Virus record (IMG/VR): IMGVR_UViG_3300032214_000715
Location: 175,164 to 239,163 of that record
Strand: one strand, 5' to 3'
Length of the DNA stretch: 64,000 bases
Part shown: positions 1 to 64,000 of the stretch, piece by piece
Layout: every line of letters begins with the position of its first letter
How positions within the stretch are numbered: position 1 is the first letter of the stretch
Made by a program: the position numbers and the translations under genes
The notes under the pieces: model-generated
Seen by the model: only the letters and a program-made list of their open reading frames with translations
Told to the model about the DNA's origin: nothing
The model's database searches: none

Positions 1-678
1 GTCAGTGATTGATACGCCTGTACCACCACTGAAGTGAGCACGAACTTCACTAGCGCTTGGGCCAGTGTAGGTGAATACGCCAGTAGCAGAGTCGTATGAG
101 AATGAACCATCACCGCCAGCATCTGTAGCGCTGAATAGACTTCTTACAGAAGATGTATCAGTTGTAGCAGCGATTGTTAATGTACCAGCTACATCATCGT
201 ATGTCTTGGTGATGTTTGAACCAGCTACGATTAAATCAGCAACACGGTCGTCTACACGCTCGTTTGTGAAATATAGATTTGTTGTGCCTTCAGAAACACT
301 GTCTGTACCGAAACTAATATTTGAAGTTCCGTCAAAGCTTTCGCCGTTGATTGTACGAGCGGTTTCTAGAGCGGTTGCTGTACTAGCATTGCCGGTCAAA
401 GCACCGACAAAACTTGAAGCTGATACTGTGCCTAAACCAGATATTCCATTGCTGGAATCCAGAATAACTGCCTTACTAGCAGTAGCTGTGCCTGCTGTAA
501 CTTTTAGTAGGTCAGCGTAATATGCTCCGCCGACTTCAGAAATGGTAACAGCAGTTCCGTCCGTGCTACTACCGAAATATAATTTACCAGAGCCAGATGA
601 ATATGCTAACTCACCGAACGCTAGATTGGTTGGGACGGCACTCCCAGTAGAACGTTTGATTTTAATTGTTGATGCCAC
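1..678 (-). CDS. Tail-fibre-like virion protein, partial (runs off window start); paralog of 807..2633
   Basis: GTG at 678 with AGGAGA RBS at 685-690; reads MASTIKIKRSTGSAVPTNLAFGELAYSSGSGKLYFGSS..., nearly identical to the N-terminus of 807..2633; frame open to position 1. Confidence 0.85.
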   Translation of the reverse strand, partial: MASTIKIKRSTGSAVPTNLAFGELAYSSGSGKLYFGSSTDGTAVTISEVGGAYYADLLKVTAGTATASKAVILDSSNGISGLGTVSASSFVGALTGNASTATALETARTINGESFDGTSNISFGTDSVSEGTTNLYFTNERVDDRVADLIVAGSNITKTYDDVAGTLTIAATTDTSSVRSLFSATDAGGDGSFSYDSATGVFTYTGPSASEVRAHFSGGTGVSITD

Positions 679-756
679 GAATAATCTCCTTAATTTAGTC
701 TAGCAAAGTTGCTAGATAGTCTATAGTCCTAGATATATTTATCCAATCAAGAAAAA

Positions 757-784
757 AGAGAGAATTAATTTCTTAATTCTCTCT
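757..784 (-). terminator. Rho-independent terminator after 807..2633
   Basis: 12-bp inverted repeat agagagaattaa/ttaattctctct with a 4-nt loop, followed by a T-run on the minus strand. Confidence 0.75.
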
Positions 785-806
785 CGTTCTATTCACTCAC
801 GAGTGA

Positions 807-2633
807 TTAGTATGTACCGCCATCTAGTAGATCAGGATCGATAGATACTACGCCGTCAACTACGTCAAAGTGATTTGCGTTGTAGCTGGCAACACCCTTT
901 GTACCTGTGTCGGTTGCTACGGCAACACTTACGGTTACTTCGTTAGCAGTAACGGCAGTGCTGATAGCGCCTGTTCCGGAAATCGCTAGAGACTCGCCTA
1001 GAGCAACAGCGTCAGAACCAGAACCACCAGTTAGAGTGATTGAACTGTTAGCTAGCTTAGCGTTGGTAACAGCACCGTCAGCGATCTTGGCAGTTGTAAC
1101 TGCGTCAGCAGCGATCTTGGCTTCTGTTACAGCGGCAGCAGCTAGTTCAGCAGTGTCAACTCCAGCAGCCTTGATGGCTACGGCGCCAGCGGTTACAGCG
1201 AAATTGCCAGAAGCGAAGCTAGCAACACCCTGAACGGTGTCAGAAGCTACATCAACACTTACGGTTACTGTGTTAGCAGTAACGGCAGCACTGATAGCGC
1301 CAGAACCAGCGAATGTTAGAGTTTCAGTAGCTAAGTCTACTGTGTCTGTGCCACTGTCACCAGCGATATCTAGTGAGGTGGTGATAGAAGCGGTTGTAAC
1401 TGATGTTACACGACCCTTAGCGTCAACTGTTACTACTGGAATTTCTGAAGAAGAACCGTAGGCACCAGCTGTTACGCCAGAGTTTGCTAGTGTTAGAACT
1501 AGGTCAACGTTACCTGTGCCATCAAATGATACGGCAGAAGCAGTAGCATCGCCGCTAGCACTGAAGTCACGAGCTGTTTCTAGAGCAGTTGCTGTGTCAG
1601 CGTTACCAGTTAGATCACCAGTTACGTTAGCTTCTACTTGCTTGTTGAATACCCACTTGTCGCCAGCTGAAGCGTATGTCAATGTGGCTGAAGCACCAGC
1701 TACTGTTAGACCAGCGCCGTTAGCTTGAGCAGCAGTGGTAGCGTCTTTAGCTAGAGTGAGGTTGATGTCACTGATAGCAACAGCAGTTGAGTTAACTGTT
1801 GTGGTTGTACCCTGTACAGTTAGGTCGCCTGTGATTACAGCGTTACCAGTTACGGTTACGTTGGTAGCGGTGATGTCGTCAGAACTTAGTGTTCCGTCAA
1901 CTGTTACGTTGTTGAATGTAACGTTGTCGGTTGTACCAACAGCCTGACCGATGGAAACTTGACCGTCGGTGATTGATACGCCTGTACCAGCACTGAAGTG
2001 AGCGCGAACTTCACTAGCGCTTGGGCCGGTGTAAGTTAGAACGCCAGTTACGTTGTCGTAAGATAGTGAGCCGTCACCGCCAGCGTCTGTTACGCTGATT
2101 GAATCACGAGCGCGAGTTTCTGTGAAGTATAGATTGGTAGAGCCTTCAGCGATGTCGTCTGTGGTTAGATCAGCAGCGATGTCGCCTGTGTCTAAAGAGA
2201 AAACGCCAGTAGCGCTGTCGTATGTTAGAGCACCTGATGGATCGCTAGCACTTACTGAACCACGAGCACGAGCTTGTGTGAAGTATTGATTGGTTGCGCC
2301 TTCTGCTAGAGCATCGGTGTCATGATTGCTGATGTCACTAACTTGACCAGTTAGATCGCCAACGAACTCGGTAGCAGTAACAGTGGCTAGATTGCCAATA
2401 TTACGACTAGCGTCAACGACAAGAGACTTGCTGGCAGCAGCAGTACCTGGGGTAGCTGTTAGTAGATCAGCATAGTAAGCGCCACCGACTTCGGTGATGT
2501 TTACGGTAGTACCGTTTGTGCTACTACCAAAATATAGCTTGCCTGAGCCAGATGAATATGCTAACTCACCAAAAGCTAGATTGGTTGGGGCTGCTGAGCC
2601 CGTTGAACGTTTGATTTTGATTGTATTTGCCAC
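807..2633 (-). CDS. Tail-fibre/virion structural protein (Ala/Thr/Gly-rich)
   Basis: N-terminal IKIKRS..P..L..GELAY fibre-attachment-type motif; EGxTNxYFT repeats; AVTxAKIA repeats; C-terminal DGGTY. Confidence 0.8.
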   Translation of the reverse strand: MANTIKIKRSTGSAAPTNLAFGELAYSSGSGKLYFGSSTNGTTVNITEVGGAYYADLLTATPGTAAASKSLVVDASRNIGNLATVTATEFVGDLTGQVSDISNHDTDALAEGATNQYFTQARARGSVSASDPSGALTYDSATGVFSLDTGDIAADLTTDDIAEGSTNLYFTETRARDSISVTDAGGDGSLSYDNVTGVLTYTGPSASEVRAHFSAGTGVSITDGQVSIGQAVGTTDNVTFNNVTVDGTLSSDDITATNVTVTGNAVITGDLTVQGTTTTVNSTAVAISDINLTLAKDATTAAQANGAGLTVAGASATLTYASAGDKWVFNKQVEANVTGDLTGNADTATALETARDFSASGDATASAVSFDGTGNVDLVLTLANSGVTAGAYGSSSEIPVVTVDAKGRVTSVTTASITTSLDIAGDSGTDTVDLATETLTFAGSGAISAAVTANTVTVSVDVASDTVQGVASFASGNFAVTAGAVAIKAAGVDTAELAAAAVTEAKIAADAVTTAKIADGAVTNAKLANSSITLTGGSGSDAVALGESLAISGTGAISTAVTANEVTVSVAVATDTGTKGVASYNANHFDVVDGVVSIDPDLLDGGTY

Positions 2634-2747
2634 TTTGTTTTTCTCCTAGGTTAAAGTGTATTATGTATCTTAGTATGGGTACTACGAAAGTACTCATACA
2701 TATATTTATACAAGACGTTTATTTTTTGAATAAAAACTTGTATTTCC

Positions 2748-3209
2748 TTAAAATGCGCCGCCGTCTAACTCAGAAGACGCATCCCATTTTCCAGTAACAC
2801 TATTGTACTTCAATAGTGCGTCCTGAGCAATTGGGTCGGCGGCATTTACATCTCCTATGTCTGATAATTTATCAATCTTTGCGCTGACGGTAAATTTAGT
2901 CCAATTTTCTTCCGCATTTGGCATTTCACCCGTGATGGAATCACGACTTTGCCCTGAAAGAAGAGAGTATTTATAGTATGAATCACCAGTTCTGGTGAAC
3001 CCGCCCGCAGTGTATTCAGTTTTTACATAGACCAACATACCCTCAGTTAATCGTTGACCTGTGATATTGGTTAATCTATTTCCAAATGATCCAGTGACGC
3101 TTTGTAACGAGCCACGAATTTCCGTATCCAGTACGATTGGATGATTGCCAGTAGGGCTCCAAGTACCAGTCCAAGTGTTTCTTGTTAAACCATCGTAATT
3201 TGTGCTCAT
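2748..3209 (-). CDS. Small virion/fibre-associated protein
   Basis: 153 aa; LSDIGDV...LLKYNSVTGKW fibre motif; C-terminal DGGAF. Confidence 0.65.
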   Translation of the reverse strand: MSTNYDGLTRNTWTGTWSPTGNHPIVLDTEIRGSLQSVTGSFGNRLTNITGQRLTEGMLVYVKTEYTAGGFTRTGDSYYKYSLLSGQSRDSITGEMPNAEENWTKFTVSAKIDKLSDIGDVNAADPIAQDALLKYNSVTGKWDASSELDGGAF

Positions 3210-6200
3210 GATATACTCACATATGTTGTTCCAGGCTGTAAGGTTATTCCATACAGCGTGTATCCTTCAGCAACATATCCTGCTGGCGGCGTAGTTGGTT
3301 GTAAACTAACAGTGTTTCCAGTTGTCACGCTTACATCAGATAACAACGACGATGTTGGACCAGTTTTGAATGATGTTGGCTGACTAGCACTAGTGCGAAC
3401 GGCGAACCAAAATGCTCTTGGAGTGCTTTCAGTATTGTTTACATTCCCGGCAAATACTTTAACTTGACTTCCAAGCGCGGTGACTCCCGCGGCAAAAGCA
3501 GTTTCGTTTACTATGTTAGAAGCTGTTGGTGGAACACTTGTAGCTGTAGTAAATAGCCAGAAACTAGGGTATGTAAATGTAGCACTGGCGCTAGCGGTAG
3601 TAGCACTTAGATTTGCCGTGTACGAAGTTCCAGTGACGCTTGCTGGTCGTGTAAATGTGGTAGAAACACTTACAGTTCTTGTTGTCGCCGTGTTATTTTT
3701 GTGTATAGGATCAGTAAATGTAAATGTTCCACTTGCTGTAGCACTACTTGTAGTACCACCCACTGCTGTAACACTATTAGCATAATTTGAAGTACTTGAC
3801 ATTCCAGTTACAGTAACTGTATATGCCACTGAATTGTAACTCTGTAAGAATGTGTTGCCAGTTAAACTGGAAAGTGCTACTCCAAGAGTAGGTGTCGCCC
3901 AGTTTACTGATATACTAGCCGTAGAGGTCATGTACTCAGCGGTACTAGTTCCATTATAGAAATTGAATGCTATTGTCCCAGCGGCATTTCCACCTGCTAT
4001 TGTAGTACTTGTTGGTCTGATAAATGAATCGGCGTCTGTAGTAAACGTCTGAGTCCAATCTACAGTTCCTGCTGGAGTGGCAGATTGTACTCCAGCACTA
4101 AATGTATTCAATGCGCTTATTGAACCGCTTGTAGCAGTTATACTTCTAACGGCGGAAATATATTGATCAGTAATGTCATCTGGATTTACAACACTTACAG
4201 CAAATGATGTAATTGGTTGATCCCAGCTTGGAGATGCGGGAGATATAGTAGCACTGATTGTTGGTGTAAATGTGGCCAGTGTTAAACGAAGCTTGTTTCC
4301 AAAGAATTCAGCCACGCGAACTGGTGATGTGGACCCATTCTCTTGGTATCCAGTAAGAGTTCTATAAGAGCCACTAGTAGTAAATACCAGCGGGCCAGAT
4401 TGCTCAGATATACTAGTCCAACTAACATTTCCAGCACCGTCTGTACTCAATACTTGTCCACTGGTTCCTCCACCAATGCTTATATTGTCTGTGCTTTCAA
4501 ATGCTACTTTATCGGCAGTGGCAGTTACACCAGAAACGCCGGCAAAAGACCCATTGTTGTTATATTGTAGCTGCCCGTCAGTTCCACCAGGAATTCCAGC
4601 CGCGTCATCAACTGGAATCCACTTATCCATTACTGAGTTATAACCCAGTAACTGTCCATCGGTTGGTGGAACTGTAGTCAAGTCAACATTAACTAAATCA
4701 TCAAGACTTCCAGTTGTAGCTACTGTGGCAAAATCTGGCTTGTCGGTGATGTTATTCCACGTTAGTGAAGTTGTTGTAATGTATCCAGCGGCGTTCCCAA
4801 AGATACCAACATCTGGAACGGTGCCGTTAAGATTTTCCCAAGTGAAGTTTGATTGAGTTACATACTGCGCGTCGTTCGTGAATTCACTTACGTTTGTTGG
4901 GCGATTAATTACGTTTTCCCACGTTATATCAGTTTTTAACGCATAATTTATATCGTTTTGAAAGTAACTAAGACCAGTTGGAGTACCGCTAATAGAACTC
5001 CATGCTAATTCTGAAAATTTTACAAATCCAACATCATTTGTAAAGTCACTTACTTTAGTTGGAGCATTAGTCAAGTCTGTGTAGTTTCCACCGAATGGAG
5101 CTGCTACACTTATAGTTCCATCCTCGGCGACTGTAACGTTATCACCTATCTTAACTCCACCCAAAATAGTGCTAGTTGCTACCGCTATTGGGGTAGTATT
5201 TGACCAAGATACGTCACTACCGTCAGTAATTAAAACTTTGTTTGCGTTTCCGTTCTGACTTGGTAATAGCGCTGCTCGTGCTGCCGCTGGGGTTTCTGCT
5301 CCTGTGCCGCCGCTCTCTACTGGTAGTACGCCGCTAAATCCAACTGTTATGTTTCCAGTTGATCCAGTAATTGATATGTTTTGTCCAGCAGTAGCAGATA
5401 AAACTCCGGTATTGCTGATAGTATTTTCTACTATACTGATTCCGTTGCCAGCAATGTAGTTACCTACGGATCCAAACTGAGACCACTCTATAGCACTTGT
5501 TCCCAGAGATATAGTTCCGGGAGTAATCATAATCCATTGAGTGCCAGCTAATGTAGTTCCATTCTGTATAAATGTGAAATCACCAGCAGACACTTCACCA
5601 GCAAAGCTGTTATCAAAATCAGTGGCTCGCATCAGTACCCAATTTGGGTTATTAGCTGATAGCACATATATGCCGTTTTGTTTCTTGTCGGTTTGATTCT
5701 TAAGTAAGATTCTATCGCCAACTATTAATGTGTGACCATCTAGTTGTGTAAGTTGTCCTACGCCAGTTAGGGTTGCTCCTATACCGTTTGATCCATTGTT
5801 ATAAGTTCCGTTTAGATTAGCGGTAGAAGCAACCGCACAAGCAAGGTGTACGTTAAGACCACTAGCTAAATTATCTACGTATTGTTTTGTGGCAGCATCT
5901 AACGCACTTACTGGGTCCGCGTGTAGCGTTAGTGTGCCCTGCATAGTGTCGCCGGCTCGATTTACAGGAGTATATCCAAGACCACTGATTACATCAGACC
6001 CGCTGAACGCTTTCCAAACTATATTAGTTCCATCAGTTGATAGTACTCGACCAGAAAATGATGCCTGCGACGGCAATAAATTATTAATAGCATCAGTTGG
6101 ATTACTTGCCCCAGTACCGCCGTTAAATACTCCTAAAGTTCCGCCTACTGTAAATGTGCCAGAAGTCGTTATTGGGTTTCCGTCTCCAGTAGTAAAGGTT

Positions 6201-6406
6201 AGTCCGGTACCACCCGGATCAATATTTACAGACTTTACCGAACCAAAATCAGGGTTAGCGTTAAAATATTTAATAGTAGAGGTGCCGTCTTTATAAAACA
6301 GACGACCGTCAGCATAGTTAATCGCAATTTCACCAAACGATAAGTCAGATATTAATGGACTTGTTCCAGTCGTACCCGAATTTTTAATAATAATCGTTGT
6401 TGCCAT
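3206..6406 (-). CDS. Long tail-fibre protein
   Basis: 1066 aa; N-terminal GEIAINYADGRLFYKD; GGTGA repeats; AATKQYVD module; LDDLVNV..LLGYN..KW motif. Confidence 0.8.
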   Translation of the reverse strand: MATTIIIKNSGTTGTSPLISDLSFGEIAINYADGRLFYKDGTSTIKYFNANPDFGSVKSVNIDPGGTGLTFTTGDGNPITTSGTFTVGGTLGVFNGGTGASNPTDAINNLLPSQASFSGRVLSTDGTNIVWKAFSGSDVISGLGYTPVNRAGDTMQGTLTLHADPVSALDAATKQYVDNLASGLNVHLACAVASTANLNGTYNNGSNGIGATLTGVGQLTQLDGHTLIVGDRILLKNQTDKKQNGIYVLSANNPNWVLMRATDFDNSFAGEVSAGDFTFIQNGTTLAGTQWIMITPGTISLGTSAIEWSQFGSVGNYIAGNGISIVENTISNTGVLSATAGQNISITGSTGNITVGFSGVLPVESGGTGAETPAAARAALLPSQNGNANKVLITDGSDVSWSNTTPIAVATSTILGGVKIGDNVTVAEDGTISVAAPFGGNYTDLTNAPTKVSDFTNDVGFVKFSELAWSSISGTPTGLSYFQNDINYALKTDITWENVINRPTNVSEFTNDAQYVTQSNFTWENLNGTVPDVGIFGNAAGYITTTSLTWNNITDKPDFATVATTGSLDDLVNVDLTTVPPTDGQLLGYNSVMDKWIPVDDAAGIPGGTDGQLQYNNNGSFAGVSGVTATADKVAFESTDNISIGGGTSGQVLSTDGAGNVSWTSISEQSGPLVFTTSGSYRTLTGYQENGSTSPVRVAEFFGNKLRLTLATFTPTISATISPASPSWDQPITSFAVSVVNPDDITDQYISAVRSITATSGSISALNTFSAGVQSATPAGTVDWTQTFTTDADSFIRPTSTTIAGGNAAGTIAFNFYNGTSTAEYMTSTASISVNWATPTLGVALSSLTGNTFLQSYNSVAYTVTVTGMSSTSNYANSVTAVGGTTSSATASGTFTFTDPIHKNNTATTRTVSVSTTFTRPASVTGTSYTANLSATTASASATFTYPSFWLFTTATSVPPTASNIVNETAFAAGVTALGSQVKVFAGNVNNTESTPRAFWFAVRTSASQPTSFKTGPTSSLLSDVSVTTGNTVSLQPTTPPAGYVAEGYTLYGITLQPGTTYVSIS

Positions 6407-6420
6407 TTATTTTTCCTTGT

Positions 6421-7389
6421 TTAACCGAAACTTCCGCCGTTTATTATGCCTACTAAATTGTCAACGTAATACTTGTTAACTAGATCGTTATCAGCTAGAC
6501 CTTGTGAGTACAGTTGAGCAGTGGGGCCTTGTACTGTAACTTTATTAGCATTATTGTTGGGTAGTATCATTGTAGTGTCTCCTGACTGAGACTCCAAAAA
6601 TAAATTAGATGTTCTGGCGCGCAGTGTTAGAGTTTCACCTGAATTAGTCTGTATTACTGAATTTCCAGTTCCAGTTACAACTACACTTCCACTTCCATTT
6701 GGTAACAACACTAGATCAGAATTAGTTGCCGTGGCAGAAATACTTGAGTTGGCACCGTTTATTACAACTGGATAAGCTGATCCAACGCTCAGTGTGCTTT
6801 GTGTGTTATCAAAACTAAGTTTATCCGATTGAGCTACTGCGTCTGTGCCGTTTCCGTACAGTATTTGATTTGGCATTAACTCAGTGAGTCCAGTACCGCC
6901 GCTACTTACTGGTACTGTATCAAGTGATATAGTAAGCGTGTCGCCGTTTAACTCAACCGTAATCGGGCTATCGCCAGTAGTAGTTACTGTTTTTCCAACA
7001 ACCTTCCAGGCAGCTCCGTCATAGTATTCCGCTACAGGGCTGGATCCGCTAGTGTTAATTCTCAACATTCCAACTGTCGGGGACTCTGGTCGTTCTTCAG
7101 TAGTACCAACTGGTATACTTACGGCTGAGGTTCCATCAAATTTAACGACACCCTGTTGTTGTAAACTAACTGTAGTTCCAGCAAAGCTTAATTTCCCAGT
7201 GTCGGAAGATATATTTACGTCGGTGTCTAATGCGGTAATAGACGAAGCCACCATTGGAATATGGGTGGATTCGTTTGTTGCTCTTACGCTAAAGGAATTA
7301 GTAATTACATCGTAATAAACTACGCCGCCATTTTTCCCGTACTGTACCGAGTTTGATGTTCCTGCTAATCCGTAATTTTTTGTAACCAT
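6421..7389 (-). CDS. Virion structural/fibre-associated protein
   Basis: 322 aa; IPVGTTEERP..GMLRIN motif; GGTG; NKYYVD; C-terminal NGGSF. Confidence 0.7.
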   Translation of the reverse strand: MVTKNYGLAGTSNSVQYGKNGGVVYYDVITNSFSVRATNESTHIPMVASSITALDTDVNISSDTGKLSFAGTTVSLQQQGVVKFDGTSAVSIPVGTTEERPESPTVGMLRINTSGSSPVAEYYDGAAWKVVGKTVTTTGDSPITVELNGDTLTISLDTVPVSSGGTGLTELMPNQILYGNGTDAVAQSDKLSFDNTQSTLSVGSAYPVVINGANSSISATATNSDLVLLPNGSGSVVVTGTGNSVIQTNSGETLTLRARTSNLFLESQSGDTTMILPNNNANKVTVQGPTAQLYSQGLADNDLVNKYYVDNLVGIINGGSFG

Positions 7390-7428
7390 ATTTAATTCCT
7401 AACTTAAATATTTATATCACGATCATCA

Positions 7429-9471
7429 TCAAACATATGTGATGATTATAGTGGCCGCACCTTGAGTTGATCCACCATCATTAAAAGTACCAGTTACTGT
7501 TACATCTCCATCAACATTAACTCCTGGTGTGCCACCAACTCCAAATTTAAGCCCAGTATCAGCGGTGTATATACCAACGGCATTTAAGTTGTTTAGATTT
7601 ATCGCCATTAGTCCATTGATGGAAGTCACTGGAGTTTCTGAATTATTGATTAAGTAACCAAGCGCAAGTGTGGCCAATCCGTTAAATGGAACAGACACAT
7701 TTACTGCTACCGATGCTATTCTGCGACCAGTTGTTAGTGTTCCAATATTAAATTCAAGCGGAGAATTATTGGTTAATGTGTAGGATAGTGTCTTGCTGTC
7801 TACACTTGCTGAACTTTGTCTAGCAATTAAGACCCAATCAGATCCGTCCCACAACCAATTACTCCATTGATTTACATAATTATTATTTCCATCATTGCTG
7901 TCAATTACATAGGCTTGATCTCCTATTAATGGAGTAAGTGAGTCTCTGAAGGCCAAGTCAGTTACTACCATTGCGCCTGCTTGACGCACTCCGCCCTGTA
8001 TATAAAGACCAGCGGCCTTTGTTCCATTTTCAACACTTACTAAACCAAAGTCTAGAGTGACACTTCCCTGTACATCTAAGAAATTAATTGCTCTGGCATC
8101 AATGGCAGTAAATTTGACAATATTCTGTGTAGATGCTGAAGTACTTAACGAGATACCAGATCCTGAGTTTGGTCCAGCAAAGGGAACACCATTGGTATCA
8201 CTGTTAACATTACTAATAGTAATTATTCCGCCGCTGTCATTAATAATTTTCAATCCTGTTCCAGAGTTTATTACCTCGGCAGATATATTGGGTATGTTCG
8301 CATTGTTAATATCCTTTGCCATTTGCGTTGGTAGTGAGTAATCTTCGTATCCAGGAACAGATGATCTGCTAGAAAACGTCACCAATACTCCATTTATGCT
8401 GGCGCTGACCGGATTAGAGGCGGCGAATAGCGCAGGCTCACCATAGATTGTTGATATATTAGATGATATCGTTTGCGCCGATGATGGACTTAAACTTAGC
8501 TCCGCATTTACTCCAGTGTCTTCAGTCGCCGAGTTAATAGCAGATACTAAATCCTCTGCGGACCCAGTTCCACCAACAGTGATATTTACTGAATTCAGAG
8601 AAATTATACTTCCAGAAGTTGTCGGGCCAGTAGAAGTCCCAGACACCTTAGATACGGTCTGATTTCTTAATTTAATGTAGATAGGAGACCCGGCTGAATC
8701 CAACGATAGTTCCCCTGGAACATCAGTTGAACTGTATATTTGATCGCCTACGTCACCTGGAAGAGAGTCTAGAAAATCAACTATCTTGTTGATGGGATTT
8801 ATAGTAAACCATCCAGGGATAGCATCAGACACAGACGTTACTCGTCCAATTACAATTTTATAAAATTCATCGGCTAATACATATCTATGTGTTTCGTTAT
8901 CTACGGCTATGACATCATTGATAGCAAACGTATTGTCTGCTTGATATAGTGCGTAATCGTACTGTAGATTATTGTACGTAAATCTACTAATTAAATTTTG
9001 AGTGAAGTTAGAAGAAATTCCTGATGGGGGAACTGGGTCTATTTGCGGTATTCCGTCTCCACTTAGATTAAAAATGACATATACACCGAGACTTAGACCA
9101 CCATTTCCAACTTGAGAGGTATCTCTAAAGGTATTGTATCTATAAATATCCTGAACAGTGGCAACTACGCTATTTGCTGATTTGGACTCTATGGATATTA
9201 TTTGCCACGCTTGCCCAGTAGTGGCGTTGGCAATCCACTGCCCTATAGTTACATCATATCCATTATACAATCCGGGATTTCTAGTCAGATAAGAGCTTTG
9301 ATTTTGAGATGCCACTGACATCTCAATTTTCCAGCGATATGCTTTTGCCGACGGCGCTGGAGAGCCCGTAGATGGGAAATTTAAAGGATTGTACCAGGGT
9401 AAAAACTCTGTGCCCAATACGCTAGTAACGTTAGCCTCTAATGTTTTTACGGGTTTATTTAAAAATGACAT
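7429..9471 (-). CDS. Putative virion structural protein
   Basis: 680 aa, beta-rich S/T/N composition, inside the fibre cluster. Confidence 0.6.
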   Translation of the reverse strand: MSFLNKPVKTLEANVTSVLGTEFLPWYNPLNFPSTGSPAPSAKAYRWKIEMSVASQNQSSYLTRNPGLYNGYDVTIGQWIANATTGQAWQIISIESKSANSVVATVQDIYRYNTFRDTSQVGNGGLSLGVYVIFNLSGDGIPQIDPVPPSGISSNFTQNLISRFTYNNLQYDYALYQADNTFAINDVIAVDNETHRYVLADEFYKIVIGRVTSVSDAIPGWFTINPINKIVDFLDSLPGDVGDQIYSSTDVPGELSLDSAGSPIYIKLRNQTVSKVSGTSTGPTTSGSIISLNSVNITVGGTGSAEDLVSAINSATEDTGVNAELSLSPSSAQTISSNISTIYGEPALFAASNPVSASINGVLVTFSSRSSVPGYEDYSLPTQMAKDINNANIPNISAEVINSGTGLKIINDSGGIITISNVNSDTNGVPFAGPNSGSGISLSTSASTQNIVKFTAIDARAINFLDVQGSVTLDFGLVSVENGTKAAGLYIQGGVRQAGAMVVTDLAFRDSLTPLIGDQAYVIDSNDGNNNYVNQWSNWLWDGSDWVLIARQSSASVDSKTLSYTLTNNSPLEFNIGTLTTGRRIASVAVNVSVPFNGLATLALGYLINNSETPVTSINGLMAINLNNLNAVGIYTADTGLKFGVGGTPGVNVDGDVTVTGTFNDGGSTQGAATIIITYV

Positions 9472-9490
9472 TTATCTGCCCTCGGATGCG

Positions 9491-12400
9491 TTAGAATCCA
9501 AATACAACGACCAAATGCGCTCGTTGTCCTAAACCTGCGGATGCTCCAGCATCACTCATTCTAGTTTGTAGAGTTATTGTGCTATTAAATACACTAGAGG
9601 CAATATTAGAGACGAACGCCGGATTTGCTAAGTCAGTTCCTCCGTCCAAGCTGGCTTGACCTAAACTAGTAATATCTCTTACGGCAAATCTCTGTGCGCT
9701 ACCGTTAGCGGCACAAATTTGTCCGTACACAGTTATTGACTTTGGAGGATTAGTTTTTCCTGTAAATGCGTAATTTACGATTGCGTTTGCTCCATCCGAA
9801 ATAGTAGCTGATACTCCAGATGTTTGAGATACCTTTGAATCGGAGCCAGATAAATTTCCACCGCTTCCAGTGGTGTATTTAAATACTACTATTTCTGGAG
9901 AACTAGTTCCGCCACCTCCGCCACCTGAACTAGCAATAGTAATAGTATTAGCGTCAGTTCTAGTAATCGTAACATTAGATCCAGCAGCTAAAGTAACATT
10001 ATCGGTAGAAGAATCGCTACCTGTAAGTCTTAAATTAGCACCGCCTGTTACTGTTTCTGCACTAATACTATAGGTTGTTCCTGCGCCACCGCCACCTGAA
10101 TATTGTGGAATGTTCAATGTGCCATTTGTAAACGTAGCAGCCCCGCTAGTTCCAGTTGTTGTTAGAGTAATTGGTGCTTGATAATCTGTTCCAGCGGAAG
10201 CAGCTACAAACCCACTTCCGTTTCCTTTTAATAGACCGTTTAGTGTAGTAGTTACCGCTAGTGTTCCAGATGCTGTTACTGGACTTCCGGTTACCGTAAA
10301 TCCAGTTGGCATTGTCAGTCCTACACTTGTTACTGTTCCAGAACCACCTCCACTTCCACCAGAAGCAGCAATAGTAATTTCGTTAGCTGCGGATCCCGTA
10401 CCTTTAGTTAAAGTAACATTAGTTCCAGCTACTAGCGTAACAGATGTAGTTCCAGTTCCACTTCCTCCGGCAGTTAATGTAATATTTTTCTTTGTAGCTT
10501 GTCCAGATACATCTGCTGCGCTTATGCTGTATGTAGTATCTGTGTTTGCTACTACATCAGTAAGCTTTGCTATGGCATTCCAAGCTCCGCCCTGAGCAAA
10601 GTAGGGTCTTGTATCAGCATTACTAACTGCTAGAGCGCCTTGATAAGTAGTGGCATTAGGAAAAGCAGCTTGATTTGTAAAATAGAAAGGAATAACACTG
10701 CCCACCGCCGGAGCTGTAATTAGTCCAGTGTCGGAAATTGTTACTAAGCTGTTTTGAATTAGCTTGCCTGTGTTGGAGTCAAATCTAGCAATAGCGTTGT
10801 CAGTAGCGGACGCTGGTCCAACTACATCTCCGCTTCCTCCTCCGCTAGAAACAGTTGCCCATTCTAGACCGCTAGCTGCGGAATTCACACGCAATACTTG
10901 AAGAGCAGTTCCTATACTTGTTAAACCTGTGCCGCCGGCGGTTGTTGGAACAGTAGACTGTGTAAATCCAAGTGTTACAGCACCATTAGTTGTGGAAGCA
11001 GTAACTCCACCGCCACCAGTTACACTTAGTACTCCAGTATTAGCAATAGCATTGTTAGTTATTGATATACCAGTGCCGGCGGTCAATGAATTGGGTCCAC
11101 CAAACTGCGTGAATACAATGTTTGTAGTCCCGAGAGTTATTGTGCCCGAGGTAGTCATTACCCACTGAGTGGTGGCAAGTGTTCCTTCACCAACGAAAAA
11201 TGCGTCTCCGGAATTAATATTTGATGAACTATTAAAATCACTTACTCTAGTCAACACAAACGGATTTAACGTAGTAAGCTCATACATACCATTTTGCGTT
11301 TGTGTTGTCTGATTTTTAACTAATATACGATCACCTAGCGATAAAGTTACTCCATTTATTGACCCTAATGATCCAGATCCAGTTAACGTAGCTCCAGTTC
11401 CTGCTGTACCATTGTTGTATGTAGCAGTGATATTAGATGCAGTAGCGGTACGAGCTGACTCTTTTACTACTAATCCAGACGCTAAATTGTCCACGTATTG
11501 TTTAGTTGCGGCGTGAAGAGCAGTTGTGGGATTGCCACTAAGAGACAGCGCTCCAGTCATAGTACCGCCAGCAAGAGGAACAAATCCGACAGCACTGATA
11601 ACGTCATTGTCAATAGTAATAGTTGTGCCGTCTACTTTTACTCCACCGCGGACCGTAGTAGACGCTGCTGGTAAAGTGTAACTACTACCCCCAGTAGAAT
11701 CGGTGCCGTTTACCCAATTAGTACCATTATACTTTAGCACTTCTCCAGTGGTTGGAGTGGTAATAACTACGTCCGTTAGATCATCTAAATTAGTGGCGCC
11801 ACCACCGCCACCACCACTCACAGCGCTTATTATTCCGTCTTCTATGGTAATTGTTGTTCCGTCTATCTTTACTAAACCCAAGACATTTACTGAAGCAGTG
11901 GGTATAGCTGCGTATTCTAGTGCGGTTCCAAGAGAGTTTACTTTTAGATAGCTGTTTGCTTCACCCTTAGAACTTAAACCAGTTCCGCCGTTATCGATGT
12001 CTAATGTTCCCGCTAGAGTAAATGTACCAGAGCTGGTTATAGGATTTTCAGAGGAAGAACTAACGGTTAGTCCAGTATTGCCAGTAGAAAAACCAATACT
12101 AGTTACAGTTCCAGTACCAGATGTGTTACCCCAGCTTAACTTGCCAGACCCGTCTGTAATCAACACTTGTCCAGTAGATCCGCCGCCTATGCTAAGTTTG
12201 TTTACATCGGTAAATGTGGCGCCCTGAGCTACTTCTATGGAATCAACTGATAGTATCTTGGTATTGGGATTGAAGGAAAATGAGCTTACTCCGTCCAAAT
12301 CACCGCCGTTGTTAAACTGAACTTGATAGTTAGAACCACCGGGCTCATCGACATACACAAATTGCTGTACAGTGCTTTGATCTATTCCGGTAACGTATAT

Positions 12401-12667
12401 ATCTTTGTCCGTGTTTATAACACTAACGGCATCTGCGCCGGCAAACAATAGCGTATTGTTGGTGGCGTTGTTAAATGTTATTCTGCCATCAGTTAAAGAA
12501 GGTTGACGAGAAACTGATGTAATAGAACTTGAAGTAGTATTTCCAATAGCATCTACTTGTGTTATATTTGTTGCTATCGGTGGACCACTTAGGGCTGTTG
12601 ATACAGTCTGCGCTACTACAGGATCGTCTCCTGAAATTATCGTTGCTGAGGGTGTTTTGATTGCCAT
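9491..12667 (-). CDS. Long tail-fibre protein
   Basis: 1058 aa; GTVTSV, poly-Gly linkers, LDDLTDV..LKYNGTNW, AATKQYVD modules shared with 3206..6406. Confidence 0.8.
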   Translation of the reverse strand: MAIKTPSATIISGDDPVVAQTVSTALSGPPIATNITQVDAIGNTTSSSITSVSRQPSLTDGRITFNNATNNTLLFAGADAVSVINTDKDIYVTGIDQSTVQQFVYVDEPGGSNYQVQFNNGGDLDGVSSFSFNPNTKILSVDSIEVAQGATFTDVNKLSIGGGSTGQVLITDGSGKLSWGNTSGTGTVTSIGFSTGNTGLTVSSSSENPITSSGTFTLAGTLDIDNGGTGLSSKGEANSYLKVNSLGTALEYAAIPTASVNVLGLVKIDGTTITIEDGIISAVSGGGGGGATNLDDLTDVVITTPTTGEVLKYNGTNWVNGTDSTGGSSYTLPAASTTVRGGVKVDGTTITIDNDVISAVGFVPLAGGTMTGALSLSGNPTTALHAATKQYVDNLASGLVVKESARTATASNITATYNNGTAGTGATLTGSGSLGSINGVTLSLGDRILVKNQTTQTQNGMYELTTLNPFVLTRVSDFNSSSNINSGDAFFVGEGTLATTQWVMTTSGTITLGTTNIVFTQFGGPNSLTAGTGISITNNAIANTGVLSVTGGGGVTASTTNGAVTLGFTQSTVPTTAGGTGLTSIGTALQVLRVNSAASGLEWATVSSGGGSGDVVGPASATDNAIARFDSNTGKLIQNSLVTISDTGLITAPAVGSVIPFYFTNQAAFPNATTYQGALAVSNADTRPYFAQGGAWNAIAKLTDVVANTDTTYSISAADVSGQATKKNITLTAGGSGTGTTSVTLVAGTNVTLTKGTGSAANEITIAASGGSGGGSGTVTSVGLTMPTGFTVTGSPVTASGTLAVTTTLNGLLKGNGSGFVAASAGTDYQAPITLTTTGTSGAATFTNGTLNIPQYSGGGGAGTTYSISAETVTGGANLRLTGSDSSTDNVTLAAGSNVTITRTDANTITIASSGGGGGGTSSPEIVVFKYTTGSGGNLSGSDSKVSQTSGVSATISDGANAIVNYAFTGKTNPPKSITVYGQICAANGSAQRFAVRDITSLGQASLDGGTDLANPAFVSNIASSVFNSTITLQTRMSDAGASAGLGQRAHLVVVFGF

Positions 12668-12763
12668 TATAATTTCCTTTTAACCGCCTTTGTGCGAATT
12701 AATCTTTATAATGTATTTAGCACACCGTGTGTTTTTAATTCTATGAATATTGTAAAAGAAATA

Positions 12764-12789
12764 AAAAAGACCGCACGTGCGGTCTTTTT
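12764..12789. terminator. Palindromic intrinsic terminator
   Basis: aaaaagaccgcacgtgcggtcttttt, a perfect palindrome with A/T tails. Confidence 0.8.
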
Positions 12790-12809
12790 AGAGCGAGTCT
12801 ATAGCTCAA

Positions 12810-13703
12810 TCAAGCACTGGCGGTCTCAATCAATTGAATTTTTCCAGCGTTTTTCATAGCTTCCAGATAACTTTGTCCAAGAGAACTAATTAAAGCGTCT
12901 TGTAGTTGAGCAGAGTATGCGAAGTTGCCACGATGTGAGAGCATTACGCGCTTATCAACATAAACCTTGCCTCCCAATGAACGCCAATTATCGCAGAAAG
13001 TCCAATCATCATTGTTGAGTGAATTACCAACTACGCTTGAGTTAAAGTAAGTGCGTAGATACTTATCGTACTCAGTAGATGTTCCAGCATCAACAGAATA
13101 TGGTGTAACGGCAGAGTGTTCATTCATCTTGGTGAATACTTCACGCTTGATGAGCATAAACCCAGTACCAGTACGTGCCACTTCGTGTAGTCCGTCATCG
13201 CCCTCTTCGGCATTTTCTAAGGTATTTATTACCCAGCGAATTGGAATAGTCTTAGTTGGGTACAGACCGCTGATAACATCAACTTTGCGATTTAGTAGCA
13301 CTAGTAGATGCCAGGGTTCCCAGCCAATGTCACTATCAATAAACATTAGATGAGTCTTATCTTCTTGCGACAAGAATTTAGCTGCTAGCATATTTTTTGA
13401 ACGGGCCTGCCAGGAATCGTTGGATGAGGTTTCCAGTGACCATTCAAAGCCAAACTGTCTGGCAGCGTTAGAGAACTTAATAAAGCTAATGAACGAACTT
13501 TCCGAGATAGATCCATTGACGCACGGCATAGCTAGATGTACTCTAGTTGAGCGTAGATAGTCCAAATCAATTTGAACTCCGTCGGTTTGTTCAGTTACTT
13601 CTTCTGTTCCCCCAGCACTGGCTTGCTGCGCTGACTTGTCTGCTAGTTCTTGTACTGCTTCTACGGGAATTTTTTGCTTCTTACTTGACTTTTTTGTTGC
13701 CAT
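12810..13703 (-). CDS. GT-A fold glycosyltransferase-like protein
   Basis: LAMPC N-terminal strand; HLMFIDSDIGW (DxD); GTGFMLIKREVF; DDWTFC..W...GGKVYVD..LSHRG. Confidence 0.75.
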   Translation of the reverse strand: MATKKSSKKQKIPVEAVQELADKSAQQASAGGTEEVTEQTDGVQIDLDYLRSTRVHLAMPCVNGSISESSFISFIKFSNAARQFGFEWSLETSSNDSWQARSKNMLAAKFLSQEDKTHLMFIDSDIGWEPWHLLVLLNRKVDVISGLYPTKTIPIRWVINTLENAEEGDDGLHEVARTGTGFMLIKREVFTKMNEHSAVTPYSVDAGTSTEYDKYLRTYFNSSVVGNSLNNDDWTFCDNWRSLGGKVYVDKRVMLSHRGNFAYSAQLQDALISSLGQSYLEAMKNAGKIQLIETASA

Positions 13704-13771
13704 ATTGTTACCTTTCTTAAGTATTAAAAAAACTATGATAACAATATTTACGACTCAAGTCAATAGATAAA

Positions 13772-13951
13772 TTATTTTTCCTCTAGATAATCAGCAGTTT
13801 CGGACAAATGAACTCTGATCTGTTTTTTATTCTTTGCTGCGTTAATTGATTCTCTAATCAACTTTAATAGTTGAAGCTTCTGTTCAATGGTGGCGCCATT
13901 TAATAGTGGTCTGCTTTCTCGTATTAGTCTAAGTAGATTAGAGTTGTTCAT
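13772..13951 (-). CDS. Small hypothetical protein (59 aa)
   Basis: Translated by hand: MNNSNLLRLIRESRPLL...DYLEEK*; starts 2 nt after the stop of 13953..14300. Confidence 0.6.
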   Translation of the reverse strand: MNNSNLLRLIRESRPLLNGATIEQKLQLLKLIRESINAAKNKKQIRVHLSETADYLEEK

Positions 13952-13952
13952 A

Positions 13953-14300
13953 TTAATAACTCACACTTACAAAGTGAACTGATCCTGCTGTCCAGTCAAC
14001 TAATCTTGCTCTTAGCAGAACAAAGTTTCCAGTAAAATTTAAGAACCCACTTTTCTCTGTAATATCAATTTCATTGATAATGACCCAATCGGACTCCGTT
14101 GGGCTAGTTTCAAGTGTACCCTCTAATAAAACCGTAGCATTAAATTGCTGCTCAAATGACCACGCAAAAGTCTGCAGATTACTGGAGGCCGTATAATAGG
14201 AAGCAGCTTCTACTGATTCACCGATAAATGTTGCCTGTGGCTGAGTCGGTCCTGGATGAGCCATGGCAGTAATCAAATTTAACGTAGTCGTTTGAGCCAT
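13953..14300 (-). CDS. Hypothetical beta-sandwich virion protein
   Basis: 115 aa; LEGTLETSPTESDW...NFTGNFVLLRARL. Confidence 0.6.
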   Translation of the reverse strand: MAQTTTLNLITAMAHPGPTQPQATFIGESVEAASYYTASSNLQTFAWSFEQQFNATVLLEGTLETSPTESDWVIINEIDITEKSGFLNFTGNFVLLRARLVDWTAGSVHFVSVSY

Positions 14301-14464
14301 TATGCTAATTCCGCTTCTACAATTACTGAATTTCCAAGAAGCTCCTGTGCCACTTGTTCTATAGAGCTAATTATTTCTTCTGTTATTAAAGAAGAATTTT
14401 CCGAATCAGCTTTAATCAGCTTACTAATTTTTACTACAATGATTTCTTCTTGTATCTTGGCCAC
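14300..14464 (-). CDS. Small hypothetical protein (54 aa)
   Basis: GTG at 14464 after AGGAG; MAKIQEEIIVVKISKLIK...VEAELA*; TAATG coupling to the next gene. Confidence 0.7.
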   Translation of the reverse strand: MAKIQEEIIVVKISKLIKADSENSSLITEEIISSIEQVAQELLGNSVIVEAELA

Positions 14465-14476
14465 AAAAAACTCCTA

Positions 14477-15205
14477 TTATGTTGTATTTATTCTTTTTTC
14501 AATATTGCTGACTTTGCGAATCAACTCAGGAAACTTTAACATCAAATAAGTAATATGTCGCTCATCATCAAGATCAATAAAAAAAGTAGAATTCATAAAT
14601 CTAGAACGCGACGAATGTTGAAAGAATCTTCTTAGAGCATAACTACAATCTATGTCCAATACATTATCACGTACATAATTCCATAAATCAGTTTTATCTT
14701 GATCGCTAATTCTGAATGAAGAAAAATATGTTCTTATTTTTCTTTTTGGATTCATATGATAAATTACGTCGCGTTGAAACCCTGCGATTTTTTCAACCTT
14801 GAAAAATGTCACTGGCAACATTGTATCATTGTATTCATTTTCAGTGAACGAATCAATCAACTCCTTTATCGCATCATCACTATTGTAATACACACTAAAT
14901 GTATCGCAGCAAAACATAAACTTTATGTCTGACTTGAGTGCTTTATGCTTATTTGTCCACAGTACTATGTTTCTAGCAATATTGTCACTTGATCCTATTA
15001 CTTGTCTTACGGTCATATTTTTACCGTGACCCAAATAATAACTACACTTAGTGTCTAATCTATTAGAAAACTGATACTCGTTTTTTACTGACCTGAAAAA
15101 ATGTATTCCAATAATATCAAATTTAACTTTGTACTGATATCGATCAAAGTAGTTATTAACGTGTGCTTTATCTAAAACAAAATTAGTGTAATGTAATGAT
15201 TCCAT
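14477..15205 (-). CDS. Hypothetical protein
   Basis: Open frame downstream of clpA; likely ATG start at 15205 (MESLHY). Confidence 0.6.
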   Translation of the reverse strand: MESLHYTNFVLDKAHVNNYFDRYQYKVKFDIIGIHFFRSVKNEYQFSNRLDTKCSYYLGHGKNMTVRQVIGSSDNIARNIVLWTNKHKALKSDIKFMFCCDTFSVYYNSDDAIKELIDSFTENEYNDTMLPVTFFKVEKIAGFQRDVIYHMNPKRKIRTYFSSFRISDQDKTDLWNYVRDNVLDIDCSYALRRFFQHSSRSRFMNSTFFIDLDDERHITYLMLKFPELIRKVSNIEKRINTT

Positions 15206-17459
15206 CTGACCCAACCACTCCAGTAACATCAGTCATCTTACTAACTACGTTAAATTCAATTTTTTCGTTTATCAATGTTGCGCACATTGTAGAATTCTTC
15301 AACTTTTCAAAAAGTATTTTCTTGCTAAGAGGAACACGAATCAACTCATCAATTTTACGTGCCAATGGTCTAGCTCCCATCTTATCATCGTATCCAATTT
15401 TTCCTAGATGCTCTATTGCTTCTTCGCTAAAGTTTATAGTAATTCCGTGCTGATTAATCAATTGCTTCTTTAGTTCGTTCAAAAACTTAACCACGATTTT
15501 CTTTATCGCTAGCATATCTAGTTTTTTGAACTTACATATCATGTCAATACGATTGCGCAACTCGGGCTTAAAGAATTCTTTTAGAGCCTTTTCATCACTG
15601 TCTGTTTTTCGTTGATCGCCGAAGCCAATATTATTACGCTCACTGTCGGCAGCGCCCATATTACTGGTCATAATTACAATAGTATTTTTAGCACTGACCT
15701 TTTTACCGTTAGTTCCGGTAATAGTTCCCTCGTCCAACAGTTGTAGGAATAAGTTGTATACGTCTGGGTGTGCCTTTTCAACTTCGTCAAACAGCATTAT
15801 TGAATATGGGTTTTTGCTTAGATCGCTAATTATTTTTCCGCCGCCCAGATTGCTGTCTTCGTAGCCTACATATCCAGGAGGAGCTCCAATCAACCCAGCG
15901 ACACTATGTTTTTCCTGATATTCACTCATATCGTACTTAAGCAAAATCATATCCAAGTTTTCGCTTAATAGACGAGCTAGTTCTGTTTTTCCTGTTCCGG
16001 TTGGGCCTAAAAATAGAAAGCTTGCCATTGGCTTCTTTTCATTTGAAATGCCAGCATAGCTTACATAAATGCGATTTAGTACTTCATCAACCACGTGTTC
16101 TTGTCCGTATAGCTTTTCTTTGATCCCAGCTTCAAGATTAATCACGTGTTCAGTCTTGTTAACATCAAGCTTGCTTTCTGGAATGTTTGCCATTTTACTG
16201 ATTTGTTCGCGCACGTTGGCATCAATAATAACAGCTCCGATATTATTTTCAACTCGTTGTTTAGCGCAGGCAGCATCCAATAAGTCTATGCTCTTATCTG
16301 GGTTTTTCTTATCGTGTATGTATCGTGCGCCATAATCAATGGCACTAGTAATAGCGCTTTCCTGAATAGTGACTTTATGAAATTCATTTAGTCTCTCGGA
16401 CAATCCAGTTAAAATCTTTTTAGTAGTTTCTAAACTAGGTTCATCTACGCTTACACGATAGAATCTACGCATAAGCGCCCGATCCTTTTCAAAGCTTTCG
16501 TAATATTCTTCCCACGTAGTACTGGCAATAATCTTTAGTGTGCCCTTTGTAATAGCAGGTTTAATCATATTGGCGAAATCAACACTACTTGATGTGCTGC
16601 CGCCTGCTCCACGCATAGTATGAGCTTCGTCAATAAACAGAATTACATTCTTTTTGGTGTTTAATGCTTCAATAACATTTTTGACTTTTTCTTCAAAGTC
16701 ACCACGATATTTACTACCAGCAAGTAAGCTTCCAATTTCTAAGGAATACAACTCGTGCTCCTTTAAGAATTCTGGAACATCTTCATTTACGATTTTATAT
16801 GCCATGCCCTCTGCTATGGCAGTTTTTCCAGTACCAGGGTCTCCCACCATTAATACATTACTCTTGTACTTCTTGGCAAGAATATTGACAATATCATAAA
16901 TTTCGGTATCCCTACCGATAACGGGATCAATCTTTCCTTCTCGTGCTAGTTGAGTTAAATTGGTAGTATGCTCATCCAATACTTCACTAGCTTGCTCCGC
17001 AGTCATCTTTGCCGACTTAGTGTTTTTAGCGTTCTTTTGCCAGAAAGCAATAAATTCGTTTCTAGTTACTCCCCACTTTAACAAAAAGTAATGTGCGTGA
17101 CTATTGGTTTCAGTAATGATACTTAGATATAAGTCTACAATCTCAATTTGACGACGACCGGTAAATAGTACCTGAGTCACAGCACGATTAAACACACGCT
17201 CTAAGGCATTTGTGCGCTTTGGATGAAATTCGTCTGTAACATTTTTTTCTATTAGAATTGTTTGATTATCCAAAAACCCAGATAAGTCAACAATCATTGA
17301 ATCAGCGTCAACTCCAAATGCGTCTAACTGACGCTTGAATGAGTCCTGAAGCACCATACTCAATAATGCGTGTTCAAGCGTAACGTATTTGTGATTTCTA
17401 TCTTTAGCCAGCGACACCGCTCTTTCAATAATTTGCTCTACTTCTGGGTTGTTTATCAT
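15183..17459 (-). CDS. clpA: ATP-dependent Clp protease ATPase subunit ClpA
   Basis: Clp-N domain (YVTLEHALL); Walker A GDPGTGKT and GPTGTGKT; LFIDEAH, LFDEVEKAHPDV; IGF ClpP-docking loop; no ClpB middle coiled coil; 758 aa. Confidence 0.93.
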   Translation of the reverse strand: MINNPEVEQIIERAVSLAKDRNHKYVTLEHALLSMVLQDSFKRQLDAFGVDADSMIVDLSGFLDNQTILIEKNVTDEFHPKRTNALERVFNRAVTQVLFTGRRQIEIVDLYLSIITETNSHAHYFLLKWGVTRNEFIAFWQKNAKNTKSAKMTAEQASEVLDEHTTNLTQLAREGKIDPVIGRDTEIYDIVNILAKKYKSNVLMVGDPGTGKTAIAEGMAYKIVNEDVPEFLKEHELYSLEIGSLLAGSKYRGDFEEKVKNVIEALNTKKNVILFIDEAHTMRGAGGSTSSSVDFANMIKPAITKGTLKIIASTTWEEYYESFEKDRALMRRFYRVSVDEPSLETTKKILTGLSERLNEFHKVTIQESAITSAIDYGARYIHDKKNPDKSIDLLDAACAKQRVENNIGAVIIDANVREQISKMANIPESKLDVNKTEHVINLEAGIKEKLYGQEHVVDEVLNRIYVSYAGISNEKKPMASFLFLGPTGTGKTELARLLSENLDMILLKYDMSEYQEKHSVAGLIGAPPGYVGYEDSNLGGGKIISDLSKNPYSIMLFDEVEKAHPDVYNLFLQLLDEGTITGTNGKKVSAKNTIVIMTSNMGAADSERNNIGFGDQRKTDSDEKALKEFFKPELRNRIDMICKFKKLDMLAIKKIVVKFLNELKKQLINQHGITINFSEEAIEHLGKIGYDDKMGARPLARKIDELIRVPLSKKILFEKLKNSTMCATLINEKIEFNVVSKMTDVTGVVGSDGIITLH

Positions 17460-18229
17460 CTTTGAACCTTTCTTGTATTCTGTTCTTGTTGAATTGAGTT
17501 TAATAACTCGTCACTTATTGTATCAGGTATCTTTGCTTTTATCAATATGTATTGGTCACCAACTGCTCCGAATCTATTAGATAGACCCTGTCCTGATAAT
17601 CTTAGTTGATGATCAGCCTTACTAAGTTTTGATAATGTGATTTCCAGTTCTCGCTTGTGTATAGTAGTGAATTTTATTACTGTACCCAGAATCAAATCAA
17701 ATACATCAACGTCCACGGTTGAATATAAATCCAATCCGCGTCTGTTAAATCGCTGATCGTGATTTACAATAAACGTAACTTGAATCACGGCGTTTTCTAT
17801 TAAGTTATCGTAACGATACACTTCACCGTTTTCTATTCCGCGTGGAACATTTATCTCTACGTATTTCGTTCCAGAGTGAGTATTTATTTGTAGTGCCTGT
17901 ACACTGTCTGCTACAATTTGTTCCAGATTTAGATGAATTCCAAAATTATAAACTTGAAGTGCGTTGGCTCTATTATGCGAATTAAACATATTGAAAATAT
18001 CATTAAAATTTCCAAAAGTAAATTCTGGGCTGTGTTGTCGTGGATTATCGTGTTGACTTCTTTTATCAGCATCGCTCAGTATATCGTAGGCACTTTGTAT
18101 TTCCTGAAACTTCTTAGTATCGCCCTGACTTTTATCCGGGTGATGCTGACTTGCCAATTTTCTGTATGCTTTTTTTATATCGTCTAACGTGGAGTTTCTA
18201 TCAACTCCTAGTATTTTATAAGGATCCAT
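17456..18229 (-). CDS. dnaJ: DnaJ/CbpA-type co-chaperone
   Basis: J domain DPYKILGV...IKKAYRKLASQHHPDK; C-terminal LRLSGQGL..GDQYI; no zinc finger. Confidence 0.9.
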   Translation of the reverse strand: MDPYKILGVDRNSTLDDIKKAYRKLASQHHPDKSQGDTKKFQEIQSAYDILSDADKRSQHDNPRQHSPEFTFGNFNDIFNMFNSHNRANALQVYNFGIHLNLEQIVADSVQALQINTHSGTKYVEINVPRGIENGEVYRYDNLIENAVIQVTFIVNHDQRFNRRGLDLYSTVDVDVFDLILGTVIKFTTIHKRELEITLSKLSKADHQLRLSGQGLSNRFGAVGDQYILIKAKIPDTISDELLNSIQQEQNTRKVQR

Positions 18230-18242
18230 CAACTATATATGA

Positions 18243-18710
18243 CTATGACTTACCCTCTATTTTTTCTTTAGTACGACCGTATACTGCTATCCCTAGTACC
18301 GCTCCCATAGCAATATGATAAAGCCCAGCTCCTTGTAGAGTTATGGGTTGCCATTGACTAGTTACTTGTCCGCCCTGTAGAGTTTGTAGTACGCTCCATA
18401 ATACTGGAAAAATAACAAAGTCCGCTGTACAAGTGACAATATAGTGCCATCCCATAAGTGGTCTCCAACGTTTATTGATCCAGTCACTGTTAGTGTTTTC
18501 TACTAGAACATCGGCGCCGCTAGCAGCGTTGCTTGATGCTGAACCGGTTAATATAGTCGTGGATGGCGAAGGTGAGTACTGCTGAGATATTTGCTGAGTA
18601 TTTAAGTTTGTAAATTGAGGTATTTCTGGATCAGCTATCAAAATTTCTTGTGTTTGATCGTCGGTGGCAACTGGATGATTCTGTGTTCTTTTTGCTAATA
18701 ATGTTGGCAT
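18243..18710 (-). CDS. Putative holin (3TM/GTA-type)
   Basis: WRPLMGW plus hydrophobic segments and C-terminal LGIAVYGRTKEKIEG. Confidence 0.7.
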   Translation of the reverse strand: MPTLLAKRTQNHPVATDDQTQEILIADPEIPQFTNLNTQQISQQYSPSPSTTILTGSASSNAASGADVLVENTNSDWINKRWRPLMGWHYIVTCTADFVIFPVLWSVLQTLQGGQVTSQWQPITLQGAGLYHIAMGAVLGIAVYGRTKEKIEGKS

Positions 18711-18711
18711 T

Positions 18712-19251
18712 TTATTTTATTCCTGCTTGACGTTGAATGCTTTTTATATACTCATCATCTTCCTCATAAACTTTAGAAGTTTTTATTCCTGCTATTTCTC
18801 TCCACTCATTTAATTCTGTTTCATTTTTACTCTTATAGTCACTAGAAGTTAATGGAATATGTCGCTGTATGTTTTCGCGTGTAGCCGGGTAACGGTCGTG
18901 TTTTATTTTTATACTCCAGTCCTCGGCCTTCACTCCGGTTAGCGTGTCCAGATCACTTAATAATTCCATAATTTTTCTAGGAGCACTTGGTCTGCGATTC
19001 ATTTCGGCAAACACGTAATATTTGCCGCGCTCTACTTCTCCTGGACTAGTGTCGGCATCAATGATAAATTCATACCCGCGTTCTAACCAACCAGTCAAGT
19101 CTTCTGCCGCTTCTTTTGATTTAATAATAAAACTAAGAGTAATAATGTCGTGATCTTCGCCTATTCTTGACTTGAACTCATCAATTCCAAGCGTAGTTAC
19201 TAGCTGATCTTCAAAATCTAAATGTGATAGACTTTCATTTAATTGTTTCAT
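18712..19251 (-). CDS. Hypothetical phage protein
   Basis: 179 aa; IDADTSPGE motif; two C-terminal xxAGIK motifs. Confidence 0.65.
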   Translation of the reverse strand: MKQLNESLSHLDFEDQLVTTLGIDEFKSRIGEDHDIITLSFIIKSKEAAEDLTGWLERGYEFIIDADTSPGEVERGKYYVFAEMNRRPSAPRKIMELLSDLDTLTGVKAEDWSIKIKHDRYPATRENIQRHIPLTSSDYKSKNETELNEWREIAGIKTSKVYEEDDEYIKSIQRQAGIK

Positions 19252-19880
19252 AATGGTAGTCCTGGTCCACCCATTGGCGGTACTCCTAACGGCGGTCCTC
19301 CCAAGGGAGGCAGACCGCCCATACCGCCCATACCGCCCATGGCGGTCTGCTCTTCTTGATTCTTGATACTTTCAGTATCATAGTCCTTGGCATAAGCGTC
19401 ATCCAAATCTTCCAAGTCAATTGTTTGATTGGCTATGTCTATGCTACCTTCTTGTATATCGGATATTAGATCCTTAGGAATAGTAATTCTAATTAACCAA
19501 ATTTCTCTATCAATTAATTTTGGATAGTGTGTGCCAGAATCATAATCACTGGGAGTTTTTATTTGAATTGGTACTTTTATTTTTGTTTTTCTAAACGCGA
19601 TCTTACATCCAAGCGGCAGCAAACGCTTGGCTCCACGTGGGTCTGGCATCAACATTGCTGGCCACATAAATGTACACGTTACAGCGTACCTAGATACCAC
19701 TGGACCATCGACTAATTCGCCCAGTTTCCAGTTTTTGAATGCGTATATATCGGCCTCATCCAAAACCCGCTCAAAATCCAACAATGTGCTCATTGTCCCA
19801 TCACTGGTATATATACCCTTGATGTTACTGACTATTTCGGCCCACTGTGGGGAATCTATAAAAGTGTACTTTTTTCCCAT
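19248..19880 (-). CDS. Hypothetical phage protein with Gly/Pro/Met-rich tail
   Basis: 210 aa; LLDFERVLD..NW..GELVDGP..MPDPRG. Confidence 0.65.
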   Translation of the reverse strand: MGKKYTFIDSPQWAEIVSNIKGIYTSDGTMSTLLDFERVLDEADIYAFKNWKLGELVDGPVVSRYAVTCTFMWPAMLMPDPRGAKRLLPLGCKIAFRKTKIKVPIQIKTPSDYDSGTHYPKLIDREIWLIRITIPKDLISDIQEGSIDIANQTIDLEDLDDAYAKDYDTESIKNQEEQTAMGGMGGMGGLPPLGGPPLGVPPMGGPGLPL

Positions 19881-19883
19881 AAT

Positions 19884-19914
19884 ATACTATTTATCATCAG
19901 CCGATAAATAGTAT
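19884..19914. promoter_or_regulatory. Back-to-back late promoters (GATAAATA) forming a 12-bp inverted repeat
   Basis: atactatttatc-atcagcc-gataaatagtat between divergent genes; resembles the T4 late promoter TATAAATA. Confidence 0.7.
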
Positions 19915-19935
19915 TAATCAACTGTAGGAACAACA

Positions 19936-20256
19936 ATGACCGTTAATGAACTACTAAAAACTCTAACCGCTATTATGTATCGCGACGATACAGAAATCTC
20001 AACTGACGCCGAGAGCGAATCTTCTCAGGAGAATGCTGACAGTTCAGTTGGTGTTTTTATGCCGCCGCTTCAAGCAGAATTAGAACTATTCAAAAAATCA
20101 ACAGGAGTTGATAATGTGTATGACGAGGAGCAACAAAACTCAGAAGAGCAACATTGCGACTACGAGAATGAAGAAGACGAGCTTGATAGTATAAAAAGAA
20201 TGGCCGGACTTGAGCCAAGAGTAATAGTGGCCGCTCCAACACAAACAGAAATGTAA
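19936..20256 (+). CDS. Acidic hypothetical protein
   Basis: 106 aa; FMPPLQAELELFKKSTGV; ELDSIKRMAGL motif. Confidence 0.65.
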   Translation: MTVNELLKTLTAIMYRDDTEISTDAESESSQENADSSVGVFMPPLQAELELFKKSTGVDNVYDEEQQNSEEQHCDYENEEDELDSIKRMAGLEPRVIVAAPTQTEM

Positions 20257-20257
20257 C

Positions 20258-22105
20258 GTGAGCCGCATACAAAGAATATTCAGTAGCAGAGGACAAGCCG
20301 ACGTTAATTCATATGTTGGTGATCGCGGACGACTTTTTTATGAAGAAAGTGATACTCCGGGTATTGCTCCCGTACTAAGATACAGTGATGGAACTACTCC
20401 AGGTGGATTACCTATAACTGGATCCAGTGATGGCGGAGGAGGTAGCGTCACTAGCGTCAGTGTAGACGGGGGAACAACAGGATTAACTACCAGTGGTGGG
20501 CCAATAGTATCAAGTGGTACAATAACACTAGAGGGAACACTTAATGTATCATCGGGTGGAACTGGAGCAGCAGACTCAGTAACGGCAAGAATAAATTTAG
20601 ATGCCGCTAGAAGAGGAAGTAATAATGATATAACAAGTTTATCTGGACTTACAACTCCGCTTAGTGTAGCTCAGGGAGGAACGGGTGTAACTTCAATATC
20701 TGGATATCTTCGTGGAAACAATAATGACCCGTTTGACAGCGTTAATAATATACCATTTGATGATATAACAGGAATCGTGCCTATTAGTCAAGGAGGAACT
20801 GGTCAAACAGCCTTTTCGACTGGCATTTTAGTCAGTGATGGAACAACTCTTACTACTACTAACCTAATCTCAGGAAATGACATTGACGGTAACATAACCG
20901 GAAACTCTGCTAACGTTACCGGAATAGTTGGAATAAATCACGGTGGGACTGGAGCGATTACTCCAAGTACCGCTAGAGCAGCGTTAGAAGCAGCAAGAAG
21001 CGGAGCAAACGGTGACATTACTAGTCTAAGCGGTCTTACTACACCATTAAGCATAGCTCAGGGCGGAACAGGCGTTACGAATGCGTCCGATGCGCTAACA
21101 GCACTGCTGCCAAGTCAAGTAGCAAATGAAAATAAATTTTTAAAGACTGACGGAACCAACGTTAGTTGGGCATCAGTTACGACATCGCCCGCTAGAGTAT
21201 TGACAGTTGGTATAGACGCGATCACCATTCAAGGATGTATTAATTTAGCGACCGATGCGACTTCAGTTACGCCATACATAGTTCAAATACCACCGGGAAG
21301 ATATACCGAAAATTTAACACTAAAAGGGTCGGTAATGATTCAAGGAATGGGTAATCAGGAAGACACGACCAGTGTTGCTATTACTGGATATCACACTCTG
21401 TCTGGAACAGCAGCAAATGCTCTTAATAACAGAGTTTCTATTGCTAATATATTATTTGTTTCGGATGGGTCATTGAATCCTGTATTCGCTGTTAGCGGAA
21501 CAACTGCGACTCAATTTAACATTCAGGGTTGTTATATTCAAAATACCACTGCTAATACAGCCGCGGTGACATTTCAGATCGGTGTAAACGCTTCACTATA
21601 TCTAGATAACAGTACCGTTCAAATGGCTACCAACGGAGGAACTCAATTTAATATGGGCGGCGGATCCATTTATCTTAGAAACGTTCGCTCTGGAGGCGGT
21701 ACTAAAATTATAAACATGTCTGCCGCAGCATATGCCGAAATCACATATAGCAGACTAAGCTGTACGGGAACATCAGAAGCAATTTCAATATATGGAAACG
21801 GAGCGCTGGGCGCTTTCCCACTCAGTGGTCTAGTGAGCGCTGGATGGACCTCATTTCAAAACACAGCAACAAATGGAAATGGAGTAAATCTAATCGCCAG
21901 CGGGGCCAGTATGTTGGCATACTCCTGTTCTTTTGATGTATTGAGTGGGGTCAGTAACTACGTAATAACGGGAGTCTCTGGAACTAGCTTTGTTCAATTG
22001 AACAATAACTACGCTAACATACCGGGAATTTTATCAAGAAACGTGAAAATTAAAAATACAGTGACTCTACTGACTTACAGTAGCGCATTGACCAGTACTG
22101 CGTAA
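20258..22105 (+). CDS. Tail fibre/spike with putative C-terminal beta-helix
   Basis: Repeated (V/I)xxGGTG and DITSLSGLTTPLS(V/I)AQGGTG; C-half TIQGCIN..IPPGRYTENLTLKGSVMIQG typical of right-handed beta-helix starts. Confidence 0.7.
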   Translation: MSRIQRIFSSRGQADVNSYVGDRGRLFYEESDTPGIAPVLRYSDGTTPGGLPITGSSDGGGGSVTSVSVDGGTTGLTTSGGPIVSSGTITLEGTLNVSSGGTGAADSVTARINLDAARRGSNNDITSLSGLTTPLSVAQGGTGVTSISGYLRGNNNDPFDSVNNIPFDDITGIVPISQGGTGQTAFSTGILVSDGTTLTTTNLISGNDIDGNITGNSANVTGIVGINHGGTGAITPSTARAALEAARSGANGDITSLSGLTTPLSIAQGGTGVTNASDALTALLPSQVANENKFLKTDGTNVSWASVTTSPARVLTVGIDAITIQGCINLATDATSVTPYIVQIPPGRYTENLTLKGSVMIQGMGNQEDTTSVAITGYHTLSGTAANALNNRVSIANILFVSDGSLNPVFAVSGTTATQFNIQGCYIQNTTANTAAVTFQIGVNASLYLDNSTVQMATNGGTQFNMGGGSIYLRNVRSGGGTKIINMSAAAYAEITYSRLSCTGTSEAISIYGNGALGAFPLSGLVSAGWTSFQNTATNGNGVNLIASGASMLAYSCSFDVLSGVSNYVITGVSGTSFVQLNNNYANIPGILSRNVKIKNTVTLLTYSSALTSTA

Positions 22106-22231
22106 TTACGCACAGAATAATATTTATCAACTCAACGCGTGAAATAAGTGCTTAAGTGTTGATTAAGGTATCTTCTTAAATAGTTGTGTTGCTGTAAGAA
22201 AGCAACAAACTTAACCACTAGGAGATATAAC

Positions 22232-23017
22232 TTGGGTAGAAGACGTAACAACGCACTGCGTAAAGAACAGGATCATCAATTCAATATGATTACTAACAAG
22301 CAAGCAAAGATTTTTTATCAAAAGCACGATAGTAGAGTGGAATCAAATACTATTCCGTTTAATCCAGCTAAGATAAAAAAACAGATTGAATTAGTACCAA
22401 AAACAATCAATCAGGAAAATTATATACTAGCACTCACTAATTCAAACGTTGACGTAGTGGTAGTCAGCGGGCCAGCAGGGACTGGAAAAACTTACTTAGC
22501 TATGTTGGCCGCAATTAAGGCTATGAAAAACAAAGAGTGCGAAAGAATAGTATTATGTAGACCGTCTGTTTCTATAGAAGATGAGAAACACGGCTTCTTG
22601 CCCGGAGACTTAAATTCAAAATTAGAGCCCTGGGTAAAACCTATGATTGACGTATTACGAGAATTCTATTCAATGAAAGAAGTAGAAGGTATGTTAGCAG
22701 AGCAAGTAATTGAATTTGCTCCTCTAGGAATGATGCGAGGCAGAACTTTTAAAAATACGTGGATATTCGCCGATGAGATGCAGAACGGCACTCCCACGCA
22801 ATTCAAAATGCTACTAACTCGCATAGGTCAAGGAAGTAAAATTATTATAGGCGGGGACGTGGAGCAGACAGACAGAAAACAGCCCGACAACGGACTGTTA
22901 GACTTCAAGCAAAAAATTAAAAAACATCCAGTAGATGGAATTGAAGTTTGTGAATTTGATAGAAGAGACATTCAACGTCATCGTATAATTGATGACGTAT
23001 TAAATCTTTACAAATAA
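22232..23017 (+). CDS. phoH: PhoH-family ATPase
   Basis: GPAGTGKT; GFLPGDL..K..PW; MRGRTF; DEMQN; LTRIG..SKIII.GD..Q.D; likely TTG start after GGAG. Confidence 0.93.
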   Translation: MGRRRNNALRKEQDHQFNMITNKQAKIFYQKHDSRVESNTIPFNPAKIKKQIELVPKTINQENYILALTNSNVDVVVVSGPAGTGKTYLAMLAAIKAMKNKECERIVLCRPSVSIEDEKHGFLPGDLNSKLEPWVKPMIDVLREFYSMKEVEGMLAEQVIEFAPLGMMRGRTFKNTWIFADEMQNGTPTQFKMLLTRIGQGSKIIIGGDVEQTDRKQPDNGLLDFKQKIKKHPVDGIEVCEFDRRDIQRHRIIDDVLNLYK

Positions 23018-23034
23018 CTCACATTTTATGTTTA

Positions 23035-23060
23035 AAAAAGCCCGACTAGTCGGGCTTTTT
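23035..23060. terminator. Bidirectional terminator between convergent genes
   Basis: aaaaagcccgactagtcgggcttttt, perfect palindrome. Confidence 0.85.
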
Positions 23061-23315
23061 ACTAGATTCTTGATTTATTAGTATCAGTTGCTCTATTAGA
23101 GCTGGGTATATTTGTGAGTAGTACTCGTTCATTTTTTCAAATGATGTTGGCAATACCGACCCCTCTACCACGCACTTTACTACCTTTTTTTCTTTATAAT
23201 CTAGTATGATGTTACACATTGATTGATCGCTAGCTTTTAGTCTTTTGCTAAATCCAACTTGTTCATCAATTTGATTATTTGGCTTTTTGTAAAAACTTAC
23301 AAGTAAATAACGAAT
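23046..23315 (-). CDS. Hypothetical protein (89 aa) with apparent ATT start
   Basis: AAGGAG 6 nt before ATT; (M)RYLLVSFYKKPNNQIDEQV...NIILDYKEKKVVKC...YYSQIYP...KPD*; fills the gap after the clamp loader. Confidence 0.65.
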   Translation of the reverse strand: MRYLLVSFYKKPNNQIDEQVGFSKRLKASDQSMCNIILDYKEKKVVKCVVEGSVLPTSFEKMNEYYSQIYPALIEQLILINQESSKKPD

Positions 23316-23326
23316 GATATTCTCCT

Positions 23327-24259
23327 TTATAAGGTGGTCAATTCAATTACGGTGGCCGCAAGTGAAATCTCGGGAATTCCCACTAAGCTTAAATTTGCCA
23401 GTCCGTTACGAATAACAATAATAGCAGCGTCTTTCTTTTCTTGCGTGTCTCCCCACAAATACAAATTCTGATAAAGAAATTTGTATAAATCTTCTACTCG
23501 TGTAGGATTAAAACTCAAAAACTGTAAGAGTAACTGTCTTCCGTCTAAGACTTTTCCTGCTTTAAACAGTTCAGTTATCTCTACAAGCATAGCATCTTGC
23601 TCACTAGCTCCGTTTTGTACTGCTAATAGCGCTCCAGTGCTGCTATTTACTTGAAGTAGATTCAAGCATTTGCGTAAATCTGGGTAAGTACTGGCAACAT
23701 AATTATCAAGAGTATCTAAATCAAACTCAACGTTTTCATTAACTAGTACAGTGGCCGCTCTAGCAGTAAACTCAGTTCTGTCGGCCTTTGTAATCGTAAA
23801 TACAGGACAACGAGACTTTAGCGCTGGAATAATTCTATGCTCGTAGTTACAAGTCAGTATGAATCTAACACTGCTACTATAAACTTCAATGTCTCCACGT
23901 AGCATTGCTTGTCCATTTGGCGTTAGATAATCAGCTTCGTCTAGTAGAACTACTTTGAATTTTCCAAATGGCAGTGTTTGTACGAAGCCTAACACTTTGT
24001 CGCGTATAACCTCTACTCCGTTCTCACGACTAGCATTTATTTCTAATACATCATAGTCGTTGATGTCCAGTTCTTTGATAAGAACTTTAGCTAAAGTGGT
24101 TTTTCCAGTTCCGGCGTCACCACTTAAAGTCATATTTGGTATACTACCCTGTTGGATCCAATTTTTTACTTGTTCTCGTAGTCTTTCGTCTACAAAAACG
24201 TAATCGTCAATCTTTTGTGGACGATATTTTTCCACCCATAGCTTATCTTTGAAATTCAT
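23327..24259 (-). CDS. Sliding-clamp loader ATPase subunit (T4 gp44/RFC-like)
   Basis: WVEKYRP; GDAGTGKTT; EINAS; LLDEADYL; FILTCNY..IIPALKSRC. Confidence 0.93.
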   Translation of the reverse strand: MNFKDKLWVEKYRPQKIDDYVFVDERLREQVKNWIQQGSIPNMTLSGDAGTGKTTLAKVLIKELDINDYDVLEINASRENGVEVIRDKVLGFVQTLPFGKFKVVLLDEADYLTPNGQAMLRGDIEVYSSSVRFILTCNYEHRIIPALKSRCPVFTITKADRTEFTARAATVLVNENVEFDLDTLDNYVASTYPDLRKCLNLLQVNSSTGALLAVQNGASEQDAMLVEITELFKAGKVLDGRQLLLQFLSFNPTRVEDLYKFLYQNLYLWGDTQEKKDAAIIVIRNGLANLSLVGIPEISLAATVIELTTL

Positions 24260-24561
24260 TAATTCCTCAACATTTCAACTGTAATAATTTGTGCGATTGA
24301 TTCACCTAAGTCTTGATCTTGCGTGACTATATGAAGATTACGATCATGTTCATCACGTTTACGATCATACGTGGAGAACTCCAAAATGTATCCTCCATTA
24401 GCACGATGAATCTGTAAGTTCATAGGATGATCTCCTAGTGATCGTTCTATCGGCTTACTTGATGATAACATAGCTCTCGTTCGTGGCTGATCTGGAGGGC
24501 ATGCTTCTTCATCCCACGATTGTCTAACTTTTTTGCTAAACCATCTATCAAACCACTTCAT
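24259..24561 (-). CDS. Hypothetical protein
   Basis: 100 aa; IHRANGGYILEF; translationally coupled on both sides. Confidence 0.65.
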   Translation of the reverse strand: MKWFDRWFSKKVRQSWDEEACPPDQPRTRAMLSSSKPIERSLGDHPMNLQIHRANGGYILEFSTYDRKRDEHDRNLHIVTQDQDLGESIAQIITVEMLRN

Positions 24562-24920
24562 TATATCACCTTATTACTTAGAGTATCGTCTGTTACGGGC
24601 TCATCGCTTACCATCAAAATGTCTTTTACATCCACTCTGCGTATAGTATGAACACCATCATCGTCTTGAATTTTGATTCCACGAGTCCAACGACCGTGAT
24701 CAATCAATATCCACTGACCGATCTTTACATCTTGTTGAGTTGGGCCAATAGCATATACTTGTCCCCAGCGAGGTCTAATGCCGCTGTTCTTGGCATCGTC
24801 GCTTACCAACACTATTCCAGTGCTAGTTACTCGCTCGTCAAAGTTCATATCTTTTACTATTACGTTATTTCCCAACGGAATTAATCCGCTGATTTTATTA
24901 GGTTCGTAGCTGTATTTCAT
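24561..24920 (-). CDS. groES: GroES-like co-chaperonin
   Basis: LIPLGNNVIV..E..TSTGIVL...GQVYAIGP...VKIGQWIL...DILMV. Confidence 0.85.
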   Translation of the reverse strand: MKYSYEPNKISGLIPLGNNVIVKDMNFDERVTSTGIVLVSDDAKNSGIRPRWGQVYAIGPTQQDVKIGQWILIDHGRWTRGIKIQDDDGVHTIRRVDVKDILMVSDEPVTDDTLSNKVI

Positions 24921-24921
24921 T

Positions 24922-25323
24922 TTACTTTTCCGGGTTGGGTTCGTTAAAAGCGTCTGCTTCCTTTAGCTCAGCCTCAGTATGCTGCGGCTCCGCTTGTTTT
25001 GGCTTACGAGAGCGTACTGTTTTAGATGGCTGACTAATAGTCAGTGACTCTGATACAGAAGCTTGTACTGGCGCTGAAGCTATTTCACTTCCTGGGGCTG
25101 GGGCGGTATTAGTACCAGCGACCGCACCTTTGTTTACAGTTGTACTATTGTAGTATGTGCTTACTCGTTTAGTAGCATCATTGATGACATTACCGTCGCT
25201 ATCAATAGTATCTCCGCGAGCGTTTACATTCATATTACCTACTGCTCTAACTTTTTCATTTTTAAGTGCTAGAGCAGCCATATCAATGCTCTTGCCTAAT
25301 GCTGATGTATATTTTCTACTCAT
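24922..25323 (-). CDS. Hypothetical protein
   Basis: 133 aa; GKSIDM..L..KNE..AVGNMNVNARGD. Confidence 0.65.
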   Translation of the reverse strand: MSRKYTSALGKSIDMAALALKNEKVRAVGNMNVNARGDTIDSDGNVINDATKRVSTYYNSTTVNKGAVAGTNTAPAPGSEIASAPVQASVSESLTISQPSKTVRSRKPKQAEPQHTEAELKEADAFNEPNPEK

Positions 25324-25326
25324 ATT

Positions 25327-25842
25327 TCATTCTCCTTTTAAGAATTCGTTGATGTCTAGTGAATAATAAATTGAATTTATTTTGTGTACTCCAATCAAAT
25401 ACAATACATAACTTGCTACACTGCTACCGCGGCCCACTCCCCAGACGATATTATTTGTTCTCATAGTATCTACTAAGTATTTTAGATACTGTAGTAGTGA
25501 GAAAGCATTGCGATCCAAATACATTAGTAGTTCTTCGCCAACTCGCTGACGCTCAGCATCAGTTTCACACTGTAGTAACACCCATTCGGCTATATCTAAA
25601 TTTTTATATTCGTCTGGCATTTTCCAGTTAGACTGACATTGTTGATCATAATGATCTGTACTTAGTGAATTAGATTCCCACTGAGTTAGTGATATCATAT
25701 CAGTTAAGTCCAACTCGTTGTAGAGTTGGACCACGTTGAAATCAACCACACACTGTTTTGGACGCCATTCAGGGTCAATCATTAACTGATTTACCACATC
25801 ATCTTCGCTTAGTATTACTTGACCGTGAACATCTACTCTCAT
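25327..25842 (-). CDS. dnaE: Split DNA polymerase III alpha-like, N-fragment (GRGS palm segment)
   Basis: RVGEEL...YLVDTMR.NNIVWGVGRGSSVASYVLYLIGVHKINSIYYSLDINEFLK matches DnaE RL..EL...GPGRGS.AGSLVAY.LGIT..DPL.Y.LLFERFL. Confidence 0.85.
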   Translation of the reverse strand: MRVDVHGQVILSEDDVVNQLMIDPEWRPKQCVVDFNVVQLYNELDLTDMISLTQWESNSLSTDHYDQQCQSNWKMPDEYKNLDIAEWVLLQCETDAERQRVGEELLMYLDRNAFSLLQYLKYLVDTMRTNNIVWGVGRGSSVASYVLYLIGVHKINSIYYSLDINEFLKGE

Positions 25843-25849
25843 AGAGAGT

Positions 25850-25878
25850 ATGATACTAGTATCTACAGAACATATCAA
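25850..25878 (-). promoter_or_regulatory. Sigma70-like promoter for the dnaE N-fragment
   Basis: TTGATA-17 nt-TATCAT, 7 nt before the ATG at 25842. Confidence 0.6.
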
Positions 25879-25887
25879 GATATTTGG

Positions 25888-26121
25888 TTATTTTATGTCT
25901 ATTTTTTCGCCCAGTTGTTTAGATTTTTTATCTAGCATTTCCACTTGTCTTCTTCCATATTCTGCTTTGTAACTATTGAGTACCATAATCAACTGATTCA
26001 TCATCGGCTGATTATGCGTTCTACTAGCAAATAAAATTTTGCTTGATAAATTGCTAATAGTCTCTTGTAGCTCTTCAAGTGATTTTTCAGATAAATCACC
26101 TACTAATGGATGTGTAATCAT
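25888..26121 (-). CDS. Small helical hypothetical protein
   Basis: 77 aa; HPLVGDLSEKSLEEL. Confidence 0.6.
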   Translation of the reverse strand: MITHPLVGDLSEKSLEELQETISNLSSKILFASRTHNQPMMNQLIMVLNSYKAEYGRRQVEMLDKKSKQLGEKIDIK

Positions 26122-26124
26122 AAT

Positions 26125-27297
26125 TTAAGAAGTGGGTGGGACATTGCCTATAATAATGTCGTTTGATCTTGCCACGCCAGTTCCAAACATATTCATTGAC
26201 GCTTCCGATGTGTACAATCTTGTATAGAATCTTTCTCCTGTTTCTGGAGTCAAGCTGTCGGTGGCCAAAGTAATACTAAACGAAGCAGTATTATTATTGA
26301 CTATAACACTTCCCCATGGAGGACTTGGAGACTGAGCATCTTGAGGGGATGCGCCATTTACGCCGAATGTAGTCCACCATAGTACAGTTCCATTACTAAC
26401 ATTAGTGGTAGTAATACTAAATGTAATGGTTTGTCCTTCATCTACTTGAGTCCCGTCAGCAGGAGCAGTAAATTGATATGTCGGATTTAATGGAACTGGC
26501 GGAGGAGTAGGAGCTGGAGGTGCTGGAGTTGTAGTGAACGATGCCAACTGTACTTTTTTCCAGATCGCTGTAGTCCCATCATAGTTACCCACGCACATAT
26601 AAAGATAGTTTCCGTCAATTGCCATAGTTCCTATCTTATCTCCAAATCTACCCACACTTGATGTTGGAGCTAAAGCAGACACTTGAAATGTTTTGCGTGG
26701 GCGATTTACTGGAACTATGGTTAGCGTTTCACCGCAATTTTTAGTGTAGATTATATAGTGTAGTTCAGTAACAGTATCGGGAACAGTGACGCTAAAACCA
26801 CCAGCAGTCTCGGTGTAATTTTCAATACTTAGTTTACTATCATCAAACTGAGCCGGAAAATTAATGACGCTTGAATTATTGGCAATCGGAACAGTTAATA
26901 TCAAATGAGTGCTACATAATGGATATTCACCCGATATTGAACTCCACTTCATAAAGTTCAACGTTACATTTCCAGTAACAGTTCCGTAATGTACGTCTGC
27001 CTTTGATACGTCTACAGTTACTGTGCCACTCAGATTTGAACCTAAATTTTTTGCGGTTCTACTAAATCCTTGTGTTTGAGCATTACTTATCAATCCGTGA
27101 TTCATATCATTATCAAGCACAGTGCCGGACAATGAACTCTTTAGTATTGCCTTTGATTGTAGATCGCTCAATTCACTTGCGGTGATATCCAAATTGGTTT
27201 TTATTCCACTGAAATTATCTCTAAATCCCTGAGTGTTATTGTTAACACCGGGGACAGGATAATTTATATCAATAGACCCTGTATTTATTGTACTCAT
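26125..27297 (-). CDS. Virion structural protein with Pro-rich linker and C-terminal Ig/Calx-beta-like domain
   Basis: YPVPGVNNNTQGFRDNF..IK; PAPPAPTPPP linker; VDEGQTITFSITTTNV...TASFSITLATD..T..GE. Confidence 0.65.
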   Translation of the reverse strand: MSTINTGSIDINYPVPGVNNNTQGFRDNFSGIKTNLDITASELSDLQSKAILKSSLSGTVLDNDMNHGLISNAQTQGFSRTAKNLGSNLSGTVTVDVSKADVHYGTVTGNVTLNFMKWSSISGEYPLCSTHLILTVPIANNSSVINFPAQFDDSKLSIENYTETAGGFSVTVPDTVTELHYIIYTKNCGETLTIVPVNRPRKTFQVSALAPTSSVGRFGDKIGTMAIDGNYLYMCVGNYDGTTAIWKKVQLASFTTTPAPPAPTPPPVPLNPTYQFTAPADGTQVDEGQTITFSITTTNVSNGTVLWWTTFGVNGASPQDAQSPSPPWGSVIVNNNTASFSITLATDSLTPETGERFYTRLYTSEASMNMFGTGVARSNDIIIGNVPPTS

Positions 27298-27321
27298 AAT
27301 TATTTCCCGTAACTATTTACT

Positions 27322-30300
27322 TCACAGTATTACTGCTTCTATTTTTTTAACTTCATCCAACTCGCTTGACTCAATGGCTATAGCAAAAACATTACTGTAA
27401 TCAATTACGTCAATGATTTCATTTACAGCATTAATTGAGATAGCGTAGCCATTATTGTGTGCTATCAATCTATCTCCTTTATTGACTTTGCCAATTACCT
27501 TTACTGGGACTCTACCCTTTAGTGCTACGTATATTCCATTTATTAAAGCAGAATTCATCATATAAGCTGGATTTTTACTTATTACTCCAATAGCTTTATC
27601 TCTAAATGATGAAGCTGTTATTTCTGCTGCTCCGCCAATAGACACTACCGTTCCGTAATCATAGTTTTCATCGGACAAGTATTTCTCAGCTAAGTCGGCA
27701 TACTGAGCGCTAGTAGCAACCCCGTTAAATTTTACAGCATTAAGCTCGCCGTTTGAATTTCTACAAGCAATACTATTTGCTGTTCCCACGCCGGCCGTAT
27801 CTACTCTAGCTTCTCTCCAAGAATCAGTTGATATATCAACTACTTTAAGTTTTGTGACCGTGACGATTTGATTTGAATCTATCGTTAATCCATTTCCGAT
27901 CTTGATTCCACCTAGAACACTATCCGTGGCAACTGGTAATTCATAAACAGATGAAGCAGCAACTGATATAACTCCGTTGGCATCTATAGTTACATTGCTT
28001 CCCTGCTTGACACCACCAAGTGTAGATGAAGTAGCTATCGGTAATTCATAAACAGATGAAGCAGCAACTGATATGACTCCATTGGCATCTATGGTCACAT
28101 TACTTCCCTGCTTGACACCGCCCAGCACTGAGCTAGTAGCTATCGGTAATGAATAAGGAGCAGCAACTGATATAACTCCGTTGGCATCTATAGTTACATT
28201 GCTTCCTTGCTTGACTCCACCTAATATGGATGAAGTAGCTATCGGTAATTCGTAAACAGATGGAGCAGCAACTGATATAACTCCGTTGGCATCTATAGTT
28301 ACATTACTTCCCTGTTTTACACCACCCAGTACTGAGCTAGTAGCTATCGGTAATTCGTAAACAGATGGAGCAGCAACTGATATAACTCCGTTGGCATCTA
28401 TAGTTACATTACTTCCCTGAATAACTCCACCCAGTGTAGATGAAGTAGCTATCGGTAATGGGGGTGCTGACACCGCAGCAGAAACCCATTCTGTTCCATT
28501 CCATTTTAAATAATCATTAGTTTGTTTATTTCCGGTAGATACATTTAACAACTCATCTAGTGAATCGCGTTGACGTATTAAATAATTTGTCTGACTAATT
28601 ATTGATCTAGCGTCAGTTTCCATCTTTGCTATTAATACTCTAGTAAAAGAACTAGGCAATTCTATATCGGACTTAAAAACGGTTACAGATGTTGTATCGT
28701 CATCATTTTTTAATACATAGATATAATTAATTGAATTAGCAGAAAGACTAATGCTCTGTGTTGGAATAGTAGTGTAGTACCCACCTATAAATAGTGGGCA
28801 CGTTGTAACATACGCAATTAATCCAGTAGCACTTTCAGTAGACACATAAATCTGGTTTCTAGGTTTACTACCTGTTAGCCACTCTAGTTCTGTTAGTTCT
28901 GTTTTAACCCCAGTTACATCTTTGGACGACAGAAATACCATAGAGTCATAATTACCGCTTGAAGCGGCTCTATAGTATCCTAGAGCAGTACTATATCCAA
29001 AGGATCCGCCAGGATAACCATTGGTTGATGTGTATCCTCCTGAGCCAGTAGATGTTTCAGCAAAGCTAGACACGTGAGAAGTACTAACGATGTCCGAGCT
29101 AATTTCTATAGATGCCCAATAAAATGCTCTTCCGCCAACTACATTTATACCAAAATTTACTAATAACTTCCCGCTATTAGTTAATAACGTCGGGCCACTA
29201 AATTCAATTTGATTGATATTGTCACCGCGATTTGTTTTACCGTAATCAATTTCTGTTTGAAAGACGGAATTTGTGTTTAGCGTCCAAGTACCATTGGTAC
29301 ACTTGGCCAAATAGCACATGCCGACTGAATCTTTAACTATGGCATAGTATTTGGGAGTGATAGTATTTGCGTCCCAGCAAATATGAATCACAGTTATTCC
29401 AGATTTTCCATTAAGTGTGGTTGGTATTGATGGTACGATAATGTTTGTGTTTGTATAAGTTCTAGTGGCGCCCGTGCTGTTAATAGTGTAAATTGGTTCA
29501 TTTCCTACTATCCAACAGTAGCTTGGTGTAGTTCCAACCACCGTAGTTGAGAAATTGGTAATAGACCCATTATTTTTTATTACAGCAGGAGCATTAGCTA
29601 AAGGATCTAAATTTATATCAGAATTACTTAATATCAACGTATCATTAGTTTGTCCCTGAGCCTTTGAGGCAAACTCAGTCTTGCTGAATGTAGTTTGTAT
29701 AATTTTTGTTCCGTAAGTTACTGATCCTGCTGAAAAATACATATTATTGTCTATTACATAGACCGAATCGCTGTAAACATACTTGGACCAGGGAGACGCA
29801 TCAATTATTCTTTCGGTAAAACTGGTATATCTAGCGGAATTGTTTATGCTTAATGTTTTGTAAGTGAACCCACTAGTGTGTGGCAAAACATATACATCTC
29901 CTATATCAGTTGAAGTCCACGTACTTCTAAATAATTGAAATATTGTTCCGCTATACTCATCTGTTACAAGAGAAGTGGAGTAGCCGGCGCCACCCAATCC
30001 CTGACTCATACCTCCGTTATCCGTATCCCACGTGGAGTCGCTTAACTGATTATATCTAAAAGTTCCAGATTTAATTGGAATTAAATTAACAGTAGTTCCG
30101 CTACCACTTTCTATCCAGGATTTTGGTATAGACCATGATATGTCAAGTGCTACACCCTGACCAACTGATGCTCCTGTGCTAGTGGTATATACATACCAGA
30201 TATGAAATCTTTGATGAAAAGTTTCCGAAAATGAATTCCAGGTAAACCCATAAGAATTATTGGGCGCATATCCTAGTAAAGGCAAAACGTTTGGAGCAAT

Positions 30301-31956
30301 TCTTCCTTGACCAGTGGTGTCGGAAGTGTTAACCATAGTGACTTTATCATACAACAGTTGAGAGCGTAGTAAAGAAAGATTAGCATCATACACTTTTAGA
30401 GTTACTGTATTAGTATCCGAACTTACGTCCGATACTAATATTCTATCGCCACTAGTAGTTGATACTAAAGAGAAATTGGTTCTGCTAGATAATGATGTTA
30501 CGTCATAAGCAAGCGTCCAATCTCTCCACTTAGACGAACCGTATGTCTTTGCTATTACTATTCTAGTAATCGTTTCTGGTTTTTGAATTGTGGTTAGTTT
30601 TAAAACTATAAAATTAGTACCTAGATTTAAAACATCCTGAACCTTCTCATTAACATTTAAAAACGTGGCGCTTATGAGTTCATTATCAAAAATTAAACTA
30701 TCAGTACTTTTTATTCTATAAGCTTTAGCTACATTTCGTGATCCTACTGGAGTTGACGTAGAAAAGTAAAATACTTGATTTCCAGTTTTATCAACAAACA
30801 TAAAATTGGTGGCGTTAAATGAGCCCTGAGAAAAATTAAAACTTCCATATACCGGGATATAATTCTCTTTTAGATACCCAGCAAACGGAGAAAAATTCAA
30901 AAAGTCCTTTATATCAGCGCTAGATACGGAAATGGTTCCGGTCGTTTCGTCAGTTGTAATTCTTTCTCCAATTCTTACTCCGCCCAATGTAGAACTAGTA
31001 GCTTTCGGTAATTCGTAAACTGGCGGAGCAGCAACTGATATAACTCCGTTGGCATCTATAGTTACATTACTGCCCTGTTTTACACCACCCAGTACTGAGC
31101 TAGTAGCTATAGGTAATGAATAAGGAGCAGCAACTGATATAACTCCGTTGGCATCTATAGTTACATTACTGCCCTGTTTTACACCACCCAGTGTAGATGA
31201 AGTAGCTATCGGTAATGAATAAGGAGCAGCAACTGATATAACTCCGTTGGCATCTATAGTTACATTACTGCCCTGTTTTACACCACCCAGTGTAGATGAA
31301 GTAGCTATAGGTAATGAATATGAATAGCTAGGAATGTTTAAAATATTTCCAGTAAGAGTGGATACTCCGCTACTTCCATTTGTAGTTAGAATAATTGGGC
31401 CTTGATAATCAGTACCCTCAACAGCAAAATCTATACTAGTTCCGTTACCTTTTAATAATCCGTTTACAGTGGTTGATATAGTTATTTCAGCAGTAGTTGA
31501 ATTTTTACTCACAGTGCCAAAAAAACCGTTTTCATTTTTTATAGCTACAGTGTTAATATACCCAGCTGGATTAGATACAGAATAGCCGCCCAAGTTTGAT
31601 AGTGCCGTTGATGGCGAAGTTGCTCCGGTGCCGCCGTTTTCTACAGATATAGGATAATCAACTGGTGAGGTGACAGATAATAATCCAAAGTCATCTACCG
31701 TTAATCCTTCACCAACTTTTATTGCCCCTAATGTGGTGGGACTCGCTATGCCAACAACACCGGTAGCACCACTGTGCTCAGTCAAAATTTCAGTAACATT
31801 AGGCCCATCTGAGGTTTCAGAATGAAGCGCGGGGTCATTTCCTATGTACAATCTTCTGGCATCGGTAGCATATCCAATCTCACCAACGTCCAGTTGAGGC
31901 AAATTTTCATTTGCGCCTGTTCTTAATAAAATTTTGCTTATCTGTTTTATAGGCAT
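27322..31956 (-). CDS. Large tail fibre with tandem repeats and C-terminal intramolecular-chaperone-like domain
   Basis: N-terminal ISKILLRTG..LPQLDVGEIGYATDARRLYIGN; 33-35 aa repeats; C-terminal YADLAEKY..GTVV..IGVIS.NPAY.MN..VALKGRVPVKV. Confidence 0.82.
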   Translation of the reverse strand: MPIKQISKILLRTGANENLPQLDVGEIGYATDARRLYIGNDPALHSETSDGPNVTEILTEHSGATGVVGIASPTTLGAIKVGEGLTVDDFGLLSVTSPVDYPISVENGGTGATSPSTALSNLGGYSVSNPAGYINTVAIKNENGFFGTVSKNSTTAEITISTTVNGLLKGNGTSIDFAVEGTDYQGPIILTTNGSSGVSTLTGNILNIPSYSYSLPIATSSTLGGVKQGSNVTIDANGVISVAAPYSLPIATSSTLGGVKQGSNVTIDANGVISVAAPYSLPIATSSVLGGVKQGSNVTIDANGVISVAAPPVYELPKATSSTLGGVRIGERITTDETTGTISVSSADIKDFLNFSPFAGYLKENYIPVYGSFNFSQGSFNATNFMFVDKTGNQVFYFSTSTPVGSRNVAKAYRIKSTDSLIFDNELISATFLNVNEKVQDVLNLGTNFIVLKLTTIQKPETITRIVIAKTYGSSKWRDWTLAYDVTSLSSRTNFSLVSTTSGDRILVSDVSSDTNTVTLKVYDANLSLLRSQLLYDKVTMVNTSDTTGQGRIAPNVLPLLGYAPNNSYGFTWNSFSETFHQRFHIWYVYTTSTGASVGQGVALDISWSIPKSWIESGSGTTVNLIPIKSGTFRYNQLSDSTWDTDNGGMSQGLGGAGYSTSLVTDEYSGTIFQLFRSTWTSTDIGDVYVLPHTSGFTYKTLSINNSARYTSFTERIIDASPWSKYVYSDSVYVIDNNMYFSAGSVTYGTKIIQTTFSKTEFASKAQGQTNDTLILSNSDINLDPLANAPAVIKNNGSITNFSTTVVGTTPSYCWIVGNEPIYTINSTGATRTYTNTNIIVPSIPTTLNGKSGITVIHICWDANTITPKYYAIVKDSVGMCYLAKCTNGTWTLNTNSVFQTEIDYGKTNRGDNINQIEFSGPTLLTNSGKLLVNFGINVVGGRAFYWASIEISSDIVSTSHVSSFAETSTGSGGYTSTNGYPGGSFGYSTALGYYRAASSGNYDSMVFLSSKDVTGVKTELTELEWLTGSKPRNQIYVSTESATGLIAYVTTCPLFIGGYYTTIPTQSISLSANSINYIYVLKNDDDTTSVTVFKSDIELPSSFTRVLIAKMETDARSIISQTNYLIRQRDSLDELLNVSTGNKQTNDYLKWNGTEWVSAAVSAPPLPIATSSTLGGVIQGSNVTIDANGVISVAAPSVYELPIATSSVLGGVKQGSNVTIDANGVISVAAPSVYELPIATSSILGGVKQGSNVTIDANGVISVAAPYSLPIATSSVLGGVKQGSNVTIDANGVISVAASSVYELPIATSSTLGGVKQGSNVTIDANGVISVAASSVYELPVATDSVLGGIKIGNGLTIDSNQIVTVTKLKVVDISTDSWREARVDTAGVGTANSIACRNSNGELNAVKFNGVATSAQYADLAEKYLSDENYDYGTVVSIGGAAEITASSFRDKAIGVISKNPAYMMNSALINGIYVALKGRVPVKVIGKVNKGDRLIAHNNGYAISINAVNEIIDVIDYSNVFAIAIESSELDEVKKIEAVIL
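27900..28460 (-). repeat. Tandem 99/105-bp coding repeats (5 near-identical plus 1 degenerate)
   Basis: gcagcaactgatat recurs at 27956, 28061, 28160, 28265, 28370; encodes LPIATSSxLGGVKQGSNVTIDANGVISVAA. Confidence 0.9.
31021..31320 (-). repeat. Tandem 99-bp coding repeats (3 copies), same unit as 27900-28460
   Basis: ggagcagcaactgatataactccgttggcatc at 31025, 31124, 31223. Confidence 0.9.
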
Positions 31957-31986
31957 AGTATACTCATTGAATATACTTATTTATCA

Positions 31987-32700
31987 CTACGTTAATGTGT
32001 AATACTGCTCTACTCTTTTCCACCATAATGAACGATATTTTTCAAATTCATCGCCCTCAAGTATAAATTCCTGATACACGGGTTCAGTTAATAGCTTTTG
32101 TTGTTGATCAACTTCGGGCTTAACACACATTAAAACAACGCCGCGTTTTATATTTGTTCCGTGTATTTCATTATGAGCCTCGGAATAAGCCGCTAGTTGT
32201 AGAAAGTAATCGTCAATCCACTCACGCTTTTTTGGCTTGTTTGTTTGTTTAAAATCCAATATCGATTCTTTATTTTCGTGTATACCAACACAATCGGTAG
32301 TACCAGCATATACTTCAGGAAAAAATAACGGAACCTCAATACCCCAATATTCAGTTACATTTAAAAGTCCCTGATTTATAACTACATTTGCCATAGCGTG
32401 ACTAGCCCAAGAAAAGGGATTCTGGTCTCGCTCTTTTATTTCTCCAGTTTTAACATAGTGCTCTAGATAGGCATGCATGCGAGTGCCGCGACTAGCAGCC
32501 TCGGTAGTAATTTGCTGAGCACGATCATTACCAACACGATTGCGCCACTGTTGTAGTATTTTCTTTTTTTCCTCTGGCTTAGTTGCTTCTAAAATAGTAG
32601 TAACGCTTGCTAACTTGTTTCCGTCAGGAGTGGAATAACGTCTTTGCCCATTAATGGTCTGACGATCTAATGGTTGATAATTAAATTTTGGATTGTACAT
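31987..32700 (-). CDS. PD-(D/E)XK exonuclease (Cas4/MGME1-like)
   Basis: SVTTIL; RGTRMH..LE; EVPL; YAGTTDCVG; ILDFKQT; DYFLQLAAY. Confidence 0.88.
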   Translation of the reverse strand: MYNPKFNYQPLDRQTINGQRRYSTPDGNKLASVTTILEATKPEEKKKILQQWRNRVGNDRAQQITTEAASRGTRMHAYLEHYVKTGEIKERDQNPFSWASHAMANVVINQGLLNVTEYWGIEVPLFFPEVYAGTTDCVGIHENKESILDFKQTNKPKKREWIDDYFLQLAAYSEAHNEIHGTNIKRGVVLMCVKPEVDQQQKLLTEPVYQEFILEGDEFEKYRSLWWKRVEQYYTLT

Positions 32701-32705
32701 AGTAA

Positions 32706-32738
32706 AACAGCATAACATTTCTGCTATGCTGTTGTCAA
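32706..32738 (-). promoter_or_regulatory. Sigma70-like promoter with internal inverted repeat
   Basis: TTGACA-18 nt-TATGCT; aacagcata/tatgctgtt 9-bp inverted repeat. Confidence 0.55.
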
Positions 32739-32748
32739 GTAATTAATT

Positions 32749-33105
32749 TTATATTTCTCGCTTTTTGGTAGCCCGTTTGGCCATTTTTTCCAGAGTATCG
32801 GCTTGTTTTTCTTCCTCGTCTTGTTCCGAAGAAATATCGGTTGCTTGTTTTCCGTCCATGCCTTTGAAAACAATATCCCCGTCTTGTACACTATCAATAA
32901 TATTGGACAATGGGGGTTTTTCAATCATCTTGACAAACATTTCTTCGTCAATGTCCAAGCCACGATCCTGTAATTGACCCAATACAGTTTGTAGACTGTA
33001 TGTGTTTTTATACCCGGTATCCTTAATACGATTTAACACCAGTCCGACAACGCCAGACAGTATAGTTTCGTCGCTGGTACCAAAGTCAAACTCATACAGT
33101 TTCAT
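32749..33105 (-). CDS. Hypothetical protein
   Basis: 118 aa; MKLYEF start; C-terminal LEKMAKRA. Confidence 0.6.
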   Translation of the reverse strand: MKLYEFDFGTSDETILSGVVGLVLNRIKDTGYKNTYSLQTVLGQLQDRGLDIDEEMFVKMIEKPPLSNIIDSVQDGDIVFKGMDGKQATDISSEQDEEEKQADTLEKMAKRATKKREI

Positions 33106-33106
33106 A

Positions 33107-33811
33107 TTATCTGCGCTCGCGACCTAAACTAGTTGGTCTTTCTGGCTCTTCTTCTGGTTCTTCGGGCAGTTCAGGTAGTTCAGGTAGTTCTTCACCCATA
33201 TCTGGTTCTTCTCCTGGCATTCCTGGCATTTCGGGAGATTCTTCTCCTGGAGCAGCTGGCATCGCACCACCATCTCCGGTCAGACCGCCTAATGCTCCAC
33301 TTACGGCTTCCTTCGCTGTCTTTACGGCTTCCTGTAAAGTAGTTAGAGCTTGACCAACGGCCGTATTGAACTGATCGGCGTCACTTGATTGAAAGTCTGG
33401 AGAGTTTTTTATGCCCTCTACTACAGCATTCAATTCTTCAACATTCATCTTACTAACTTGTTCCATCATTTTTTGAATGTCGTCAATCATACTTTGAGCC
33501 GCAAGCAATACTTGAGATTTTTGAATCTCTTCATTTTCTATTACTATGCGAGTTTGTGATCTCAAGTCGCGCAAGTGACCACTTAGCGCTTGTTCCATCA
33601 TTAATAGTTTTAAATAAGCAGGATCGCGATGACTAGAATGTATTCTTGAACTTGCTTTAGACTCATTTATAAGAGAACGTACTTTAGTAAGCATTGAATG
33701 AGTTTTTCTAATATCAAGCTGTTCTAAGTTCATATCGTATTTGAAATTTTCACGCAGCACTTTAGTTGCTAATTTGCTCTTTTTGTTTTCGCGCAGGTCG
33801 GTTAAGTTCAT
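33107..33811 (-). CDS. Putative head scaffold/core-like protein
   Basis: 234 aa; helical; Glu/Pro-rich tail ending LGRERR; LxE motifs. Confidence 0.5.
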   Translation of the reverse strand: MNLTDLRENKKSKLATKVLRENFKYDMNLEQLDIRKTHSMLTKVRSLINESKASSRIHSSHRDPAYLKLLMMEQALSGHLRDLRSQTRIVIENEEIQKSQVLLAAQSMIDDIQKMMEQVSKMNVEELNAVVEGIKNSPDFQSSDADQFNTAVGQALTTLQEAVKTAKEAVSGALGGLTGDGGAMPAAPGEESPEMPGMPGEEPDMGEELPELPELPEEPEEEPERPTSLGRERR

Positions 33812-34250
33812 TTTGAAATCCTCGTTCTTGGCACATTTTTGCCATTATTATGTATTTATCTATTTCTCTTTGAAATTTGTTTTGTCTTTCAATGTCCTGT
33901 TCGTACTTTACACTATAAAGTAAAAAGTCAAAATTCTTATTTTTTTTGAGCTTTGAATGTATCAACTTATCTACCGCAACGCTCTCTAGCTTTAGATCCA
34001 GTTCTAATATTCTAGCAGTCTCATAAAACTTATTGCTTCTGTCTAAAATTGTCCAAGCAATCGCGTGCTTCATTTTATGAAACACAAATGTTTTTTCATC
34101 GCGATATCTATAAACAGTAATCTTGTGTTTGTCTTGACGAATTTCATACTGCTCAAAAATTGTATGGGTCCCGTCGTCGTTTTTAAAGAACATACAGTTT
34201 AGTAACGACGGGCTGATTAAATTTTGTATATGATGTAAAGTATTATTCAT
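33762..34250 (-). CDS. Hypothetical protein
   Basis: 162 aa ORF in operon. Confidence 0.55.
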   Translation of the reverse strand: MNNTLHHIQNLISPSLLNCMFFKNDDGTHTIFEQYEIRQDKHKITVYRYRDEKTFVFHKMKHAIAWTILDRSNKFYETARILELDLKLESVAVDKLIHSKLKKNKNFDFLLYSVKYEQDIERQNKFQREIDKYIIMAKMCQERGFQNELNRPARKQKEQISN

Positions 34251-34689
34251 CTTCTACTATCTCAAACTCAACATTTTTTAAATTTGATGAAGTATTTAGC
34301 TGACTTACGTTTGTTACTGACTCGTCCAAATTTAAAAGCATAGGAACTCCATCGCAATCGGTTAGAAGTTTTCCTAAATTAGAGTTTTCATCAGCAAATA
34401 CTCCACTGTGACTAATAGTAAAAGAAAATGACCACATTATTACATCGTCTGTCTTAAACTGTATTTTGTCTCCCCATCGCAAATCTTTCTTAGAAACACT
34501 GAGTTGTTTTGGGGTAGTTATATTTTCTGGTTGACTACGCATACTTATTACTTGTAGCATAGTTTCAAAATTGGCTTGTTGATTTCTTTGCTTTACGTAT
34601 TCAGCTTGATTCGTAACAACAGAATGATTTTGTCGGTGACTGATATTAGTATTGGTAATATCAAATAGAGTGTAGCATCTAATCTTCAT
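34243..34689 (-). CDS. Hypothetical phage protein
   Basis: MKIRCYTLFDITNT...RNQQANFETMLQVISMRSQP. Confidence 0.65.
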   Translation of the reverse strand: MKIRCYTLFDITNTNISHRQNHSVVTNQAEYVKQRNQQANFETMLQVISMRSQPENITTPKQLSVSKKDLRWGDKIQFKTDDVIMWSFSFTISHSGVFADENSNLGKLLTDCDGVPMLLNLDESVTNVSQLNTSSNLKNVEFEIVEDE

Positions 34690-34712
34690 AGTATTAGTAT
34701 TTACCGACCAAT

Positions 34713-34742
34713 AAAAAACCCAGGAATATTCCTGGGTTTTTT
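34713..34742. terminator. Palindromic intrinsic terminator
   Basis: aaaaaacccaggaatattcctgggtttttt. Confidence 0.85.
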
Positions 34743-34759
34743 GAGTGCTTACTGTACTA

Positions 34760-35149
34760 TTAAGCTAGTCCGCCAGCAGTAACTACTGCGCCAGCCAAGT
34801 TATAGCCATTTACTGTTCCTAGTGCTTGTATCGCAGACTGTAGAGAGGCAGCAGCGTCTCCGCCTGTTGGGTACATAGCAACGCGGAATACTCCATTATT
34901 GTTGAATTGATACATGTGAATGGTACTCATTTGAGCCATTACACGTAGAACTGCTTCAACGGCGCCGCCTGTGCCAAACTGTCCGCTAACACCATCAGCG
35001 CCCAAGTCGCCGGTGTAAAAGTCTAGCTTTGGACCCTGAGGTTGAATTGGGATGCCAGCAGAACCACTTGTGGCCCCGTTTACATAAGTACCTACGTCAT
35101 ATACGGCTACGCCACTTGCGTCACCATTTGTTCTTGTAAAACTTGCCAT
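34760..35149 (-). CDS. Small, probably abundant virion protein (possible head decoration)
   Basis: 129 aa Ala/Gly-rich; own late promoter (35193-35200), AAGGAG RBS and terminator. Confidence 0.55.
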   Translation of the reverse strand: MASFTRTNGDASGVAVYDVGTYVNGATSGSAGIPIQPQGPKLDFYTGDLGADGVSGQFGTGGAVEAVLRVMAQMSTIHMYQFNNNGVFRVAMYPTGGDAAASLQSAIQALGTVNGYNLAGAVVTAGGLA

Positions 35150-35219
35150 TTTTAAATCTCCTTGTTGTTATGAGGTTAAAATCCTCTATACTTATTTATC
35201 ATTTTGATAAAAAAAATAG

Positions 35220-36026
35220 TCATAGACGATAATAAGCGTGAAACAGCTTATTTAGCTTGTCTATCGTTGCGGTCGTAGTAACTTTCATATCACCAACAAC
35301 TGGAGTCAGTGAGCGACCGGTGACATCTATCCAAACGCTGTTTACGAAATCGTATCTAAAATCTCTGTTCTCAGTAATAACTCGTGGCTCTGGAGTTATG
35401 TCGCTACCAGGAGGATTAAAAGAGTCAAATTTAGATTTAGACATAGGATTACTAACTGGTAATTTTCCACCCGCTCCTATTCTGTTGTAGAAAATTGTCC
35501 ATACCGTTTTATCAGGAGGTTGATCATTTCCTAGCGGTGTTGCTCCTGCGGGCGCAGATTGTTCCTGTGATGAATATACTATATTCCACACGGCATTAGA
35601 TAAAATCTCTGCTATTTTAGGGTTTAGTCTGCTTCCGGCAGCGGTGTAAGCAGTAACAAATTCATTAATAGCATTATCTATAGACGTCAATTGTTGCTGA
35701 GTTGGACGCAATTTATTATTAACAGTGATCTCGTACATTAAAAACTCTTTAACTACCTGATCAACAGATCCAACGGCTTCATTGGCAATAATAGACTCAA
35801 CCAAATGATTAAAAGACGAGTATGACTGATTCTGTCTAGTTTCGGCCAACCCGTTAGATTTAAATTTCTGTTGAAGTCTACTGTAGAAACCGGTAAACCA
35901 CTTTTTATTGGCAATTTCCATATCTCTTTTATCGTAGGCTACCGCTTGTCTTGTTTGACCTAACCAGCCGCGCCTTGCCGCCCAGTCCGTTACGGCATTC
36001 TCATCAACAAATTCACTACTTTTCAT
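35220..36026 (-). CDS. Hypothetical protein, putative head-internal
   Basis: MKSSEFVDE N-terminus. Confidence 0.55.
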   Translation of the reverse strand: MKSSEFVDENAVTDWAARRGWLGQTRQAVAYDKRDMEIANKKWFTGFYSRLQQKFKSNGLAETRQNQSYSSFNHLVESIIANEAVGSVDQVVKEFLMYEITVNNKLRPTQQQLTSIDNAINEFVTAYTAAGSRLNPKIAEILSNAVWNIVYSSQEQSAPAGATPLGNDQPPDKTVWTIFYNRIGAGGKLPVSNPMSKSKFDSFNPPGSDITPEPRVITENRDFRYDFVNSVWIDVTGRSLTPVVGDMKVTTTATIDKLNKLFHAYYRL

Positions 36027-36270
36027 TTGAATCCTCTGATCGCTTTAAGCTACGAACAAACTTTCCTTGATCGCGATTTTTGATAGCAATCAATAATTTT
36101 TTTTCTAAAACGGCAGCTTGCTCAGCAGTATAGTTACGCTGTATTACTTCAAGTAAATGTATAGCACTGGAAATAACATTCACCGCACGATTTTCAATTA
36201 TGTGCTTAGTGTCATGGCTTCTGCTGATGCTTTCAAGCTCTTCTAACAATGTTTTAGTTTGTCGTTTCAT
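36016..36270 (-). CDS. Hypothetical protein
   Basis: 84 aa; TKTLLEELESI...IIENRA.NVISSAIHL. Confidence 0.6.
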   Translation of the reverse strand: MKRQTKTLLEELESISRSHDTKHIIENRAVNVISSAIHLLEVIQRNYTAEQAAVLEKKLLIAIKNRDQGKFVRSLKRSEDSNEK

Positions 36271-36298
36271 ATTAAATATTTATCTTGTATTACGATAA

Positions 36299-37729
36299 TT
36301 AATTAGTCTTCTTTAAATTACTAAGCATTGATTTAAGCTTGGCACTTTGTACGTCTGCCTGTACTGCTTTCACAGGAGTGGACAATATCTCTCCAGTTTC
36401 AGTATCAATCTTGGGTGCCACTACTGTTCCAACAGTACTACTGGTTTTAATCTTATTCAATAGTGTGCTAGCACTATTACTGCTGGCAACATAACCAGTA
36501 CTATCTCCGTCATCAAAGATTCTTAGCGTATCAACATTGAATGACAGATCAATCTTTTGCCCTACGCCGCTGCTGCTACGAGTTTTCATCAATTGAATTT
36601 GATACTGACCCTTTTCACGCATATGACGACTAGTAAAAATACCAAACACATTATCAGCGGTATTGATTTTAGAAATGCCACCGCTAATATGACTGTGATC
36701 AAATTCAATTTCTTCTACCGCACTACGATTAAGCTGACTGGCAGTTACTAACAACACATTTAATTCTTTGGCAAGATTACGTATCTCTTCACTAACGTAC
36801 TTGTCTTTAATAAACAAATCACTAGGGCTAACTTTAGCACTTACTGGCATCAACAAGTCCAAATAGTCAATACACACAAAATCTATTCTGATTCCGGTTT
36901 CAATACTAAGAGTCTTAATGTAAGCACGTATATCATTAATGTTACTTTGTGCTGGCATATACTTGATGTAAAACTTTCCAGCTTTCTTGGCTGTCATTTT
37001 AACTTTAAGTTCAACATCATCTAGATTCTTAAACACATCCTTTGTTGATGTGTCTGTCATCATACTATCAATACGCCAAGCACACAGTTCTTCGCTAAGT
37101 TCTAGCGTTACATAGACTCCGTTCAATCCAGCTAATGCCCAATTCACACTTAAGTTCTGCATGAACAGTGACTTGCCGCTGCCACTACCCCCAGCAAATA
37201 TCTGTAACTCACCACGATTAAACCCACCGTACAATTTATTATCAAGACAGGGCCAGCCAGTGCTAATTTGCCCGTTGTTGTTTTTAATCTTATTCAATCT
37301 AGCACGTGGATCGGCAAAGTAATCAGTGCCCATATCTTTAGTCAGTGATATTTGTACAGCGTCCTTAATTAGCTTTTCTACTGGATCATAATTGCCTTTT
37401 TCAAGTAAGTCAGCACTCTTTAGAATTGCTCGTTCTAGTTCTTGTCTGCGAGTGAATACTTCAAAAGAATCTAGAAACCAATCTATGTCGCTTTTTCTTA
37501 GGTCGTCAATAACCGTTAAGCTAACTTTAGTAACCGCATGAATTTGATCACTGTCCGGGACACTGGTATATTTCTCAGCAAATTCTTTAATGAATTTGAC
37601 CGCTGGACGCAGCGATTTATCAAAGTTTTCTGTATTCAGAATGTTACTGATTCTAGTGTATAACTGCGGATCACTAATCATCATTCTTAGAAACAGTTCT
37701 TGAATTTCTATTCCGTATTCTGTGCTCAT
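36299..37729 (-). CDS. Replicative DnaB-family helicase (T4 gp41-like)
   Basis: STGW..LD..L.GG..RGEL.IFAGGSGSGKS; TLELSE; IDYLDL; TASQLNR; KTR. Confidence 0.93.
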   Translation of the reverse strand: MSTEYGIEIQELFLRMMISDPQLYTRISNILNTENFDKSLRPAVKFIKEFAEKYTSVPDSDQIHAVTKVSLTVIDDLRKSDIDWFLDSFEVFTRRQELERAILKSADLLEKGNYDPVEKLIKDAVQISLTKDMGTDYFADPRARLNKIKNNNGQISTGWPCLDNKLYGGFNRGELQIFAGGSGSGKSLFMQNLSVNWALAGLNGVYVTLELSEELCAWRIDSMMTDTSTKDVFKNLDDVELKVKMTAKKAGKFYIKYMPAQSNINDIRAYIKTLSIETGIRIDFVCIDYLDLLMPVSAKVSPSDLFIKDKYVSEEIRNLAKELNVLLVTASQLNRSAVEEIEFDHSHISGGISKINTADNVFGIFTSRHMREKGQYQIQLMKTRSSSGVGQKIDLSFNVDTLRIFDDGDSTGYVASSNSASTLLNKIKTSSTVGTVVAPKIDTETGEILSTPVKAVQADVQSAKLKSMLSNLKKTN

Positions 37730-38691
37730 TTAATTCTCTTTTTTGCCATTTCTACTTTAATTTTACTTGTAGTAGCTGATTGAAATATGCTTAATAGTGT
37801 TGGAATTTTTCCATATCTACGAACAGCGTCATTAACATCCTTTACGTCACTGTGCCACTCAGGAATACTTATCTTATATCCTAACTCTAAAGCACGATCA
37901 CAAATTTGTAATCCACTTTTATCCTGATCAGGCACAACTATTATTGTTCTGTTCAATCTGTTGATTAATTGTGCTTGCTCATCACTGATATTGCTACCCA
38001 TATAAGCACATCCACCAATGCTAATAGCATCAAATTGGCCCTCAACCATAATACACGATGACCAATTATCGTTTTTGAACTGAGCATCTATATTGAACAC
38101 GTATCCAGACGGCTGATCAGATAGATACTTAGGTTTTCTGCCATCTAAAAATCTACAGGTATTTCCCACAATGTCGCCATTGTAAAAATATGGGATTATG
38201 ATTCCTGGTCTAGTAGCATCACTATCTACATAATATGAATAGGAATGTTCAGACAGTCCACGACTACGCAGATACTCAATATATAGTTGATGTTCAGAAT
38301 AGCTAGCATTCAATCTAACGCACGTATCACTTAATTGTTTTACTGGAAAGTTTATAACTACTGCTTTTGACTTTTTAGTTCTTAAATCCAATACATCACG
38401 CTGGCTGAAGCTTTCAAAGCTTATCTTATTGATAACGTATTCGTCCAATCCGCACCAACTTAACAACAATCTAGTGTTTTTAGTTAATTGTTTTCCAAGT
38501 CTAAATCCAGCTTTGTAGTGACAATTGAAACAGTGATAGGTCCAATTTTGATTATCATCAAATATTATTCCGCCACGCATTCTGCGATCAGCACTATGAC
38601 CACGATTAACGCAGCAAGGAGCGTTGAAACTGTACCATCCACTTTGAGTACGTTTCTTTTTACCCGGAACAACAGACAATATATCTAACAT
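37726..38691 (-). CDS. DNA primase (T4 gp61-like)
   Basis: N-terminal Zn finger (PCC...HCFNC); TOPRIM VEGQFDA, PDQD..G, KDVND. Confidence 0.88.
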   Translation of the reverse strand: MLDILSVVPGKKKRTQSGWYSFNAPCCVNRGHSADRRMRGGIIFDDNQNWTYHCFNCHYKAGFRLGKQLTKNTRLLLSWCGLDEYVINKISFESFSQRDVLDLRTKKSKAVVINFPVKQLSDTCVRLNASYSEHQLYIEYLRSRGLSEHSYSYYVDSDATRPGIIIPYFYNGDIVGNTCRFLDGRKPKYLSDQPSGYVFNIDAQFKNDNWSSCIMVEGQFDAISIGGCAYMGSNISDEQAQLINRLNRTIIVVPDQDKSGLQICDRALELGYKISIPEWHSDVKDVNDAVRRYGKIPTLLSIFQSATTSKIKVEMAKKRIK

Positions 38692-38699
38692 ATACTACT

Positions 38700-38728
38700 A
38701 GTATACGCTACTGCGGCGAAGTATTCAA
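38700..38728 (-). promoter_or_regulatory. Sigma70-like promoter of the primase-helicase operon
   Basis: TTGAAT-17 nt-TATACT, 8 nt before the ATG. Confidence 0.6.
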
Positions 38729-38738
38729 GTTTATAGAC

Positions 38739-39500
38739 TTATCTGACCAGTATTTTGGTCACACTGCCGATGGCGTCATCAGTCTCAAACTTTACTCGTA
38801 TGAATGGATGAAATCCCTCTATATTATAGAATCTATTTTCCGTTACGTTTGTAAAAGAAATTGAATCAGTAATGTCGTAAGCATGAGCAAAGTTGGACAG
38901 TGTACTTCCTTGAAAAATTATTCTGCCAGTATAGTTTTTAAAATACAACTGAAACGTGTAAAAATTTTGTTGTTTGGTGTAAAAGCTACTACTATAGTGA
39001 ATGGTCGGAGCGGTTAACACTGTGTAGTCGGGTATAGTTAATTCATAAGATGGCACATAAGAACTTAACACGCTATCCATTATTCTTACCACACCACGAG
39101 CCCCGCCTTGAGCGTCTACGAATACTGGATAATCAAATTCATCCACTGGTATTTCAATACTGTAATAGCATAGTTGACGATCTAGTTTATCCAATTCTTC
39201 GGAGCTAACTCTTAGACCAGCTATTCCGGTCACTGGGAAAATATACACTAATGTTTTTTGTAGTAATATTTTTTTGCCGTCTGGATTAATAATTCTAGCT
39301 GTTATTTCTTTATTGGAAATATCAACTGGCTTTTGCTCCTGATTTACAAAAGCAAACTCAATCAAATTGTCCACTCCGCGATGTAGTATTAGTTCTTTTG
39401 CGTACACTTTGTTATACCTTATCTTTCCAGATGAGGCTGCCTCTAATAAAACCACTTGCGTTCTTTGATTGTATAAATAAACTTGAGTCTGGGCTGCCAC
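38739..39500 (-). CDS. Putative virion structural (beta-sandwich) protein
   Basis: LHRGVDNLIEF.F.NQEQKPVD; IIFQGST; FIRVKF. Confidence 0.55.
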   Translation of the reverse strand: MAAQTQVYLYNQRTQVVLLEAASSGKIRYNKVYAKELILHRGVDNLIEFAFVNQEQKPVDISNKEITARIINPDGKKILLQKTLVYIFPVTGIAGLRVSSEELDKLDRQLCYYSIEIPVDEFDYPVFVDAQGGARGVVRIMDSVLSSYVPSYELTIPDYTVLTAPTIHYSSSFYTKQQNFYTFQLYFKNYTGRIIFQGSTLSNFAHAYDITDSISFTNVTENRFYNIEGFHPFIRVKFETDDAIGSVTKILVR

Positions 39501-39522
39501 TTTTCTGTCCTCTTAACTATTT

Positions 39523-39900
39523 ATGACCAATGATTTTTTTCAAAAACTGAGCGATTCTCACCCGTTCATAACCGTTTGTAGCTATGCCGGACAAGAATAC
39601 GTGGGTGTAATTCAAAATCGTGATGATTTTATAACTACATTCTATGATTACGGTTCTATAGTAGATCAGAAATTAAAACAGCTATATTTGTCGTTGGGAG
39701 ATCAATGGTGGTGGGAGAGCAACAGATTAATTCCCATCAACATCTTTCTACGCGATGATTGGGCTATTTTTAAGCCATATCTTAGAACGTTTAACAATAA
39801 AGGTCTGAATATTCTTCACGGGCCTGCCACGTGTATGAGCGATCTTGCTAAAAAACGAGTTAAGCGTCGTAGCATTACTCTTGTGAAGAAAATGCTATAG
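39523..39900 (+). CDS. Hypothetical phage protein
   Basis: PFIT..YAGQEYVGVIQN...WWWESNRLIPINIFL. Confidence 0.65.
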   Translation: MTNDFFQKLSDSHPFITVCSYAGQEYVGVIQNRDDFITTFYDYGSIVDQKLKQLYLSLGDQWWWESNRLIPINIFLRDDWAIFKPYLRTFNNKGLNILHGPATCMSDLAKKRVKRRSITLVKKML

Positions 39901-40471
39901 CATTTTCTGTCAAAAGATTCATATTTACAACTATCAAATTACTGTATGCAACGGCGTGGGCTTTTTTGAACATATAACCGTCATCCTTATTTTTGTCCCA
40001 TACTGTTTTTGCCACCTCCGCCCAAGATTTACCAATTAGATTCCGCTTTCCAGGTCTTATAACAGCCAGAAACATTGCCATTCTAGTAATACTATTGATT
40101 GATTCTGGCATTTTCAGCATACTATCGTAGTGATTTCCAATGTGAATCAATTTACTAAAGTAATCGCGATTCTGTAATAGTGACCAATCTGGTTCTTTCA
40201 TTAACTCAACCAAATGCTGTTCATCTTTTACATATTTGTAAATCCATACGTTCAATAAATCTAATTTAATATACCCACGTTGCTCAGCCATCTCATAATC
40301 TAGGGCGGCCGTTTTATGAATCGGATCATAGGGTATGTCGGTCGGATAAACTCCAGTGTTGTGCTTTTTTACTACATTATCTTTGCGTATAGAAGCCGAA
40401 GTAACATCTACGATTTTTAATATCGCATCCCGATCAGCAAAATCTATATCAATATCACTATTTAATTTCAT
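39875..40471 (-). CDS. dnaE: Split DNA polymerase III alpha-like, catalytic C-fragment
   Basis: SDIDIDF (two catalytic Asp); KHNTGVY; GYIKLDLL (third Asp); LAVIRPG; GYMFKKAHAVAY correspond to DnaE PDIDIDF, HAAGVV, GL.KFDFL, ALYRPG, GYGFNKSH..AY. Confidence 0.88.
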   Translation of the reverse strand: MKLNSDIDIDFADRDAILKIVDVTSASIRKDNVVKKHNTGVYPTDIPYDPIHKTAALDYEMAEQRGYIKLDLLNVWIYKYVKDEQHLVELMKEPDWSLLQNRDYFSKLIHIGNHYDSMLKMPESINSITRMAMFLAVIRPGKRNLIGKSWAEVAKTVWDKNKDDGYMFKKAHAVAYSNLIVVNMNLLTENAIAFSSQE

Positions 40472-41178
40472 TTGAACGCCATATCAATTACGGTTTTAAT
40501 CTCATTCATTAACACCAAATCTCTTTTGAATTTTATGTTCCAACGCTCAGTATCAATATATTCCCATATCACGGCACGTTGATCCATATTCAACTCAGAC
40601 AAAAATGTGTTACCACTGTCACTCAGATAAAGCACCCAGGGGCTAATATGACCAGTACTAATCAAATGACACAACTTATTTTTGTTATAGTAGTTTAACA
40701 CATCTTGAAGACGAATATTTTCTGCGTCGGCTATCTCTAGCATAGTTTTTATGCTACGTTTCACGGCATCGTAAGCGTCTTCTGTTCTAAGATACTGTGT
40801 TAAATACTTAGTATATACTGAGTCACTACTCCAATTATCAATTGACACGTTATTACTTAGCAAGTGATTTAAGTACTCAGCTACATTTACAACTTTAACA
40901 TTCACGCAATATGTCCCGAATCTTAGAAAGGCCGAGTAGTAAGCACTTTCAGCAAACGCTTTATAGTCTTTTTTCTTTTTCCCAGGTTGTATTCTGGAAT
41001 AAAACGTGAGCCAGGAATCATAAGCAATGCGATTTTGAGGCCTGTCTCTTTCTTGCCAGCGAAGTTTCTGCTCACATAAATGCTTAATCAATGTAGACTC
41101 ACGAACAAAACTTCTATTACAATGTTGACAAGTGTTTGATTCCTGTACGTCAATTGCCTGAGAGATTTTCATATTCAT
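40468..41178 (-). CDS. Protein with N-terminal C2H-C zinc finger, in the replication operon
   Basis: CQHCNRSFVRESTLIKHLCE; ATGA-coupled to the dnaE C-fragment. Confidence 0.65.
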   Translation of the reverse strand: MNMKISQAIDVQESNTCQHCNRSFVRESTLIKHLCEQKLRWQERDRPQNRIAYDSWLTFYSRIQPGKKKKDYKAFAESAYYSAFLRFGTYCVNVKVVNVAEYLNHLLSNNVSIDNWSSDSVYTKYLTQYLRTEDAYDAVKRSIKTMLEIADAENIRLQDVLNYYNKNKLCHLISTGHISPWVLYLSDSGNTFLSELNMDQRAVIWEYIDTERWNIKFKRDLVLMNEIKTVIDMAFK

Positions 41179-41743
41179 TCAATTCTTGCTCAGTGACTAA
41201 AGAAGATAAAACTTCTATGTCTTCTAATTTTAGAGTTTGGTACTGTGTTGCTATTTTGTATTTGTGATTTAATGACCGTTCTAGCGCGACAGATATTTGC
41301 TTTATATCATCAGCGCTGCTGTTCTTGTATATTTTGCTAAAGTAATCCGATAATTCTTTGCGTTTTACTGGCTCTTTTAACTGACTTATCTTGGAGCTGA
41401 GATGAGGAATCCATTGATGAAACTGCTTTCCAAGCCCAGGACTGGTCGCACACAGCATCATCCATTGAAGTTCTGGATGATTTTGAACGTGCTCATTAAA
41501 CAGATGCTTGTTAGCACAAATATCAGTGCTCATTACGTAGTAATTACTAATTTCAGTCTTGCCCTTTACAGTGCTGATCCAGTGTAGCATCATATAGGGA
41601 ACAAATTTTTTCCTCTGCTCTTCACTTAAAGAACTATAGTAATCGTAATTCTTGCGATCTATTTGCTCAATCGCCGAGAATAGATCAAAGTCCTGACGTT
41701 CAAACTTTTCGTCTGAGCCAGTTTTATTCTTTGCTGCTGTCAT
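41150..41743 (-). CDS. Putative clamp-loader small subunit (T4 gp62-like)
   Basis: DLFSAIEQID.KNYDYY..F.PYMMLHWIS..N...HPELQW; size and context. Confidence 0.55.
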   Translation of the reverse strand: MTAAKNKTGSDEKFERQDFDLFSAIEQIDRKNYDYYSSLSEEQRKKFVPYMMLHWISTVKGKTEISNYYVMSTDICANKHLFNEHVQNHPELQWMMLCATSPGLGKQFHQWIPHLSSKISQLKEPVKRKELSDYFSKIYKNSSADDIKQISVALERSLNHKYKIATQYQTLKLEDIEVLSSLVTEQELNEYENLSGN

Positions 41744-41900
41744 TGTACTCTACCAATTTTACCGTTGCTTCCGGCAACACATCAAATAAAGCATCACGAA
41801 TTAATTGCGTTACCTCATCGCACCCAGATTTTCCATAAAGTTGTTCCCAGAACTCATCATATCCTTCTGTTACTGTTAACACAAATTTATAAGTCTTCAT
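41724..41900 (-). CDS. Small hypothetical protein (58 aa)
   Basis: Translated by hand: MKTYKFVLTVTEGYDEFWEQL...NDSSKE*. Confidence 0.6.
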   Translation of the reverse strand: MKTYKFVLTVTEGYDEFWEQLYGKSGCDEVTQLIRDALFDVLPEATVKLVEYNDSSKE

Positions 41901-41902
41901 AT

Positions 41903-42403
41903 TTAAAAAGCCTGACTGTAATCCACAATCTCACAATTCTTACTTACTTCTTTTACAAAGTAAATACATCGCGGTTTTGTATCGGTGTCAATCGGTACAC
42001 ACAAAAATTGTCCATTTCGCAATCTAGGGGCGTACCAAGTAACGTCATGATACACATCAACAATCTCTATGTCAAGAAATGATGGCCGAAAAGCGCTCAA
42101 TGGATTAAATTGAAATGCCTTAAACCCGCGATCATTAATGCTTGTCAACGGAACAATCTCTAAATCACCGAAATCTGGCTCTCCAATAAGTATCTGCCAG
42201 TCTAGAGGCATCTTAATTATTTTATCACCAACGCGTAGAACTAGAGCAGGGCTATTAAAGCTCTCTAGAAAAATAAGAGGTATGTAGTGATAATCTACAG
42301 CGTGTGGGTTGCTATTGTCCATAATAGCAAACCTTAAATCATCCACTTCTTCTGGTAGATTTTCAAGGTTATACGAAGTGTCTTCTAGTGTTAGTATTTT
42401 CAT
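41903..42403 (-). CDS. All-beta protein, possibly an inactive Hint-like fold
   Basis: 166 aa between uvsW and the clamp-loader/dnaE genes; pattern described in findings. Confidence 0.55.
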   Translation of the reverse strand: MKILTLEDTSYNLENLPEEVDDLRFAIMDNSNPHAVDYHYIPLIFLESFNSPALVLRVGDKIIKMPLDWQILIGEPDFGDLEIVPLTSINDRGFKAFQFNPLSAFRPSFLDIEIVDVYHDVTWYAPRLRNGQFLCVPIDTDTKPRCIYFVKEVSKNCEIVDYSQAF

Positions 42404-42415
42404 TTTTTTATGATA

Positions 42416-43873
42416 TCATTTATATTCTAGTTTCTCAAGCGTATAGGGATAATTTGCTTCCCTATAGAACTCTTTTCGTTTAGTTAGATGACGTTTTGCA
42501 AATTTACAACTACTGGTTATGTCCCAGATTTGAACGAAGTCTTTGTCCTCTGCTTTTCTAATGCCTCGCCCAATGCTTTGTATAACTCTGACAAAGCTTT
42601 TTCCGGGTTCCACAAGAACCAGATTAAAAATACGAGGAATATTAATACCCACAGCGGCCACACCATAAGTCGCCACAATAATCTTGTCATCACTAGTCGC
42701 AACTTCATCATATTCTTCTTTGCGTTCTTTTAGTTTTGTTTTGCCACGAATAAACACACTATTTGGTAATCTAGCAATCAACTCTTCTCCGGCAGCAACA
42801 CGATCAACCAATATTAATGTGTTGCCACTTTCTACAATTTTTTCAACCAAACTGCTGATAGTGTCTAGTCGTTTTCCATCAGTAAGTAAGTGAGTCAACT
42901 CACTTTGATAATCACGAAACTCAACGTGATCCTGCATCTGAACGATATTCACATGACACTGTGACAACACACCGGCATTTTGTAATTCGTTGGCACTTAG
43001 TTTACCAATTACTGAGCCTATACAAGTGAATAGCGCTTGACTGGCAAACTTATCTTTTGGTATGGTGCCAGTTAGCCCCCAACGAATCGGAATTTTAGAC
43101 ATCGTTCCGCTTAGCAATTGCTTTAGTGCGTCTGCTTTTACCGAATGGCATTCATCAATCATCAAGCATACTACACCCTCAATAAACTCATCAATAGTTA
43201 TGTCTGCTTCGCCATTCTTGGTGTTCTTTAGTAGATTGTTTAGACTTTGCCAAGTACAAATTGTATGCGTGTGACCTACTTCTTTGCGATCACCAAAATA
43301 GACTCCAACGTCTAACCCAAGATTTCTGTAGTCTGCTTCAGTCTGTGTTACAAGCGATTTGTTTGGCACAATCACTAAAGTTCTTCCGGAATTTTCGCAA
43401 CAATACGATAGTGCGGCCGTAATCAGTGTCTTTCCCGCGCCCGTAGCGACCTCTTGTATTGATTGTGGATTACTTAAGAAATTGTTTACAATGTCAACCT
43501 GATAGTCGCGCAACACTACAGGCTGCCCAACAAGTGGATGCCCCACAGGCCAAGTCTTGTTGGAAAAAGTGGCTTCTGTTATTTGATTAAAACTAAAATT
43601 GGTCTGATAGTCTCTTGTATCGTCTAGTTCAATATCATAATTGTGTTCTTCTAGATAAGGAAGAATTTCTTCTAACAGATTTATATAAGTGCTACCGCCT
43701 AATTGAAAGTAAGATGTTTTACCATTCCAACGTCCAAGTCTGACACTAGGTAGATATTTGGCACCTGGAATTTCATATTCAAATTTCTTTACCAAAGCAC
43801 GACGAGTATCTAAATCCAAGCCCTCTAGCTTGACGTTGACCTCATCGCGTATGATTATTTTACATTTCTTCAT
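42416..43873 (-). CDS. uvsW: UvsW-like SF2 DNA helicase
   Basis: LRDYQ; ATGAGKT; IDECH; GLTGT; VGINIP; QSIGRGIR; start MKKCK at 43873. Confidence 0.92.
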   Translation of the reverse strand: MKKCKIIIRDEVNVKLEGLDLDTRRALVKKFEYEIPGAKYLPSVRLGRWNGKTSYFQLGGSTYINLLEEILPYLEEHNYDIELDDTRDYQTNFSFNQITEATFSNKTWPVGHPLVGQPVVLRDYQVDIVNNFLSNPQSIQEVATGAGKTLITAALSYCCENSGRTLVIVPNKSLVTQTEADYRNLGLDVGVYFGDRKEVGHTHTICTWQSLNNLLKNTKNGEADITIDEFIEGVVCLMIDECHSVKADALKQLLSGTMSKIPIRWGLTGTIPKDKFASQALFTCIGSVIGKLSANELQNAGVLSQCHVNIVQMQDHVEFRDYQSELTHLLTDGKRLDTISSLVEKIVESGNTLILVDRVAAGEELIARLPNSVFIRGKTKLKERKEEYDEVATSDDKIIVATYGVAAVGINIPRIFNLVLVEPGKSFVRVIQSIGRGIRKAEDKDFVQIWDITSSCKFAKRHLTKRKEFYREANYPYTLEKLEYK

Positions 43874-43879
43874 TAAAGT

Positions 43880-43909
43880 AGTATACACAATTCACGTGTG
43901 AATTGTCAA
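43880..43909 (-). promoter_or_regulatory. Sigma70 promoter of the uvsW operon with palindromic spacer
   Basis: TTGACA-18 nt-TATACT; acaattcac-gt-gtgaattgt at 43887-43906. Confidence 0.7.
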
Positions 43910-43925
43910 ACACATAGTAGCCAAT

Positions 43926-44144
43926 TTATTTGTGTTTTGCTTTTTGTACTACGATCCAATCGTTACGAGAAGTTATTTCTGTGTCGTTATCCAGCACTAT
44001 AGTAGTGCCTTCAACCGCGGTTACTGTTCTTTGTTCGCCGGTTTCTTTGTGTTTGATAACATCACCACGCATAATGCCGCGACCATATGGGTACTTGTAT
44101 TCACTTCCGCCATAACTTTCGGTCAGCAATTCGACTATCTTCAT
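43926..44144 (-). CDS. Small SH3-like hypothetical protein
   Basis: 72 aa; MKIVELLTE start; late promoter at 44150-44157. Confidence 0.55.
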   Translation of the reverse strand: MKIVELLTESYGGSEYKYPYGRGIMRGDVIKHKETGEQRTVTAVEGTTIVLDNDTEITSRNDWIVVQKAKHK

Positions 44145-44190
44145 AGTATTATTTATACAGAAAGCAAAAAGCCCGCGCTAGATAAATAAA

Positions 44191-44251
44191 AGTGTAGTTC
44201 GCGAGCCTCGGAAACTCCAACTACTCTAACGCTTATAAGGAGCAATCAGCA
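44191..44251 (+). ncRNA. Candidate structured 5' leader RNA of the HNH gene
   Basis: GTAGTT(44194-99)/AACTAC(44219-24) stem with inner GAG/CTC; GCTT/GAGC hairpin over the SD; preceded by GATAAATA at 44181. Confidence 0.45.
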
Positions 44252-44902
44252 ATGTTATTTAGTAAAAATAAACGAGATATTTCATATATAAAAATTTGGG
44301 TTGAACATCATGGTCCAATTCCATTAGATAAAAATGGAAGAAGAATGGAAATTCATCACATAGACGGTGATAAAACCAACAATAACATAAACAATCTTCA
44401 ACTACTGACAATTGAAGAACATTTTGATATTCATTACAAACAACAGGACTATGGATCTTGCTATCTAATTGCTATTAGAATGAAAAAATCACCAGAAGAA
44501 ATTTCTGATCTTGCTCGTCAAGCACAATTAAAAAGAGTGACAGACGGAACTCATCATTTTTTAGGCCCTGCTATGAATGCTAAAAGAGTGACAGCCGGAA
44601 CTCATCACTGGCTTGATGGAACAAAGTCCAGAGAGACTCAAAACAATCTTGTGAAAAGCGGAGTACACAGATTTGTCAATTCTGATTGGCAGAAAAATAA
44701 TCAACTCAGTCTAGTTGAGTCAGGAAAGCATAACTTTCTCGGCGGACATTTACAAAAATCATTGGTAAAATCAGGAAAGCATCATTTCGTGACATCCAAT
44801 CCAGGAAAGATTCAGTGGGTGTGCGAGAAATGCGGGAAAGAGGGAAAGGGAAAAACCAATTACGCTCGTTGGCATGGAGAAAATTGCGTAGTAAAAAAAT
44901 AG
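44252..44902 (+). mobile_element. Free-standing HNH homing endonuclease
   Basis: HHGPIP..EIHHIDGDKTNNNINNLQLL..EEH..IH; five GxH(H/N/R)(F/W) repeats; C-terminal CEKC..H..NC; opposite strand to neighbours. Confidence 0.88.
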
Positions 44903-44920
44903 GGAGCAATTGCTCCCTAT
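44893..44920 (-). terminator. Terminator between the ATPase and HNH genes
   Basis: atagggagcaattgctccctat palindrome followed by a T-run on the minus strand. Confidence 0.8.
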
Positions 44921-44935
44921 AACGTGTGATGAATT

Positions 44936-45982
44936 TCAGTTCTTAACGCAGCATGTCTCCAGCGCAAGCATCTTCCAGTCAGTGGGATCAATTCTATACA
45001 GATCAGCAATCTTGAGAGCCATACGCAAACTCAACTCGCGAAGAATTTCTTTATTAGCCCACATGAACTCCAGAATTTCTTCGGATTGATTGTCCAGAAA
45101 TTCGTAATCAGCAAACAGACCGCCAACCACATCTTGACTGGCATCGGTGTGTACCTGACGAATTCTCAACATTTTGTCACGCGAGGTATTGATCGTGAGA
45201 TCCAGATAGTGACACCGAGATTGCAGAGCGGACAAGTGAGCAGCAATCTTCTTAGAGCGACGGTCGCTAAGATCCAGATTCGTCACAAAGATGCACGCCC
45301 CGTTGAACTCAAAATCGGTGGGAATGCCTTCCTTACGAAGAAAAGACGAATCACTATTCCACCAAATACGACGGCGCTTACCCGAATCAAGTGCGGCCTT
45401 CAGAATGTTCAGCGCATCTGGGTCATCAAAAACGTCTACGTCATCAAAGACCAAAACATTCTTACTGTCGCTATACTTGTACAGCAGTGCGTACAAACCG
45501 ATGGCAGTAATAGCGCCCTTGACAATCTCAAAGCGAACACGCTTGCCTGCCAGCTTGTCAAACAGACTTGCCTTTTCCAGTTGAGTCTCAATACCAAACG
45601 ACTTGCCAACGCCAGGAGGGCCAGTAACGATCATAGCACGACAGTCGCCGTTGATCGTAGCCTTGGTCATGGTGTCAAGAATACGAAACCGGCGACGGAT
45701 GCGATCCATGGCCTGCTCGTCAGTTTCATTGGATTCGGTCATAACTTCTGGCGAGAATGCTACAATTTGAGTGGGACGCGAGTTACCGTTGACGAATTCA
45801 ACATCAGCAGAATCGGTGATTTCAATATAAACCTGCTTGGAATCTCCAGGCAGTTGACCGTCATTCTTAACTTGAACACGACCAGGAGTAGAATCCAGAG
45901 GACGAGCCAGCGTGAACATCATGTTCTCAACAGCAAAGTTCATCTTGCGATACACGCCGCGCTTGACAAGAATTTGAGCCAT
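44936..45982 (-). CDS. AAA+/P-loop ATPase (early gene)
   Basis: IVTGPPGVGKS; VLVFDDVD; IFVTN; ALQSRC arginine finger. Confidence 0.85.
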   Translation of the reverse strand: MAQILVKRGVYRKMNFAVENMMFTLARPLDSTPGRVQVKNDGQLPGDSKQVYIEITDSADVEFVNGNSRPTQIVAFSPEVMTESNETDEQAMDRIRRRFRILDTMTKATINGDCRAMIVTGPPGVGKSFGIETQLEKASLFDKLAGKRVRFEIVKGAITAIGLYALLYKYSDSKNVLVFDDVDVFDDPDALNILKAALDSGKRRRIWWNSDSSFLRKEGIPTDFEFNGACIFVTNLDLSDRRSKKIAAHLSALQSRCHYLDLTINTSRDKMLRIRQVHTDASQDVVGGLFADYEFLDNQSEEILEFMWANKEILRELSLRMALKIADLYRIDPTDWKMLALETCCVKN

Positions 45983-46155
45983 TTCGTTGATTCCTTATCT
46001 AACTGTCTAGAGAATGATTATAGTTGATTTTTGATTTATTGTCAAAAAATTTCGGAAGAAATTTATTGAAAAAATCAGCGAGTCAGTGTTGTTCGGAACT
46101 GTCTCTATCAACTCAACAACAATAGTATATCACTGCGTTGATTTATTGTCAAATT

Positions 46156-46908
46156 TCAGACAAAAATCTTGACGCGGTTAAATTGAGTCTTACCGTCGGT
46201 ATGATGAGCCTTGACAGTACCCTGAGCGGCAATCTTGCTTCCAACTTCAGGGTTAGACTTGTTGGAGAAGAAAACAACCTGATCATTGTCAGTAATCATA
46301 GTGACGAAATAGCAAGCCCATTGCTGACTATACACTGTACGAACGACTTCGCCCTTGAACGAAACCTTATCACCAACTTGTCCGACATGTCCACCTCGGG
46401 CATCGGCAATACGATCCTCTACCGATTGGCGAACTGTAGCACGTTCGTAACCTTGGGGCAGATACGCAACCGTACCCAGATCACGTTCGCTCACAGTTTC
46501 ACTGTTGGCAAGAGCAAGAGCCTTGGCATCAAATTCATTCAACACCTTGCCACCAAGAATCTTGAACATCAGACCCTTGTAATGTGTGCGGATCTTCTCG
46601 CCCATTTCACGGTCAAAGTCCGTAAGGGTAGATTGATCGGCAAGCATACGAACCATCAGTTCACGATTACTTTGCTTGGGAACAGCAACGCCATCAGCAT
46701 CAAGAGTGTAGGCACCAGCCTTGATATACTCATTTCCGACCGCACGATAGGCAGCGTAAGCAGCAGCAAACACCGTGCTGGTATCGTACATCATGGGTTG
46801 AGAACGCACGTAACGTTGGCTGCGTGTCGGCTTATAGCCTTCATCTGCTTGACACAGGGCCTTGACTTGAGAATTGGTCATACCAGAAACATCAACAAAA
46901 CCAGCCAT
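46156..46908 (-). CDS. Early protein with C-terminal OB-fold-like domain
   Basis: HVGQVGDKV...GTVKAH...TQFNRVK. Confidence 0.65.
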   Translation of the reverse strand: MAGFVDVSGMTNSQVKALCQADEGYKPTRSQRYVRSQPMMYDTSTVFAAAYAAYRAVGNEYIKAGAYTLDADGVAVPKQSNRELMVRMLADQSTLTDFDREMGEKIRTHYKGLMFKILGGKVLNEFDAKALALANSETVSERDLGTVAYLPQGYERATVRQSVEDRIADARGGHVGQVGDKVSFKGEVVRTVYSQQWACYFVTMITDNDQVVFFSNKSNPEVGSKIAAQGTVKAHHTDGKTQFNRVKIFV

Positions 46909-46964
46909 TTCGTACTCCGTTGTCTAACTCAGTGAATACAGTATATCAAAATCCGTATTATTTG

Positions 46965-47246
46965 TCAAATATTGCCGCAGGCTACATCAACCCGCAGATC
47001 GTGAATGCTGCCAAAGTATTCATTGACCAGCGTCTTCTTGCTCTCAGTGACCTTGTAGCGACCATAACGGTTCTTCTTGGCATTGATCACTCGTCCCTTG
47101 AACAAGAGCGTAGTGCTGGCATCATTACGAACCATTTCGACTTGTCGCATCGTTTCCAACCGCAGAGCACCCTGCTCTGCTCGGGCTAGGGCAAGGTCCT
47201 TTTCCAAAGAATCAATACGCTGTTGGATCTGTTCGAACTTGCTCAT
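46965..47246 (-). CDS. Small early hypothetical protein
   Basis: 93 aa; own promoter and RBS. Confidence 0.7.
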   Translation of the reverse strand: MSKFEQIQQRIDSLEKDLALARAEQGALRLETMRQVEMVRNDASTTLLFKGRVINAKKNRYGRYKVTESKKTLVNEYFGSIHDLRVDVACGNI

Positions 47247-47304
47247 TTCGTTTACTCCGTTATCTAACTCAACAAATACAGTATATCACCAAACCGATTT
47301 ACTG

Positions 47305-47757
47305 TCAAATTTTGAAACAAAGCCTAGATTTGATTTCTATGAAAAACTGATGGTACTTTGCCATACGGGCAATGTCCTTTTCACTGACCCCCTTCAGTCG
47401 GCGAATGTCGGTGTTGTGTCGAAGGTCTGCCATCTTGACACGCATAGCATCCTCACTAGCAAAGACACCTTCCTTGTATTCTTCGTAGGTCTGACCAGGG
47501 ACTTTTGTCAGTGCGCGGATACCACTGATTACTCTCTCACTGATGCCCGCGTCACGAAGGTCCTTGTATGTGACACTAGTGTCCTCGATAACATCGTGAC
47601 CTAGTGCGATACACATCAGTTCCTCATCATCGGTCTTGAGATAATGCATGACCTTAAGAGGGTGAAGAATGTAGGGATTGCCACCTTTGTCAAATTGATC
47701 GGCATGAGCATTAGTCGCAATGACTAGCATCTTGCCTAACATTTCACCTTTTCTCAT
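47305..47757 (-). CDS. HD-domain small alarmone ((p)ppGpp) hydrolase, SpoT/Mesh1-like
   Basis: AHADQFDKGGNPYILHPLKV; ALGHDVIEDT; VKMADLRHN. Confidence 0.85.
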   Translation of the reverse strand: MRKGEMLGKMLVIATNAHADQFDKGGNPYILHPLKVMHYLKTDDEELMCIALGHDVIEDTSVTYKDLRDAGISERVISGIRALTKVPGQTYEEYKEGVFASEDAMRVKMADLRHNTDIRRLKGVSEKDIARMAKYHQFFIEIKSRLCFKI

Positions 47758-47811
47758 TTTTCGGTCCTTTCTTTTACTGTAGTTACAGTATACTACCGAA
47801 CCGATTATTTG

Positions 47812-48087
47812 TCAAGCAGTCTCTAGCATGTTGGCAGGAACACGCCAACGAGTCATTCCTGTATCAACAACTACATTCTTGGTCATGATCTTGGATACCT
47901 TACCAACTTCAGTCTGTCCCGTACGGCTATTGACGAACTTCACCATAGAACCAATCGTTACGGAACGACGAGTCTGCTTTGCCAAATTACCACGTGCGAA
48001 CTTCACCGCAGAAATAATAGAATTCAACTGTTCATTGGTCAAGGACCCGAACATGATGCTAGAATTGATTTCTTGAATAGTAGCCAT
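47812..48087 (-). CDS. Small early protein, SH3/KOW-like
   Basis: IGSMVKF...GKVSKI..KNVVV..WRVPANMLE. Confidence 0.7.
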   Translation of the reverse strand: MATIQEINSSIMFGSLTNEQLNSIISAVKFARGNLAKQTRRSVTIGSMVKFVNSRTGQTEVGKVSKIMTKNVVVDTGMTRWRVPANMLETA

Positions 48088-48146
48088 TTCGTTTACTCCT
48101 GTTTTCTAACTCAGTGAATACAGTATATCAAAAATCGGATTTATTG

Positions 48147-48500
48147 TCAAACCCCGAGAACTTCGCGTTCCTCTTCGGACAACTTATTCAGTGCTGCCCT
48201 GCGAAGCATAGCCCTACGCTCGGCTTCGGCAGCCTGTGCTTCCTCACGGTCCAGAACGAATTCCAGATCGTAGAGTACTTCATCGGTTACTCCGTCGTAT
48301 TCCAACGCAAGGATGAAACCCTCATTATTCAGAGTTGCATCGAACATTCCGCGTCGAACGAAAACATCACCGCCCAACTTGTTCAAGCGTTCCAGAGCAG
48401 CCATCAATCGTGCAGGGTACGTCGCCCGGGCTTCTGCGATCTGCGCGTTCCGCAGTGCGTCACGTTCTGCCATCAGTTCTGCTTTAGTCTTACGTGCCAT
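48147..48500 (-). CDS. Small early hypothetical protein
   Basis: Start ATG at 48500 after GGAG (MARKTKAEL); ends ALNKLSEEEREVLGV. Confidence 0.75.
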   Translation of the reverse strand: MARKTKAELMAERDALRNAQIAEARATYPARLMAALERLNKLGGDVFVRRGMFDATLNNEGFILALEYDGVTDEVLYDLEFVLDREEAQAAEAERRAMLRRAALNKLSEEEREVLGV

Positions 48501-48559
48501 TTTGTGCTCCTGTTTTCTAACTTGAATACAGTATATCAAAAAACGGATTTATTGTCAAA

Positions 48560-48730
48560 TTACTGAGACTCAACGCTACATTCGCATTCATAATCAGTCG
48601 ACTTACGATTAGGATTTTTCTCCCACTCGGCCCAGGCAGCTTCCTCAATTTCATCTTCGCTTGCTTCATTCAAAACATCAAAGACAACACGATAGGTTAC
48701 AGTCTCGGTAAAAATAGCAACGCGGCGCAT
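48560..48730 (-). CDS. Small acidic early protein (56 aa)
   Basis: AAGGA RBS; MRRVAIFTETVTYRVVFDV...SVESQ*. Confidence 0.65.
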   Translation of the reverse strand: MRRVAIFTETVTYRVVFDVLNEASEDEIEEAAWAEWEKNPNRKSTDYECECSVESQ

Positions 48731-48741
48731 TTGTTTGTCCT

Positions 48742-49002
48742 TTACAGAGTATTCAGTGTCGCTTGTAGTTCAGTAAAAGTCTTATAGACTTGAGAGCCAT
48801 CACGACTAGTACGCAAGATCATAAAGTTACGATTGTAGATTTCTACAGTGGCATCTAATGTGCGAGCGCGACCAAAAGTGATGGCAAGATACTTGCGTCC
48901 ATTCTTACTGGTCTGCTCACTGGTAAGAATGCCGTATGGCGCATTGAAATTTCTAGACTTGACAAACGTTTCAATCGCCGAAAGTATTGCTTGACTGTTC
49001 AT
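48742..49002 (-). CDS. Small early hypothetical protein
   Basis: 86 aa; ITFGRARTLDATVEIY. Confidence 0.65.
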   Translation of the reverse strand: MNSQAILSAIETFVKSRNFNAPYGILTSEQTSKNGRKYLAITFGRARTLDATVEIYNRNFMILRTSRDGSQVYKTFTELQATLNTL

Positions 49003-49005
49003 TCT

Positions 49006-49119
49006 TCAACCAAATTCATTGTAAATTTGAATATCTTGCTCGTATTGTTCAACAAAAGCGAGAAAAGCAGCATCTTCATCGTGCTGTTGATCCGTCAACT
49101 CTGGCTGTGTAGTGTTCAT
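49006..49119 (-). CDS. Very small acidic early peptide (37 aa)
   Basis: GGAG RBS; MNTTQPELTDQQHDEDAAFLAFVEQYEQDIQIYNEFG*; first ORF after the promoter at 49148-49176. Confidence 0.55.
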   Translation of the reverse strand: MNTTQPELTDQQHDEDAAFLAFVEQYEQDIQIYNEFG

Positions 49120-49237
49120 CAACATCTCCAACTGATTCAATACTGGTAGTATAGCAGGACCATGATTTATTGTCAAATTGTGAAACTAAAAGTAAATCAT
49201 CTCCAGGAAACAATTATGTTCGAGGAAGACTTTCGCG

Positions 49238-49693
49238 TCACAACTCATAGCCATCAAGGCCAGCTGCCTTCAACTTGATCAAGTGGCCAAGCATGAAGTT
49301 CTTAGACTCTAACGCTTTGAGAACTCCCAAGTAGCGATTTCTAATGAGTGCCACCTCATTTATTAGTATCTCAAAATCAATCACTTCATTTTCACCGTCC
49401 ACGTATTTCTCAGCATCTCGACTTGTCAACGCACGATTGTACCCTTCTAAGTACTTCTGAAAGTACTTGCGTCGGAGAGCCCGCAACTTGATGTTGAGAT
49501 AGTTTAGTACTGCCTCAATATCCTGTAGACTGGCAAAATAGGACTCTGTTAGTCCTGGCATCATAAAGACATTCTTCTCTACTCTGCCAGAAATCTTGAC
49601 ATCCTGTTTTGCCGTCTCCAACTGTTGCTCATAATAAGCAACAAAGTCAGGCAGAACACCTAGGTCAGCAGTAATTCTACTGTACCAATTCAT
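49238..49693 (-). CDS. uvsY: UvsY-like recombination mediator
   Basis: YLEGYNRALTSRDAEKYVDGE...RNRYLGVLKALESK; near recA. Confidence 0.7.
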   Translation of the reverse strand: MNWYSRITADLGVLPDFVAYYEQQLETAKQDVKISGRVEKNVFMMPGLTESYFASLQDIEAVLNYLNIKLRALRRKYFQKYLEGYNRALTSRDAEKYVDGENEVIDFEILINEVALIRNRYLGVLKALESKNFMLGHLIKLKAAGLDGYEL

Positions 49694-49697
49694 TTAA

Positions 49698-49973
49698 TTA
49701 CTCATCGTAATCTTCTTCGTCACCAAAGCCTAATTCTTCATAGTTATCATCGTAGTCATCCAAATTTTCCGACGTATCTTCGCTATAGAACTTTACAGCG
49801 TCAAGTACGTCCCGATCACCGTCAAATTCATGACGAATGTCCTCTAAATCAAAATCATACTCCATAAGTAGCGTCACCATACTATCTGCTAGTTGCGTCT
49901 TATCATCTGGTGTTACATACTCGCTCATCATATTCCAAATATCAGCAATTGCGGCTAGGGCTGATTTACTCAT
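49698..49973 (-). CDS. Small acidic hypothetical protein
   Basis: 91 aa, Asp/Glu-rich tail. Confidence 0.6.
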   Translation of the reverse strand: MSKSALAAIADIWNMMSEYVTPDDKTQLADSMVTLLMEYDFDLEDIRHEFDGDRDVLDAVKFYSEDTSENLDDYDDNYEELGFGDEEDYDE

Positions 49974-51030
49974 CTTCTACTTCCTCCGTTACTTGAATGT
50001 TGATTTCTTGATCGCGTAAAGAAAATTCTTTCATTACTAGATCCATGATTCCATTTTCATTTTTATTCCACTCTTTGCGAAAGTATTTATGTACTTCTCC
50101 ATTCAAATCTGTATATGAATAACGATTTCCCTCTTTCTTAATAAGTTGTCGCTTTTCAATCAAATCAAAAAATCCACTGTAAGGATTCATACCCGTGCTA
50201 TATGGAATTTGAATTTGAATGTCTTCAAATGGCTTAGCGTATCGGGTCTTCATAATTTTACAACCAGCACGAATTCCAAGTACATCGCTTACTTTGTTGC
50301 CATCCTCGTCTTCTTTTAGTTTCAACTTCTTCATTGCTACCAGAATAGAACTGGCATACACGAATCCCTGACCACCGCTAACTACTGGGTCTGGATTATA
50401 TGGGTCCTGACTAGCATAGCTATGATTGGTAGCTACTAATCCAACATTATGATTACCAAACATATTTACGCAATTGGTAACTAATGCCTTAAGAGCCTTT
50501 GCTTTTCGCCCCATATCTCCCTTCATGTCACCCGCTTCAAACTGATTGAGTTCAGTAGGCGACATCAGCATTCCAAGGCTATCAATTACAAATAAAACTT
50601 TGAGACGAGCTTCTGCTGGCATTTCCTTGTAGTCGCTCATGAACTTTGAAATTGTCTTAGCAACATCGTCAATCATTGCCATAGATAACTTGAGTAATTT
50701 TTCTTCGCTAGTATCAACGCCCAATGCTTTTAGCCAACTTTCGTCAAGAGCATTTTCGGTATCAATTAATACTACAAAAATGCCCTGTTCTTGAGCATGT
50801 CGCACTAGATTGCCACTACAAATGTAGCTTTTTCCGCTACCGCTTTCTCCAGCAAATACAGTTACTTTTCCTAGAGGAACGCCCTTGTTAAAGTCCCCGC
50901 TAATCAGATAATTCAGTGCGTAATTGCCTGTGTTGACCCAATCAGTGGGATCATTAAATCCGATACTAAGACCATCAATACTCTTGGTCAGTTCTCGTCT
51001 AAATTTTGAAATGTCGAACGGTTTTGTCAT
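49966..51030 (-). CDS. uvsX: RecA/UvsX recombinase
   Basis: TGNYALN..ISG..GVPLGKVTVFAGESGSGKS; IDTENALD; VIDSLG; ATNH; KTR. Confidence 0.93.
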   Translation of the reverse strand: MTKPFDISKFRRELTKSIDGLSIGFNDPTDWVNTGNYALNYLISGDFNKGVPLGKVTVFAGESGSGKSYICSGNLVRHAQEQGIFVVLIDTENALDESWLKALGVDTSEEKLLKLSMAMIDDVAKTISKFMSDYKEMPAEARLKVLFVIDSLGMLMSPTELNQFEAGDMKGDMGRKAKALKALVTNCVNMFGNHNVGLVATNHSYASQDPYNPDPVVSGGQGFVYASSILVAMKKLKLKEDEDGNKVSDVLGIRAGCKIMKTRYAKPFEDIQIQIPYSTGMNPYSGFFDLIEKRQLIKKEGNRYSYTDLNGEVHKYFRKEWNKNENGIMDLVMKEFSLRDQEINIQVTEEVEDE

Positions 51031-51032
51031 AT

Positions 51033-51272
51033 TTACTTTCCATTAACTACTTGTTTATTACTATACACGCTAAACGGCTGCGTGTCTAATAATTCCGGGC
51101 ACTTTTCTGCCAATCTTTCAAATTCATAGTCATTTGGGTAGTGACGCAAAATAGCACGAACTCGCTGACGCACAATGCTTGGAACACGTGGTGTTTTTCC
51201 TGGGTCAGTTAGTTCTTGTAGTAATTTTTTACCCTGAACCAAAGACCGATATCTTTCATCCGGCAGTGTCAT
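51033..51272 (-). CDS. Small protein (BPSL0761-like)
   Basis: MTLPDERYRS...PRVPSIVRQR..ILRHYP. Confidence 0.6.
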   Translation of the reverse strand: MTLPDERYRSLVQGKKLLQELTDPGKTPRVPSIVRQRVRAILRHYPNDYEFERLAEKCPELLDTQPFSVYSNKQVVNGK

Positions 51273-51293
51273 ATTAAACCTCCATTGTATAGA

Positions 51294-51321
51294 ATAGTAC
51301 CCAGAATATTCTGGGTACTAT
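51294..51321. terminator. Perfect palindrome downstream of the SSB gene (terminator or processing site)
   Basis: atagtacccagaatattctgggtactat; weak U-tract. Confidence 0.55.
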
Positions 51322-51336
51322 AAACACTATAAGCTT

Positions 51337-52383
51337 TTAAGCTACTTTGTTTTGCCTTGAGCGAATCATCGCCAAAATGTCTTGAGTTTTTTCGCTAGTT
51401 TGCTTCGGTGGAACCTTTACCTCAACTGCTGGCGCTGGTTCTTCCCAAGGAGCTGATTCCTCAACTGTCGCCTTTACTGCTGGCTTAGAAACAAAAGTAG
51501 CGGTACGCGTTGACTTGCTTGATTCGTCAAATTCGGGAACATCAGCATCTTCAGATGAAGATCCAGAGGTCTGAAGGCCCCAAGGCTTGTAGTAAGACGC
51601 CCACTTATCCGGATCGTACATACGTCCATCAACGCTAGCCTCAAACATATCCTTGATGATGCGAACTTCACTTTCGCTGGGCTTCTTAGGCAAGAATTCC
51701 TTTAGATTGTACAACCCATAAGCATCAATCGCCGCACGTTCTGCTTCAGTAAGAGCGGTAGGACCCTTCATAAATGACCAGTCGCTAGTACTCCAGTCCG
51801 CGTATCCACCTGGATTCTTGGAGCGAATAACCTTGAAGTCTAGACCTTGATTGAAGTCGCTAGGCATAACATCAAACTCTGGATCAAGCAAACTCTTCTT
51901 AATGTTCTTAAAGATTTGAGGGGTAATGATAAAGCGACGAATCGGATTCTCTGGTTGTTCATCGTCTGGTAAGCCATTTGTACGAACAAAGCCCTGTAGT
52001 AAATAACTACGCTTCTTCCAGTACTTGTTGGCGGTTTCCTTTAGACTTTCATCCTTGTACCAAGTGCGAACTTCTGCCAGAACTGGGCACTTTTCGCTTT
52101 CGCCGTACATTTCAATACACGGCACTTGAACCACGACTTCCTTGTTTTCATTTTGACCCTTAATGCCAGCAAATGGCAGTTTGATCATTTGACGCTCAAT
52201 CCAAAAATATACGTTATCGGTATCGCCGTCCGGTAGAAAACGAAGCGAAGAGCTTGCTCCTTCAGGCAAATTCCAGTGAGCGTAGATGGACTTATCTCCA
52301 CCGATCTTCTGTGATTGTTGTTGATTTTGTTGTGAACGATTTTCTTGTGCCTGTAGTTTGGCACGCAATGCTGCTAGTGACAT
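51337..52383 (-). CDS. Single-stranded DNA-binding protein (T4 gp32-like)
   Basis: LRFLPD; C..MY...CPV; YWKKRSY; DFKVI...YADWSTS; acidic/low-complexity tail. Confidence 0.88.
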   Translation of the reverse strand: MSLAALRAKLQAQENRSQQNQQQSQKIGGDKSIYAHWNLPEGASSSLRFLPDGDTDNVYFWIERQMIKLPFAGIKGQNENKEVVVQVPCIEMYGESEKCPVLAEVRTWYKDESLKETANKYWKKRSYLLQGFVRTNGLPDDEQPENPIRRFIITPQIFKNIKKSLLDPEFDVMPSDFNQGLDFKVIRSKNPGGYADWSTSDWSFMKGPTALTEAERAAIDAYGLYNLKEFLPKKPSESEVRIIKDMFEASVDGRMYDPDKWASYYKPWGLQTSGSSSEDADVPEFDESSKSTRTATFVSKPAVKATVEESAPWEEPAPAVEVKVPPKQTSEKTQDILAMIRSRQNKVA

Positions 52384-52543
52384 TTTTATCTCCTTCTAAA
52401 TTGTAAAAAGTGTACTATAAACCAAGATATAAAGTGTTGTTGTCGGAGACAACGTGACTTATGAATCAAGTATAAACTACTTTCTTCATTCGTCAAGTAT
52501 ATTTATCACCGTTTCGGTAAAATTGATAAAATATGTGAGAAAT

Positions 52544-54547
52544 TTAAGCGCCGCGTCTCATCCATTTTTTTAATTTTGACATCTCGCGGTTGTAGTGAAC
52601 GTCGGATTTTGATGTGCGTGATTGATTGACTCCAGAAAATGGACTTAAGCTACTGCCACCAAAATAATCCGGATTATCGGATTCTGTTATGCCGCCAAGC
52701 ACACTATCCAAAATGTGTTTGATTTTCTTTGGAGCTTTGCCCAGCGGGTATAAGTCGTGTATTATGTCTTTTCGTTCTTCATCATCGGCTGATGTATACA
52801 TATTTCGGATTTTGCTAGCACTATCAATAACTTGTCCGTTTATTTCAAAGTCAATTTTTGGAACGATGTAGATGTAACCGTGCTTGCTCATTGGTTGATC
52901 AGCCGCATCTGAATATGGTTGAAAGTACGCTGGGCTTCCATCTTTCTTTGGTGCGAAACTAAATCTATCACTGTCTTTTTCACTGACAGCAAACACTAGC
53001 ACTGTGTTTTCTGGATCATAATTTGTGGTAATTTCATTTGCTTTGTAGGGACTTTTAACTTGTACGAATCTGTCTTTTGGAACACCGCTTTGATTTGCTA
53101 GAAATTTTTTATCATCAAACCCAAATGGACGTTCTGTTTTGGAATCGGTTGCTGCTACAAATACCTCACCGTCTGGAAATTTGTGAGCCAGATGATCAAA
53201 CACACTTGCGTGTCCAAGATGAAATGGATGAAATCCGCCTGGGTAAATAACTAATTCTTGCTTACCGTTAATATTTTCTTTAAGAGTCGGTTGCGCTGAT
53301 TGTGGTCGTTGTTTGGCTAATCTTGCTTGTGCGTTTTGTCTGCTAAATCCAAGACGATCTACTATTTTTATTCCTCCACTTACGAATCCTTCTTGACTGG
53401 CAGTCATTTCACCACCAGGCGTAGTAGATCGTAAATAGCCCTGTAATGGACTTTGTTGTGCCGCTTTTTCTAGCGATGGAATCAAACTCATTTTGTATCT
53501 ATAAACTTTTATCCAATTATCCCATATTTTGCTAATAATGCTGCGATTTTGTTCGTAGTATTCAATTAAGGCTTCATATTTTCTACGTGATATTGGAAGT
53601 TTTGGTTTTGCCAATTCCGAATCCAATCTCAATTTGTAAGCAGCATCAAATCCAGAATCTAGTGTTTTTAGATCAAGTTTCCCAACATTGATTAATCCAT
53701 TTACGTAAGTAGTAAATCTGTTGGCAAAATTAGTAGCAGATTCGGGAGCACCTGTAATAAACTTTTTAATCGCTGAGTCATCCGATATAGTTGATTCTGC
53801 GACAGATTTTATTTGTTCATTTACGTTTATAGTTGGAGTCACTGGCATACGAACAGGCAACAGTGCTACGTTTCCACGACGACGTAATTTTCCTAATCCT
53901 GATAGCCAAGTGATATTACTTTCTGTGGTTGCCGCATTTGGTGGCAAGTATCTGTGTATAGCTATTCCGGCAATTTTATCACGTAAATATTCTCCAAGAT
54001 CGCTATCAACCGGAACACGATACATTAGTCCTTCTGGGTTAGCTTGAAACTGATAAACCTGATTTGAATTTATATTTTGTACGGTCAGTGGCTTGCTAGG
54101 ATAAAATATTAAGTCTCCCATATACCAACCAGTATTACCACTATAAGAGGCCTCCAATGATTTCCAAAGTGATGCGACGGTTCTGGACAAATCTGTTCTT
54201 GCCTTTTCTCCACGAGCCGCTTCTCGTTGTGCGAATTCTTCTGGGCTATAAACGGCACGATTTTCGCGATTGGAGCTATTAAACATATGCTTGTCTAGTA
54301 TAGCAAATCTTCCGTCTGGCCCACTACCGAATACTAGTGCTGGCCATCCATCTATTTTTATAGTTACCGCTTGTGGACGCTCTATAGTCGCATTTAGTCC
54401 AGCTATTGCTTGAGGTAGCGGAGTATATACTTGTCCTTTTCCAGCTTCTAGTCCGCCCCAGATCACCATGTCTTCTGGGTGATCCATATGTCCAGCGGCC
54501 TCTAATAGAAGCGTTTTATTTTCTAATATAAGTTCTCTGGACAACAT
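52544..54547 (-). CDS. Fusion: ligase-like nucleotidyltransferase domain plus HxGH cytidylyltransferase-like domain
   Basis: HMDHPED; TIKIDGWPA (KxDG); QEGFV; IKIVDRLGFS; then YPGGFHPFHLGH and SASKIR. Confidence 0.7.
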   Translation of the reverse strand: MLSRELILENKTLLLEAAGHMDHPEDMVIWGGLEAGKGQVYTPLPQAIAGLNATIERPQAVTIKIDGWPALVFGSGPDGRFAILDKHMFNSSNRENRAVYSPEEFAQREAARGEKARTDLSRTVASLWKSLEASYSGNTGWYMGDLIFYPSKPLTVQNINSNQVYQFQANPEGLMYRVPVDSDLGEYLRDKIAGIAIHRYLPPNAATTESNITWLSGLGKLRRRGNVALLPVRMPVTPTINVNEQIKSVAESTISDDSAIKKFITGAPESATNFANRFTTYVNGLINVGKLDLKTLDSGFDAAYKLRLDSELAKPKLPISRRKYEALIEYYEQNRSIISKIWDNWIKVYRYKMSLIPSLEKAAQQSPLQGYLRSTTPGGEMTASQEGFVSGGIKIVDRLGFSRQNAQARLAKQRPQSAQPTLKENINGKQELVIYPGGFHPFHLGHASVFDHLAHKFPDGEVFVAATDSKTERPFGFDDKKFLANQSGVPKDRFVQVKSPYKANEITTNYDPENTVLVFAVSEKDSDRFSFAPKKDGSPAYFQPYSDAADQPMSKHGYIYIVPKIDFEINGQVIDSASKIRNMYTSADDEERKDIIHDLYPLGKAPKKIKHILDSVLGGITESDNPDYFGGSSLSPFSGVNQSRTSKSDVHYNREMSKLKKWMRRGA

Positions 54548-54548
54548 A

Positions 54549-56279
54549 TCATTTAATCCACTTTGCTACCTGTTCTCCAACAATCGTGTCTACCATTTTA
54601 TCAATTGATTCTCTAAAAAGCTCAGCAGGTGGTAGCGTTGACGGCTCATCTGGCTCATCATGTAACTTTTGAAAGTCGCGTGTCGGCGCTCCACGAGTGT
54701 TTAATGGGCTCGGTTTCTTATCAGATGTTGACTTTTCTAAAAACTCTAATACATTAACAAGCTTGTCTAATTGTACTATAGAGTGTTTTAAAATAACTTT
54801 AGCAAATCCCAAATCTGTAGCCCATCTGTTTAGATCATCATCGTCGCGTTCAGCTCCTACCGCGATTAATACGTGTAGTATTACTGGTTCAATCACCTCA
54901 GTTAATGCTGCGTATTTCTTATTACTTTTTAGTGCTAAAATATCATTTTTTAAGAAATGTAAAACTTCAGTGAACAAATATAAAAGCGTATCGGCGTGAA
55001 CGTTATCACTTTCGCTATCGGAATCCAGTAGTTTATTTAAAGTGTATACACTTTTAATATATTTTTCTACCGATGATCTAGGAAGTCCAGTGGTGCTCCA
55101 AATTTCATATGGATCGGCCATCTCATTTAATTGATAGGTTGTGTTTTCTTTGAGTTCAGTATCACTCATTTCAGGCTCTCTTGTTTTTTTTGTTTGTCCA
55201 ACTCCAAATCTTCCTAGCATTGAAGATGTCTGTTTTCCCGCTACTTGTGCTTGTGGACTAGTAAAATCTTCATCATCAGTGTCAATCGTTGAAGCAGTTG
55301 ATTGAGCGAGTTTAATTGATTTAAGTTTATTGTTTATTGCCGCAAGTTCATTATTAACAAGATCAATAGATCGCGTGGTTGCGTCAGCAAACTCGGGAAA
55401 TTTTTCATCAGTTACTTTGTAAATGTCTGGCAAATCTCTATTTAAAAAATTCTTAATAAGAGTACTTGCTTGTTTGCTTCTCTTACTAACCGCCTTGCGA
55501 TATTTTTGCGTTCTATCGGAAGAAGTTGCTTGTTTTACTTTATCTTCTATTTCTTTTCCAATTTGTTTTTCTCGTTGCTCTAATTCTTGTTGTCTTTTTT
55601 CCAATTGAGAAAGCTTACTCATCACATCTGTTTTCTGAGCAGCTACATCCTGTTGCTGAGTGGTTAATTTTGCCGCTAAATTACCTAATTGTGCTAGTCT
55701 CTCTTTTTCTATAGTTTGTTCGCCACTGAGTGTTTTAATTTTGTCAGTAAGATCACTAAACTGTTCTGGATTAATTTTACTTATGTTTTGTTTTGCTGTT
55801 TCTAAATCCTGCTTTAACTCAGTATATTTCTTTTCATCCATACCTGGTTTATTTTTTAGTTCTTCTACTTGAGCTAGCATACGTGCGACATCAGCAGAAC
55901 TAACTTGACGCTGTTGAACGTCTGTAGATAATTTTCCACTTAAAGACTTTAATCGTTGAATTTCAGCATCGGAATCTTTTCCAGAATCTTCTACTGACTG
56001 TAGCGTTCGTTGTAATTGATTTAAATTTGCGGTTAATTTAGCATTTTCTTTACGCTGAGCATTTATAACGGCATTTTGATCCATATCGCGACGATCAAAA
56101 TCTTTTAATTTATCGTCTAGATATAGACCAAGAGCCTGTTCCTTGTTTAAGTCAGGATAATCACGCGATGCCTGATATACTATATCTCTTTCACGTGATA
56201 TTTGTTTTTCTGTTGGCTTCTCAATAGCAGCTTCATATATGCCATTTGCCCAAGACTCAAATTCCTTTAAGTGCTTCAT
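54549..56279 (-). CDS. Coiled-coil protein, putative head-internal
   Basis: 576 aa; long Q/E/K heptads; LKE/LNE motifs. Confidence 0.55.
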   Translation of the reverse strand: MKHLKEFESWANGIYEAAIEKPTEKQISRERDIVYQASRDYPDLNKEQALGLYLDDKLKDFDRRDMDQNAVINAQRKENAKLTANLNQLQRTLQSVEDSGKDSDAEIQRLKSLSGKLSTDVQQRQVSSADVARMLAQVEELKNKPGMDEKKYTELKQDLETAKQNISKINPEQFSDLTDKIKTLSGEQTIEKERLAQLGNLAAKLTTQQQDVAAQKTDVMSKLSQLEKRQQELEQREKQIGKEIEDKVKQATSSDRTQKYRKAVSKRSKQASTLIKNFLNRDLPDIYKVTDEKFPEFADATTRSIDLVNNELAAINNKLKSIKLAQSTASTIDTDDEDFTSPQAQVAGKQTSSMLGRFGVGQTKKTREPEMSDTELKENTTYQLNEMADPYEIWSTTGLPRSSVEKYIKSVYTLNKLLDSDSESDNVHADTLLYLFTEVLHFLKNDILALKSNKKYAALTEVIEPVILHVLIAVGAERDDDDLNRWATDLGFAKVILKHSIVQLDKLVNVLEFLEKSTSDKKPSPLNTRGAPTRDFQKLHDEPDEPSTLPPAELFRESIDKMVDTIVGEQVAKWIK

Positions 56280-56280
56280 C

Positions 56281-57831
56281 TTAATACCTCTTTAATAATC
56301 CACTTAATTTGCGAATTCGAGCTAACTCGTTTTCGGCAAGTGGTGGTGCTGATGGCATAGAGTCCAAATCACGCGGTGGTTGCTGAGGGAGTTCTTTTGA
56401 CTGCGCCGGTGATTTATTATTGCTTGATGGTTTAAGTTTTTCTGTATTTGGTTTTGCTGTAGGCTCTGGTTTAGCTGGTGTGTCTAAACCTTCTTTGTCT
56501 AGATCGTCCAACTTATTCAGTACTTTACTAAAGTGCTCGTTGTCTGGCTGTTCTCTCATCCAAGCAATAATTATTGTTTTTGCGTCTGCGTTTGGATCGC
56601 CGGCGGCATTCTCAAGTCTATTGAATAAGGTGTCATCATCAATATAATCTTTAATTTGCCCTATTGCGTTGGTTGCGTCTGGACCCAAAAATAATTCTTC
56701 ACTATCAGTCGATAGTAATTCAACTAATGCATCTATGTCGCCAGTCTGCGTTGGCTCTAAATCTTCTTCAACGCTAGCAGGATTCATATCAGCGACTATG
56801 CTTGAATTATTAGAGCTTGTGGAACTTGAATTACTGCCGCCTGTAAGCCCACTAACTGCTCCGCTAACTGCTCCTCTTGCCACTCCACTGGCTACTGCGC
56901 CAGCTACTCGACCAACTGCTCCTATCGCTAGCCCAAGATTTTCCAATACCGGTATAGCAGCCTCTATTCTTGGGTCTAGATGTTGGTGAGTAAACATTTC
57001 AGCCACCATACCCTCTGAGGGTTGAACTTCTCTTAGAGTTGGAGTCCAGTTTTCAAAGTACTGTCTAAATCCTCTGCTGCTACGTAGTTTTTTCATTGTC
57101 TCGCGCAGATTTAAATAGTGTTCAGCTGCCTCTGTTATAAGAACGTTTACGCTTTCATTGAACTGTTTTTTATGTGTGGCTCTTATAAATCCACCTAACT
57201 TTTTGATATCGTCGCACAACTGAGCTATATGTTTGCCGCGCTCATCATATGGATTTCCGCCTTCTGCTATCAATCTAGCAAACACATAACCCTCAGAGGG
57301 TTTCTTTGTGGGTAGAACAAATCTTTCGCCGAATTGATTTTCAACAAATATTTTGTCCACGTGTCTAAATCGTTGATCGTTTTCTTCTAATGCCTTATTG
57401 TGACGTATAAACATTTTAACTTGCGCCGGCGTGGAATCGCTAGTACTGGTATATTTGGTGCCGTGATAACCCTCGCTTATAGAGTGCTTTTTTTGTCTCT
57501 TCATCCAATCGTTAAAGCTTCCTGGGTCTGTATCGTATCGCAGTCCATGTCTTGTTGCCCAATTACTCATATCTTTTAAAAAGTCAGTCCAATCAGCGGT
57601 TGCGTTTTTTACAGCATTTTTATTAAAAAAGATTATTAACTCATTAAGATTGTTTATCGCTATAATAAAAGTTCCGACTTTTTTGTTTTTTCTTTTAAAA
57701 GTAAAATTAAAAGCAGTGGCATTTTCTGCGTCAAGCGCCGGTTTACCATCGTTAATAGCTACGGGATCAAAATTCAGTGTATCCAACTTATCATAAAGTT
57801 TAACGTTTAATGGTTCTTTTGTTTTAGGCAT
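56281..57831 (-). CDS. Large phage protein, putative head-associated
   Basis: IFVENQFGERF..ARLIAEGGNPYD..G.HI; C-terminal ELARIRKLSGL. Confidence 0.6.
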   Translation of the reverse strand: MPKTKEPLNVKLYDKLDTLNFDPVAINDGKPALDAENATAFNFTFKRKNKKVGTFIIAINNLNELIIFFNKNAVKNATADWTDFLKDMSNWATRHGLRYDTDPGSFNDWMKRQKKHSISEGYHGTKYTSTSDSTPAQVKMFIRHNKALEENDQRFRHVDKIFVENQFGERFVLPTKKPSEGYVFARLIAEGGNPYDERGKHIAQLCDDIKKLGGFIRATHKKQFNESVNVLITEAAEHYLNLRETMKKLRSSRGFRQYFENWTPTLREVQPSEGMVAEMFTHQHLDPRIEAAIPVLENLGLAIGAVGRVAGAVASGVARGAVSGAVSGLTGGSNSSSTSSNNSSIVADMNPASVEEDLEPTQTGDIDALVELLSTDSEELFLGPDATNAIGQIKDYIDDDTLFNRLENAAGDPNADAKTIIIAWMREQPDNEHFSKVLNKLDDLDKEGLDTPAKPEPTAKPNTEKLKPSSNNKSPAQSKELPQQPPRDLDSMPSAPPLAENELARIRKLSGLLKRY

Positions 57832-57871
57832 ATTTAAAGTCCGATTATCTAGTATTTATCACTGACTCACT

Positions 57872-58648
57872 CTATTGAATCGTATCGGATCTGCTATCAA
57901 ATTTTTTTCTTACATCACCGACGGTAAAGTATCCACGTTTTGCTACTTCAGGAAGCTCGCGAAATGCTGGGTTTTGATCCCACACACTACCGCGATTTAA
58001 TTTGTTAGCTGAAATACTTTTAAAAATTGGAACGTTATATTGCTTTCTAGCACCCAACACAAAGTCATCTGGCTTGTTGTGTGTTACCACCGCTGGCATA
58101 AACGTTGATAGATAGATATCACTAGCCTTTGATCCGGGCGGTAATTTTTTAATCTTGTAGTATCTTAATACCCAATCAAGTTGCTCTACTGCCGACATTC
58201 CTCTTAACTTGTCGGTAGTTGTTCCAATATACTCAGCAGTTTTTGGCATAAACTGAATAAGTCCAGTTGCTCCAATTCTGTTTGTTATACTTGGATCAAT
58301 AGTTTGTTTTGTTTCAAAAGACATCACCTTTAATAAATCTAGCGGATTTACCTGTAATGAGTTAGATATCTGCCTTAATTTTTGAGTGAATGGACCAATT
58401 TCATTTCTGGGCATTTTTGTCTTATTAGTAAGAATTTTCTCAATGTTATCTTGTTCAGGATATCTCTGTTGTAATTTAGTGACTTCTTGACCTGTCATTG
58501 CACTATGATCTTGTGCTGGTTCGCGATCTTGATAATACTTATATCCGCCGCCGAGAGCAAACCCAGTCGCTAACGCAGCAGCTCCGAGTTTATCTCGCCA
58601 TCCCTCTTCTAGTTCAGTATTTTCTAGTATGATTTCATTAACGCGCAT
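57872..58648 (-). CDS. Lytic transglycosylase/lysozyme-like virion protein
   Basis: VMSFET (catalytic Glu); GATGLIQFMPKTA; QLDWVLRYY; N-terminal LEEGW plus hydrophobic stretch. Confidence 0.8.
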   Translation of the reverse strand: MRVNEIILENTELEEGWRDKLGAAALATGFALGGGYKYYQDREPAQDHSAMTGQEVTKLQQRYPEQDNIEKILTNKTKMPRNEIGPFTQKLRQISNSLQVNPLDLLKVMSFETKQTIDPSITNRIGATGLIQFMPKTAEYIGTTTDKLRGMSAVEQLDWVLRYYKIKKLPPGSKASDIYLSTFMPAVVTHNKPDDFVLGARKQYNVPIFKSISANKLNRGSVWDQNPAFRELPEVAKRGYFTVGDVRKKFDSRSDTIQ

Positions 58649-58655
58649 CTAGTAT

Positions 58656-60215
58656 TTATGACATGACCATTATAAACGGCATCGGTTGAATTTCTTCGCT
58701 ATGATCGCGTATGTGTGAGTCAAGATCAACGTGATAGTTTTGTAGATGCTGTAGCATTCTTACTATCAACACTAAAGCCATTACCAAGTCATCAGTTTCG
58801 CCCAACTTAGCGGCATAACTACCACCACTACTGACAAAAGTTTTTAGTTCGCTTATCAATGATTGACTCTTAATCTTTAACTTTTTACTCTCTATTAGAT
58901 TTTTTAACTTACTACAAGCGTTTAGTTTTGATTTATTAGTAGTATTGAATCCTCGTCTGTATCTTCGTGATGCTCCGACGGATTTTGGTTCACTAATCAT
59001 AGTGCCTGGTATATTTTCTTCACCGTATTCTGCTAGAGATATGAGTGCCGCTTCTCCAATAGTATTGTTCTCTAAACTGTAGTACAAATTGTTTGGCTGT
59101 TTTGTGTGTTCAACTATTTCTTTATTAATAGTAGCTATCAACTTAATTTGTTCTGGTATAGTGGTGCGATTGTGAGTCCATTCTGCTACTTGCTCGGTAG
59201 TATCAGCTTCAAATACTTGTATAGCAGCAGGGTCTCCTCCAGTTCCTAAGCTAGGGTCCAGTGATACTACGTATATATGATCTCTACTAGGTTTTTTGAA
59301 CCAACGAACTTGTCCAGTCTTATACAGTGGAGCGGACGCCTCTAATCCAGCAAGAACTATACTGTCTATTAATGTCTCCTCGTCAATGATGAATTCGCAA
59401 TTGTGTTCGCGGCGGAATCTTTCATCACCTATTTTACTGCGTTCTTCTTCAGCCCATATTTGATCACGATCTGGGTGTTCATCCCACAATGCCATAAATG
59501 GACTGAACCCATTTTTACCCAACTTAGTTGGGTTACCATATGCGTCAACTTTTTTGTTGGCATCTTTCCATATTTGCGCAAATTGATCTTCATCGCTATT
59601 TGGAGTACTTGTGATAATACACTTACCGCCTGTTGCTAGAGTCGGCGATATAGATGTCCAGAATTCTTTAGCAATTGTTGGTCTTACGAATGCGAACTCG
59701 TCAAGATATAGCAGTGACAATGCCATGCCTCGTCCGGTTTTTTCGGTAGTTGCTCGTGCTACTATGCGACTTTTGTTCTCCAGGTCTATATTTCCCTGAT
59801 TGTATGATTCTACGCCCGGTTTTAACCACATTGGGCACATTTCATACGCATAGCGTATACGCTGCATGATTTCTTGAGCTCCGCTGTACTGATGCGCTGC
59901 TATCAATATAGTTTTATCATAGTTGAACATAGCAAACCATAACAAGTAACCAGCAGCACTAGTGGTTTTACCCAACTGTCTACCAAGCAAAGAAACTGAA
60001 AACCGATTCTCGTGATAATTTTTAATTAAATCAACTTGATAGGCGTATGGATCATATAGCACTTGGCCCTTAGTAGGATGCTGGATATAAAAGTAGTTTC
60101 TCATCCAGTACTCGTAACCAGTATCAGGGTCAGCGCATTTTAGAACCTCAAGTATTTGTTCATCAGTAAGACTTATTACTGCGCCTTTAGAACGAATAAA
60201 TTGATTATCGCTCAT
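58656..60215 (-). CDS. Terminase large subunit (T4 gp17-like)
   Basis: YAYQ; GRQLGKTT; LYLDEFAF; ITSTPN; RREHNCEF; SLDPSLG.G.D; TDDLVMAL; start MSDNQ at 60215. Confidence 0.93.
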   Translation of the reverse strand: MSDNQFIRSKGAVISLTDEQILEVLKCADPDTGYEYWMRNYFYIQHPTKGQVLYDPYAYQVDLIKNYHENRFSVSLLGRQLGKTTSAAGYLLWFAMFNYDKTILIAAHQYSGAQEIMQRIRYAYEMCPMWLKPGVESYNQGNIDLENKSRIVARATTEKTGRGMALSLLYLDEFAFVRPTIAKEFWTSISPTLATGGKCIITSTPNSDEDQFAQIWKDANKKVDAYGNPTKLGKNGFSPFMALWDEHPDRDQIWAEEERSKIGDERFRREHNCEFIIDEETLIDSIVLAGLEASAPLYKTGQVRWFKKPSRDHIYVVSLDPSLGTGGDPAAIQVFEADTTEQVAEWTHNRTTIPEQIKLIATINKEIVEHTKQPNNLYYSLENNTIGEAALISLAEYGEENIPGTMISEPKSVGASRRYRRGFNTTNKSKLNACSKLKNLIESKKLKIKSQSLISELKTFVSSGGSYAAKLGETDDLVMALVLIVRMLQHLQNYHVDLDSHIRDHSEEIQPMPFIMVMS

Positions 60216-60409
60216 ACTGGTCGCTCCCCAGTAAGATATGGTTTTGAGAACCAAAGTTTAAACCACTCATCAGTGCCAGGTCTGATATTGTTCTCACGCA
60301 TTAATCGTGCCTTTTCGGCAGCAGTAATGCTTATATTACTACCTGCGGTTGATTCTCCCGATTGTGGTTTAATGCCGGCGATTGCTCGCCATCTATCCAA
60401 TTCGTCCAT
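60212..60409 (-). CDS. Small protein upstream of the terminase
   Basis: 65 aa; MRENNIRPGTDEWFKLWF; ATGA overlap with the terminase. Confidence 0.65.
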   Translation of the reverse strand: MDELDRWRAIAGIKPQSGESTAGSNISITAAEKARLMRENNIRPGTDEWFKLWFSKPYLTGERPV

Positions 60410-60435
60410 ATACTATTTATGAGCAAAATAATAGA

Positions 60436-60819
60436 TTACTTATAACCCTTAAATGGCGTTATTGGGCTGCTCTTATCAATATGCGAGGGCTCAACACTTT
60501 TCTTGCTGCTAGTTTTTATTTTTTTACTAAGCCCCATAGTACTCATAGCAGCATCTATATATCCATCCAATTCTACGCCGTATCCAATTACTATTTCGTT
60601 CTCACCCCATTCGGATTCCGCAGACAATGAAGACACCCCGTCTTTCTTTCTTTGTTCTTTACCACGATGACCTGCTACTAGTACCCCAAATCTATATTGA
60701 CGATAGGCATCTTGATTTTTTAATTCAGGAAGAGCATATGAGTGCGGAAGAGTATCATAAATGTCAGGATGTGGCTCCCGTTCGTGCTTAGACTCGTTTA
60801 TAAATTCACGTGCTCTCAT
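60436..60819 (-). CDS. Hypothetical protein, putative head-internal
   Basis: MRAREFINE start; DAYRQYRFGV. Confidence 0.6.
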   Translation of the reverse strand: MRAREFINESKHEREPHPDIYDTLPHSYALPELKNQDAYRQYRFGVLVAGHRGKEQRKKDGVSSLSAESEWGENEIVIGYGVELDGYIDAAMSTMGLSKKIKTSSKKSVEPSHIDKSSPITPFKGYK

Positions 60820-60825
60820 AATAGT

Positions 60826-61080
60826 TTAGTTCAAGTCTTGCCACGCAGCAGCAACACCATTGAATCCACGAAATTTTCCAGTAGTAGTGTTGTAATAGAA
60901 TTGACCTGGTATTGGATTTGTTGGATCCATATCAGCCAGAGGAGCAATAAAAACGCCAGTAGCTCCACTCTGTGTATATAATTCAGTAAAGTTACTGTTG
61001 ATTTTTTGAAACGCAGTACGTAACGGATCGCCCTGTCTATCATTTGCTTGAGTTCCAACGTTAATTGATTGCTGAGCCAT
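60826..61080 (-). CDS. Small baseplate-wedge-like protein
   Basis: INVGTQANDRQGDPLRTAFQKINSNFTELY, resembles the N-terminal motif of T4 gp9/gp10. Confidence 0.65.
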   Translation of the reverse strand: MAQQSINVGTQANDRQGDPLRTAFQKINSNFTELYTQSGATGVFIAPLADMDPTNPIPGQFYYNTTTGKFRGFNGVAAAWQDLN

Positions 61081-61113
61081 ATGCTATTCCAATTGTGTAT
61101 AAGTATTTATCAC

Positions 61114-62454
61114 TTATGCTATATAAAGAAATCTCAAAGCACACATATGATTTTGATAATTTATAGGTGTGGGCGAGCCCTGCCAGGTGGAGCTGGGAGA
61201 AATAGTATTATAGCCATATAGAACAATCGTGCTATTGTCAATTTTTTCAGCAAACGAAAATTTATTAACGCACCCGAGTGATATACCACCTGAAGAAAAA
61301 CTAATTGTCGGCGGCGTGAAAGTTGGAGACGTACATTGAAGATTTTTATAATTAATAATTCTAACGCGAATCGTATGACTATTTACCCAGTTCCAGCCAT
61401 CGCCGGATGCGTTGCTCGGGAACGGTCCAAAAATAATAGCGTTATCATTTGATAGCGAAAATGCGTTACTACAAACTACGCTCGACGTACTAGCTCCAGT
61501 AAAAGGTATTACTGTCGGGTTGGTGACGGCCCCGTACTGATAGAAATTCAATCTGCCGCCGTCAAGATTAGCAATATATGTTGACTCTCCGTTTATGTTA
61601 TTTAATATTGCCGATGATCCCGCGGTACACGCCGTTGGAACTGTACTATTCCCGGGAACAGTTGTAAGTGTGTCAATATTGGCAATATTTGTAGTGGTTA
61701 GCACGCTGTATGCCTTCAAGGCAACAGAGTTAAGGCCACTGACAGAACTATAGTGAAGCATCGCTATTCCGCTTCCATCTTCGGCATCCAAAAATCTAGT
61801 AAATCCTAAGTCACCGCGTTGGCCGCCAGTTAGATAAGCACCAAAATTAGTACTGGTTATTACTTTTGTTGTATTATTCCAATTTATTTTTAAAATGTTC
61901 AGTGTAGCGGCATTATTATAATTAGGTATAGAAATTAAAACATTAGATTGATTAACTCTTTTATAAGTCACTATGGGTAAATATGTAGCTGATCCAAGTA
62001 ATGGTCCCCAAGCTGCTTGAGAAGTAAAGTTACCAGTATTCGAACCCATATTAATTGTAACACTGTTAGAATTTACTCTTGTGATTACATTTGTAGATGA
62101 ATTTATTTCTAATACGCTTACATCTAATATATAATTTGGACTAACAAACGAGCCTCTTAATACCATAACCTGAGTATCACTTAATTTTACTAAACGATAA
62201 ACAGCATTATTTACGGTAGATGGTGATTGTAAATCTAATAAAACTTGATTACGCAATATAGTGGTAGTAGGACTAGCAGTTTTAATGTTACTGACTGTAA
62301 AAATACAAGCGTAAGTTCTATTTGGACTGTTTTGTTCGTATATACATATAAATCTATTAGAGCTTAGCCATATAACATCTCTGGACCACACGTGTGTGAA
62401 GCTAGCGGAAGAACCACTAGCCGTAATTGGTATATTTACTGTTGTATCTGGCAT
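61114..62454 (-). CDS. Putative beta-propeller virion/adhesion protein
   Basis: 446 aa N/S/T-rich; repeated LSxxxxI strand starts; own late promoter. Confidence 0.55.
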   Translation of the reverse strand: MPDTTVNIPITASGSSASFTHVWSRDVIWLSSNRFICIYEQNSPNRTYACIFTVSNIKTASPTTTILRNQVLLDLQSPSTVNNAVYRLVKLSDTQVMVLRGSFVSPNYILDVSVLEINSSTNVITRVNSNSVTINMGSNTGNFTSQAAWGPLLGSATYLPIVTYKRVNQSNVLISIPNYNNAATLNILKINWNNTTKVITSTNFGAYLTGGQRGDLGFTRFLDAEDGSGIAMLHYSSVSGLNSVALKAYSVLTTTNIANIDTLTTVPGNSTVPTACTAGSSAILNNINGESTYIANLDGGRLNFYQYGAVTNPTVIPFTGASTSSVVCSNAFSLSNDNAIIFGPFPSNASGDGWNWVNSHTIRVRIINYKNLQCTSPTFTPPTISFSSGGISLGCVNKFSFAEKIDNSTIVLYGYNTISPSSTWQGSPTPINYQNHMCALRFLYIA

Positions 62455-62530
62455 ATTTTTCCTTTATGTTATTTATAGAACTAACTTATTAGAACAATAA
62501 TCACTAATATTTGATATATCACACATCATA

Positions 62531-64000
62531 TTATAAGAATGGGTTAAGCGTCGATGTAAACGCGTTGCCGACGTTAGTGATAGTAACATTATTAATACTT
62601 TTGTCAACAATTGATTCGCTTTGACATGTCAACAATGCTGTGTTTGTTATAGCAGTTAATGGTGATGTGGGCACACTAACACCACTAGGATAAACTCCGG
62701 ATCCTCTTACTATTCTAAAATTACTTATAAAAGATTTACTGAGATATTGACTACCATATCCTCCCCCAATAGCAAAGTTTCCACCATAACTTATATAGTC
62801 GCCCCCCACTGATACATTATCCTCACCATTTATTGTTAATTTAGTTGATCCGTTAATTCTACTGATTACTAAGTGATACCAGGTATTTGTCGTCACTATA
62901 GCCATTGTCCCTCCGCCACCTTCGCCAACACCTCCAGCGACCATAAACAATGAATTGTTTTGTACTCTAAGCAGTAATCCATTGGGGTTGGCGGGGTATT
63001 TCAATCCTCCAGTTGTAGTGCTGATCTGCCATACCACTCTATTTTCTGTAGCATCAGTAAAAAGTACCCAACACTCTACAGTGAAATCCCCCGTACCTAG
63101 CGCAGGTATTACGCCATTCAAATAACTACTTCCGTCAAAGTTGACACTGTTATAACCAGAACCATCAGAACCACCACCGGTACCTCCGCCTCCGCCTCCG
63201 CCGCCTCCTCCAGATGCTAGAGAAATTTCAACTCCACACCATCCAGTAGTCCAGTTTGTGGTTGTTACTCCATTGGCTGTGGTGCCTGAATAATTTTGTA
63301 AGTACCCAACAAAATTTTTAGTTATCGTAGCAGTAGCTCCAGGGGCAACTAACCCGGCGTGAACGGCAGCTACGGCAAAATCCGAATCCTGTGTGTAAGG
63401 ATTTGAGCCCCACACTGTGGTGCCAGTTAATGACCCAGTTACTGTTTGAGTTGCTGATGTTGCTTCGTTACAAATCGTAACGCTGTCGGCGTTTATTTCT
63501 ATAGCTGTCGATGGCATATTAATATTTATAGAACTTACTTGATCGACAGACCAATAATCCCAACTATTAGATATATATCCATCACTTTCTATAGTCGCTG
63601 TCGTCGGCATACTTCTATTAGTTGATCCAATAAAATTATTATCCCAAAAATTCCAACTATTAGGTATATATCCATTGCTTTCTAATACGGCAGTAGTCGG
63701 CATATTCAAGTTAGTAGAACTAACCATACCGCTTGTCCATGTACTCCAATCAACATTTAACTCAATTCTATATACATAAGCACTGCCAGCATCAGTAAAT
63801 CCGCTATGATCGTCAAGATATGCGCCAACTACAATAAGATCACCACTTATACTTATTGAAACTCCAAAACTGTCAATTCCAGCAGCATCACTAGCTGTTA
63901 ATTTTTGTTCTTGTACCCAACTAGTTCCGTTATATCTATATACATACGCACTACCAGCATCAGTAAATTCACTATGATCGTCTTGTCTTGATCCAACTAC
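62531..64000 (-). CDS. Multidomain adhesin-like protein, partial: FG-GAP repeats, LCCL, Gly linker, LamG/ConA
   Basis: Frame open past the window end: DAGSAYVY x2, FGVSISISGDLIVVGA; VWGSNPYTQDSDFAVAAVHAG..Y.GTTANGVTT; FDGSSYL..GTGDFTVECWV. Confidence 0.78.
   Translation of the reverse strand, partial: VVGSRQDDHSEFTDAGSAYVYRYNGTSWVQEQKLTASDAAGIDSFGVSISISGDLIVVGAYLDDHSGFTDAGSAYVYRIELNVDWSTWTSGMVSSTNLNMPTTAVLESNGYIPNSWNFWDNNFIGSTNRSMPTTATIESDGYISNSWDYWSVDQVSSININMPSTAIEINADSVTICNEATSATQTVTGSLTGTTVWGSNPYTQDSDFAVAAVHAGLVAPGATATITKNFVGYLQNYSGTTANGVTTTNWTTGWCGVEISLASGGGGGGGGGGTGGGSDGSGYNSVNFDGSSYLNGVIPALGTGDFTVECWVLFTDATENRVVWQISTTTGGLKYPANPNGLLLRVQNNSLFMVAGGVGEGGGGTMAIVTTNTWYHLVISRINGSTKLTINGEDNVSVGGDYISYGGNFAIGGGYGSQYLSKSFISNFRIVRGSGVYPSGVSVPTSPLTAITNTALLTCQSESIVDKSINNVTITNVGNAFTSTLNPFL

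What the first reader, a model, noticed from the sequence alone, without database searches (positions are those of the whole stretch)
18712..60409. Shared short 'EL..(I/W)R..AG(L/I)' tag on unrelated proteins
Seen: ELNEWREIAGIK and YIKSIQRQAGIK (18712 C-terminus), ELDSIKRMAGL (19936), ELARIRKLSGL (56281 C-terminus) and ELDRWRAIAGIK (60212 N-terminus). It is an amphipathic helix ending in (A/S)G(L/I), placed at or near termini of otherwise dissimilar late proteins. Inference: a docking or sorting signal, for example for loading into the prohead or binding the scaffold or portal. If so it could be used as a packaging tag.
Basis: partly seen in the sequence, partly recalled or inferred. Interest (0 to 1): 0.6.

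Follow-up and report, generated by a model that had tools for sequence, protein, structure and literature searches.

The report
Scaffold-derived capsid-docking peptide tag
A 12-residue helix-plus-hook peptide that ends the head-scaffolding protein in a large group of jumbo phages is also attached to several otherwise unrelated proteins of this phage, most likely to load them into the assembling head; its binding partner has not been shown.

Summary
All five peptides are at the stated places, in real ORFs. They are the only similarity between those proteins and occur far more often than chance allows.

The window is the end of an incomplete 239-kb jumbo-phage contig related to PA5oct and the RaK2-like phages. 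In metagenomic relatives the tags are the best-conserved part of three carrier families.

The decisive lead lies outside the window. In relatives with a complete T4-type head module, the coiled-coil protein between the prohead protease and the major capsid protein ends in the same peptide. Its last residues are nearly invariant in about 190 environmental homologues and recognisable in PA5oct, RaK2, 121Q, CBB, Atu_ph07 and Xoo-sp13. T4 gp22 lacks it.

The tag is therefore most likely the scaffold's capsid-docking end, copied onto cargo proteins. It resembles the 80alpha SP / SaPI1 CpmB helix-and-hook and does the job of the T4 capsid targeting sequence. A protease-type [LIVM]xE site often sits just before it.

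The receptor is inferred, not shown: the one complex prediction gave no answer. A rival is recognition by the phage's own ClpA/DnaJ/ClpS chaperone set.

Verdict: new variant of a known kind, moderately high interest.

The parts
18712..19251 (-). 179-aa protein (phrog_13138 'virion structural protein'): an alpha/beta N-domain followed by a flexible tail that carries two tags
   Evidence: 120 homologues keep both tags down to 44% identity. In the AF2 model (pLDDT 84.6) the tail helices end at the A-G of each tag.
18781..18816 (-). Tag 1 of the 179-aa protein, ELNEWREIAGIK
   Evidence: It is the most conserved segment of the family: column entropy 0.82 bits, against 1.32 for the folded domain and about 2.1 for the linkers. 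L147, N148, E149 and R151 are invariant.
18715..18750 (-). Tag 2 of the 179-aa protein, YIKSIQRQAGIK, at the extreme C-terminus
   Evidence: A176 is invariant and G177 nearly so.
19936..20256 (+). 106-aa acidic protein made of little more than two tags: a variant at 20074-20109 and the canonical tag at 20179-20211
   Evidence: PSSM score 25.6 bits. Homologues with the tag occur in G001 (115 aa) and in L006 and L030.
56281..57831 (-). 516-aa protein, homologue of PA5oct gp278 (MS-detected virion protein), with the tag 4 residues from its C-terminus (56296-56328)
   Evidence: 21 of 26 distinct IMG/VR homologues end in a tag despite hypervariable linkers.
60212..60409 (-). 65-aa protein: N-terminal tag (60368-60403), disordered linker, small three-helix domain. 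Its stop overlaps the TerL start as ATGA.
   Evidence: More than 350 homologues, nearly all starting with the tag.
58656..60215 (-). Large terminase (context gene, no tag)
   Evidence: Pfam Terminase_6N and Terminase_6C. 52% identical to PA5oct TerL.
15183..18232 (-). ClpA-like AAA+ protein (15183-17459) and DnaJ-like protein (17456-18232), encoded close downstream of the 179-aa gene (a 155-aa holin-like gene lies between). These are context for the rival explanation.
   Evidence: Pfam Clp_N, AAA, AAA_2 and ClpB_D2-small; DnaJ and DnaJ_C. The same neighbourhood is found in G001 and PA5oct.
41153..41188 (-). Weak, uncertain tag-like C-terminus (QELNEYENLSGN) of the 197-aa ORF 41150-41743
   Evidence: PSSM score 10.2 bits, a level at which about 3 chance hits per proteome are expected. 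Not counted as a member.

Best explanation
The tag is a short docking module: about three turns of amphipathic helix capped by [AS]-G, followed by a hydrophobic 'hook' residue, often with a basic residue or the chain end after it. Its original and conserved home is the extreme C-terminus of the head-scaffolding protein of this T4-related jumbo-phage supergroup.

Shown:
- The same peptide ends the scaffold-position protein in all relatives examined.
- It recurs on several unrelated protein families at N-terminal, internal or C-terminal positions within flexible segments.
- It is under stronger constraint than the sequence around it.

Inferred:
- By analogy with other scaffolds that bind HK97-fold capsid proteins, the tag binds a site on the inner face of the procapsid. 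The most likely site is the N-terminal arm or propeptide of the gp23-type major capsid protein.
- Proteins carrying a copy are therefore co-assembled into the prohead as cargo. Candidates are inner-body or ejection proteins, bivalent tag-only accessory proteins, and one membrane protein in a relative.
- The gp21-type prohead protease then cuts at a [LIVM]-x-E site that commonly lies just before the tag. This would free cargo and scaffold from the shell, as cleavage does for the T4 capsid targeting sequence.

The window's own scaffold gene is not on the contig, which ends just short of where the closest relative has it.
For: 1. Non-random and the only shared feature of the carriers. PSSM hits at 15 bits or more, observed against the shuffled mean: G000 5 against 0.17, G001 7 against 0.43, PA5oct 4 against 0.20.

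2. Purifying selection on the tags. In the 179-aa family both tags are kept in 120 homologues, and tag 1 is the most conserved segment. The 65-aa family keeps its N-terminal tag. In the 516-aa family 21 of 26 distinct homologues end in the tag behind hypervariable linkers.

3. In the complete relative G001, a 368-aa coiled-coil protein ends ...IDIKRLAGL. It lies between Peptidase_S77 and Gp23 and downstream of Portal_T4.

4. That C-terminus is nearly invariant in 120 plus 68 environmental homologues. It is recognisable in PA5oct, RaK2, 121Q, CBB, Atu_ph07 and Xoo-sp13, several of which are annotated 'scaffolding protein'.

5. The closest relative, G005 (TerL 91% identical), has this scaffold directly upstream of the 84-aa/126-aa/65-aa/TerL block.

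6. The PA5oct non-scaffold carriers gp281 and gp249 are MS-detected in virions, whereas the scaffold gp330 is not. In phAPEC6 the scaffold is barely detected, and phAPEC6 and 121Q contain an inner-body rod.

7. [LIVM]xE precedes the tag in 18 of 21 members of the 516-aa family, against 24% of background windows. The 1,050-aa carrier has five QGVAEG repeats.

8. AF2 places a helix that stops at A-G, followed by a non-helical hook, with flexible flanks. This is the shape described for the 80alpha scaffold and CpmB C-termini that bind the capsid N-arm.
Against: - No binding evidence exists. The single complex prediction (capsid protein plus scaffold C-terminus) returned 'no answer'.
- The window's genome lacks capsid, portal, protease and scaffold genes, so the link rests on relatives.
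- The scaffold-position protein has no detectable sequence homology to T4 gp22.
- MS detection in PA5oct is a soft criterion: SSB and UvsX homologues are also flagged.
- The head or tail location of the carriers is unknown. The 106-aa gene sits beside a fibre-like gene, and the 179-aa gene lies two genes from the chaperone genes.
- The enrichment of acidic residues before tags partly inflates the [LIVM]xE count.
Confidence: 0.58

Rival explanations
1. The tag is still a prohead-incorporation signal, but the receptor is not the major capsid protein. It docks onto another core component: the portal, the gp21-type protease (as a substrate-recruiting exosite next to its cleavage site), or the scaffold body itself, so that cargo co-polymerises into the core.
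For: - T4 internal proteins associate with the scaffolding core through their targeting sequence.
- [LIVM]xE sites lie next to the tags, which would suit a protease exosite.
- The 65-aa carrier is translationally coupled to TerL, which hints at the portal vertex.
Against: - Twelve portal sites can hardly serve the scaffold plus six or more cargo families, some of them with 2-3 tags.
- Where scaffold ends have been resolved or mapped (80alpha, P22), they bind the capsid protein.
- The capsid protein is the most conserved partner candidate, at 60-68% identity across the supergroup, which matches the tag's wide conservation.
Confidence: 0.2
2. The tag is a recognition signal for the phage's own chaperone or unfoldase set (ClpA-like AAA+, ClpS-like adaptor, DnaJ-like). 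It would mark assembly-prone proteins, the scaffold included, for holding, unfolding or removal.
For: - The 179-aa gene lies upstream of the DnaJ-like and ClpA-like genes, separated from them by a holin-like gene, here and in G001; in PA5oct the homologues are directly adjacent.
- A ClpA-like gene is present across the supergroup.
- A ClpS-family protein elsewhere in this genome has a tag-like segment in its N-terminal extension.
- Non-polar C-terminal ends are typical AAA+ degrons (own knowledge).
Against: - Many tags are internal or N-terminal, and they form a defined helix-cap motif rather than a free terminus.
- In RaK2 the ClpA-like gene is far from the 179-aa and 210-aa homologues.
- The ClpS-like instance scores only 13.8 bits, lacks the hook residue, and has no relatives in which to test conservation.
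- Nothing links the other carriers to chaperone genes.
Confidence: 0.12
3. There is no common partner. The motif is a generic helix C-cap (Schellman-type A-G-hydrophobic) that arises repeatedly in acidic, disordered phage proteins, or it is a remnant of small duplications.
For: - The motif is short, and helix-capping A-G-[LI] is common in proteins (own knowledge).
- Some weak hits are clearly chance.
Against: - The excess over shuffles is roughly 20-fold or more.
- Tags are more conserved than the folded domains they are attached to.
- They are retained at chain ends behind hypervariable linkers in 21 of 26 homologues.
- They match the invariant scaffold end.
Confidence: 0.05

Closest known systems
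Phage 80alpha scaffolding protein and SaPI1 CpmB C-terminal 'helix-and-hook' (RIIK motif), PMC5644958
   Same: An amphipathic helix of about 11 residues plus a short hook at the extreme C-terminus of the scaffold. The same peptide is present on a second, otherwise unrelated protein. It binds the N-arm of an HK97-fold capsid protein inside the procapsid.
   Different: There is no sequence relation ([AS]G[LI] instead of RIIK). Here the peptide sits on six or more families encoded by the phage itself rather than by a satellite. It also occurs N-terminally, internally and in tandem. Binding to the capsid protein is not shown here.
T4 capsid targeting sequence (CTS) of internal proteins and Alt (Mullaney and Black 1996, as summarised in PMC5694885)
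   Same: A short transferable peptide that brings diverse proteins into a T4-type prohead and is removed by the gp21 protease at (L/I)xE. This phage group has gp20, gp21 and gp23 homologues, and protease-type sites lie beside the tags.
   Different: The T4 CTS is strictly N-terminal, has a different sequence, and is not shared with gp22. T4 gp22 ends differently. Cleavage has not been demonstrated here.
Herpesvirus scaffold C-terminal tail, shared by the protease precursor and the assembly protein and released at the M-site
   Same: A C-terminal amphipathic helix of the scaffold binds the major capsid protein. Two proteins share the tail, and a maturational protease related to gp21 cuts just upstream to release the scaffold.
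   Different: In herpesviruses the sharing arises from nested genes, not from independent acquisition by unrelated proteins. The sequence also differs.
Encapsulin cargo-loading peptides (own knowledge)
   Same: A short terminal peptide on unrelated cargo proteins docks to the interior of an HK97-fold shell, and it can be used as an engineering tag.
   Different: Encapsulin peptides bind in extended form and have a different consensus. No scaffold or protease is involved, and encapsulins are cellular compartments, not viruses.

Membership tests
Scaffold C-terminal capsid-binding peptide (80alpha SP / CpmB helix-and-hook type) | Located at the extreme C-terminus of the scaffolding protein | tested here: met
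   In G001, G005, about 190 environmental homologues and six isolates, the protein between the protease and capsid genes ends in the tag. The window's own scaffold is not on the contig.
Scaffold C-terminal capsid-binding peptide (80alpha SP / CpmB helix-and-hook type) | Short amphipathic helix followed by a non-helical hook | tested here: met
   The AF2 models have helices at residues 136-154 and 167-176 (179-aa protein) and 3-10 (65-aa protein). Each ends at or just before the A-G and the hook is not helical. This is prediction only, at pLDDT 60-70.
Scaffold C-terminal capsid-binding peptide (80alpha SP / CpmB helix-and-hook type) | Binds the capsid protein N-arm in the procapsid | tested here: inconclusive
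   The complex prediction of the capsid protein with the scaffold's last 44 residues gave no answer. A real test needs peptide binding assays or procapsid cryo-EM.
Scaffold C-terminal capsid-binding peptide (80alpha SP / CpmB helix-and-hook type) | Sequence homology to the RIIK motif | tested here: not met
   The consensus here is [DE]-[ED]-L-x-x-[WLI]-[RK]-x-[LI]-[AS]-G-[LI]. The resemblance is in function and shape only.
T4 capsid targeting sequence | N-terminal propeptide of 10-20 residues | tested here: not met
   Only the 65-aa family and PA5oct gp281 carry it N-terminally. The other tags are C-terminal or internal.
T4 capsid targeting sequence | Removed by the gp21-type protease at (L/I)xE | tested here: inconclusive
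   [LIVM]xE lies just upstream in 18 of 21 members of the 516-aa family, against 24% of background windows. A Peptidase_S77 gene is present in relatives. There are no cleavage data.
T4 capsid targeting sequence | Carried by proteins found inside the head | tested here: inconclusive
   PA5oct gp281, gp249 and gp278 are MS-detected in virions. Homologues of the 179-aa protein are annotated 'virion structural protein' in GAP32 and CBB. Head versus tail location is unknown.
T4 gp22 scaffold family (for the tag's presumed parent protein) | Sequence homology to gp22 | tested here: not met
   hhalign probability 0.6%, and there is no Pfam family. Position between the gp21 and gp23 homologues, coiled-coil composition, and absence or scarcity in virions all fit a scaffold.
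AAA+ protease degron (ssrA-like) | Must sit at a free terminus and be unstructured | tested here: not met
   Several conserved copies are internal: tag 1 of the 179-aa family, and 2-3 internal copies in the 700-900-aa proteins. They are predicted to be helical.
Encapsulin cargo-loading peptide | Encapsulin shell gene adjacent, and an extended G-S-L-type peptide | tested here: not met
   The shell here is a gp23-type phage capsid, and the tag consensus and predicted conformation differ.

The most novel reading that the evidence does not exclude
A modular capsid-loading code operates in a globally abundant supergroup of jumbo phages. The scaffold's C-terminal helix-and-hook has been copied onto many unrelated proteins, singly, in tandem and at either end. 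These include tag-only bivalent proteins and a membrane protein. The copies dock to one site on the gp23-type shell and are clipped off by the prohead protease at an adjacent [LIVM]xE. If so, about 12 residues would suffice to package foreign proteins into very large (T about 28) capsids.
Probability: 0.35. Interest if true: 0.75.

Novelty: new variant of a known kind. Interest (0 to 1): 0.62.

Why it matters
How jumbo phages load the many proteins found inside their heads is largely unknown outside T4, and no targeting signal has been defined for the RaK2/PA5oct-like group. These phages build T about 28 capsids with an inner body.

A 12-residue signal that is also the scaffold's own docking end would have three uses:
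- It would give a sequence rule for predicting head cargo in thousands of uncultured genomes.
- It would point to the scaffold-shell contact in T4-type capsids, which has not been mapped.
- It would offer a compact tag for packaging proteins into large phage capsids.

The idea can be tested directly in the culturable phage PA5oct, which has the tag on its scaffold and on two virion proteins.

Tried and rejected
- **Complex prediction.** G001 capsid protein (alignment A3) plus the last 44 residues of the scaffold (A4) gave no answer (score 0.01, controls not run). This is neither support nor evidence against.
- **Fold searches on the 179-aa model.** The PDB search gave no match at E <= 0.001, only weak SUI1/ACT-like alpha/beta hits. 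The BFVD search found only uncharacterised homologues from the same phage group.
- **Profile search of solved structures.** The 179-aa family and the scaffold family found nothing.
- **Atlas search with the 65-aa protein.** Only unnamed viral clusters came back.
- **Pfam Gp23, Portal_T4 and Peptidase_S77 searches of the window's own contig.** No match. The tool's controls did not ring either. The contig is 68% complete and ends just before the expected head module.
- **Close-relative search in IMG/VR.** Searches with the 179-aa and 516-aa proteins found only the same genome; the alignment-based search was needed.
- **IMG/VR search for relatives of the ClpS-like protein.** None found, so its tag-like segment could not be tested for conservation.
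- **T4 late-promoter word.** Not enriched.
- **hhalign of the scaffold family against T4 gp22.** No homology.
- I then fetched the region as locus L227 and repeated the search by reference.


Full report
**Observation**

The window's ORFs were listed and translated.
- two in the tail of the 179-aa ORF 18712-19251 (-);
- one 14 residues from the end of the 106-aa ORF 19936-20256 (+);
- one 4 residues from the end of the 516-aa ORF 56281-57831 (-);
- one at residues 3-14 of the 65-aa ORF 60212-60409 (-).

A strict pattern hits four times in all six frames of the window, each time inside one of these ORFs. In a gene set of the whole contig it hits 4 times, against a mean of 0.01 in 2,000 shuffles. 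BLASTP between the carriers aligns only the tag. A position matrix built from five families gives 5 hits at 15 bits or more in this genome, against 0.17 expected. The matrix was trained on homologues of three of the carriers. The independent confirmations are the 106-aa protein (25.6 bits) and the carriers found in other genomes.

One is a variant in the 106-aa protein at 20074-20109. The other is the C-terminus of a 1,050-aa low-complexity protein outside the window, which also has AT-hooks and five QGVAEG repeats.

**What the genome is**

The window is the last 64 kb of a single 239,163-bp viral contig, estimated 68% complete. Its large terminase is 52% identical to that of Pseudomonas phage PA5oct and about 44% to RaK2-like jumbo phages. 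The window mixes virion genes with T4-type replication genes. Homologues of the 179-aa protein are annotated as virion structural proteins in GAP32 and CBB, and the PA5oct homologue of the 516-aa protein (gp278) is MS-detected in virions. Those homologues lack the tag.

**Conservation**

- 120 metagenomic homologues of the 179-aa protein keep both tags down to 44% identity.
- Tag 1 is the most conserved stretch of that protein: 0.82 bits of column entropy, against 1.32 for the folded domain and about 2.1 for the linkers.
- More than 350 homologues of the 65-aa protein exist, and nearly all of those read start with the tag.
- In the 516-aa family, 21 of 26 distinct IMG/VR homologues end in a tag, although the preceding P/Q-rich linkers are not alignable.

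**The key result**

A complete 360,683-bp relative with terminal repeats (G001) was fetched whole and scanned. Besides homologues of the window's carriers, it has the tag as the last residues (...IDIKRLAGL) of a 368-aa coiled-coil protein. That protein lies between a Peptidase_S77 (T4 gp21) homologue and a Gp23 capsid homologue, downstream of a Portal_T4 homologue. This is the gp22 scaffold position.

The last ten or so residues are almost invariant in 120 database homologues and 68 distinct IMG/VR homologues, while the residues before them vary. The cultured phages PA5oct, RaK2, 121Q, CBB, Atu_ph07 and Xoo-sp13 have homologous proteins in the same position. Some are annotated 'scaffolding protein', and their ends are recognisably the same motif, for example ...EELRRLAGIK and ...INDLKRLAGIKK. 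T4 gp22 ends differently, and no sequence homology to it is detectable.

The window's closest relative with data, G005 (TerL 91% identical), has this scaffold and capsid gene directly upstream of the 84-aa/126-aa/65-aa/TerL block. The window's contig therefore very probably stops just short of its own copy.

**Other carriers**

- *G001:* the tag also occurs on the 115-aa homologue of the 106-aa protein and on the 96-aa homologue of the 65-aa protein, both next to TerL. It occurs on a 777-aa low-complexity protein syntenic with the 1,050-aa one, which has three copies by eye (two of them at 16 bits or more), one of them C-terminal. It also occurs on a 397-aa protein with a transmembrane segment and at the C-terminal end of a 192-aa coiled-coil protein.
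- *Other relatives:* proteins of 700-900 aa upstream of TerL carry two or three internal copies.
- *PA5oct:* gp281 sits just before TerL and has an N-terminal and an internal copy. gp249 has one copy. Both are flagged as MS-detected in virions, whereas the scaffold gp330 is not.
- *RaK2:* one further carrier, which like its scaffold has S rather than A before the G.
- *phAPEC6 and 121Q:* both contain an inner-body rod, and the phAPEC6 scaffold is barely detectable in virions.

**Shape and processing**

AF2 models place a helix that ends at or just before the A-G, then a non-helical hook, with low-confidence flexible flanks. A [LIVM]-x-E triplet, the T4 gp21 cleavage type, lies just upstream of the tag in 18 of 21 members of the 516-aa family, against 24% of background windows. 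Similar triplets precede the scaffold tags of PA5oct, RaK2, 121Q, CBB and Xoo-sp13. The capsid protein aligns to T4 gp23 from about residue 54. This leaves an N-terminal extension that ends in an LxE-S site conserved in the supergroup.

**Mechanism proposed**

The tag is the scaffold's docking end and has been copied onto cargo. Tagged proteins would bind the same site on the inner procapsid surface, be built into the prohead, and be released by the protease. The receptor is most likely the capsid protein's N-terminal arm or propeptide, for three reasons:
- scaffold ends bind there in 80alpha and SaPI1;
- the capsid protein is the most conserved candidate partner, at 60-68% identity across the supergroup;
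- only the shell offers enough sites.

These steps are inferred, not shown.

**Rivals**

- The receptor may be another core component: portal, protease exosite or scaffold body.
- The 179-aa gene lies upstream of DnaJ-like and ClpA-like genes, separated from them by a holin-like gene, here and in G001; in PA5oct the homologues are directly adjacent. The genome has two ClpS-family genes, one with a weak tag-like N-terminal extension. The tag could therefore be a chaperone recognition signal. Against this, there are conserved internal copies, the motif has a defined helix-cap shape, the ClpA-like gene is not linked in RaK2, and the ClpS hit is weak.
- A partnerless capping motif is contradicted by the enrichment and the conservation.

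**Comparison with known systems**

The closest analogue in shape, and in being shared between a scaffold and another protein, is the 80alpha SP / CpmB helix-and-hook. The closest in role within T4-type heads is the capsid targeting sequence. It is a member of neither by sequence, and it differs in position, multiplicity and breadth of carriers. I found no description of this motif in the papers searched.

**Limits**

No binding, cleavage or localisation data exist for any carrier. The one complex prediction gave no answer. MS flags in PA5oct also include SSB and UvsX homologues, so they are soft evidence. The window's own scaffold has not been observed.

Noticed in passing
window 15183-18232 and 24561-24920; contig G000 22381-22890 and 32692-32997 (L227, L229): The phage encodes its own chaperone set: a 758-aa ClpA-like AAA+ protein, a DnaJ-like protein with J and C-terminal domains, a GroES/gp31-like co-chaperonin, and two ClpS-family adaptors. 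One adaptor has a long N-terminal extension that holds a weak tag-like segment. The ClpA-like gene is shared with G001, PA5oct and RaK2.
   Followed up: partly
window 19248-19880 (-): The 210-aa protein (phrog_12928, 'virion structural protein') ends in a Gly/Met/Pro-rich tail (GGMGGMGG...). This recalls the GGM repeats at the end of GroEL. Its gene is always paired with the 179-aa gene.
   Followed up: no
contig G000 110247-113399 (L228), outside the window: The 1,050-aa low-complexity protein has a duplicated segment of about 150 residues with AT-hooks (GRGRP) and five QGVAEG repeats that look like prohead-protease sites. It also has an internal tag variant and a C-terminal tag. It is a candidate DNA-binding inner-head protein.
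   Followed up: partly
window 60195-60430: The stop of the 65-aa tagged ORF overlaps the ATG of the large terminase (ATGA). The ORF list's TTG start for TerL at 60254 is probably 13 codons too early.
   Followed up: yes
window 60826-61080 (-): The 84-aa ORF matches only the first ~46 residues of tail-fibre and baseplate-connector families (phrog_677 and others). It is a free-standing fibre 'anchor' domain.
   Followed up: no
window 61114-64000 compared with L232 4687-6144: Between the 84-aa gene and the contig end, the window has two ORFs (446 aa, and 398 aa or more) that the closest relative G005 lacks. G005 has an opposite-strand 485-aa ORF there, followed by the capsid gene. This spot next to the head module is variable, and the contig ends inside it.
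   Followed up: partly
window 18243-18710 (-): A holin-like three-transmembrane protein (GTA_holin_3TM) is encoded between the 179-aa gene and the DnaJ-like gene. In G001 the homologous domain is part of a 330-aa protein.
   Followed up: no
PA5oct 85850-87037 (L104 4085-5272): The major capsid protein of PA5oct contains an internal segment resembling the tag (...LNRLRILAGP...). In other members this position reads ...ALPGA..., so it is probably coincidence within a conserved capsid helix.
   Followed up: partly
window 20258-22105 (+) and 27322-31956 (-): A 615-aa fibre-like protein with repeated G-G-T-G segments follows the 106-aa tagged gene. In G001 the homologous pair sits next to TerL. A 1,544-aa protein has many head-fibre-like repeat hits.
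   Followed up: no
L098 11304-12497 (G001) and contig G000 7884-8651: A G001 tag carrier has a transmembrane segment and a conserved basic, Cys-containing C-terminal domain. That domain is shared with a 255-aa protein of the window's genome, which lacks a clear tag. A membrane-anchored tagged protein might tether assembling proheads.
   Followed up: no

What the first reader, a model, noticed from the sequence alone, without database searches (positions are those of the whole stretch)
25327..40471. Ultra-minimal C-family (DnaE) polymerase split into two intein-free genes 14 kb apart
Seen: ORF 25327-25842 (171 aa) carries the DnaE GRGS palm segment and ends at INEFLKGE, the equivalent of FERFLNPER. 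ORF 39875-40471 (198 aa) starts MKLNSDIDIDF, the very next DnaE motif, then carries KHNTGVY, KLDLL, IRPG and FKKAHAVAY. Established: in E. coli Pol III alpha these motifs hold the catalytic triad D401/D403/D555 inside a chain of about 1160 aa that also has PHP, thumb, long fingers, clamp-binding and OB domains. Here about 370 aa keep all three Asp, the two halves abut without overlap, and no intein is attached. The break also differs from the cyanobacterial split-intein site. The accessory proteins (gp41, gp61, gp44/62, gp32) are T4-type and normally serve a B-family enzyme, and none is visible in this window. Inference: a heterodimeric or multi-subunit mini Pol III, possibly completed by the co-transcribed 40468-42403 proteins, or a repurposed nucleotidyltransferase.
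Basis: partly seen in the sequence, partly recalled or inferred. Interest (0 to 1): 0.88.

Follow-up and report, generated by a model that had tools for sequence, protein, structure and literature searches.

The report
Split mini Pol III of jumbo phages

Summary
ORF 25327-25842 (171 aa) and ORF 39875-40471 (198 aa), both on the minus strand, are the N- and C-halves of a minimal Pol III alpha palm plus short fingers.

- **Break point:** the N half ends at the equivalent of E. coli residue 395 and the C half starts at 396. There is no overlap and no room for an intein.
- **Catalytic residues:** D6, D8 and D71 of the C half match D401, D403 and D555. They are invariant in 37 homologues.
- **Structure:** AlphaFold models of both halves find only Pol III alpha structures in the PDB.

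This is not new. Iyer et al. 2021 (PMC7824862) described it for "group 2.2" jumbo phages (RaK2, 121Q, PA5oct, Atu_ph07), alongside a family B polymerase. The window is a new, distant member from a roughly 341-kb freshwater phage.

What I add:
- The break point and both gene neighbourhoods are constant in 160 metagenomic loci.
- The C gene always lies upstream of the N gene.
- A rare unsplit single-chain form (375-376 aa, three clusters) exists, which argues that the halves work as one enzyme.

I found no evidence that the co-transcribed neighbours complete the enzyme. I did not find a family B polymerase in the roughly 130 kb of this genome I could read, but relatives have one. I found no published test of activity.

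The parts
25327..25842 (-). N half of the minimal Pol III alpha (171 aa). Residues about 60-171 are the palm N-terminal helices plus the invariant GVGRGSS triphosphate-binding loop. The protein ends at EFLKGE, the equivalent of E. coli 395. The first 60 or so residues are a small, variable extra domain.
   Evidence: Pfam PF07733 32.3 bits; phrog_11127 2e-43; hhalign to E. coli alpha 349-395; AF2 pLDDT 81 with the top 5 Foldseek PDB hits all Pol III alpha (7pu7, 5lew prob 0.99); invariant residues
39875..40471 (-). C half of the minimal Pol III alpha (198 aa). It holds the DxDxD strand (D6, D8, D10), the third catalytic Asp (D71 in KLDLL), a trimmed thumb and fingers with RPG (139-141) and FKKAHAVAY (168-176), and a disordered C-terminal tail.
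   Evidence: phrog_11778 3e-58; AF2 pLDDT 89, pTM 0.79; top 10 Foldseek PDB hits all Pol III alpha, prob up to 1.00, TMq 0.54; motif alignment to E. coli; invariant D6, D8, D10, D71, R139, P140, H172, Y176
40468..41178 (-). Context: 236-aa protein with an N-terminal C2H2 zinc finger and a phage-only domain. Its stop overlaps the C-half start (ATGA). It is a conserved upstream neighbour but not always adjacent.
   Evidence: Pfam zf-C2H2 0.0016; phrog_11058; invariant C17, C20, H33, C35; synteny in 70/80 loci with 0-6 kb inserts; ATGA overlap
41150..41743 (-). Context: 197-aa protein, possibly the gp62-like small clamp-loader subunit. This is a lead only.
   Evidence: Atlas feature score 0.89 and TM 0.89 over 98 aa to clusters carrying PF16790 Phage_clamp_A; hhalign to T4 gp62 E 0.24; no Pfam hit
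41903..42403 (-). Context: 166-aa protein of unknown function. It is the most conserved gene of the block.
   Evidence: 79% mean column identity in 27 sequences; no Pfam, PDB or named Atlas relative
39523..39900 (+). Context: 125-aa protein (phrog_11637) on the opposite strand. It overlaps the 3' end of the C-half gene by 26 nt and is kept next to both split and unsplit forms.
   Evidence: phrog_11637 8.6e-32; present in 79/80 loci; present beside the fused genes
36299..38691 (-). Context: DnaB-type helicase (36299-37729) and primase (37726-38691), 1.2 kb downstream of the C half in the same conserved block.
   Evidence: Pfam DnaB_C and Toprim_2 on the called genes; PA5oct annotation of the syntenic genes; synteny
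23327..24920 (-). Context: GroES-like co-chaperonin (24561-24920) and RFC/gp44-type clamp loader (23327-24259), directly downstream of the N half in a second conserved block.
   Evidence: phrog_168 9.6e-72; the same order in PA5oct/MIJ3 and in 70-79 of 80 loci

Best explanation
The two genes encode the two halves of one minimal C-family (Pol III alpha type) nucleotidyltransferase that assembles in trans, without protein splicing.

**How the parts fit.** The 171-aa N protein supplies the helices and the GRGS loop that hold the triphosphate of the incoming dNTP. The 198-aa C protein supplies the beta-sheet with the three metal-binding aspartates and a shortened finger module (RPG and K-x-H-x-x-Y motifs) that contacts the nucleotide and template. 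Neither half can form the active site alone.

**What is missing.** The enzyme lacks the PHP/proofreading domain, most of the thumb, the clamp-binding motif, and the OB and tau-binding domains.

**Likely role.** I take it to be an accessory DNA polymerase of a T4-type replisome rather than the main replicase. It could extend primers, fill gaps or act in repair or recombination synthesis. In sequenced relatives a family B polymerase is also present.

**Shown:** homology, exact abutment, conservation of catalytic residues, constant split, co-occurrence, and existence of a single-chain form.
**Inferred:** physical assembly, DNA polymerase activity, and the accessory role.
For: - **Homology of both halves to Pol III alpha.** Shown by profile, by motif alignment and by fold.
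- **Exact junction.** N ends at E. coli 395 and C starts at 396.
- **Purifying selection.** The GVGRGSS loop and D6, D8, D10, D71, R139, P140, H172 and Y176 are invariant among 37 homologues at 55-82% identity. Each family has at least 8000 clusters at 90% identity, with narrow length ranges of 165-181 and 188-207 aa.
- **Constant boundaries.** All 80 N loci stop within 0-3 residues of EFL(K/R). In all 80 C loci only 5-42 in-frame codons are open upstream of DxDxD, and 62 of them have the Met 5 residues before the motif.
- **Co-occurrence.** 93 and 96 phage records with matching genus counts. Two IMG/VR contigs, PA5oct and MIJ3 carry both genes on one strand, C upstream, 40-44 kb apart.
- **Rosetta-stone fusion.** Three independent clusters of a 375-376-aa single-chain protein hit both PHROGs. 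They align colinearly across the junction to full-length DnaE (phrog_405 358-462; E. coli 321-427, E 9e-10).
- **Replication context.** The C half sits in the UvsW ... primase-helicase block and the N half sits next to the clamp loader.
- **PolB in relatives.**; PMC6892783; PMC11895373; PMC7824862.
Against: - No biochemical or genetic test was found in the searchable literature.
- I could not model the complex, because only single chains could be predicted. The AF2 model of the N half alone is only moderately confident (pTM 0.60).
- The C half gets no Pfam or PDB sequence hit on its own. Its assignment rests on PHROG, fold and motif evidence.
- No RNA run was listed for this phage, so expression here is unshown.
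- A family B polymerase was not found in the roughly 130 kb of this genome that I could read. The accessory role is therefore inferred from relatives.
Confidence: 0.62

Rival explanations
1. The heterodimer is the main replicative polymerase, or an obligatory second one, of this phage. It would work with the T4-type clamp, clamp loader, primase and helicase, for example extending RNA primers before hand-off as DnaE does for PolC in Bacillus.
For: No PolB was found in the window or in the 66 kb of flanks I read. Each half is embedded in a replisome gene block, primase-helicase or clamp loader. The gene pair is strictly conserved across a very large clade. A recurrent short motif in a disordered C-terminal tail could be a clamp-binding peptide.
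Against: Sequenced relatives all carry PolB as well (PMC6892783, PMC11895373, PMC7824862). About 211 kb of this genome is unread. The enzyme has no proofreading domain, almost no thumb and no recognised clamp motif, which is a poor fit for a processive replicase.
Confidence: 0.2
2. It is a repurposed nucleotidyltransferase that does not copy a template, for example tailing, nucleotide-signal synthesis or a counter-defence activity. It would use the Pol-beta-like core only.
For: The Pol-beta-like fold is used by many non-polymerase transferases. The thumb is lost and the fingers are strongly trimmed. No activity data exist.
Against: The Pol III-specific finger motifs (RPG, F-K-K-x-H-x-x-Y) are retained and invariant, which a template-independent enzyme would not need. 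The only fold matches are Pol III alpha. The genes sit in replication blocks.
Confidence: 0.1
3. The two ORFs are decaying remnants of a captured dnaE gene, or they act independently of each other.
For: The C half has no Pfam hit. The genes are far apart and in reversed order.
Against: Catalytic residues are invariant. Lengths and boundaries are constant in 160 loci and thousands of clusters. AF2 models are confident. The halves co-occur and a natural fusion exists.
Confidence: 0.03

Closest known systems
Split minimal DNA polymerase III alpha of group 2.2 jumbo phages (Iyer, Anantharaman, Krishnan, Burroughs and Aravind 2021, Viruses 13:63, PMC7824862; PHROG families 11127 and 11778)
   Same: It has the same two standalone proteins: an N-terminal NTP-binding half and a C-terminal Mg2+/template-binding half. 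They are encoded by distant genes, no other Pol III domains are present, and the host genome is a T4-like jumbo phage. The window's proteins score 2e-43 and 3e-58 against those families.
   Different: This copy comes from an uncultured freshwater phage. Against isolates the local matches run at 35-52% identity, and the best IMG/VR C half is 68% identical. The genes are only 14 kb apart, against 40-44 kb in PA5oct/MIJ3 and two IMG/VR contigs and over 100 kb in SCTP-2 and Atu_ph07. PolB has not yet been located in this genome.
Bacterial Pol III alpha (DnaE; E. coli 1160 aa; structures 2hnh, 2hpi, 5fkw)
   Same: It has the Pol-beta-like palm with the GRGS loop and three catalytic Asp, plus the RPG and FNKSHSAAY-type finger motifs.
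   Different: The total is 369 aa in two chains. There is no PHP domain, almost no thumb (65 residues between the catalytic Asp positions against 154), shortened fingers, and no clamp-binding, OB or tau-binding regions.
Cyanobacterial split-intein DnaE (Synechocystis/Nostoc dnaE-n and dnaE-c)
   Same: A C-family polymerase encoded by two distant genes.
   Different: From my own knowledge, the break there lies late in the protein (after about residue 774) and the halves carry split-intein pieces that ligate them. Here the break is at 395|396 and the alignment leaves no room for intein residues.
Unsplit 375-376-aa mini Pol III (P0288, P0391, P0392; metagenomic contigs L234, L235)
   Same: It has the same domain content, the same motifs and the same downstream opposite-strand neighbour, phrog_11637.
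   Different: It is a single chain with a 10-residue linker where the split forms break. It sits on AT-rich (25-27% GC) short contigs and is rare: 3 clusters against at least 8000.
Two-polymerase replisomes (PolC plus DnaE in Bacillus; PolB plus PolD in archaea)
   Same: This is a possible functional analogy: a second, simpler polymerase working beside the main replicase.
   Different: It is an analogy only. No functional data exist for the phage enzyme.

Membership tests
Split minimal Pol III alpha of group 2.2 jumbo phages (Iyer et al. 2021) | Standalone N-terminal NTP-binding half of about 170 aa with the GRGS loop | tested here: met
   phrog_11127 2e-43 over 15-181 of the 183-aa ORF; PF07733 32.3 bits; invariant GVGRGSS
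Split minimal Pol III alpha of group 2.2 jumbo phages (Iyer et al. 2021) | Standalone C-terminal half of about 200 aa with the metal-binding Asp residues and the template-binding part | tested here: met
   phrog_11778 3e-58; D6/D8/D71 aligned to D401/D403/D555; Foldseek top 10 all Pol III alpha
Split minimal Pol III alpha of group 2.2 jumbo phages (Iyer et al. 2021) | Halves encoded by distantly located genes, never adjacent | tested here: met
   14,032 nt apart in the window. Neither half lies within 10 kb of the other in 160 related loci.
Split minimal Pol III alpha of group 2.2 jumbo phages (Iyer et al. 2021) | Host genome is a T4-like jumbo phage (gp23-type capsid, gp32 SSB, UvsW, RFC-type clamp loader) | tested here: met
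   The same genome is found on contigs of 239,163 and 341,154 bp.
Split minimal Pol III alpha of group 2.2 jumbo phages (Iyer et al. 2021) | Accompanied by a family B DNA polymerase in the same genome | tested here: inconclusive
   Absent from the window and about 66 kb of flanks. About 211 kb is unread. PolB is present in the relative MIJ3.
C-family replicative polymerase alpha subunit (DnaE/PolC) | Pol-beta-like palm with three catalytic carboxylates and the G-S loop | tested here: met
   fold matches
C-family replicative polymerase alpha subunit (DnaE/PolC) | N-terminal PHP domain | tested here: not met
   The N half aligns only from about E. coli 285 onward. There are no PF02811 hits, and E. 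coli DnaE finds nothing else in the window.
C-family replicative polymerase alpha subunit (DnaE/PolC) | Full thumb and fingers, clamp-binding motif, OB and tau-binding C-terminal domains | tested here: not met
   The C half ends about 20 residues after the FNKSHSAAY-equivalent motif (E. coli about 766 of 1160). There are 65 residues between the catalytic Asp positions against 154.
C-family replicative polymerase alpha subunit (DnaE/PolC) | Template-directed DNA synthesis | not testable with these tools
   No activity data were found in the literature searches.
Intein-split DnaE (cyanobacterial type) | Split-intein halves at the break that ligate the exteins | tested here: not met
   N ends 0-3 residues after EFL(K/R) and C starts 5 residues before DxDxD. 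The two ends map to E. coli 395 and 396.

The most novel reading that the evidence does not exclude
The split pair, and its rare 375-aa single-chain relative, is a catalytically competent C-family DNA polymerase of about 370 residues. That would make it by far the smallest of its family. It would act as an obligatory second polymerase, for primer extension or lagging-strand synthesis, inside a PolB-based T4-type replisome. This would be a two-polymerase fork in a phage, and a natural definition of the minimal Pol III catalytic core.
Probability: 0.2. Interest if true: 0.75.

Novelty: new member of a known kind. Interest (0 to 1): 0.42.

Why it matters
If active, these proteins define the minimal catalytic core of the bacterial replicase family: a palm and stub fingers of about 370 residues, against about 1160. 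They would show that this core can be assembled from two polypeptides broken between the nucleotide-binding loop and the metal-binding strand.

The family is very large, with at least 8000 clusters at 90% identity per half, in freshwater and other metagenomes and in well-known jumbo phages such as RaK2, 121Q, PA5oct and Atu_ph07. I found no published experimental test. The natural single-chain version found here offers a simple first construct for that test. The concept itself was published in 2021, so the value of this window is confirmation and extension, not discovery.

Tried and rejected
- **Locating PolB in this genome.** I walked the source contig with 8 look-ups from the window edges. 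To the left there is a tail-fibre cluster of more than 45 kb, then AAA, VWA, DHFR, ThyA, NUDIX, gp15, gp13 and sheath. To the right there is TerL, gp23, protease and portal. No PolB turned up.
- **PDB sequence search with the C-half profile.** It found nothing. Only fold search worked.
- **Neighbours as missing polymerase parts.**
  - p197 has only an Atlas lead to gp62. It is not confirmed by hhalign (E 0.24) or Pfam.
  - p236 is a C2H2 zinc-finger protein found only in phages.
  - p166 has no relatives of known function.
- **p166 as a free-standing Hint/intein-like domain that might ligate the halves.** This was my own hunch. Comparison with the MIJ3 PolB intein regions gave no support, so I dropped it.
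- **An adjacent N-C arrangement in the lineage nearest the fused form.** The upstream 200-aa gene there is the zinc-finger protein, not the N half.
- **Expression.** No RNA run was listed. The PA5oct omics paper does not mention these genes in its main text.
- **Pseudogene reading.** Rejected on conservation and constant boundaries.

Full report
**1. Observation**

The ORF listing shows both ORFs, and both are on the minus strand.
- The N half is 25327-25842: 171 aa from ATG 25842. The mechanical ORF extends to a TTG at 25878, but 36 homologues start at the ATG.
- The C half is 39875-40471, 198 aa.

The quoted motifs are all present: WGVGRGSS and a C-terminal INEFLKGE in the first, and MKLNSDIDIDF, KHNTGVY, KLDLL, IRPG and FKKAHAVAY in the second. 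In the direction of transcription the C-half gene comes first, and the N-half gene lies 14,032 nt downstream.

**2. Is it a Pol III alpha core?**

- **Sequence profiles.** The N half hits Pfam PF07733 (DNA_pol3_alpha) above the curated cut-off (32.3 against 23.9 bits). The C half has no Pfam hit. Both halves match dedicated phage families annotated as DNA polymerase: phrog_11127 (171-position profile, 2e-43) and phrog_11778 (197 positions, 3e-58). They also give weak hits to a full-length DnaE family, phrog_405, at positions 364-429 and 773-812.
- **Alignment to E. coli.** hhalign of a 37-sequence alignment of each half against E. coli DnaE places N 125-171 on residues 349-395 and C 152-178 on 739-766. 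Local alignments place C DIDIDF on DFDVDF 401-406, C ...GYIKLDLL on ...GLVKFDFL (D71 = D555), and C RPG on RPG 639.
- **The junction.** The N protein ends at the equivalent of residue 395 and the C protein begins at 396. There is no overlap, no gap and no room for intein residues.
- **Predicted structure.** AlphaFold2 models are confident for C (pLDDT 89, pTM 0.79) and fair for N (pLDDT 81, pTM 0.60). Foldseek against the PDB returns Pol III alpha structures as the top 10 hits for C (2hpi, 4iqj, 3e0d, 5fkw, 2hnh; probability up to 1.00, TM 0.54 on the query). It returns them as the top 5 for N (M. tuberculosis DnaE1 7pu7 and 5lew at probability 0.99 and 0.98). Everything below those hits is noise.
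- **What is trimmed.** Compared with E. coli, 65 residues instead of 154 separate the second and third catalytic Asp, so the thumb is almost gone. Thirty residues instead of about 115 separate RPG from the K-x-H motif. The chain stops about 20 residues after that motif. The PHP, clamp-binding, OB and tau-binding parts are absent.

**3. Is it functional or decaying?**

Each half belongs to a very large family. At least 8000 clusters at 90% identity passed E 0.001, with lengths of 165-181 aa and 188-207 aa among the 120 best. Among 37 sequences at 55-82% identity to the window, these positions are invariant:
- the GVGRGSS loop of N;
- D6, D8, D10, D71, R139, P140, H172 and Y176 of C.

This rules out decay.

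**4. Constancy of the split, and context**

I examined 80 IMG/VR loci for each half.
- Every N ORF stops within 0-3 residues of EFL(K/R).
- In all 80 C loci only 5-42 in-frame codons are open upstream of DxDxD. In 62 of them the start Met lies 5 residues before the motif.
- Neither half ever lies within 10 kb of the other.

Two gene blocks are conserved:
- UvsW helicase - p166 - p197 - p236 (C2H2 zinc finger) - [0-6 kb insert] - C half - p125 (opposite strand, overlapping) - p253 - primase - DnaB helicase (the same in PA5oct).
- p77 - N half - p133 - GroES-like - (p100) - clamp loader (the same in PA5oct and MIJ3).

Where both halves are on one contig, they share a strand with C upstream, 40-44 kb apart. 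This holds for two IMG/VR contigs, PA5oct and MIJ3. In isolates the halves occur in 93 and 96 records, with matching counts per host genus.

**5. A natural single-chain form**

An exhaustive profile search with the C half found 486 representatives at 50% clustering. One of them, P0288, has 375 aa with the C half at residues 190-371.
- Its residues 79-182 match the N-half profile (hhalign probability 98.8%).
- Two further clusters, P0391 and P0392 (376 aa, 78-81% identical), come from other data sets.
- The protein hits both PHROG families end to end. It aligns colinearly across the junction with full-length DnaE: phrog_405 358-462 and E. coli 321-427 at E 9e-10.
- The junction reads EFIKDNKEGIYNIADFDID.
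- The contigs are short (2.4-5.9 kb) and AT-rich (25-27% GC).
- The gene keeps the opposite-strand phrog_11637 neighbour of the C half, but has two small unrelated ORFs upstream instead of p236.

In a quick maximum-likelihood tree of C halves, the fused form groups with nine ordinary split C halves at 51-59% identity. Branch support is 85-91, which is not strong. The group sits inside the diversity of split forms under midpoint rooting. That suggests a secondary fusion, but the root is not known.

In that nearest split lineage the gene upstream of the C half is the zinc-finger protein, not the N half.

The fusion is classical evidence that the two halves act as one unit.

**6. What is already known**

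Iyer et al. [quoted passage not shown] They report it alongside a family B polymerase and suggest a role in synthesis of one strand or in repair.

My searches found no later paper that tests it.

Relatives do carry PolB:
- MIJ3 has polB at 123.9-129.1 kb, interrupted by an HNH/intein element (PMC6892783).
- Sharanji lists a DNA polymerase II (PMC11895373).

**7. This genome**

The window is the last 64 kb of JGI contig Ga0335250_1210714 (239,163 bp). The same genome is on ENA scaffold_5 of 341,154 bp. It recurs in river, lake and lagoon metagenomes. Against isolates the local matches run at 35-52% identity, and the best IMG/VR C half is 68% identical.

PolB is not in the window, nor in about 56 kb to the left or 10 kb to the right. 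About 211 kb stays unread, so the question is open for this genome.

**8. Neighbours as missing subunits**

I found no evidence that they complete the enzyme.
- p236 is translationally coupled to the C half here (ATGA overlap). Elsewhere it is separated from it by inserts, and it is not found next to the unsplit gene.
- p197 has a weak structural and feature lead to the gp62 clamp-loader subunit, which sequence comparison does not confirm.
- p166 is the most conserved gene of the block (79% mean column identity) and remains unexplained.

**9. Mechanism and verdict**

The best-supported reading is a heterodimeric minimal C-family polymerase with a composite active site. The triphosphate-binding loop comes from one chain, and the metal ligands and finger motifs come from the other. 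It assembles without splicing and works beside PolB in a T4-type replisome.
- The homology, the junction, the conservation and the fusion are shown.
- Assembly, activity and role are inferred.

The thing itself is a new member of a kind described computationally in 2021.

Noticed in passing
window 41903-42403 (-): A 166-aa protein that is the most conserved gene of the replication block (79% mean column identity in 27 homologues). It is more conserved than either polymerase half, and it has no Pfam, PDB or named Atlas relative.
   Followed up: partly
window 39523-39900 (+): A 125-aa gene (phrog_11637) converging on the C-half gene and overlapping its 3' end by 26 nt. It is kept in 79 of 80 related loci and also beside the unsplit polymerase genes.
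   Followed up: partly
window 39875-39905 (-), C-terminal tail of the C half: The last 10 or so residues are predicted to be disordered. Many, but not all, homologues carry a recurrent NPxAFSLxE-like motif there. It could be a clamp-binding peptide.
   Followed up: no
L234 1066-2193 and L235 519-1649: Rare unsplit single-chain mini Pol III (375-376 aa) on AT-rich short contigs. There are three clusters from different data sets, and their closest relatives are ordinary split C halves.
   Followed up: yes
window 27322-31956 (-): A 1544-aa fibre protein with many copies of a roughly 30-aa repeat (LPIATSSxLGGVKQGSNVTIDANGVISVAAP). By my coordinate mapping, the 341-kb ENA contig of the same genome starts inside this gene.
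   Followed up: no
left of the window: L012, L014, L015, L097 (JGI record about 140-175 kb): A tail-fibre cluster of more than 45 kb with proteins of 1758, 1975, 826, 2074 and 2239 aa, several of which carry Laminin_G_3 domains.
   Followed up: no
window 41150-41743 (-): A 197-aa protein with a weak lead to the T4 gp62 clamp-loader subunit. Its most conserved motif, SPGxGKQFHxW, lines up with the T4 gp62 segment VPRGKRYGKW, but the alignment scores only E 0.24.
   Followed up: partly
PHROG hits of window 25327-25878 and of L235 519-1649: Two other phage families, phrog_7513 (461 positions) and phrog_13169 (463 positions), match the N half near their C-terminal ends. Other phage DnaE-like N-terminal pieces may therefore break close to the same point.
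   Followed up: no
window 25843-25887 and 40468-40471: There is no obvious Shine-Dalgarno sequence in the 45 nt before the N-half ATG. The C-half ATG overlaps the stop of the upstream zinc-finger gene (ATGA).
   Followed up: no
window 44252-44902 (+): An HNH_3 endonuclease gene on the opposite strand, between the UvsW helicase and the UvsX/gp32 block. It is probably a mobile homing element.
   Followed up: no

What the first reader, a model, noticed from the sequence alone, without database searches (positions are those of the whole stretch)
44181..44902. HNH endonuclease with a compact structured leader RNA and repeated His modules
Seen: a late promoter GATAAATA, then AG-T-GTAGTT...AACTAC-T-CT (8 of 9 bp) enclosing CGC-GAG-loop-CTC, then TCTAAC and a GCTT/GAGC hairpin over the SD. 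The protein has an N-terminal HNH, five GxH(H/N/R)(F/W) repeats spaced about 18-24 aa apart, and a C-terminal Cys/His Zn knuckle. Established: T4 homing-endonuclease genes are controlled by RBS-sequestering hairpins, and some HNH nucleases work with associated ncRNAs (HEARO, IscB/omegaRNA). My unverified recollection is that similar GTAGTT..AACTACTCTAAC leaders precede other free-standing endonucleases in related phages. Inference: a mobile RNA-plus-nuclease unit in which the RNA is an autoregulatory operator or a cofactor.
Basis: partly seen in the sequence, partly recalled or inferred. Interest (0 to 1): 0.66.

Follow-up and report, generated by a model that had tools for sequence, protein, structure and literature searches.

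The report
Antisense RNA module guarding phage homing endonucleases
The "leader" in front of this phage HNH homing-endonuclease gene is one copy of a widespread, previously uncatalogued structured-RNA module that travels with many unrelated homing-endonuclease genes, and its conserved fold lies on the opposite strand, pointing to a small antisense RNA that covers the nuclease's ribosome-binding site.

Summary
The promoter-like GATAAATA, both hairpins, the I-TevIII-like HNH ORF, five GxHx(F/W) repeats and the C-terminal CCHC knuckle are all at the stated places.

Folded alone, the leader is no better than shuffled sequence (z = 0). Comparison settles it. The same ~85-nt module occurs four times in this phage genome, each before a homing endonuclease (one HNH, three GIY-YIG-like). 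It also occurs in more than 170 places on about 150 IMG/VR contigs and once in cultured Variovorax phage V45v66. It matches no Rfam family.

Covariation is strong, but it favours the opposite strand:
- Antisense reading: 98.2% of cells paired. Sense reading: 89.6%.
- Nearly all sense "mismatches" are A·C, which are G·U wobbles on the antisense.
- An 8-bp helix forms only on the antisense.

A second promoter-type motif sits inverted in codons 2-4 at a fixed distance, whatever the reading frame or nuclease family.

Best reading: convergent promoters about 70 bp apart give the nuclease mRNA and a ~66-nt antisense RNA with a 5' hairpin (anti-SD in its loop) and a terminator hairpin plus U-tract. 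This would work like IS10 RNA-OUT. No transcript has been observed.

An empty-site relative shows that promoter, module, ORF and terminator form one ~740-bp insertion. The cofactor or protein-operator idea is not supported.

The parts
44181..44188 (+). Sense promoter-type motif GATAAATA (T4-late-like) for the endonuclease mRNA. Read on the minus strand, with the following A-run, it is the U-rich tail of the antisense terminator.
   Evidence: Sequence. ATAAATA is 14-fold enriched upstream of ORFs in this genome. It is kept in 79 of 103 leaders (TAAATA in 89 of 103) that were ascertained only by their 3' end.
44194..44224 (.). Hairpin 1: two-tier stem with a conserved asymmetric internal loop. 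On the minus strand it is the terminator hairpin of the predicted antisense RNA. On the plus strand it is a 5'-terminal hairpin of the mRNA.
   Evidence: All 11 pairs show compensatory changes. Pairing is 94.4% read as sense and 97.9% read as antisense. The C44206/A44214 mismatch on the sense strand is a G·U pair on the antisense.
44226..44249 (-). Antisense 5' hairpin (helix A): 44226-44233 pairs with 44241-44249, with A44244 bulged. The 7-nt loop 44234-44240 reads CCUUAUA, complementary to the mRNA's SD region.
   Evidence: An 8-bp helix that forms only on the minus strand. The central wobble pair is present in 103 of 103 sequences read as antisense and 1 of 103 read as sense. Helix pairing is 98.7%, and 5 of 8 pairs covary.
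44183..44250 (-). Predicted antisense small RNA, about 67 nt. Its 5' end lies near 44250 (G of GCUGAU), and its 3' end lies in the U-tract 44192-44183.
   Evidence: Inferred from the promoter-type motif, the T4 spacing rule and the hairpin plus U-tract. MFE is -14.6 kcal/mol for the window copy. Median predicted length across the family is 66 nt. No transcript data.
44255..44262 (-). Antisense promoter-type motif CTAAATAA, lying in codons 2-4 of the HNH ORF.
   Evidence: TATTTA(T) is kept at a fixed distance from CAGC in 51 of 59 leaders ascertained by their 5' end, between variable flanking columns. This holds in three reading frames and in GIY-YIG, HNH_3 and HNH ORFs. The CTAAATA variant also serves as the sense motif in other copies and in phage V45v66.
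44237..44242 (+). Shine-Dalgarno AAGGAG of the HNH gene.
   Evidence: Sequence. It lies in the loop and 3' arm of the weak sense hairpin 2 and is fully covered by the predicted antisense RNA.
44252..44902 (+). Free-standing I-TevIII-like HNH homing endonuclease, 216 aa. HNH_3 domain nt 44291-44422, five GxHx(F/W) repeats nt 44546-44788, CCHC knuckle nt 44822-44887.
44902..44917 (.). Perfect 16-nt palindrome at the 3' end of the cassette. On the minus strand it is followed by a T-run, so it acts as terminator for the AAA-ATPase gene and insulates the HNH gene.
   Evidence: Terminator-like site called on the minus strand at 44920-44899. Sequence.
44170..44925 (.). Approximate extent of the mobile insertion (promoter, RNA module, HNH ORF, terminator) relative to an empty-site relative. 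Boundaries are good to about ±15 bp.
   Evidence: L232 (AAA protein 81%, UvsW 87% identical) has a 77-bp AAA/orf72 spacer with a different hairpin and no HNH gene.

Best explanation
The region 44181-44262 is a compact, portable regulatory module carried by free-standing homing-endonuclease genes.

Two promoter-type motifs of the phage's ATAAATA class face each other about 70 bp apart. The plus-strand one (44181-88) would start the endonuclease mRNA at about 44194. The minus-strand one lies in codons 2-4 (44262-44255) and would start a small RNA of about 66 nt at about 44250.

That RNA consists of:
- a 5'-terminal 8-bp hairpin whose loop is complementary to the SD;
- a two-tier hairpin followed by a U-rich tail, which is the complement of the sense promoter plus its A-run and would serve as an intrinsic terminator.

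The RNA is perfectly complementary to the whole 5' UTR of the mRNA (44194-44250). I propose that it pairs with the mRNA, probably starting loop to loop, blocks ribosome binding and possibly triggers duplex cleavage. This would keep nuclease output low or thresholded, as RNA-OUT does for IS10 transposase and sar RNA does for P22 ant.

Shown:
- family membership, with recurrence before endonuclease genes only (apart from a minority of copies with no complete ORF, at least one a decayed remnant);
- covariation;
- the selected fold being on the minus strand;
- conservation of both motifs at fixed spacing;
- the module being part of the inserted cassette.

Inferred:
- that the motifs are active promoters;
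- that the hairpin terminates transcription;
- that a discrete small RNA exists;
- that it represses translation.
For: (1) Recurrence. Covariance model R1 finds four copies in this genome, at genome positions 29582, 56406, 61659 and 219344 (the last is window 44181), each directly before an endonuclease ORF. It finds one in cultured Variovorax phage V45v66 and none in T4.

(2) Covariation on the 3'-anchored set, where the hairpins were not used for ascertainment. Sense model: 89.6% of cells paired, score 0.644 against 0.195 for shuffles and at most 0.12 for slid controls.

(3) Strand.
- On the same loci the antisense model gives 98.2% of cells paired, score 0.692 against 0.213, with 16 of 19 pairs covarying.
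- Sense mismatches are almost all A·C or C·A. At one pair the counts are GC 69, AC 24, AT 10 and GU 0. Read as antisense this is the classic G-C / G·U / A-U path.
- The helix joining the conserved UCUAAY and AUCAG blocks exists only on the antisense.
- Antisense MFE is lower in 99 of 103 sequences (mean -16.8 against -12.2 kcal/mol) and in 53 of 57 of the other set.
- The sense-fitted alignments should bias against this result.

(4) Antisense promoter motif. TATTTA(T) is conserved between variable neighbouring columns. It sits at the same distance from CAGC in ORFs that begin M-T/N-I-Y, M-I-F-I-D, M-Y-L-x or M-L-F-S, and in all 11 HNH_3/HNH ORFs of the 5'-anchored set. With T4's spacing rule (my own knowledge), both predicted start sites fall exactly at the first base of a helix.

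(5) The A-run after the sense motif, which becomes the antisense U-tract, is specific to these leaders among 101 NATAAATA sites in the genome. It persists in variants that lack the sense motif.

(6) The cassette is mobile as a whole.
Against: - No transcript evidence.
- T4 gp55 was not found in this partial record.
- The window's own antisense motif is the CTAAATA variant, not ATAAATA. Only one of the four copies in this genome has the perfect heptamer.
- For GIY-YIG ORFs, the I-Y codons that spell TATTTAT are also the protein's GIY motif, so part of that conservation is at the protein level.
- The simple terminator scan did not call hairpin 1 on the minus strand, because it is two-tiered with a long apical part. 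In many copies the U-tract is interrupted, with only 5-6 U in 10 nt.
- Two basal pairs of hairpin 1 show G·U on the sense strand, in 11 and 28 sequences. A sense-strand role is therefore not excluded.
- The CM-fitted alignments lean towards the structure each model was given.
Confidence: 0.55

Rival explanations
1. It acts only as a sense-strand cis element. The mRNA's 5'-terminal hairpin stabilises the message and the small SD hairpin throttles translation. There is no functional antisense RNA.
For: The sense model is also strongly supported: 89.6-92% of cells paired, with compensatory changes in all core pairs. The predicted sense start falls at the base of hairpin 1. G·U pairs occur on the sense strand at the two basal pairs. 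RNA hairpins at T4 endonuclease genes are established (PMC2988022).
Against: Three to five positions tolerate A·C on the sense strand but are paired in 99-100% of sequences read as antisense. The UCUAAY and AUCAGC blocks pair only on the antisense. Mean MFE of the hairpin-2 segment on the sense strand is only -2.4 kcal/mol. This reading does not explain the frame-independent TATTTA(T) in codons 2-4.
Confidence: 0.15
2. It is a PeSL-like composite promoter/terminator cassette. The hairpin plus U-tract merely terminates minus-strand transcription running through the inverted endonuclease gene. The repeated module mainly serves as a recombination handle that shuffles endonuclease ORFs.
For: The module is repeated four times per genome and shared by unrelated nuclease ORFs. 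HNH_3 proteins even carry an added 'MTIY...' N-terminus from the module, which implies recombination inside it. The upstream neighbour is divergent in 33 of 49 loci. PeSLs are described composite terminator/promoter repeats that mediate shuffling in T4-like phages (PMC4122927).
Against: PeSLs carry early promoters and flank diverse ORFans, whereas this module has a late-type motif and precedes endonucleases only. A terminator does not need the conserved 5' hairpin with an anti-SD loop, nor a promoter motif at fixed spacing. In 16 of 49 loci the neighbours are co-directional, so no minus-strand transcription would arrive. The cassette already has a terminator at its other end.
Confidence: 0.15
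3. It is T4-style occlusion in read-through transcripts. In long transcripts from upstream, AUAAAUA (the promoter sequence) pairs with UAUUUAU (codons 2-4), closing a three-way junction that buries the SD and AUG. Transcripts started at the late promoter lack the 5' arm and are translated.
For: There is an exact 7-nt inverted repeat at fixed spacing. The principle is established for I-TevI, segB, mobE, e and soc (PMC2988022).
Against: The helix would be 7 A-U pairs only, and RNAalifold does not predict it. By eye on alignment A2, the bases flanking the two motifs do not covary, so the repeat is no longer than the promoter consensus itself. This reading does not explain why the fold is better on the minus strand. 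Most of these genes are antisense to their neighbours, so read-through sense transcripts should be rare.
Confidence: 0.07
4. One reading: the RNA is a cofactor or guide for the nuclease, or the nuclease's own RNA operator (HEARO or IscB/omega-RNA-like).
For: There is tight physical linkage of the RNA and the nuclease gene within one mobile unit.
Against: The same RNA module precedes GIY-YIG-like, HNH_3 and HNH proteins with different DNA-binding parts. There is no HEARO or other Rfam match. The protein is a 216-aa I-TevIII-type enzyme with no RuvC or IscB architecture. The fold is selected on the opposite strand.
Confidence: 0.03

Closest known systems
IS10/Tn10 RNA-IN / RNA-OUT (also P22 sar RNA against ant, and hok/sok-type antisense control); from my own knowledge
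   Same: A small, stably folded antisense RNA is made from a promoter just inside the 5' end of a mobile-element nuclease or transposase gene. It points outward and is complementary to the mRNA's 5' end and ribosome-binding site. The two promoters face each other over a few tens of bp.
   Different: Here the gene is a phage homing endonuclease and both promoters are of the phage late type. The antisense terminator tail is the complement of the sense promoter. The module is shared by several unrelated nuclease families. Expression and repression are not yet shown.
RBS-sequestering hairpins with late promoters at T4-family homing endonuclease genes (I-TevI, I-TevII, I-TevIII, segB, Aeh1 mobE); PMC2988022
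   Same: A late-type promoter sits immediately upstream of a homing-endonuclease ORF. RNA structure around the SD plausibly serves to limit nuclease translation. The protein here is an I-TevIII relative.
   Different: In T4 the late promoter lies inside a stable inhibitory hairpin, so late transcripts escape it. Here the promoter precedes both hairpins, the sense SD hairpin is weak, the selected fold is on the other strand, and T4 itself has no match to the model.
CfrI antisense RNA of cyanophage S-PM2 (Millard et al. 2010, cited in PMC2984593)
   Same: It is an antisense RNA in a T4-like phage that overlaps a homing-endonuclease gene.
   Different: CfrI is about 225 nt, links the endonuclease gene to psbA, and is not described there as a conserved covarying module. 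The present element is about 66 nt, covers only the 5' UTR, and recurs in hundreds of copies.
PeSLs, composite promoter-early/stem-loop cassettes of T4-like phages (PMC2839356, PMC4122927)
   Same: It is a short repeated promoter-plus-hairpin cassette, present several times per genome, at which unrelated ORFs appear to have been exchanged.
   Different: PeSLs have early promoters and flank miscellaneous hyperplastic-region genes. This module has late-type motifs on both strands and precedes only endonucleases.
I-TevIII (phage RB3 nrdB intron HNH endonuclease)
   Same: The protein has an HNH_3 catalytic domain, about 33% identity over 95% of its length, and a C-terminal Cys/His knuckle.
   Different: It is free-standing in an intergenic terminator region, not intron-encoded. 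It carries a 5-residue N-terminal extension encoded by the RNA module.

Membership tests
I-TevIII-like HNH homing endonucleases (Pfam HNH_3 / PHROG 12324) | HNH_3 catalytic domain near the N-terminus | tested here: met
   PF13392, E 7e-13, aa 14-57.
I-TevIII-like HNH homing endonucleases (Pfam HNH_3 / PHROG 12324) | Full-length similarity to I-TevIII, including the C-terminal zinc knuckle | tested here: met
   tblastn gives about 33% identity over residues 10-215 to I-TevIII of RB3 and relatives. phrog_12324 E 1.4e-39. CxxC-x13-H-x3-C at aa 191-212.
I-TevIII-like HNH homing endonucleases (Pfam HNH_3 / PHROG 12324) | Residence in a group I intron | tested here: not met
   It is free-standing: a ~740-bp insertion in the AAA/orf72 intergenic spacer, as shown against empty-site L232. 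No Rfam intron match in 44100-44350.
I-TevIII-like HNH homing endonucleases (Pfam HNH_3 / PHROG 12324) | Site-specific DNA cleavage and homing | not testable with these tools
   Needs cleavage assays or mixed infections.
T4-type RBS-sequestering hairpin control of endonuclease genes | Late promoter immediately upstream of the ORF | tested here: met
   GATAAATA lies 64 nt before the ATG. The motif is 14-fold enriched upstream of ORFs. Promoter activity itself was not tested.
T4-type RBS-sequestering hairpin control of endonuclease genes | A stable hairpin that buries the SD and forms only in longer transcripts because the late promoter lies inside it | tested here: not met
   The promoter motif precedes both hairpins. 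Mean MFE of the hairpin-2 (SD) segment on the sense strand is -2.4 kcal/mol. No closing helix was predicted.
Cis-antisense small RNA regulators (IS10 RNA-OUT, P22 sar, hok/sok type) | Conserved secondary structure on the strand opposite to the target mRNA | tested here: met
   98.2% of cells paired and 16 of 19 pairs covarying on the antisense, against 89.6% on the sense. The G·U versus A·C asymmetry points the same way.
Cis-antisense small RNA regulators (IS10 RNA-OUT, P22 sar, hok/sok type) | Own promoter on the opposite strand, near or inside the 5' end of the target gene | tested here: inconclusive
   A (A/C)TAAATA motif lies in codons 2-4 at fixed spacing in 51 of 59 leaders, independent of frame and protein family. 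Promoter activity is not shown, and the window copy is the CTAAATA variant.
Cis-antisense small RNA regulators (IS10 RNA-OUT, P22 sar, hok/sok type) | Defined 3' end (terminator) | tested here: inconclusive
   A hairpin plus U-rich tail is present, with 5-7 U in 10 nt. The simple terminator scan did not call it.
Cis-antisense small RNA regulators (IS10 RNA-OUT, P22 sar, hok/sok type) | Detected transcript and repression of the target | not testable with these tools
HEARO / IscB omega-RNA type nuclease-associated RNAs | Match to the HEARO/omega-RNA model next to an IscB-type (RuvC+HNH) protein | tested here: not met
   No Rfam match at E up to 10 on either strand. The protein is a 216-aa HNH_3 enzyme.
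PeSL cassettes | Early (sigma-70-type) promoter plus stem-loop, flanking diverse hyperplastic-region ORFs | tested here: not met
   Late-type motif. Of the 133 unique complete ORFs after the module, 87 are GIY..YIG-like by pattern and about 21 HNH_3/HNH-like; Pfam adds NUMOD3 (39); most of the rest look like homing-endonuclease relatives by eye. The repeated-cassette aspect is shared.

The most novel reading that the evidence does not exclude
The module is a self-contained, portable RNA-IN/RNA-OUT-like unit that endonuclease genes of unrelated families capture by recombination. Its fast-evolving upper stem and loop would act as an address code. Each antisense RNA would then silence only its own, or a near-identical incoming, endonuclease mRNA. 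This would give copy-number control and a form of RNA-based exclusion between competing homing endonucleases in co-infecting phages.
Probability: 0.2. Interest if true: 0.85.

Novelty: new variant of a known kind. Interest (0 to 1): 0.74.

Why it matters
Homing endonucleases are the main selfish DNA of large phages. How their output is kept harmless has been worked out only for a few T4 genes, through RBS hairpins and autorepression.

Here a single ~85-nt module, absent from Rfam 15, recurs hundreds of times in environmental phage genomes. It accompanies several unrelated nuclease families and has unusually clean covariation. Its strand signature points to a small antisense RNA.

If confirmed, this would be:
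- a widespread RNA-based control layer for phage mobile DNA;
- a new RNA family for annotation, and a marker for free-standing endonuclease cassettes and their boundaries;
- a compact natural design in which each promoter doubles as part of the other strand's transcript signals.

It is directly testable in a cultured system, Variovorax phage V45v66.

Tried and rejected
- Megablast of the locus against 50,697 cultured phage records found nothing.
- blastn of typical leaders found nothing at E 1e-3. At E 10 the only real hit was V45v66; the others were chance 20-30-nt matches in tail-fibre genes.
- Rfam at E up to 10 gave only three chance-level matches outside the element.
- Single-sequence folding showed no signal.
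- T4 gp55 against the own genome found nothing, but the record is 68% complete and a single-sequence search is weak evidence.
- PDB sequence search for the HNH protein gave no hit.
- The simple terminator scan did not flag hairpin 1 on the minus strand.
- I looked by eye on alignment A2 for extension or covariation of an AUAAAUA/UAUUUAU closing helix and saw none.
- I considered a ribozyme or riboswitch. There is no Rfam match and the hairpins have no conserved multi-helix core, so I dropped it.
- I considered that the codon 2-4 motif drives a divergent upstream gene. I rejected this as a general explanation, because a third of loci have co-directional neighbours and flanking genes keep their own promoter motifs.
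- Literature searches found no description of this module, but the library is not exhaustive.
- The large protein searches were not used, because family scans settled the protein.
Full report
**1. What is at the coordinates**

The window is the last 64 kb of a 239-kb IMG/VR phage record estimated 68% complete. Its UvsW-like helicase is 50-53% identical to those of jumbo phages Phosso, Atu_ph07 and PA5oct.

At 44252-44902 (+) lies a 216-aa ORF, the only plus-strand gene among minus-strand neighbours. These are a 72-aa ORF at 43926-44144, UvsW at 42416-43888, and an AAA-type protein at 44936-45982.

The ORF is an I-TevIII-type HNH homing endonuclease:
- Pfam HNH_3, E 7e-13.
- PHROG 12324 'intron-like DNA endonuclease', E 1.4e-39.
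- About 33% identity to I-TevIII over 95% of its length.
- Five GxHx(F/W) motifs spaced 17-21 aa apart, and a CxxC-x13-H-x3-C knuckle.

Upstream are GATAAATA (44181-88), the 8-of-9-bp stem with inner GAG/CTC, TCTAAC, and a 4-bp hairpin at the SD.

**2. Is it more than chance?**

Not from this sequence alone. The 72-nt leader folds at -11.6 kcal/mol against a shuffle mean of -11.59, so z = 0.00. The 131-nt context gives z = -0.10.

The signal is comparative. A pattern search of the whole genome found the same architecture three more times outside the window. The shared layout is:
- the promoter motif;
- 3-4 bases;
- a two-tier hairpin;
- UCUAAY;
- a small SD hairpin;
- AUCAGC;
- the ATG.

Each of the three extra copies lies directly before an endonuclease ORF with a GIY-YIG-type N-terminus. 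Two of these ORFs share the HNH protein's C-terminal knuckle. The copies already show compensatory changes, for example GTAGTT/AACTAC against GTAGGT/ACCTAC against GTCAGT/ACTGAC. The inner helices are all different. A covariance model scores the four copies at 69-88 bits.

Other endonuclease-like genes of the genome lack the module.

**3. A large family**

About 50 of them carry the full module.

About 85 of 91 unique hits have the full module, with very diverse hairpin sequences.

Model R1 finds 59 and 117 matches on the two sets, often several per contig. Contigs range from a few kb to 360 kb.

Rfam 15 has no matching family on either strand. Among 50,697 cultured phage records only Variovorax phage V45v66 has it, as one copy before a GIY-YIG ORF. 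T4 has none.

**4. What follows the module**

There are 133 unique complete ORFs after the module:
- 87 have a GIY...YIG-type N-terminus by pattern.
- About 12 are I-TevIII-like HNH_3 and about 12 are classical HNH.
- Pfam finds NUMOD3 in 39, HNH_3 in 13, GIY-YIG in 10 and HNH in 8.
- Most of the rest look like homing-endonuclease relatives by eye.
- Some copies have no complete ORF after them; at least one (L044) is a decayed remnant with no nuclease ORF.

The module is therefore specific to homing endonucleases as a class, not to one protein family. This argues against a cofactor or a nuclease-specific operator.

**5. Covariation and strand**

On the 3'-anchored set, whose hairpins were not used for ascertainment, the sense structure has 89.6% of cells paired. 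All 11 core pairs of hairpin 1 and all 5 pairs of hairpin 2 show compensatory changes. The covariation score is 0.644, against 0.195 for shuffles and at most 0.12 for slid controls. The 5'-anchored set gives 92.0% and 0.453.

The residual mismatches are not random. They are almost all A·C or C·A, which become G·U wobbles on the complementary strand:
- At one pair the counts are GC 69, AC 24, AT 10 and GU 0.
- At another they are CA 36, TA 34 and CG 19.
- The invariant blocks UCUAAY and AUCAG cannot pair on the sense strand (1 of 103 at the central position). On the antisense they pair in 103 of 103.
- This pairing extends hairpin 2 into an 8-bp helix.

The antisense strand is more stable in 99 of 103 sequences (mean MFE -16.8 against -12.2 kcal/mol) and in 53 of 57 of the other set.

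I built an antisense model, R2, from the 5'-anchored set and ran it on the 3'-anchored loci:
- 98.2% of 1,971 cells are paired.
- 16 of 19 pairs covary.
- The covariation score is 0.692 against 0.213 for shuffles.
- Bit scores are higher than the sense model's for almost every element.

The sense-fitted alignments would bias against this result, so I regard the strand assignment as solid. A weaker sense fold necessarily exists as its mirror image. Two basal pairs even prefer the sense strand (G·U in 11 and 28 sequences), so a sense role is not excluded.

**6. The second promoter motif**

Codons 2-4 read TATTTA(T), the complement of the promoter motif.

In the 5'-anchored set it is present in 51 of 59 leaders. 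The exceptions are mostly leaders with no complete ORF after them. It sits between poorly conserved columns: 0.24 bits before it and 0.2-0.55 bits after it.

It stays at the same distance from CAGC in ORFs that read M-T/N-I-Y, M-I-F-I-D, M-Y-L-x or M-L-F-S. It is also present in all 11 HNH_3/HNH ORFs of that set. These proteins carry an extra 'MTIY..' or 'MLFSK' N-terminus that canonical I-TevIII lacks. This is conservation at the nucleotide level.

ATAAATA itself behaves as a promoter motif in this genome. It lies in sense orientation 8-70 nt upstream of 53 ORFs, against 3.7 expected and 9 for the antisense-oriented control. T4 gp55 was not detected in the partial record.

By the T4 late-promoter spacing rule (my own knowledge), the sense start would be G44194, the first base of hairpin 1. 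The antisense start would be the complement of C44250, one base before helix A.

The antisense hairpin 1 is followed by the complement of the sense motif plus its A-run, which gives 5-7 U in 10 nt. That A-run is peculiar to these leaders among the 101 NATAAATA sites in the genome. It persists in variants that lack the sense motif.

The predicted RNA has a median length of 66 nt, range 60-78. In the window it runs from 44250 down to about 44183, with MFE -14.6 kcal/mol.

**7. Mechanism proposed**

Convergent promoters would give the endonuclease mRNA and a stable small antisense RNA. That RNA has a 5'-terminal hairpin with an anti-SD loop and a terminator hairpin. It is complementary to the whole 5' UTR (44194-44250). 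Pairing would block the SD.

This is the logic of IS10 RNA-OUT and P22 sar (my own knowledge). It fits the known need for tight control of T4 endonucleases (PMC2988022). The only antisense RNA over a phage endonuclease gene that my searches found is CfrI of S-PM2 (PMC2984593).

The variable upper stem and loop differ among the copies within one genome. This would limit cross-talk, but that is inference.

**8. Mobility**

A relative, L232, has an AAA protein 81% identical and UvsW 87% identical. Its AAA and orf72 genes are 77 bp apart, with a different hairpin and no HNH gene.

Alignment places the window's insertion at about 44170/44181 to 44917/44925. It therefore comprises the promoter, the module, the ORF and the palindromic terminator at 44902-44917.

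**9. Limits**

- No expression data could be obtained.
- The window's antisense motif is the CTAAATA variant. That variant is used as the sense motif in three other leaders and in V45v66.
- The terminator is not called by the simple scanner.
- Both IMG/VR scans were capped, so counts are lower bounds and ascertained by pattern.
- CM alignments lean towards their own structures.
- Literature searches in the available library found no prior description, which is not proof of novelty.

Noticed in passing
L231:4120-6729 (IMGVR_UViG_3300009160_000212): In this relative the UvsW-like helicase is an 869-aa ORF with an in-frame insertion of about 380 aa in the Walker A motif (GAGK^T). The insertion starts with Cys, ends in HN followed by Thr, and has two LAGLIDADG-type blocks. 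It is an intein allele that the window's UvsW (42416-43888) lacks.
   Followed up: partly
window 44150-44188: Promoter motifs lie back to back. TATAAATA on the minus strand (44157-44150) sits only 5 nt before the ATG of the 72-aa ORF. GATAAATA on the plus strand lies 24 nt away. The genome copy at 29575-29589 has the two motifs directly abutting.
   Followed up: partly
IMG/VR loci, e.g. L164, L168, L182, L183, L221, L223-L225; L188, L191, L197, L208: A short GTCAA(C/T) word recurs 7-12 nt upstream of the sense promoter motif in many copies. In a few copies it replaces the motif and is followed directly by the A-run. Its meaning is unknown; it could be a second promoter element or an insertion-site remnant.
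   Followed up: no
L044:131-300: This is a decayed copy of the module. The leader is intact up to CAGC, followed by a 9-codon ORF and then a 558-aa ORF that looks like a large terminase subunit. It appears to be a remnant left after loss of the endonuclease.
   Followed up: no
own genome 33499-33575, minus strand (outside the window; L126): GATAAATA is followed by a perfect 11-bp hairpin that starts with the same TGTAG word. It scores 24.5 bits with the model and lies before a non-endonuclease gene with a long leader. Several other motif-proximal 5' hairpins exist, for example at window positions 743 and 2710 on the minus strand. A 5'-terminal hairpin may be a more general feature of some late-type leaders here.
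   Followed up: no
own genome 56475-57344 and 61728-62336 (L122, L124): Two GIY-YIG-type endonucleases share the HNH protein's C-terminal CCHC knuckle (twice in one of them). This indicates that DNA-binding modules are shuffled between nuclease families as well as the RNA module.
   Followed up: partly
own genome about 75.2-78.4 kb (outside the window): Sequences following two promoter motifs look like tRNA genes, suggesting a tRNA cluster. I did not scan for them.
   Followed up: no
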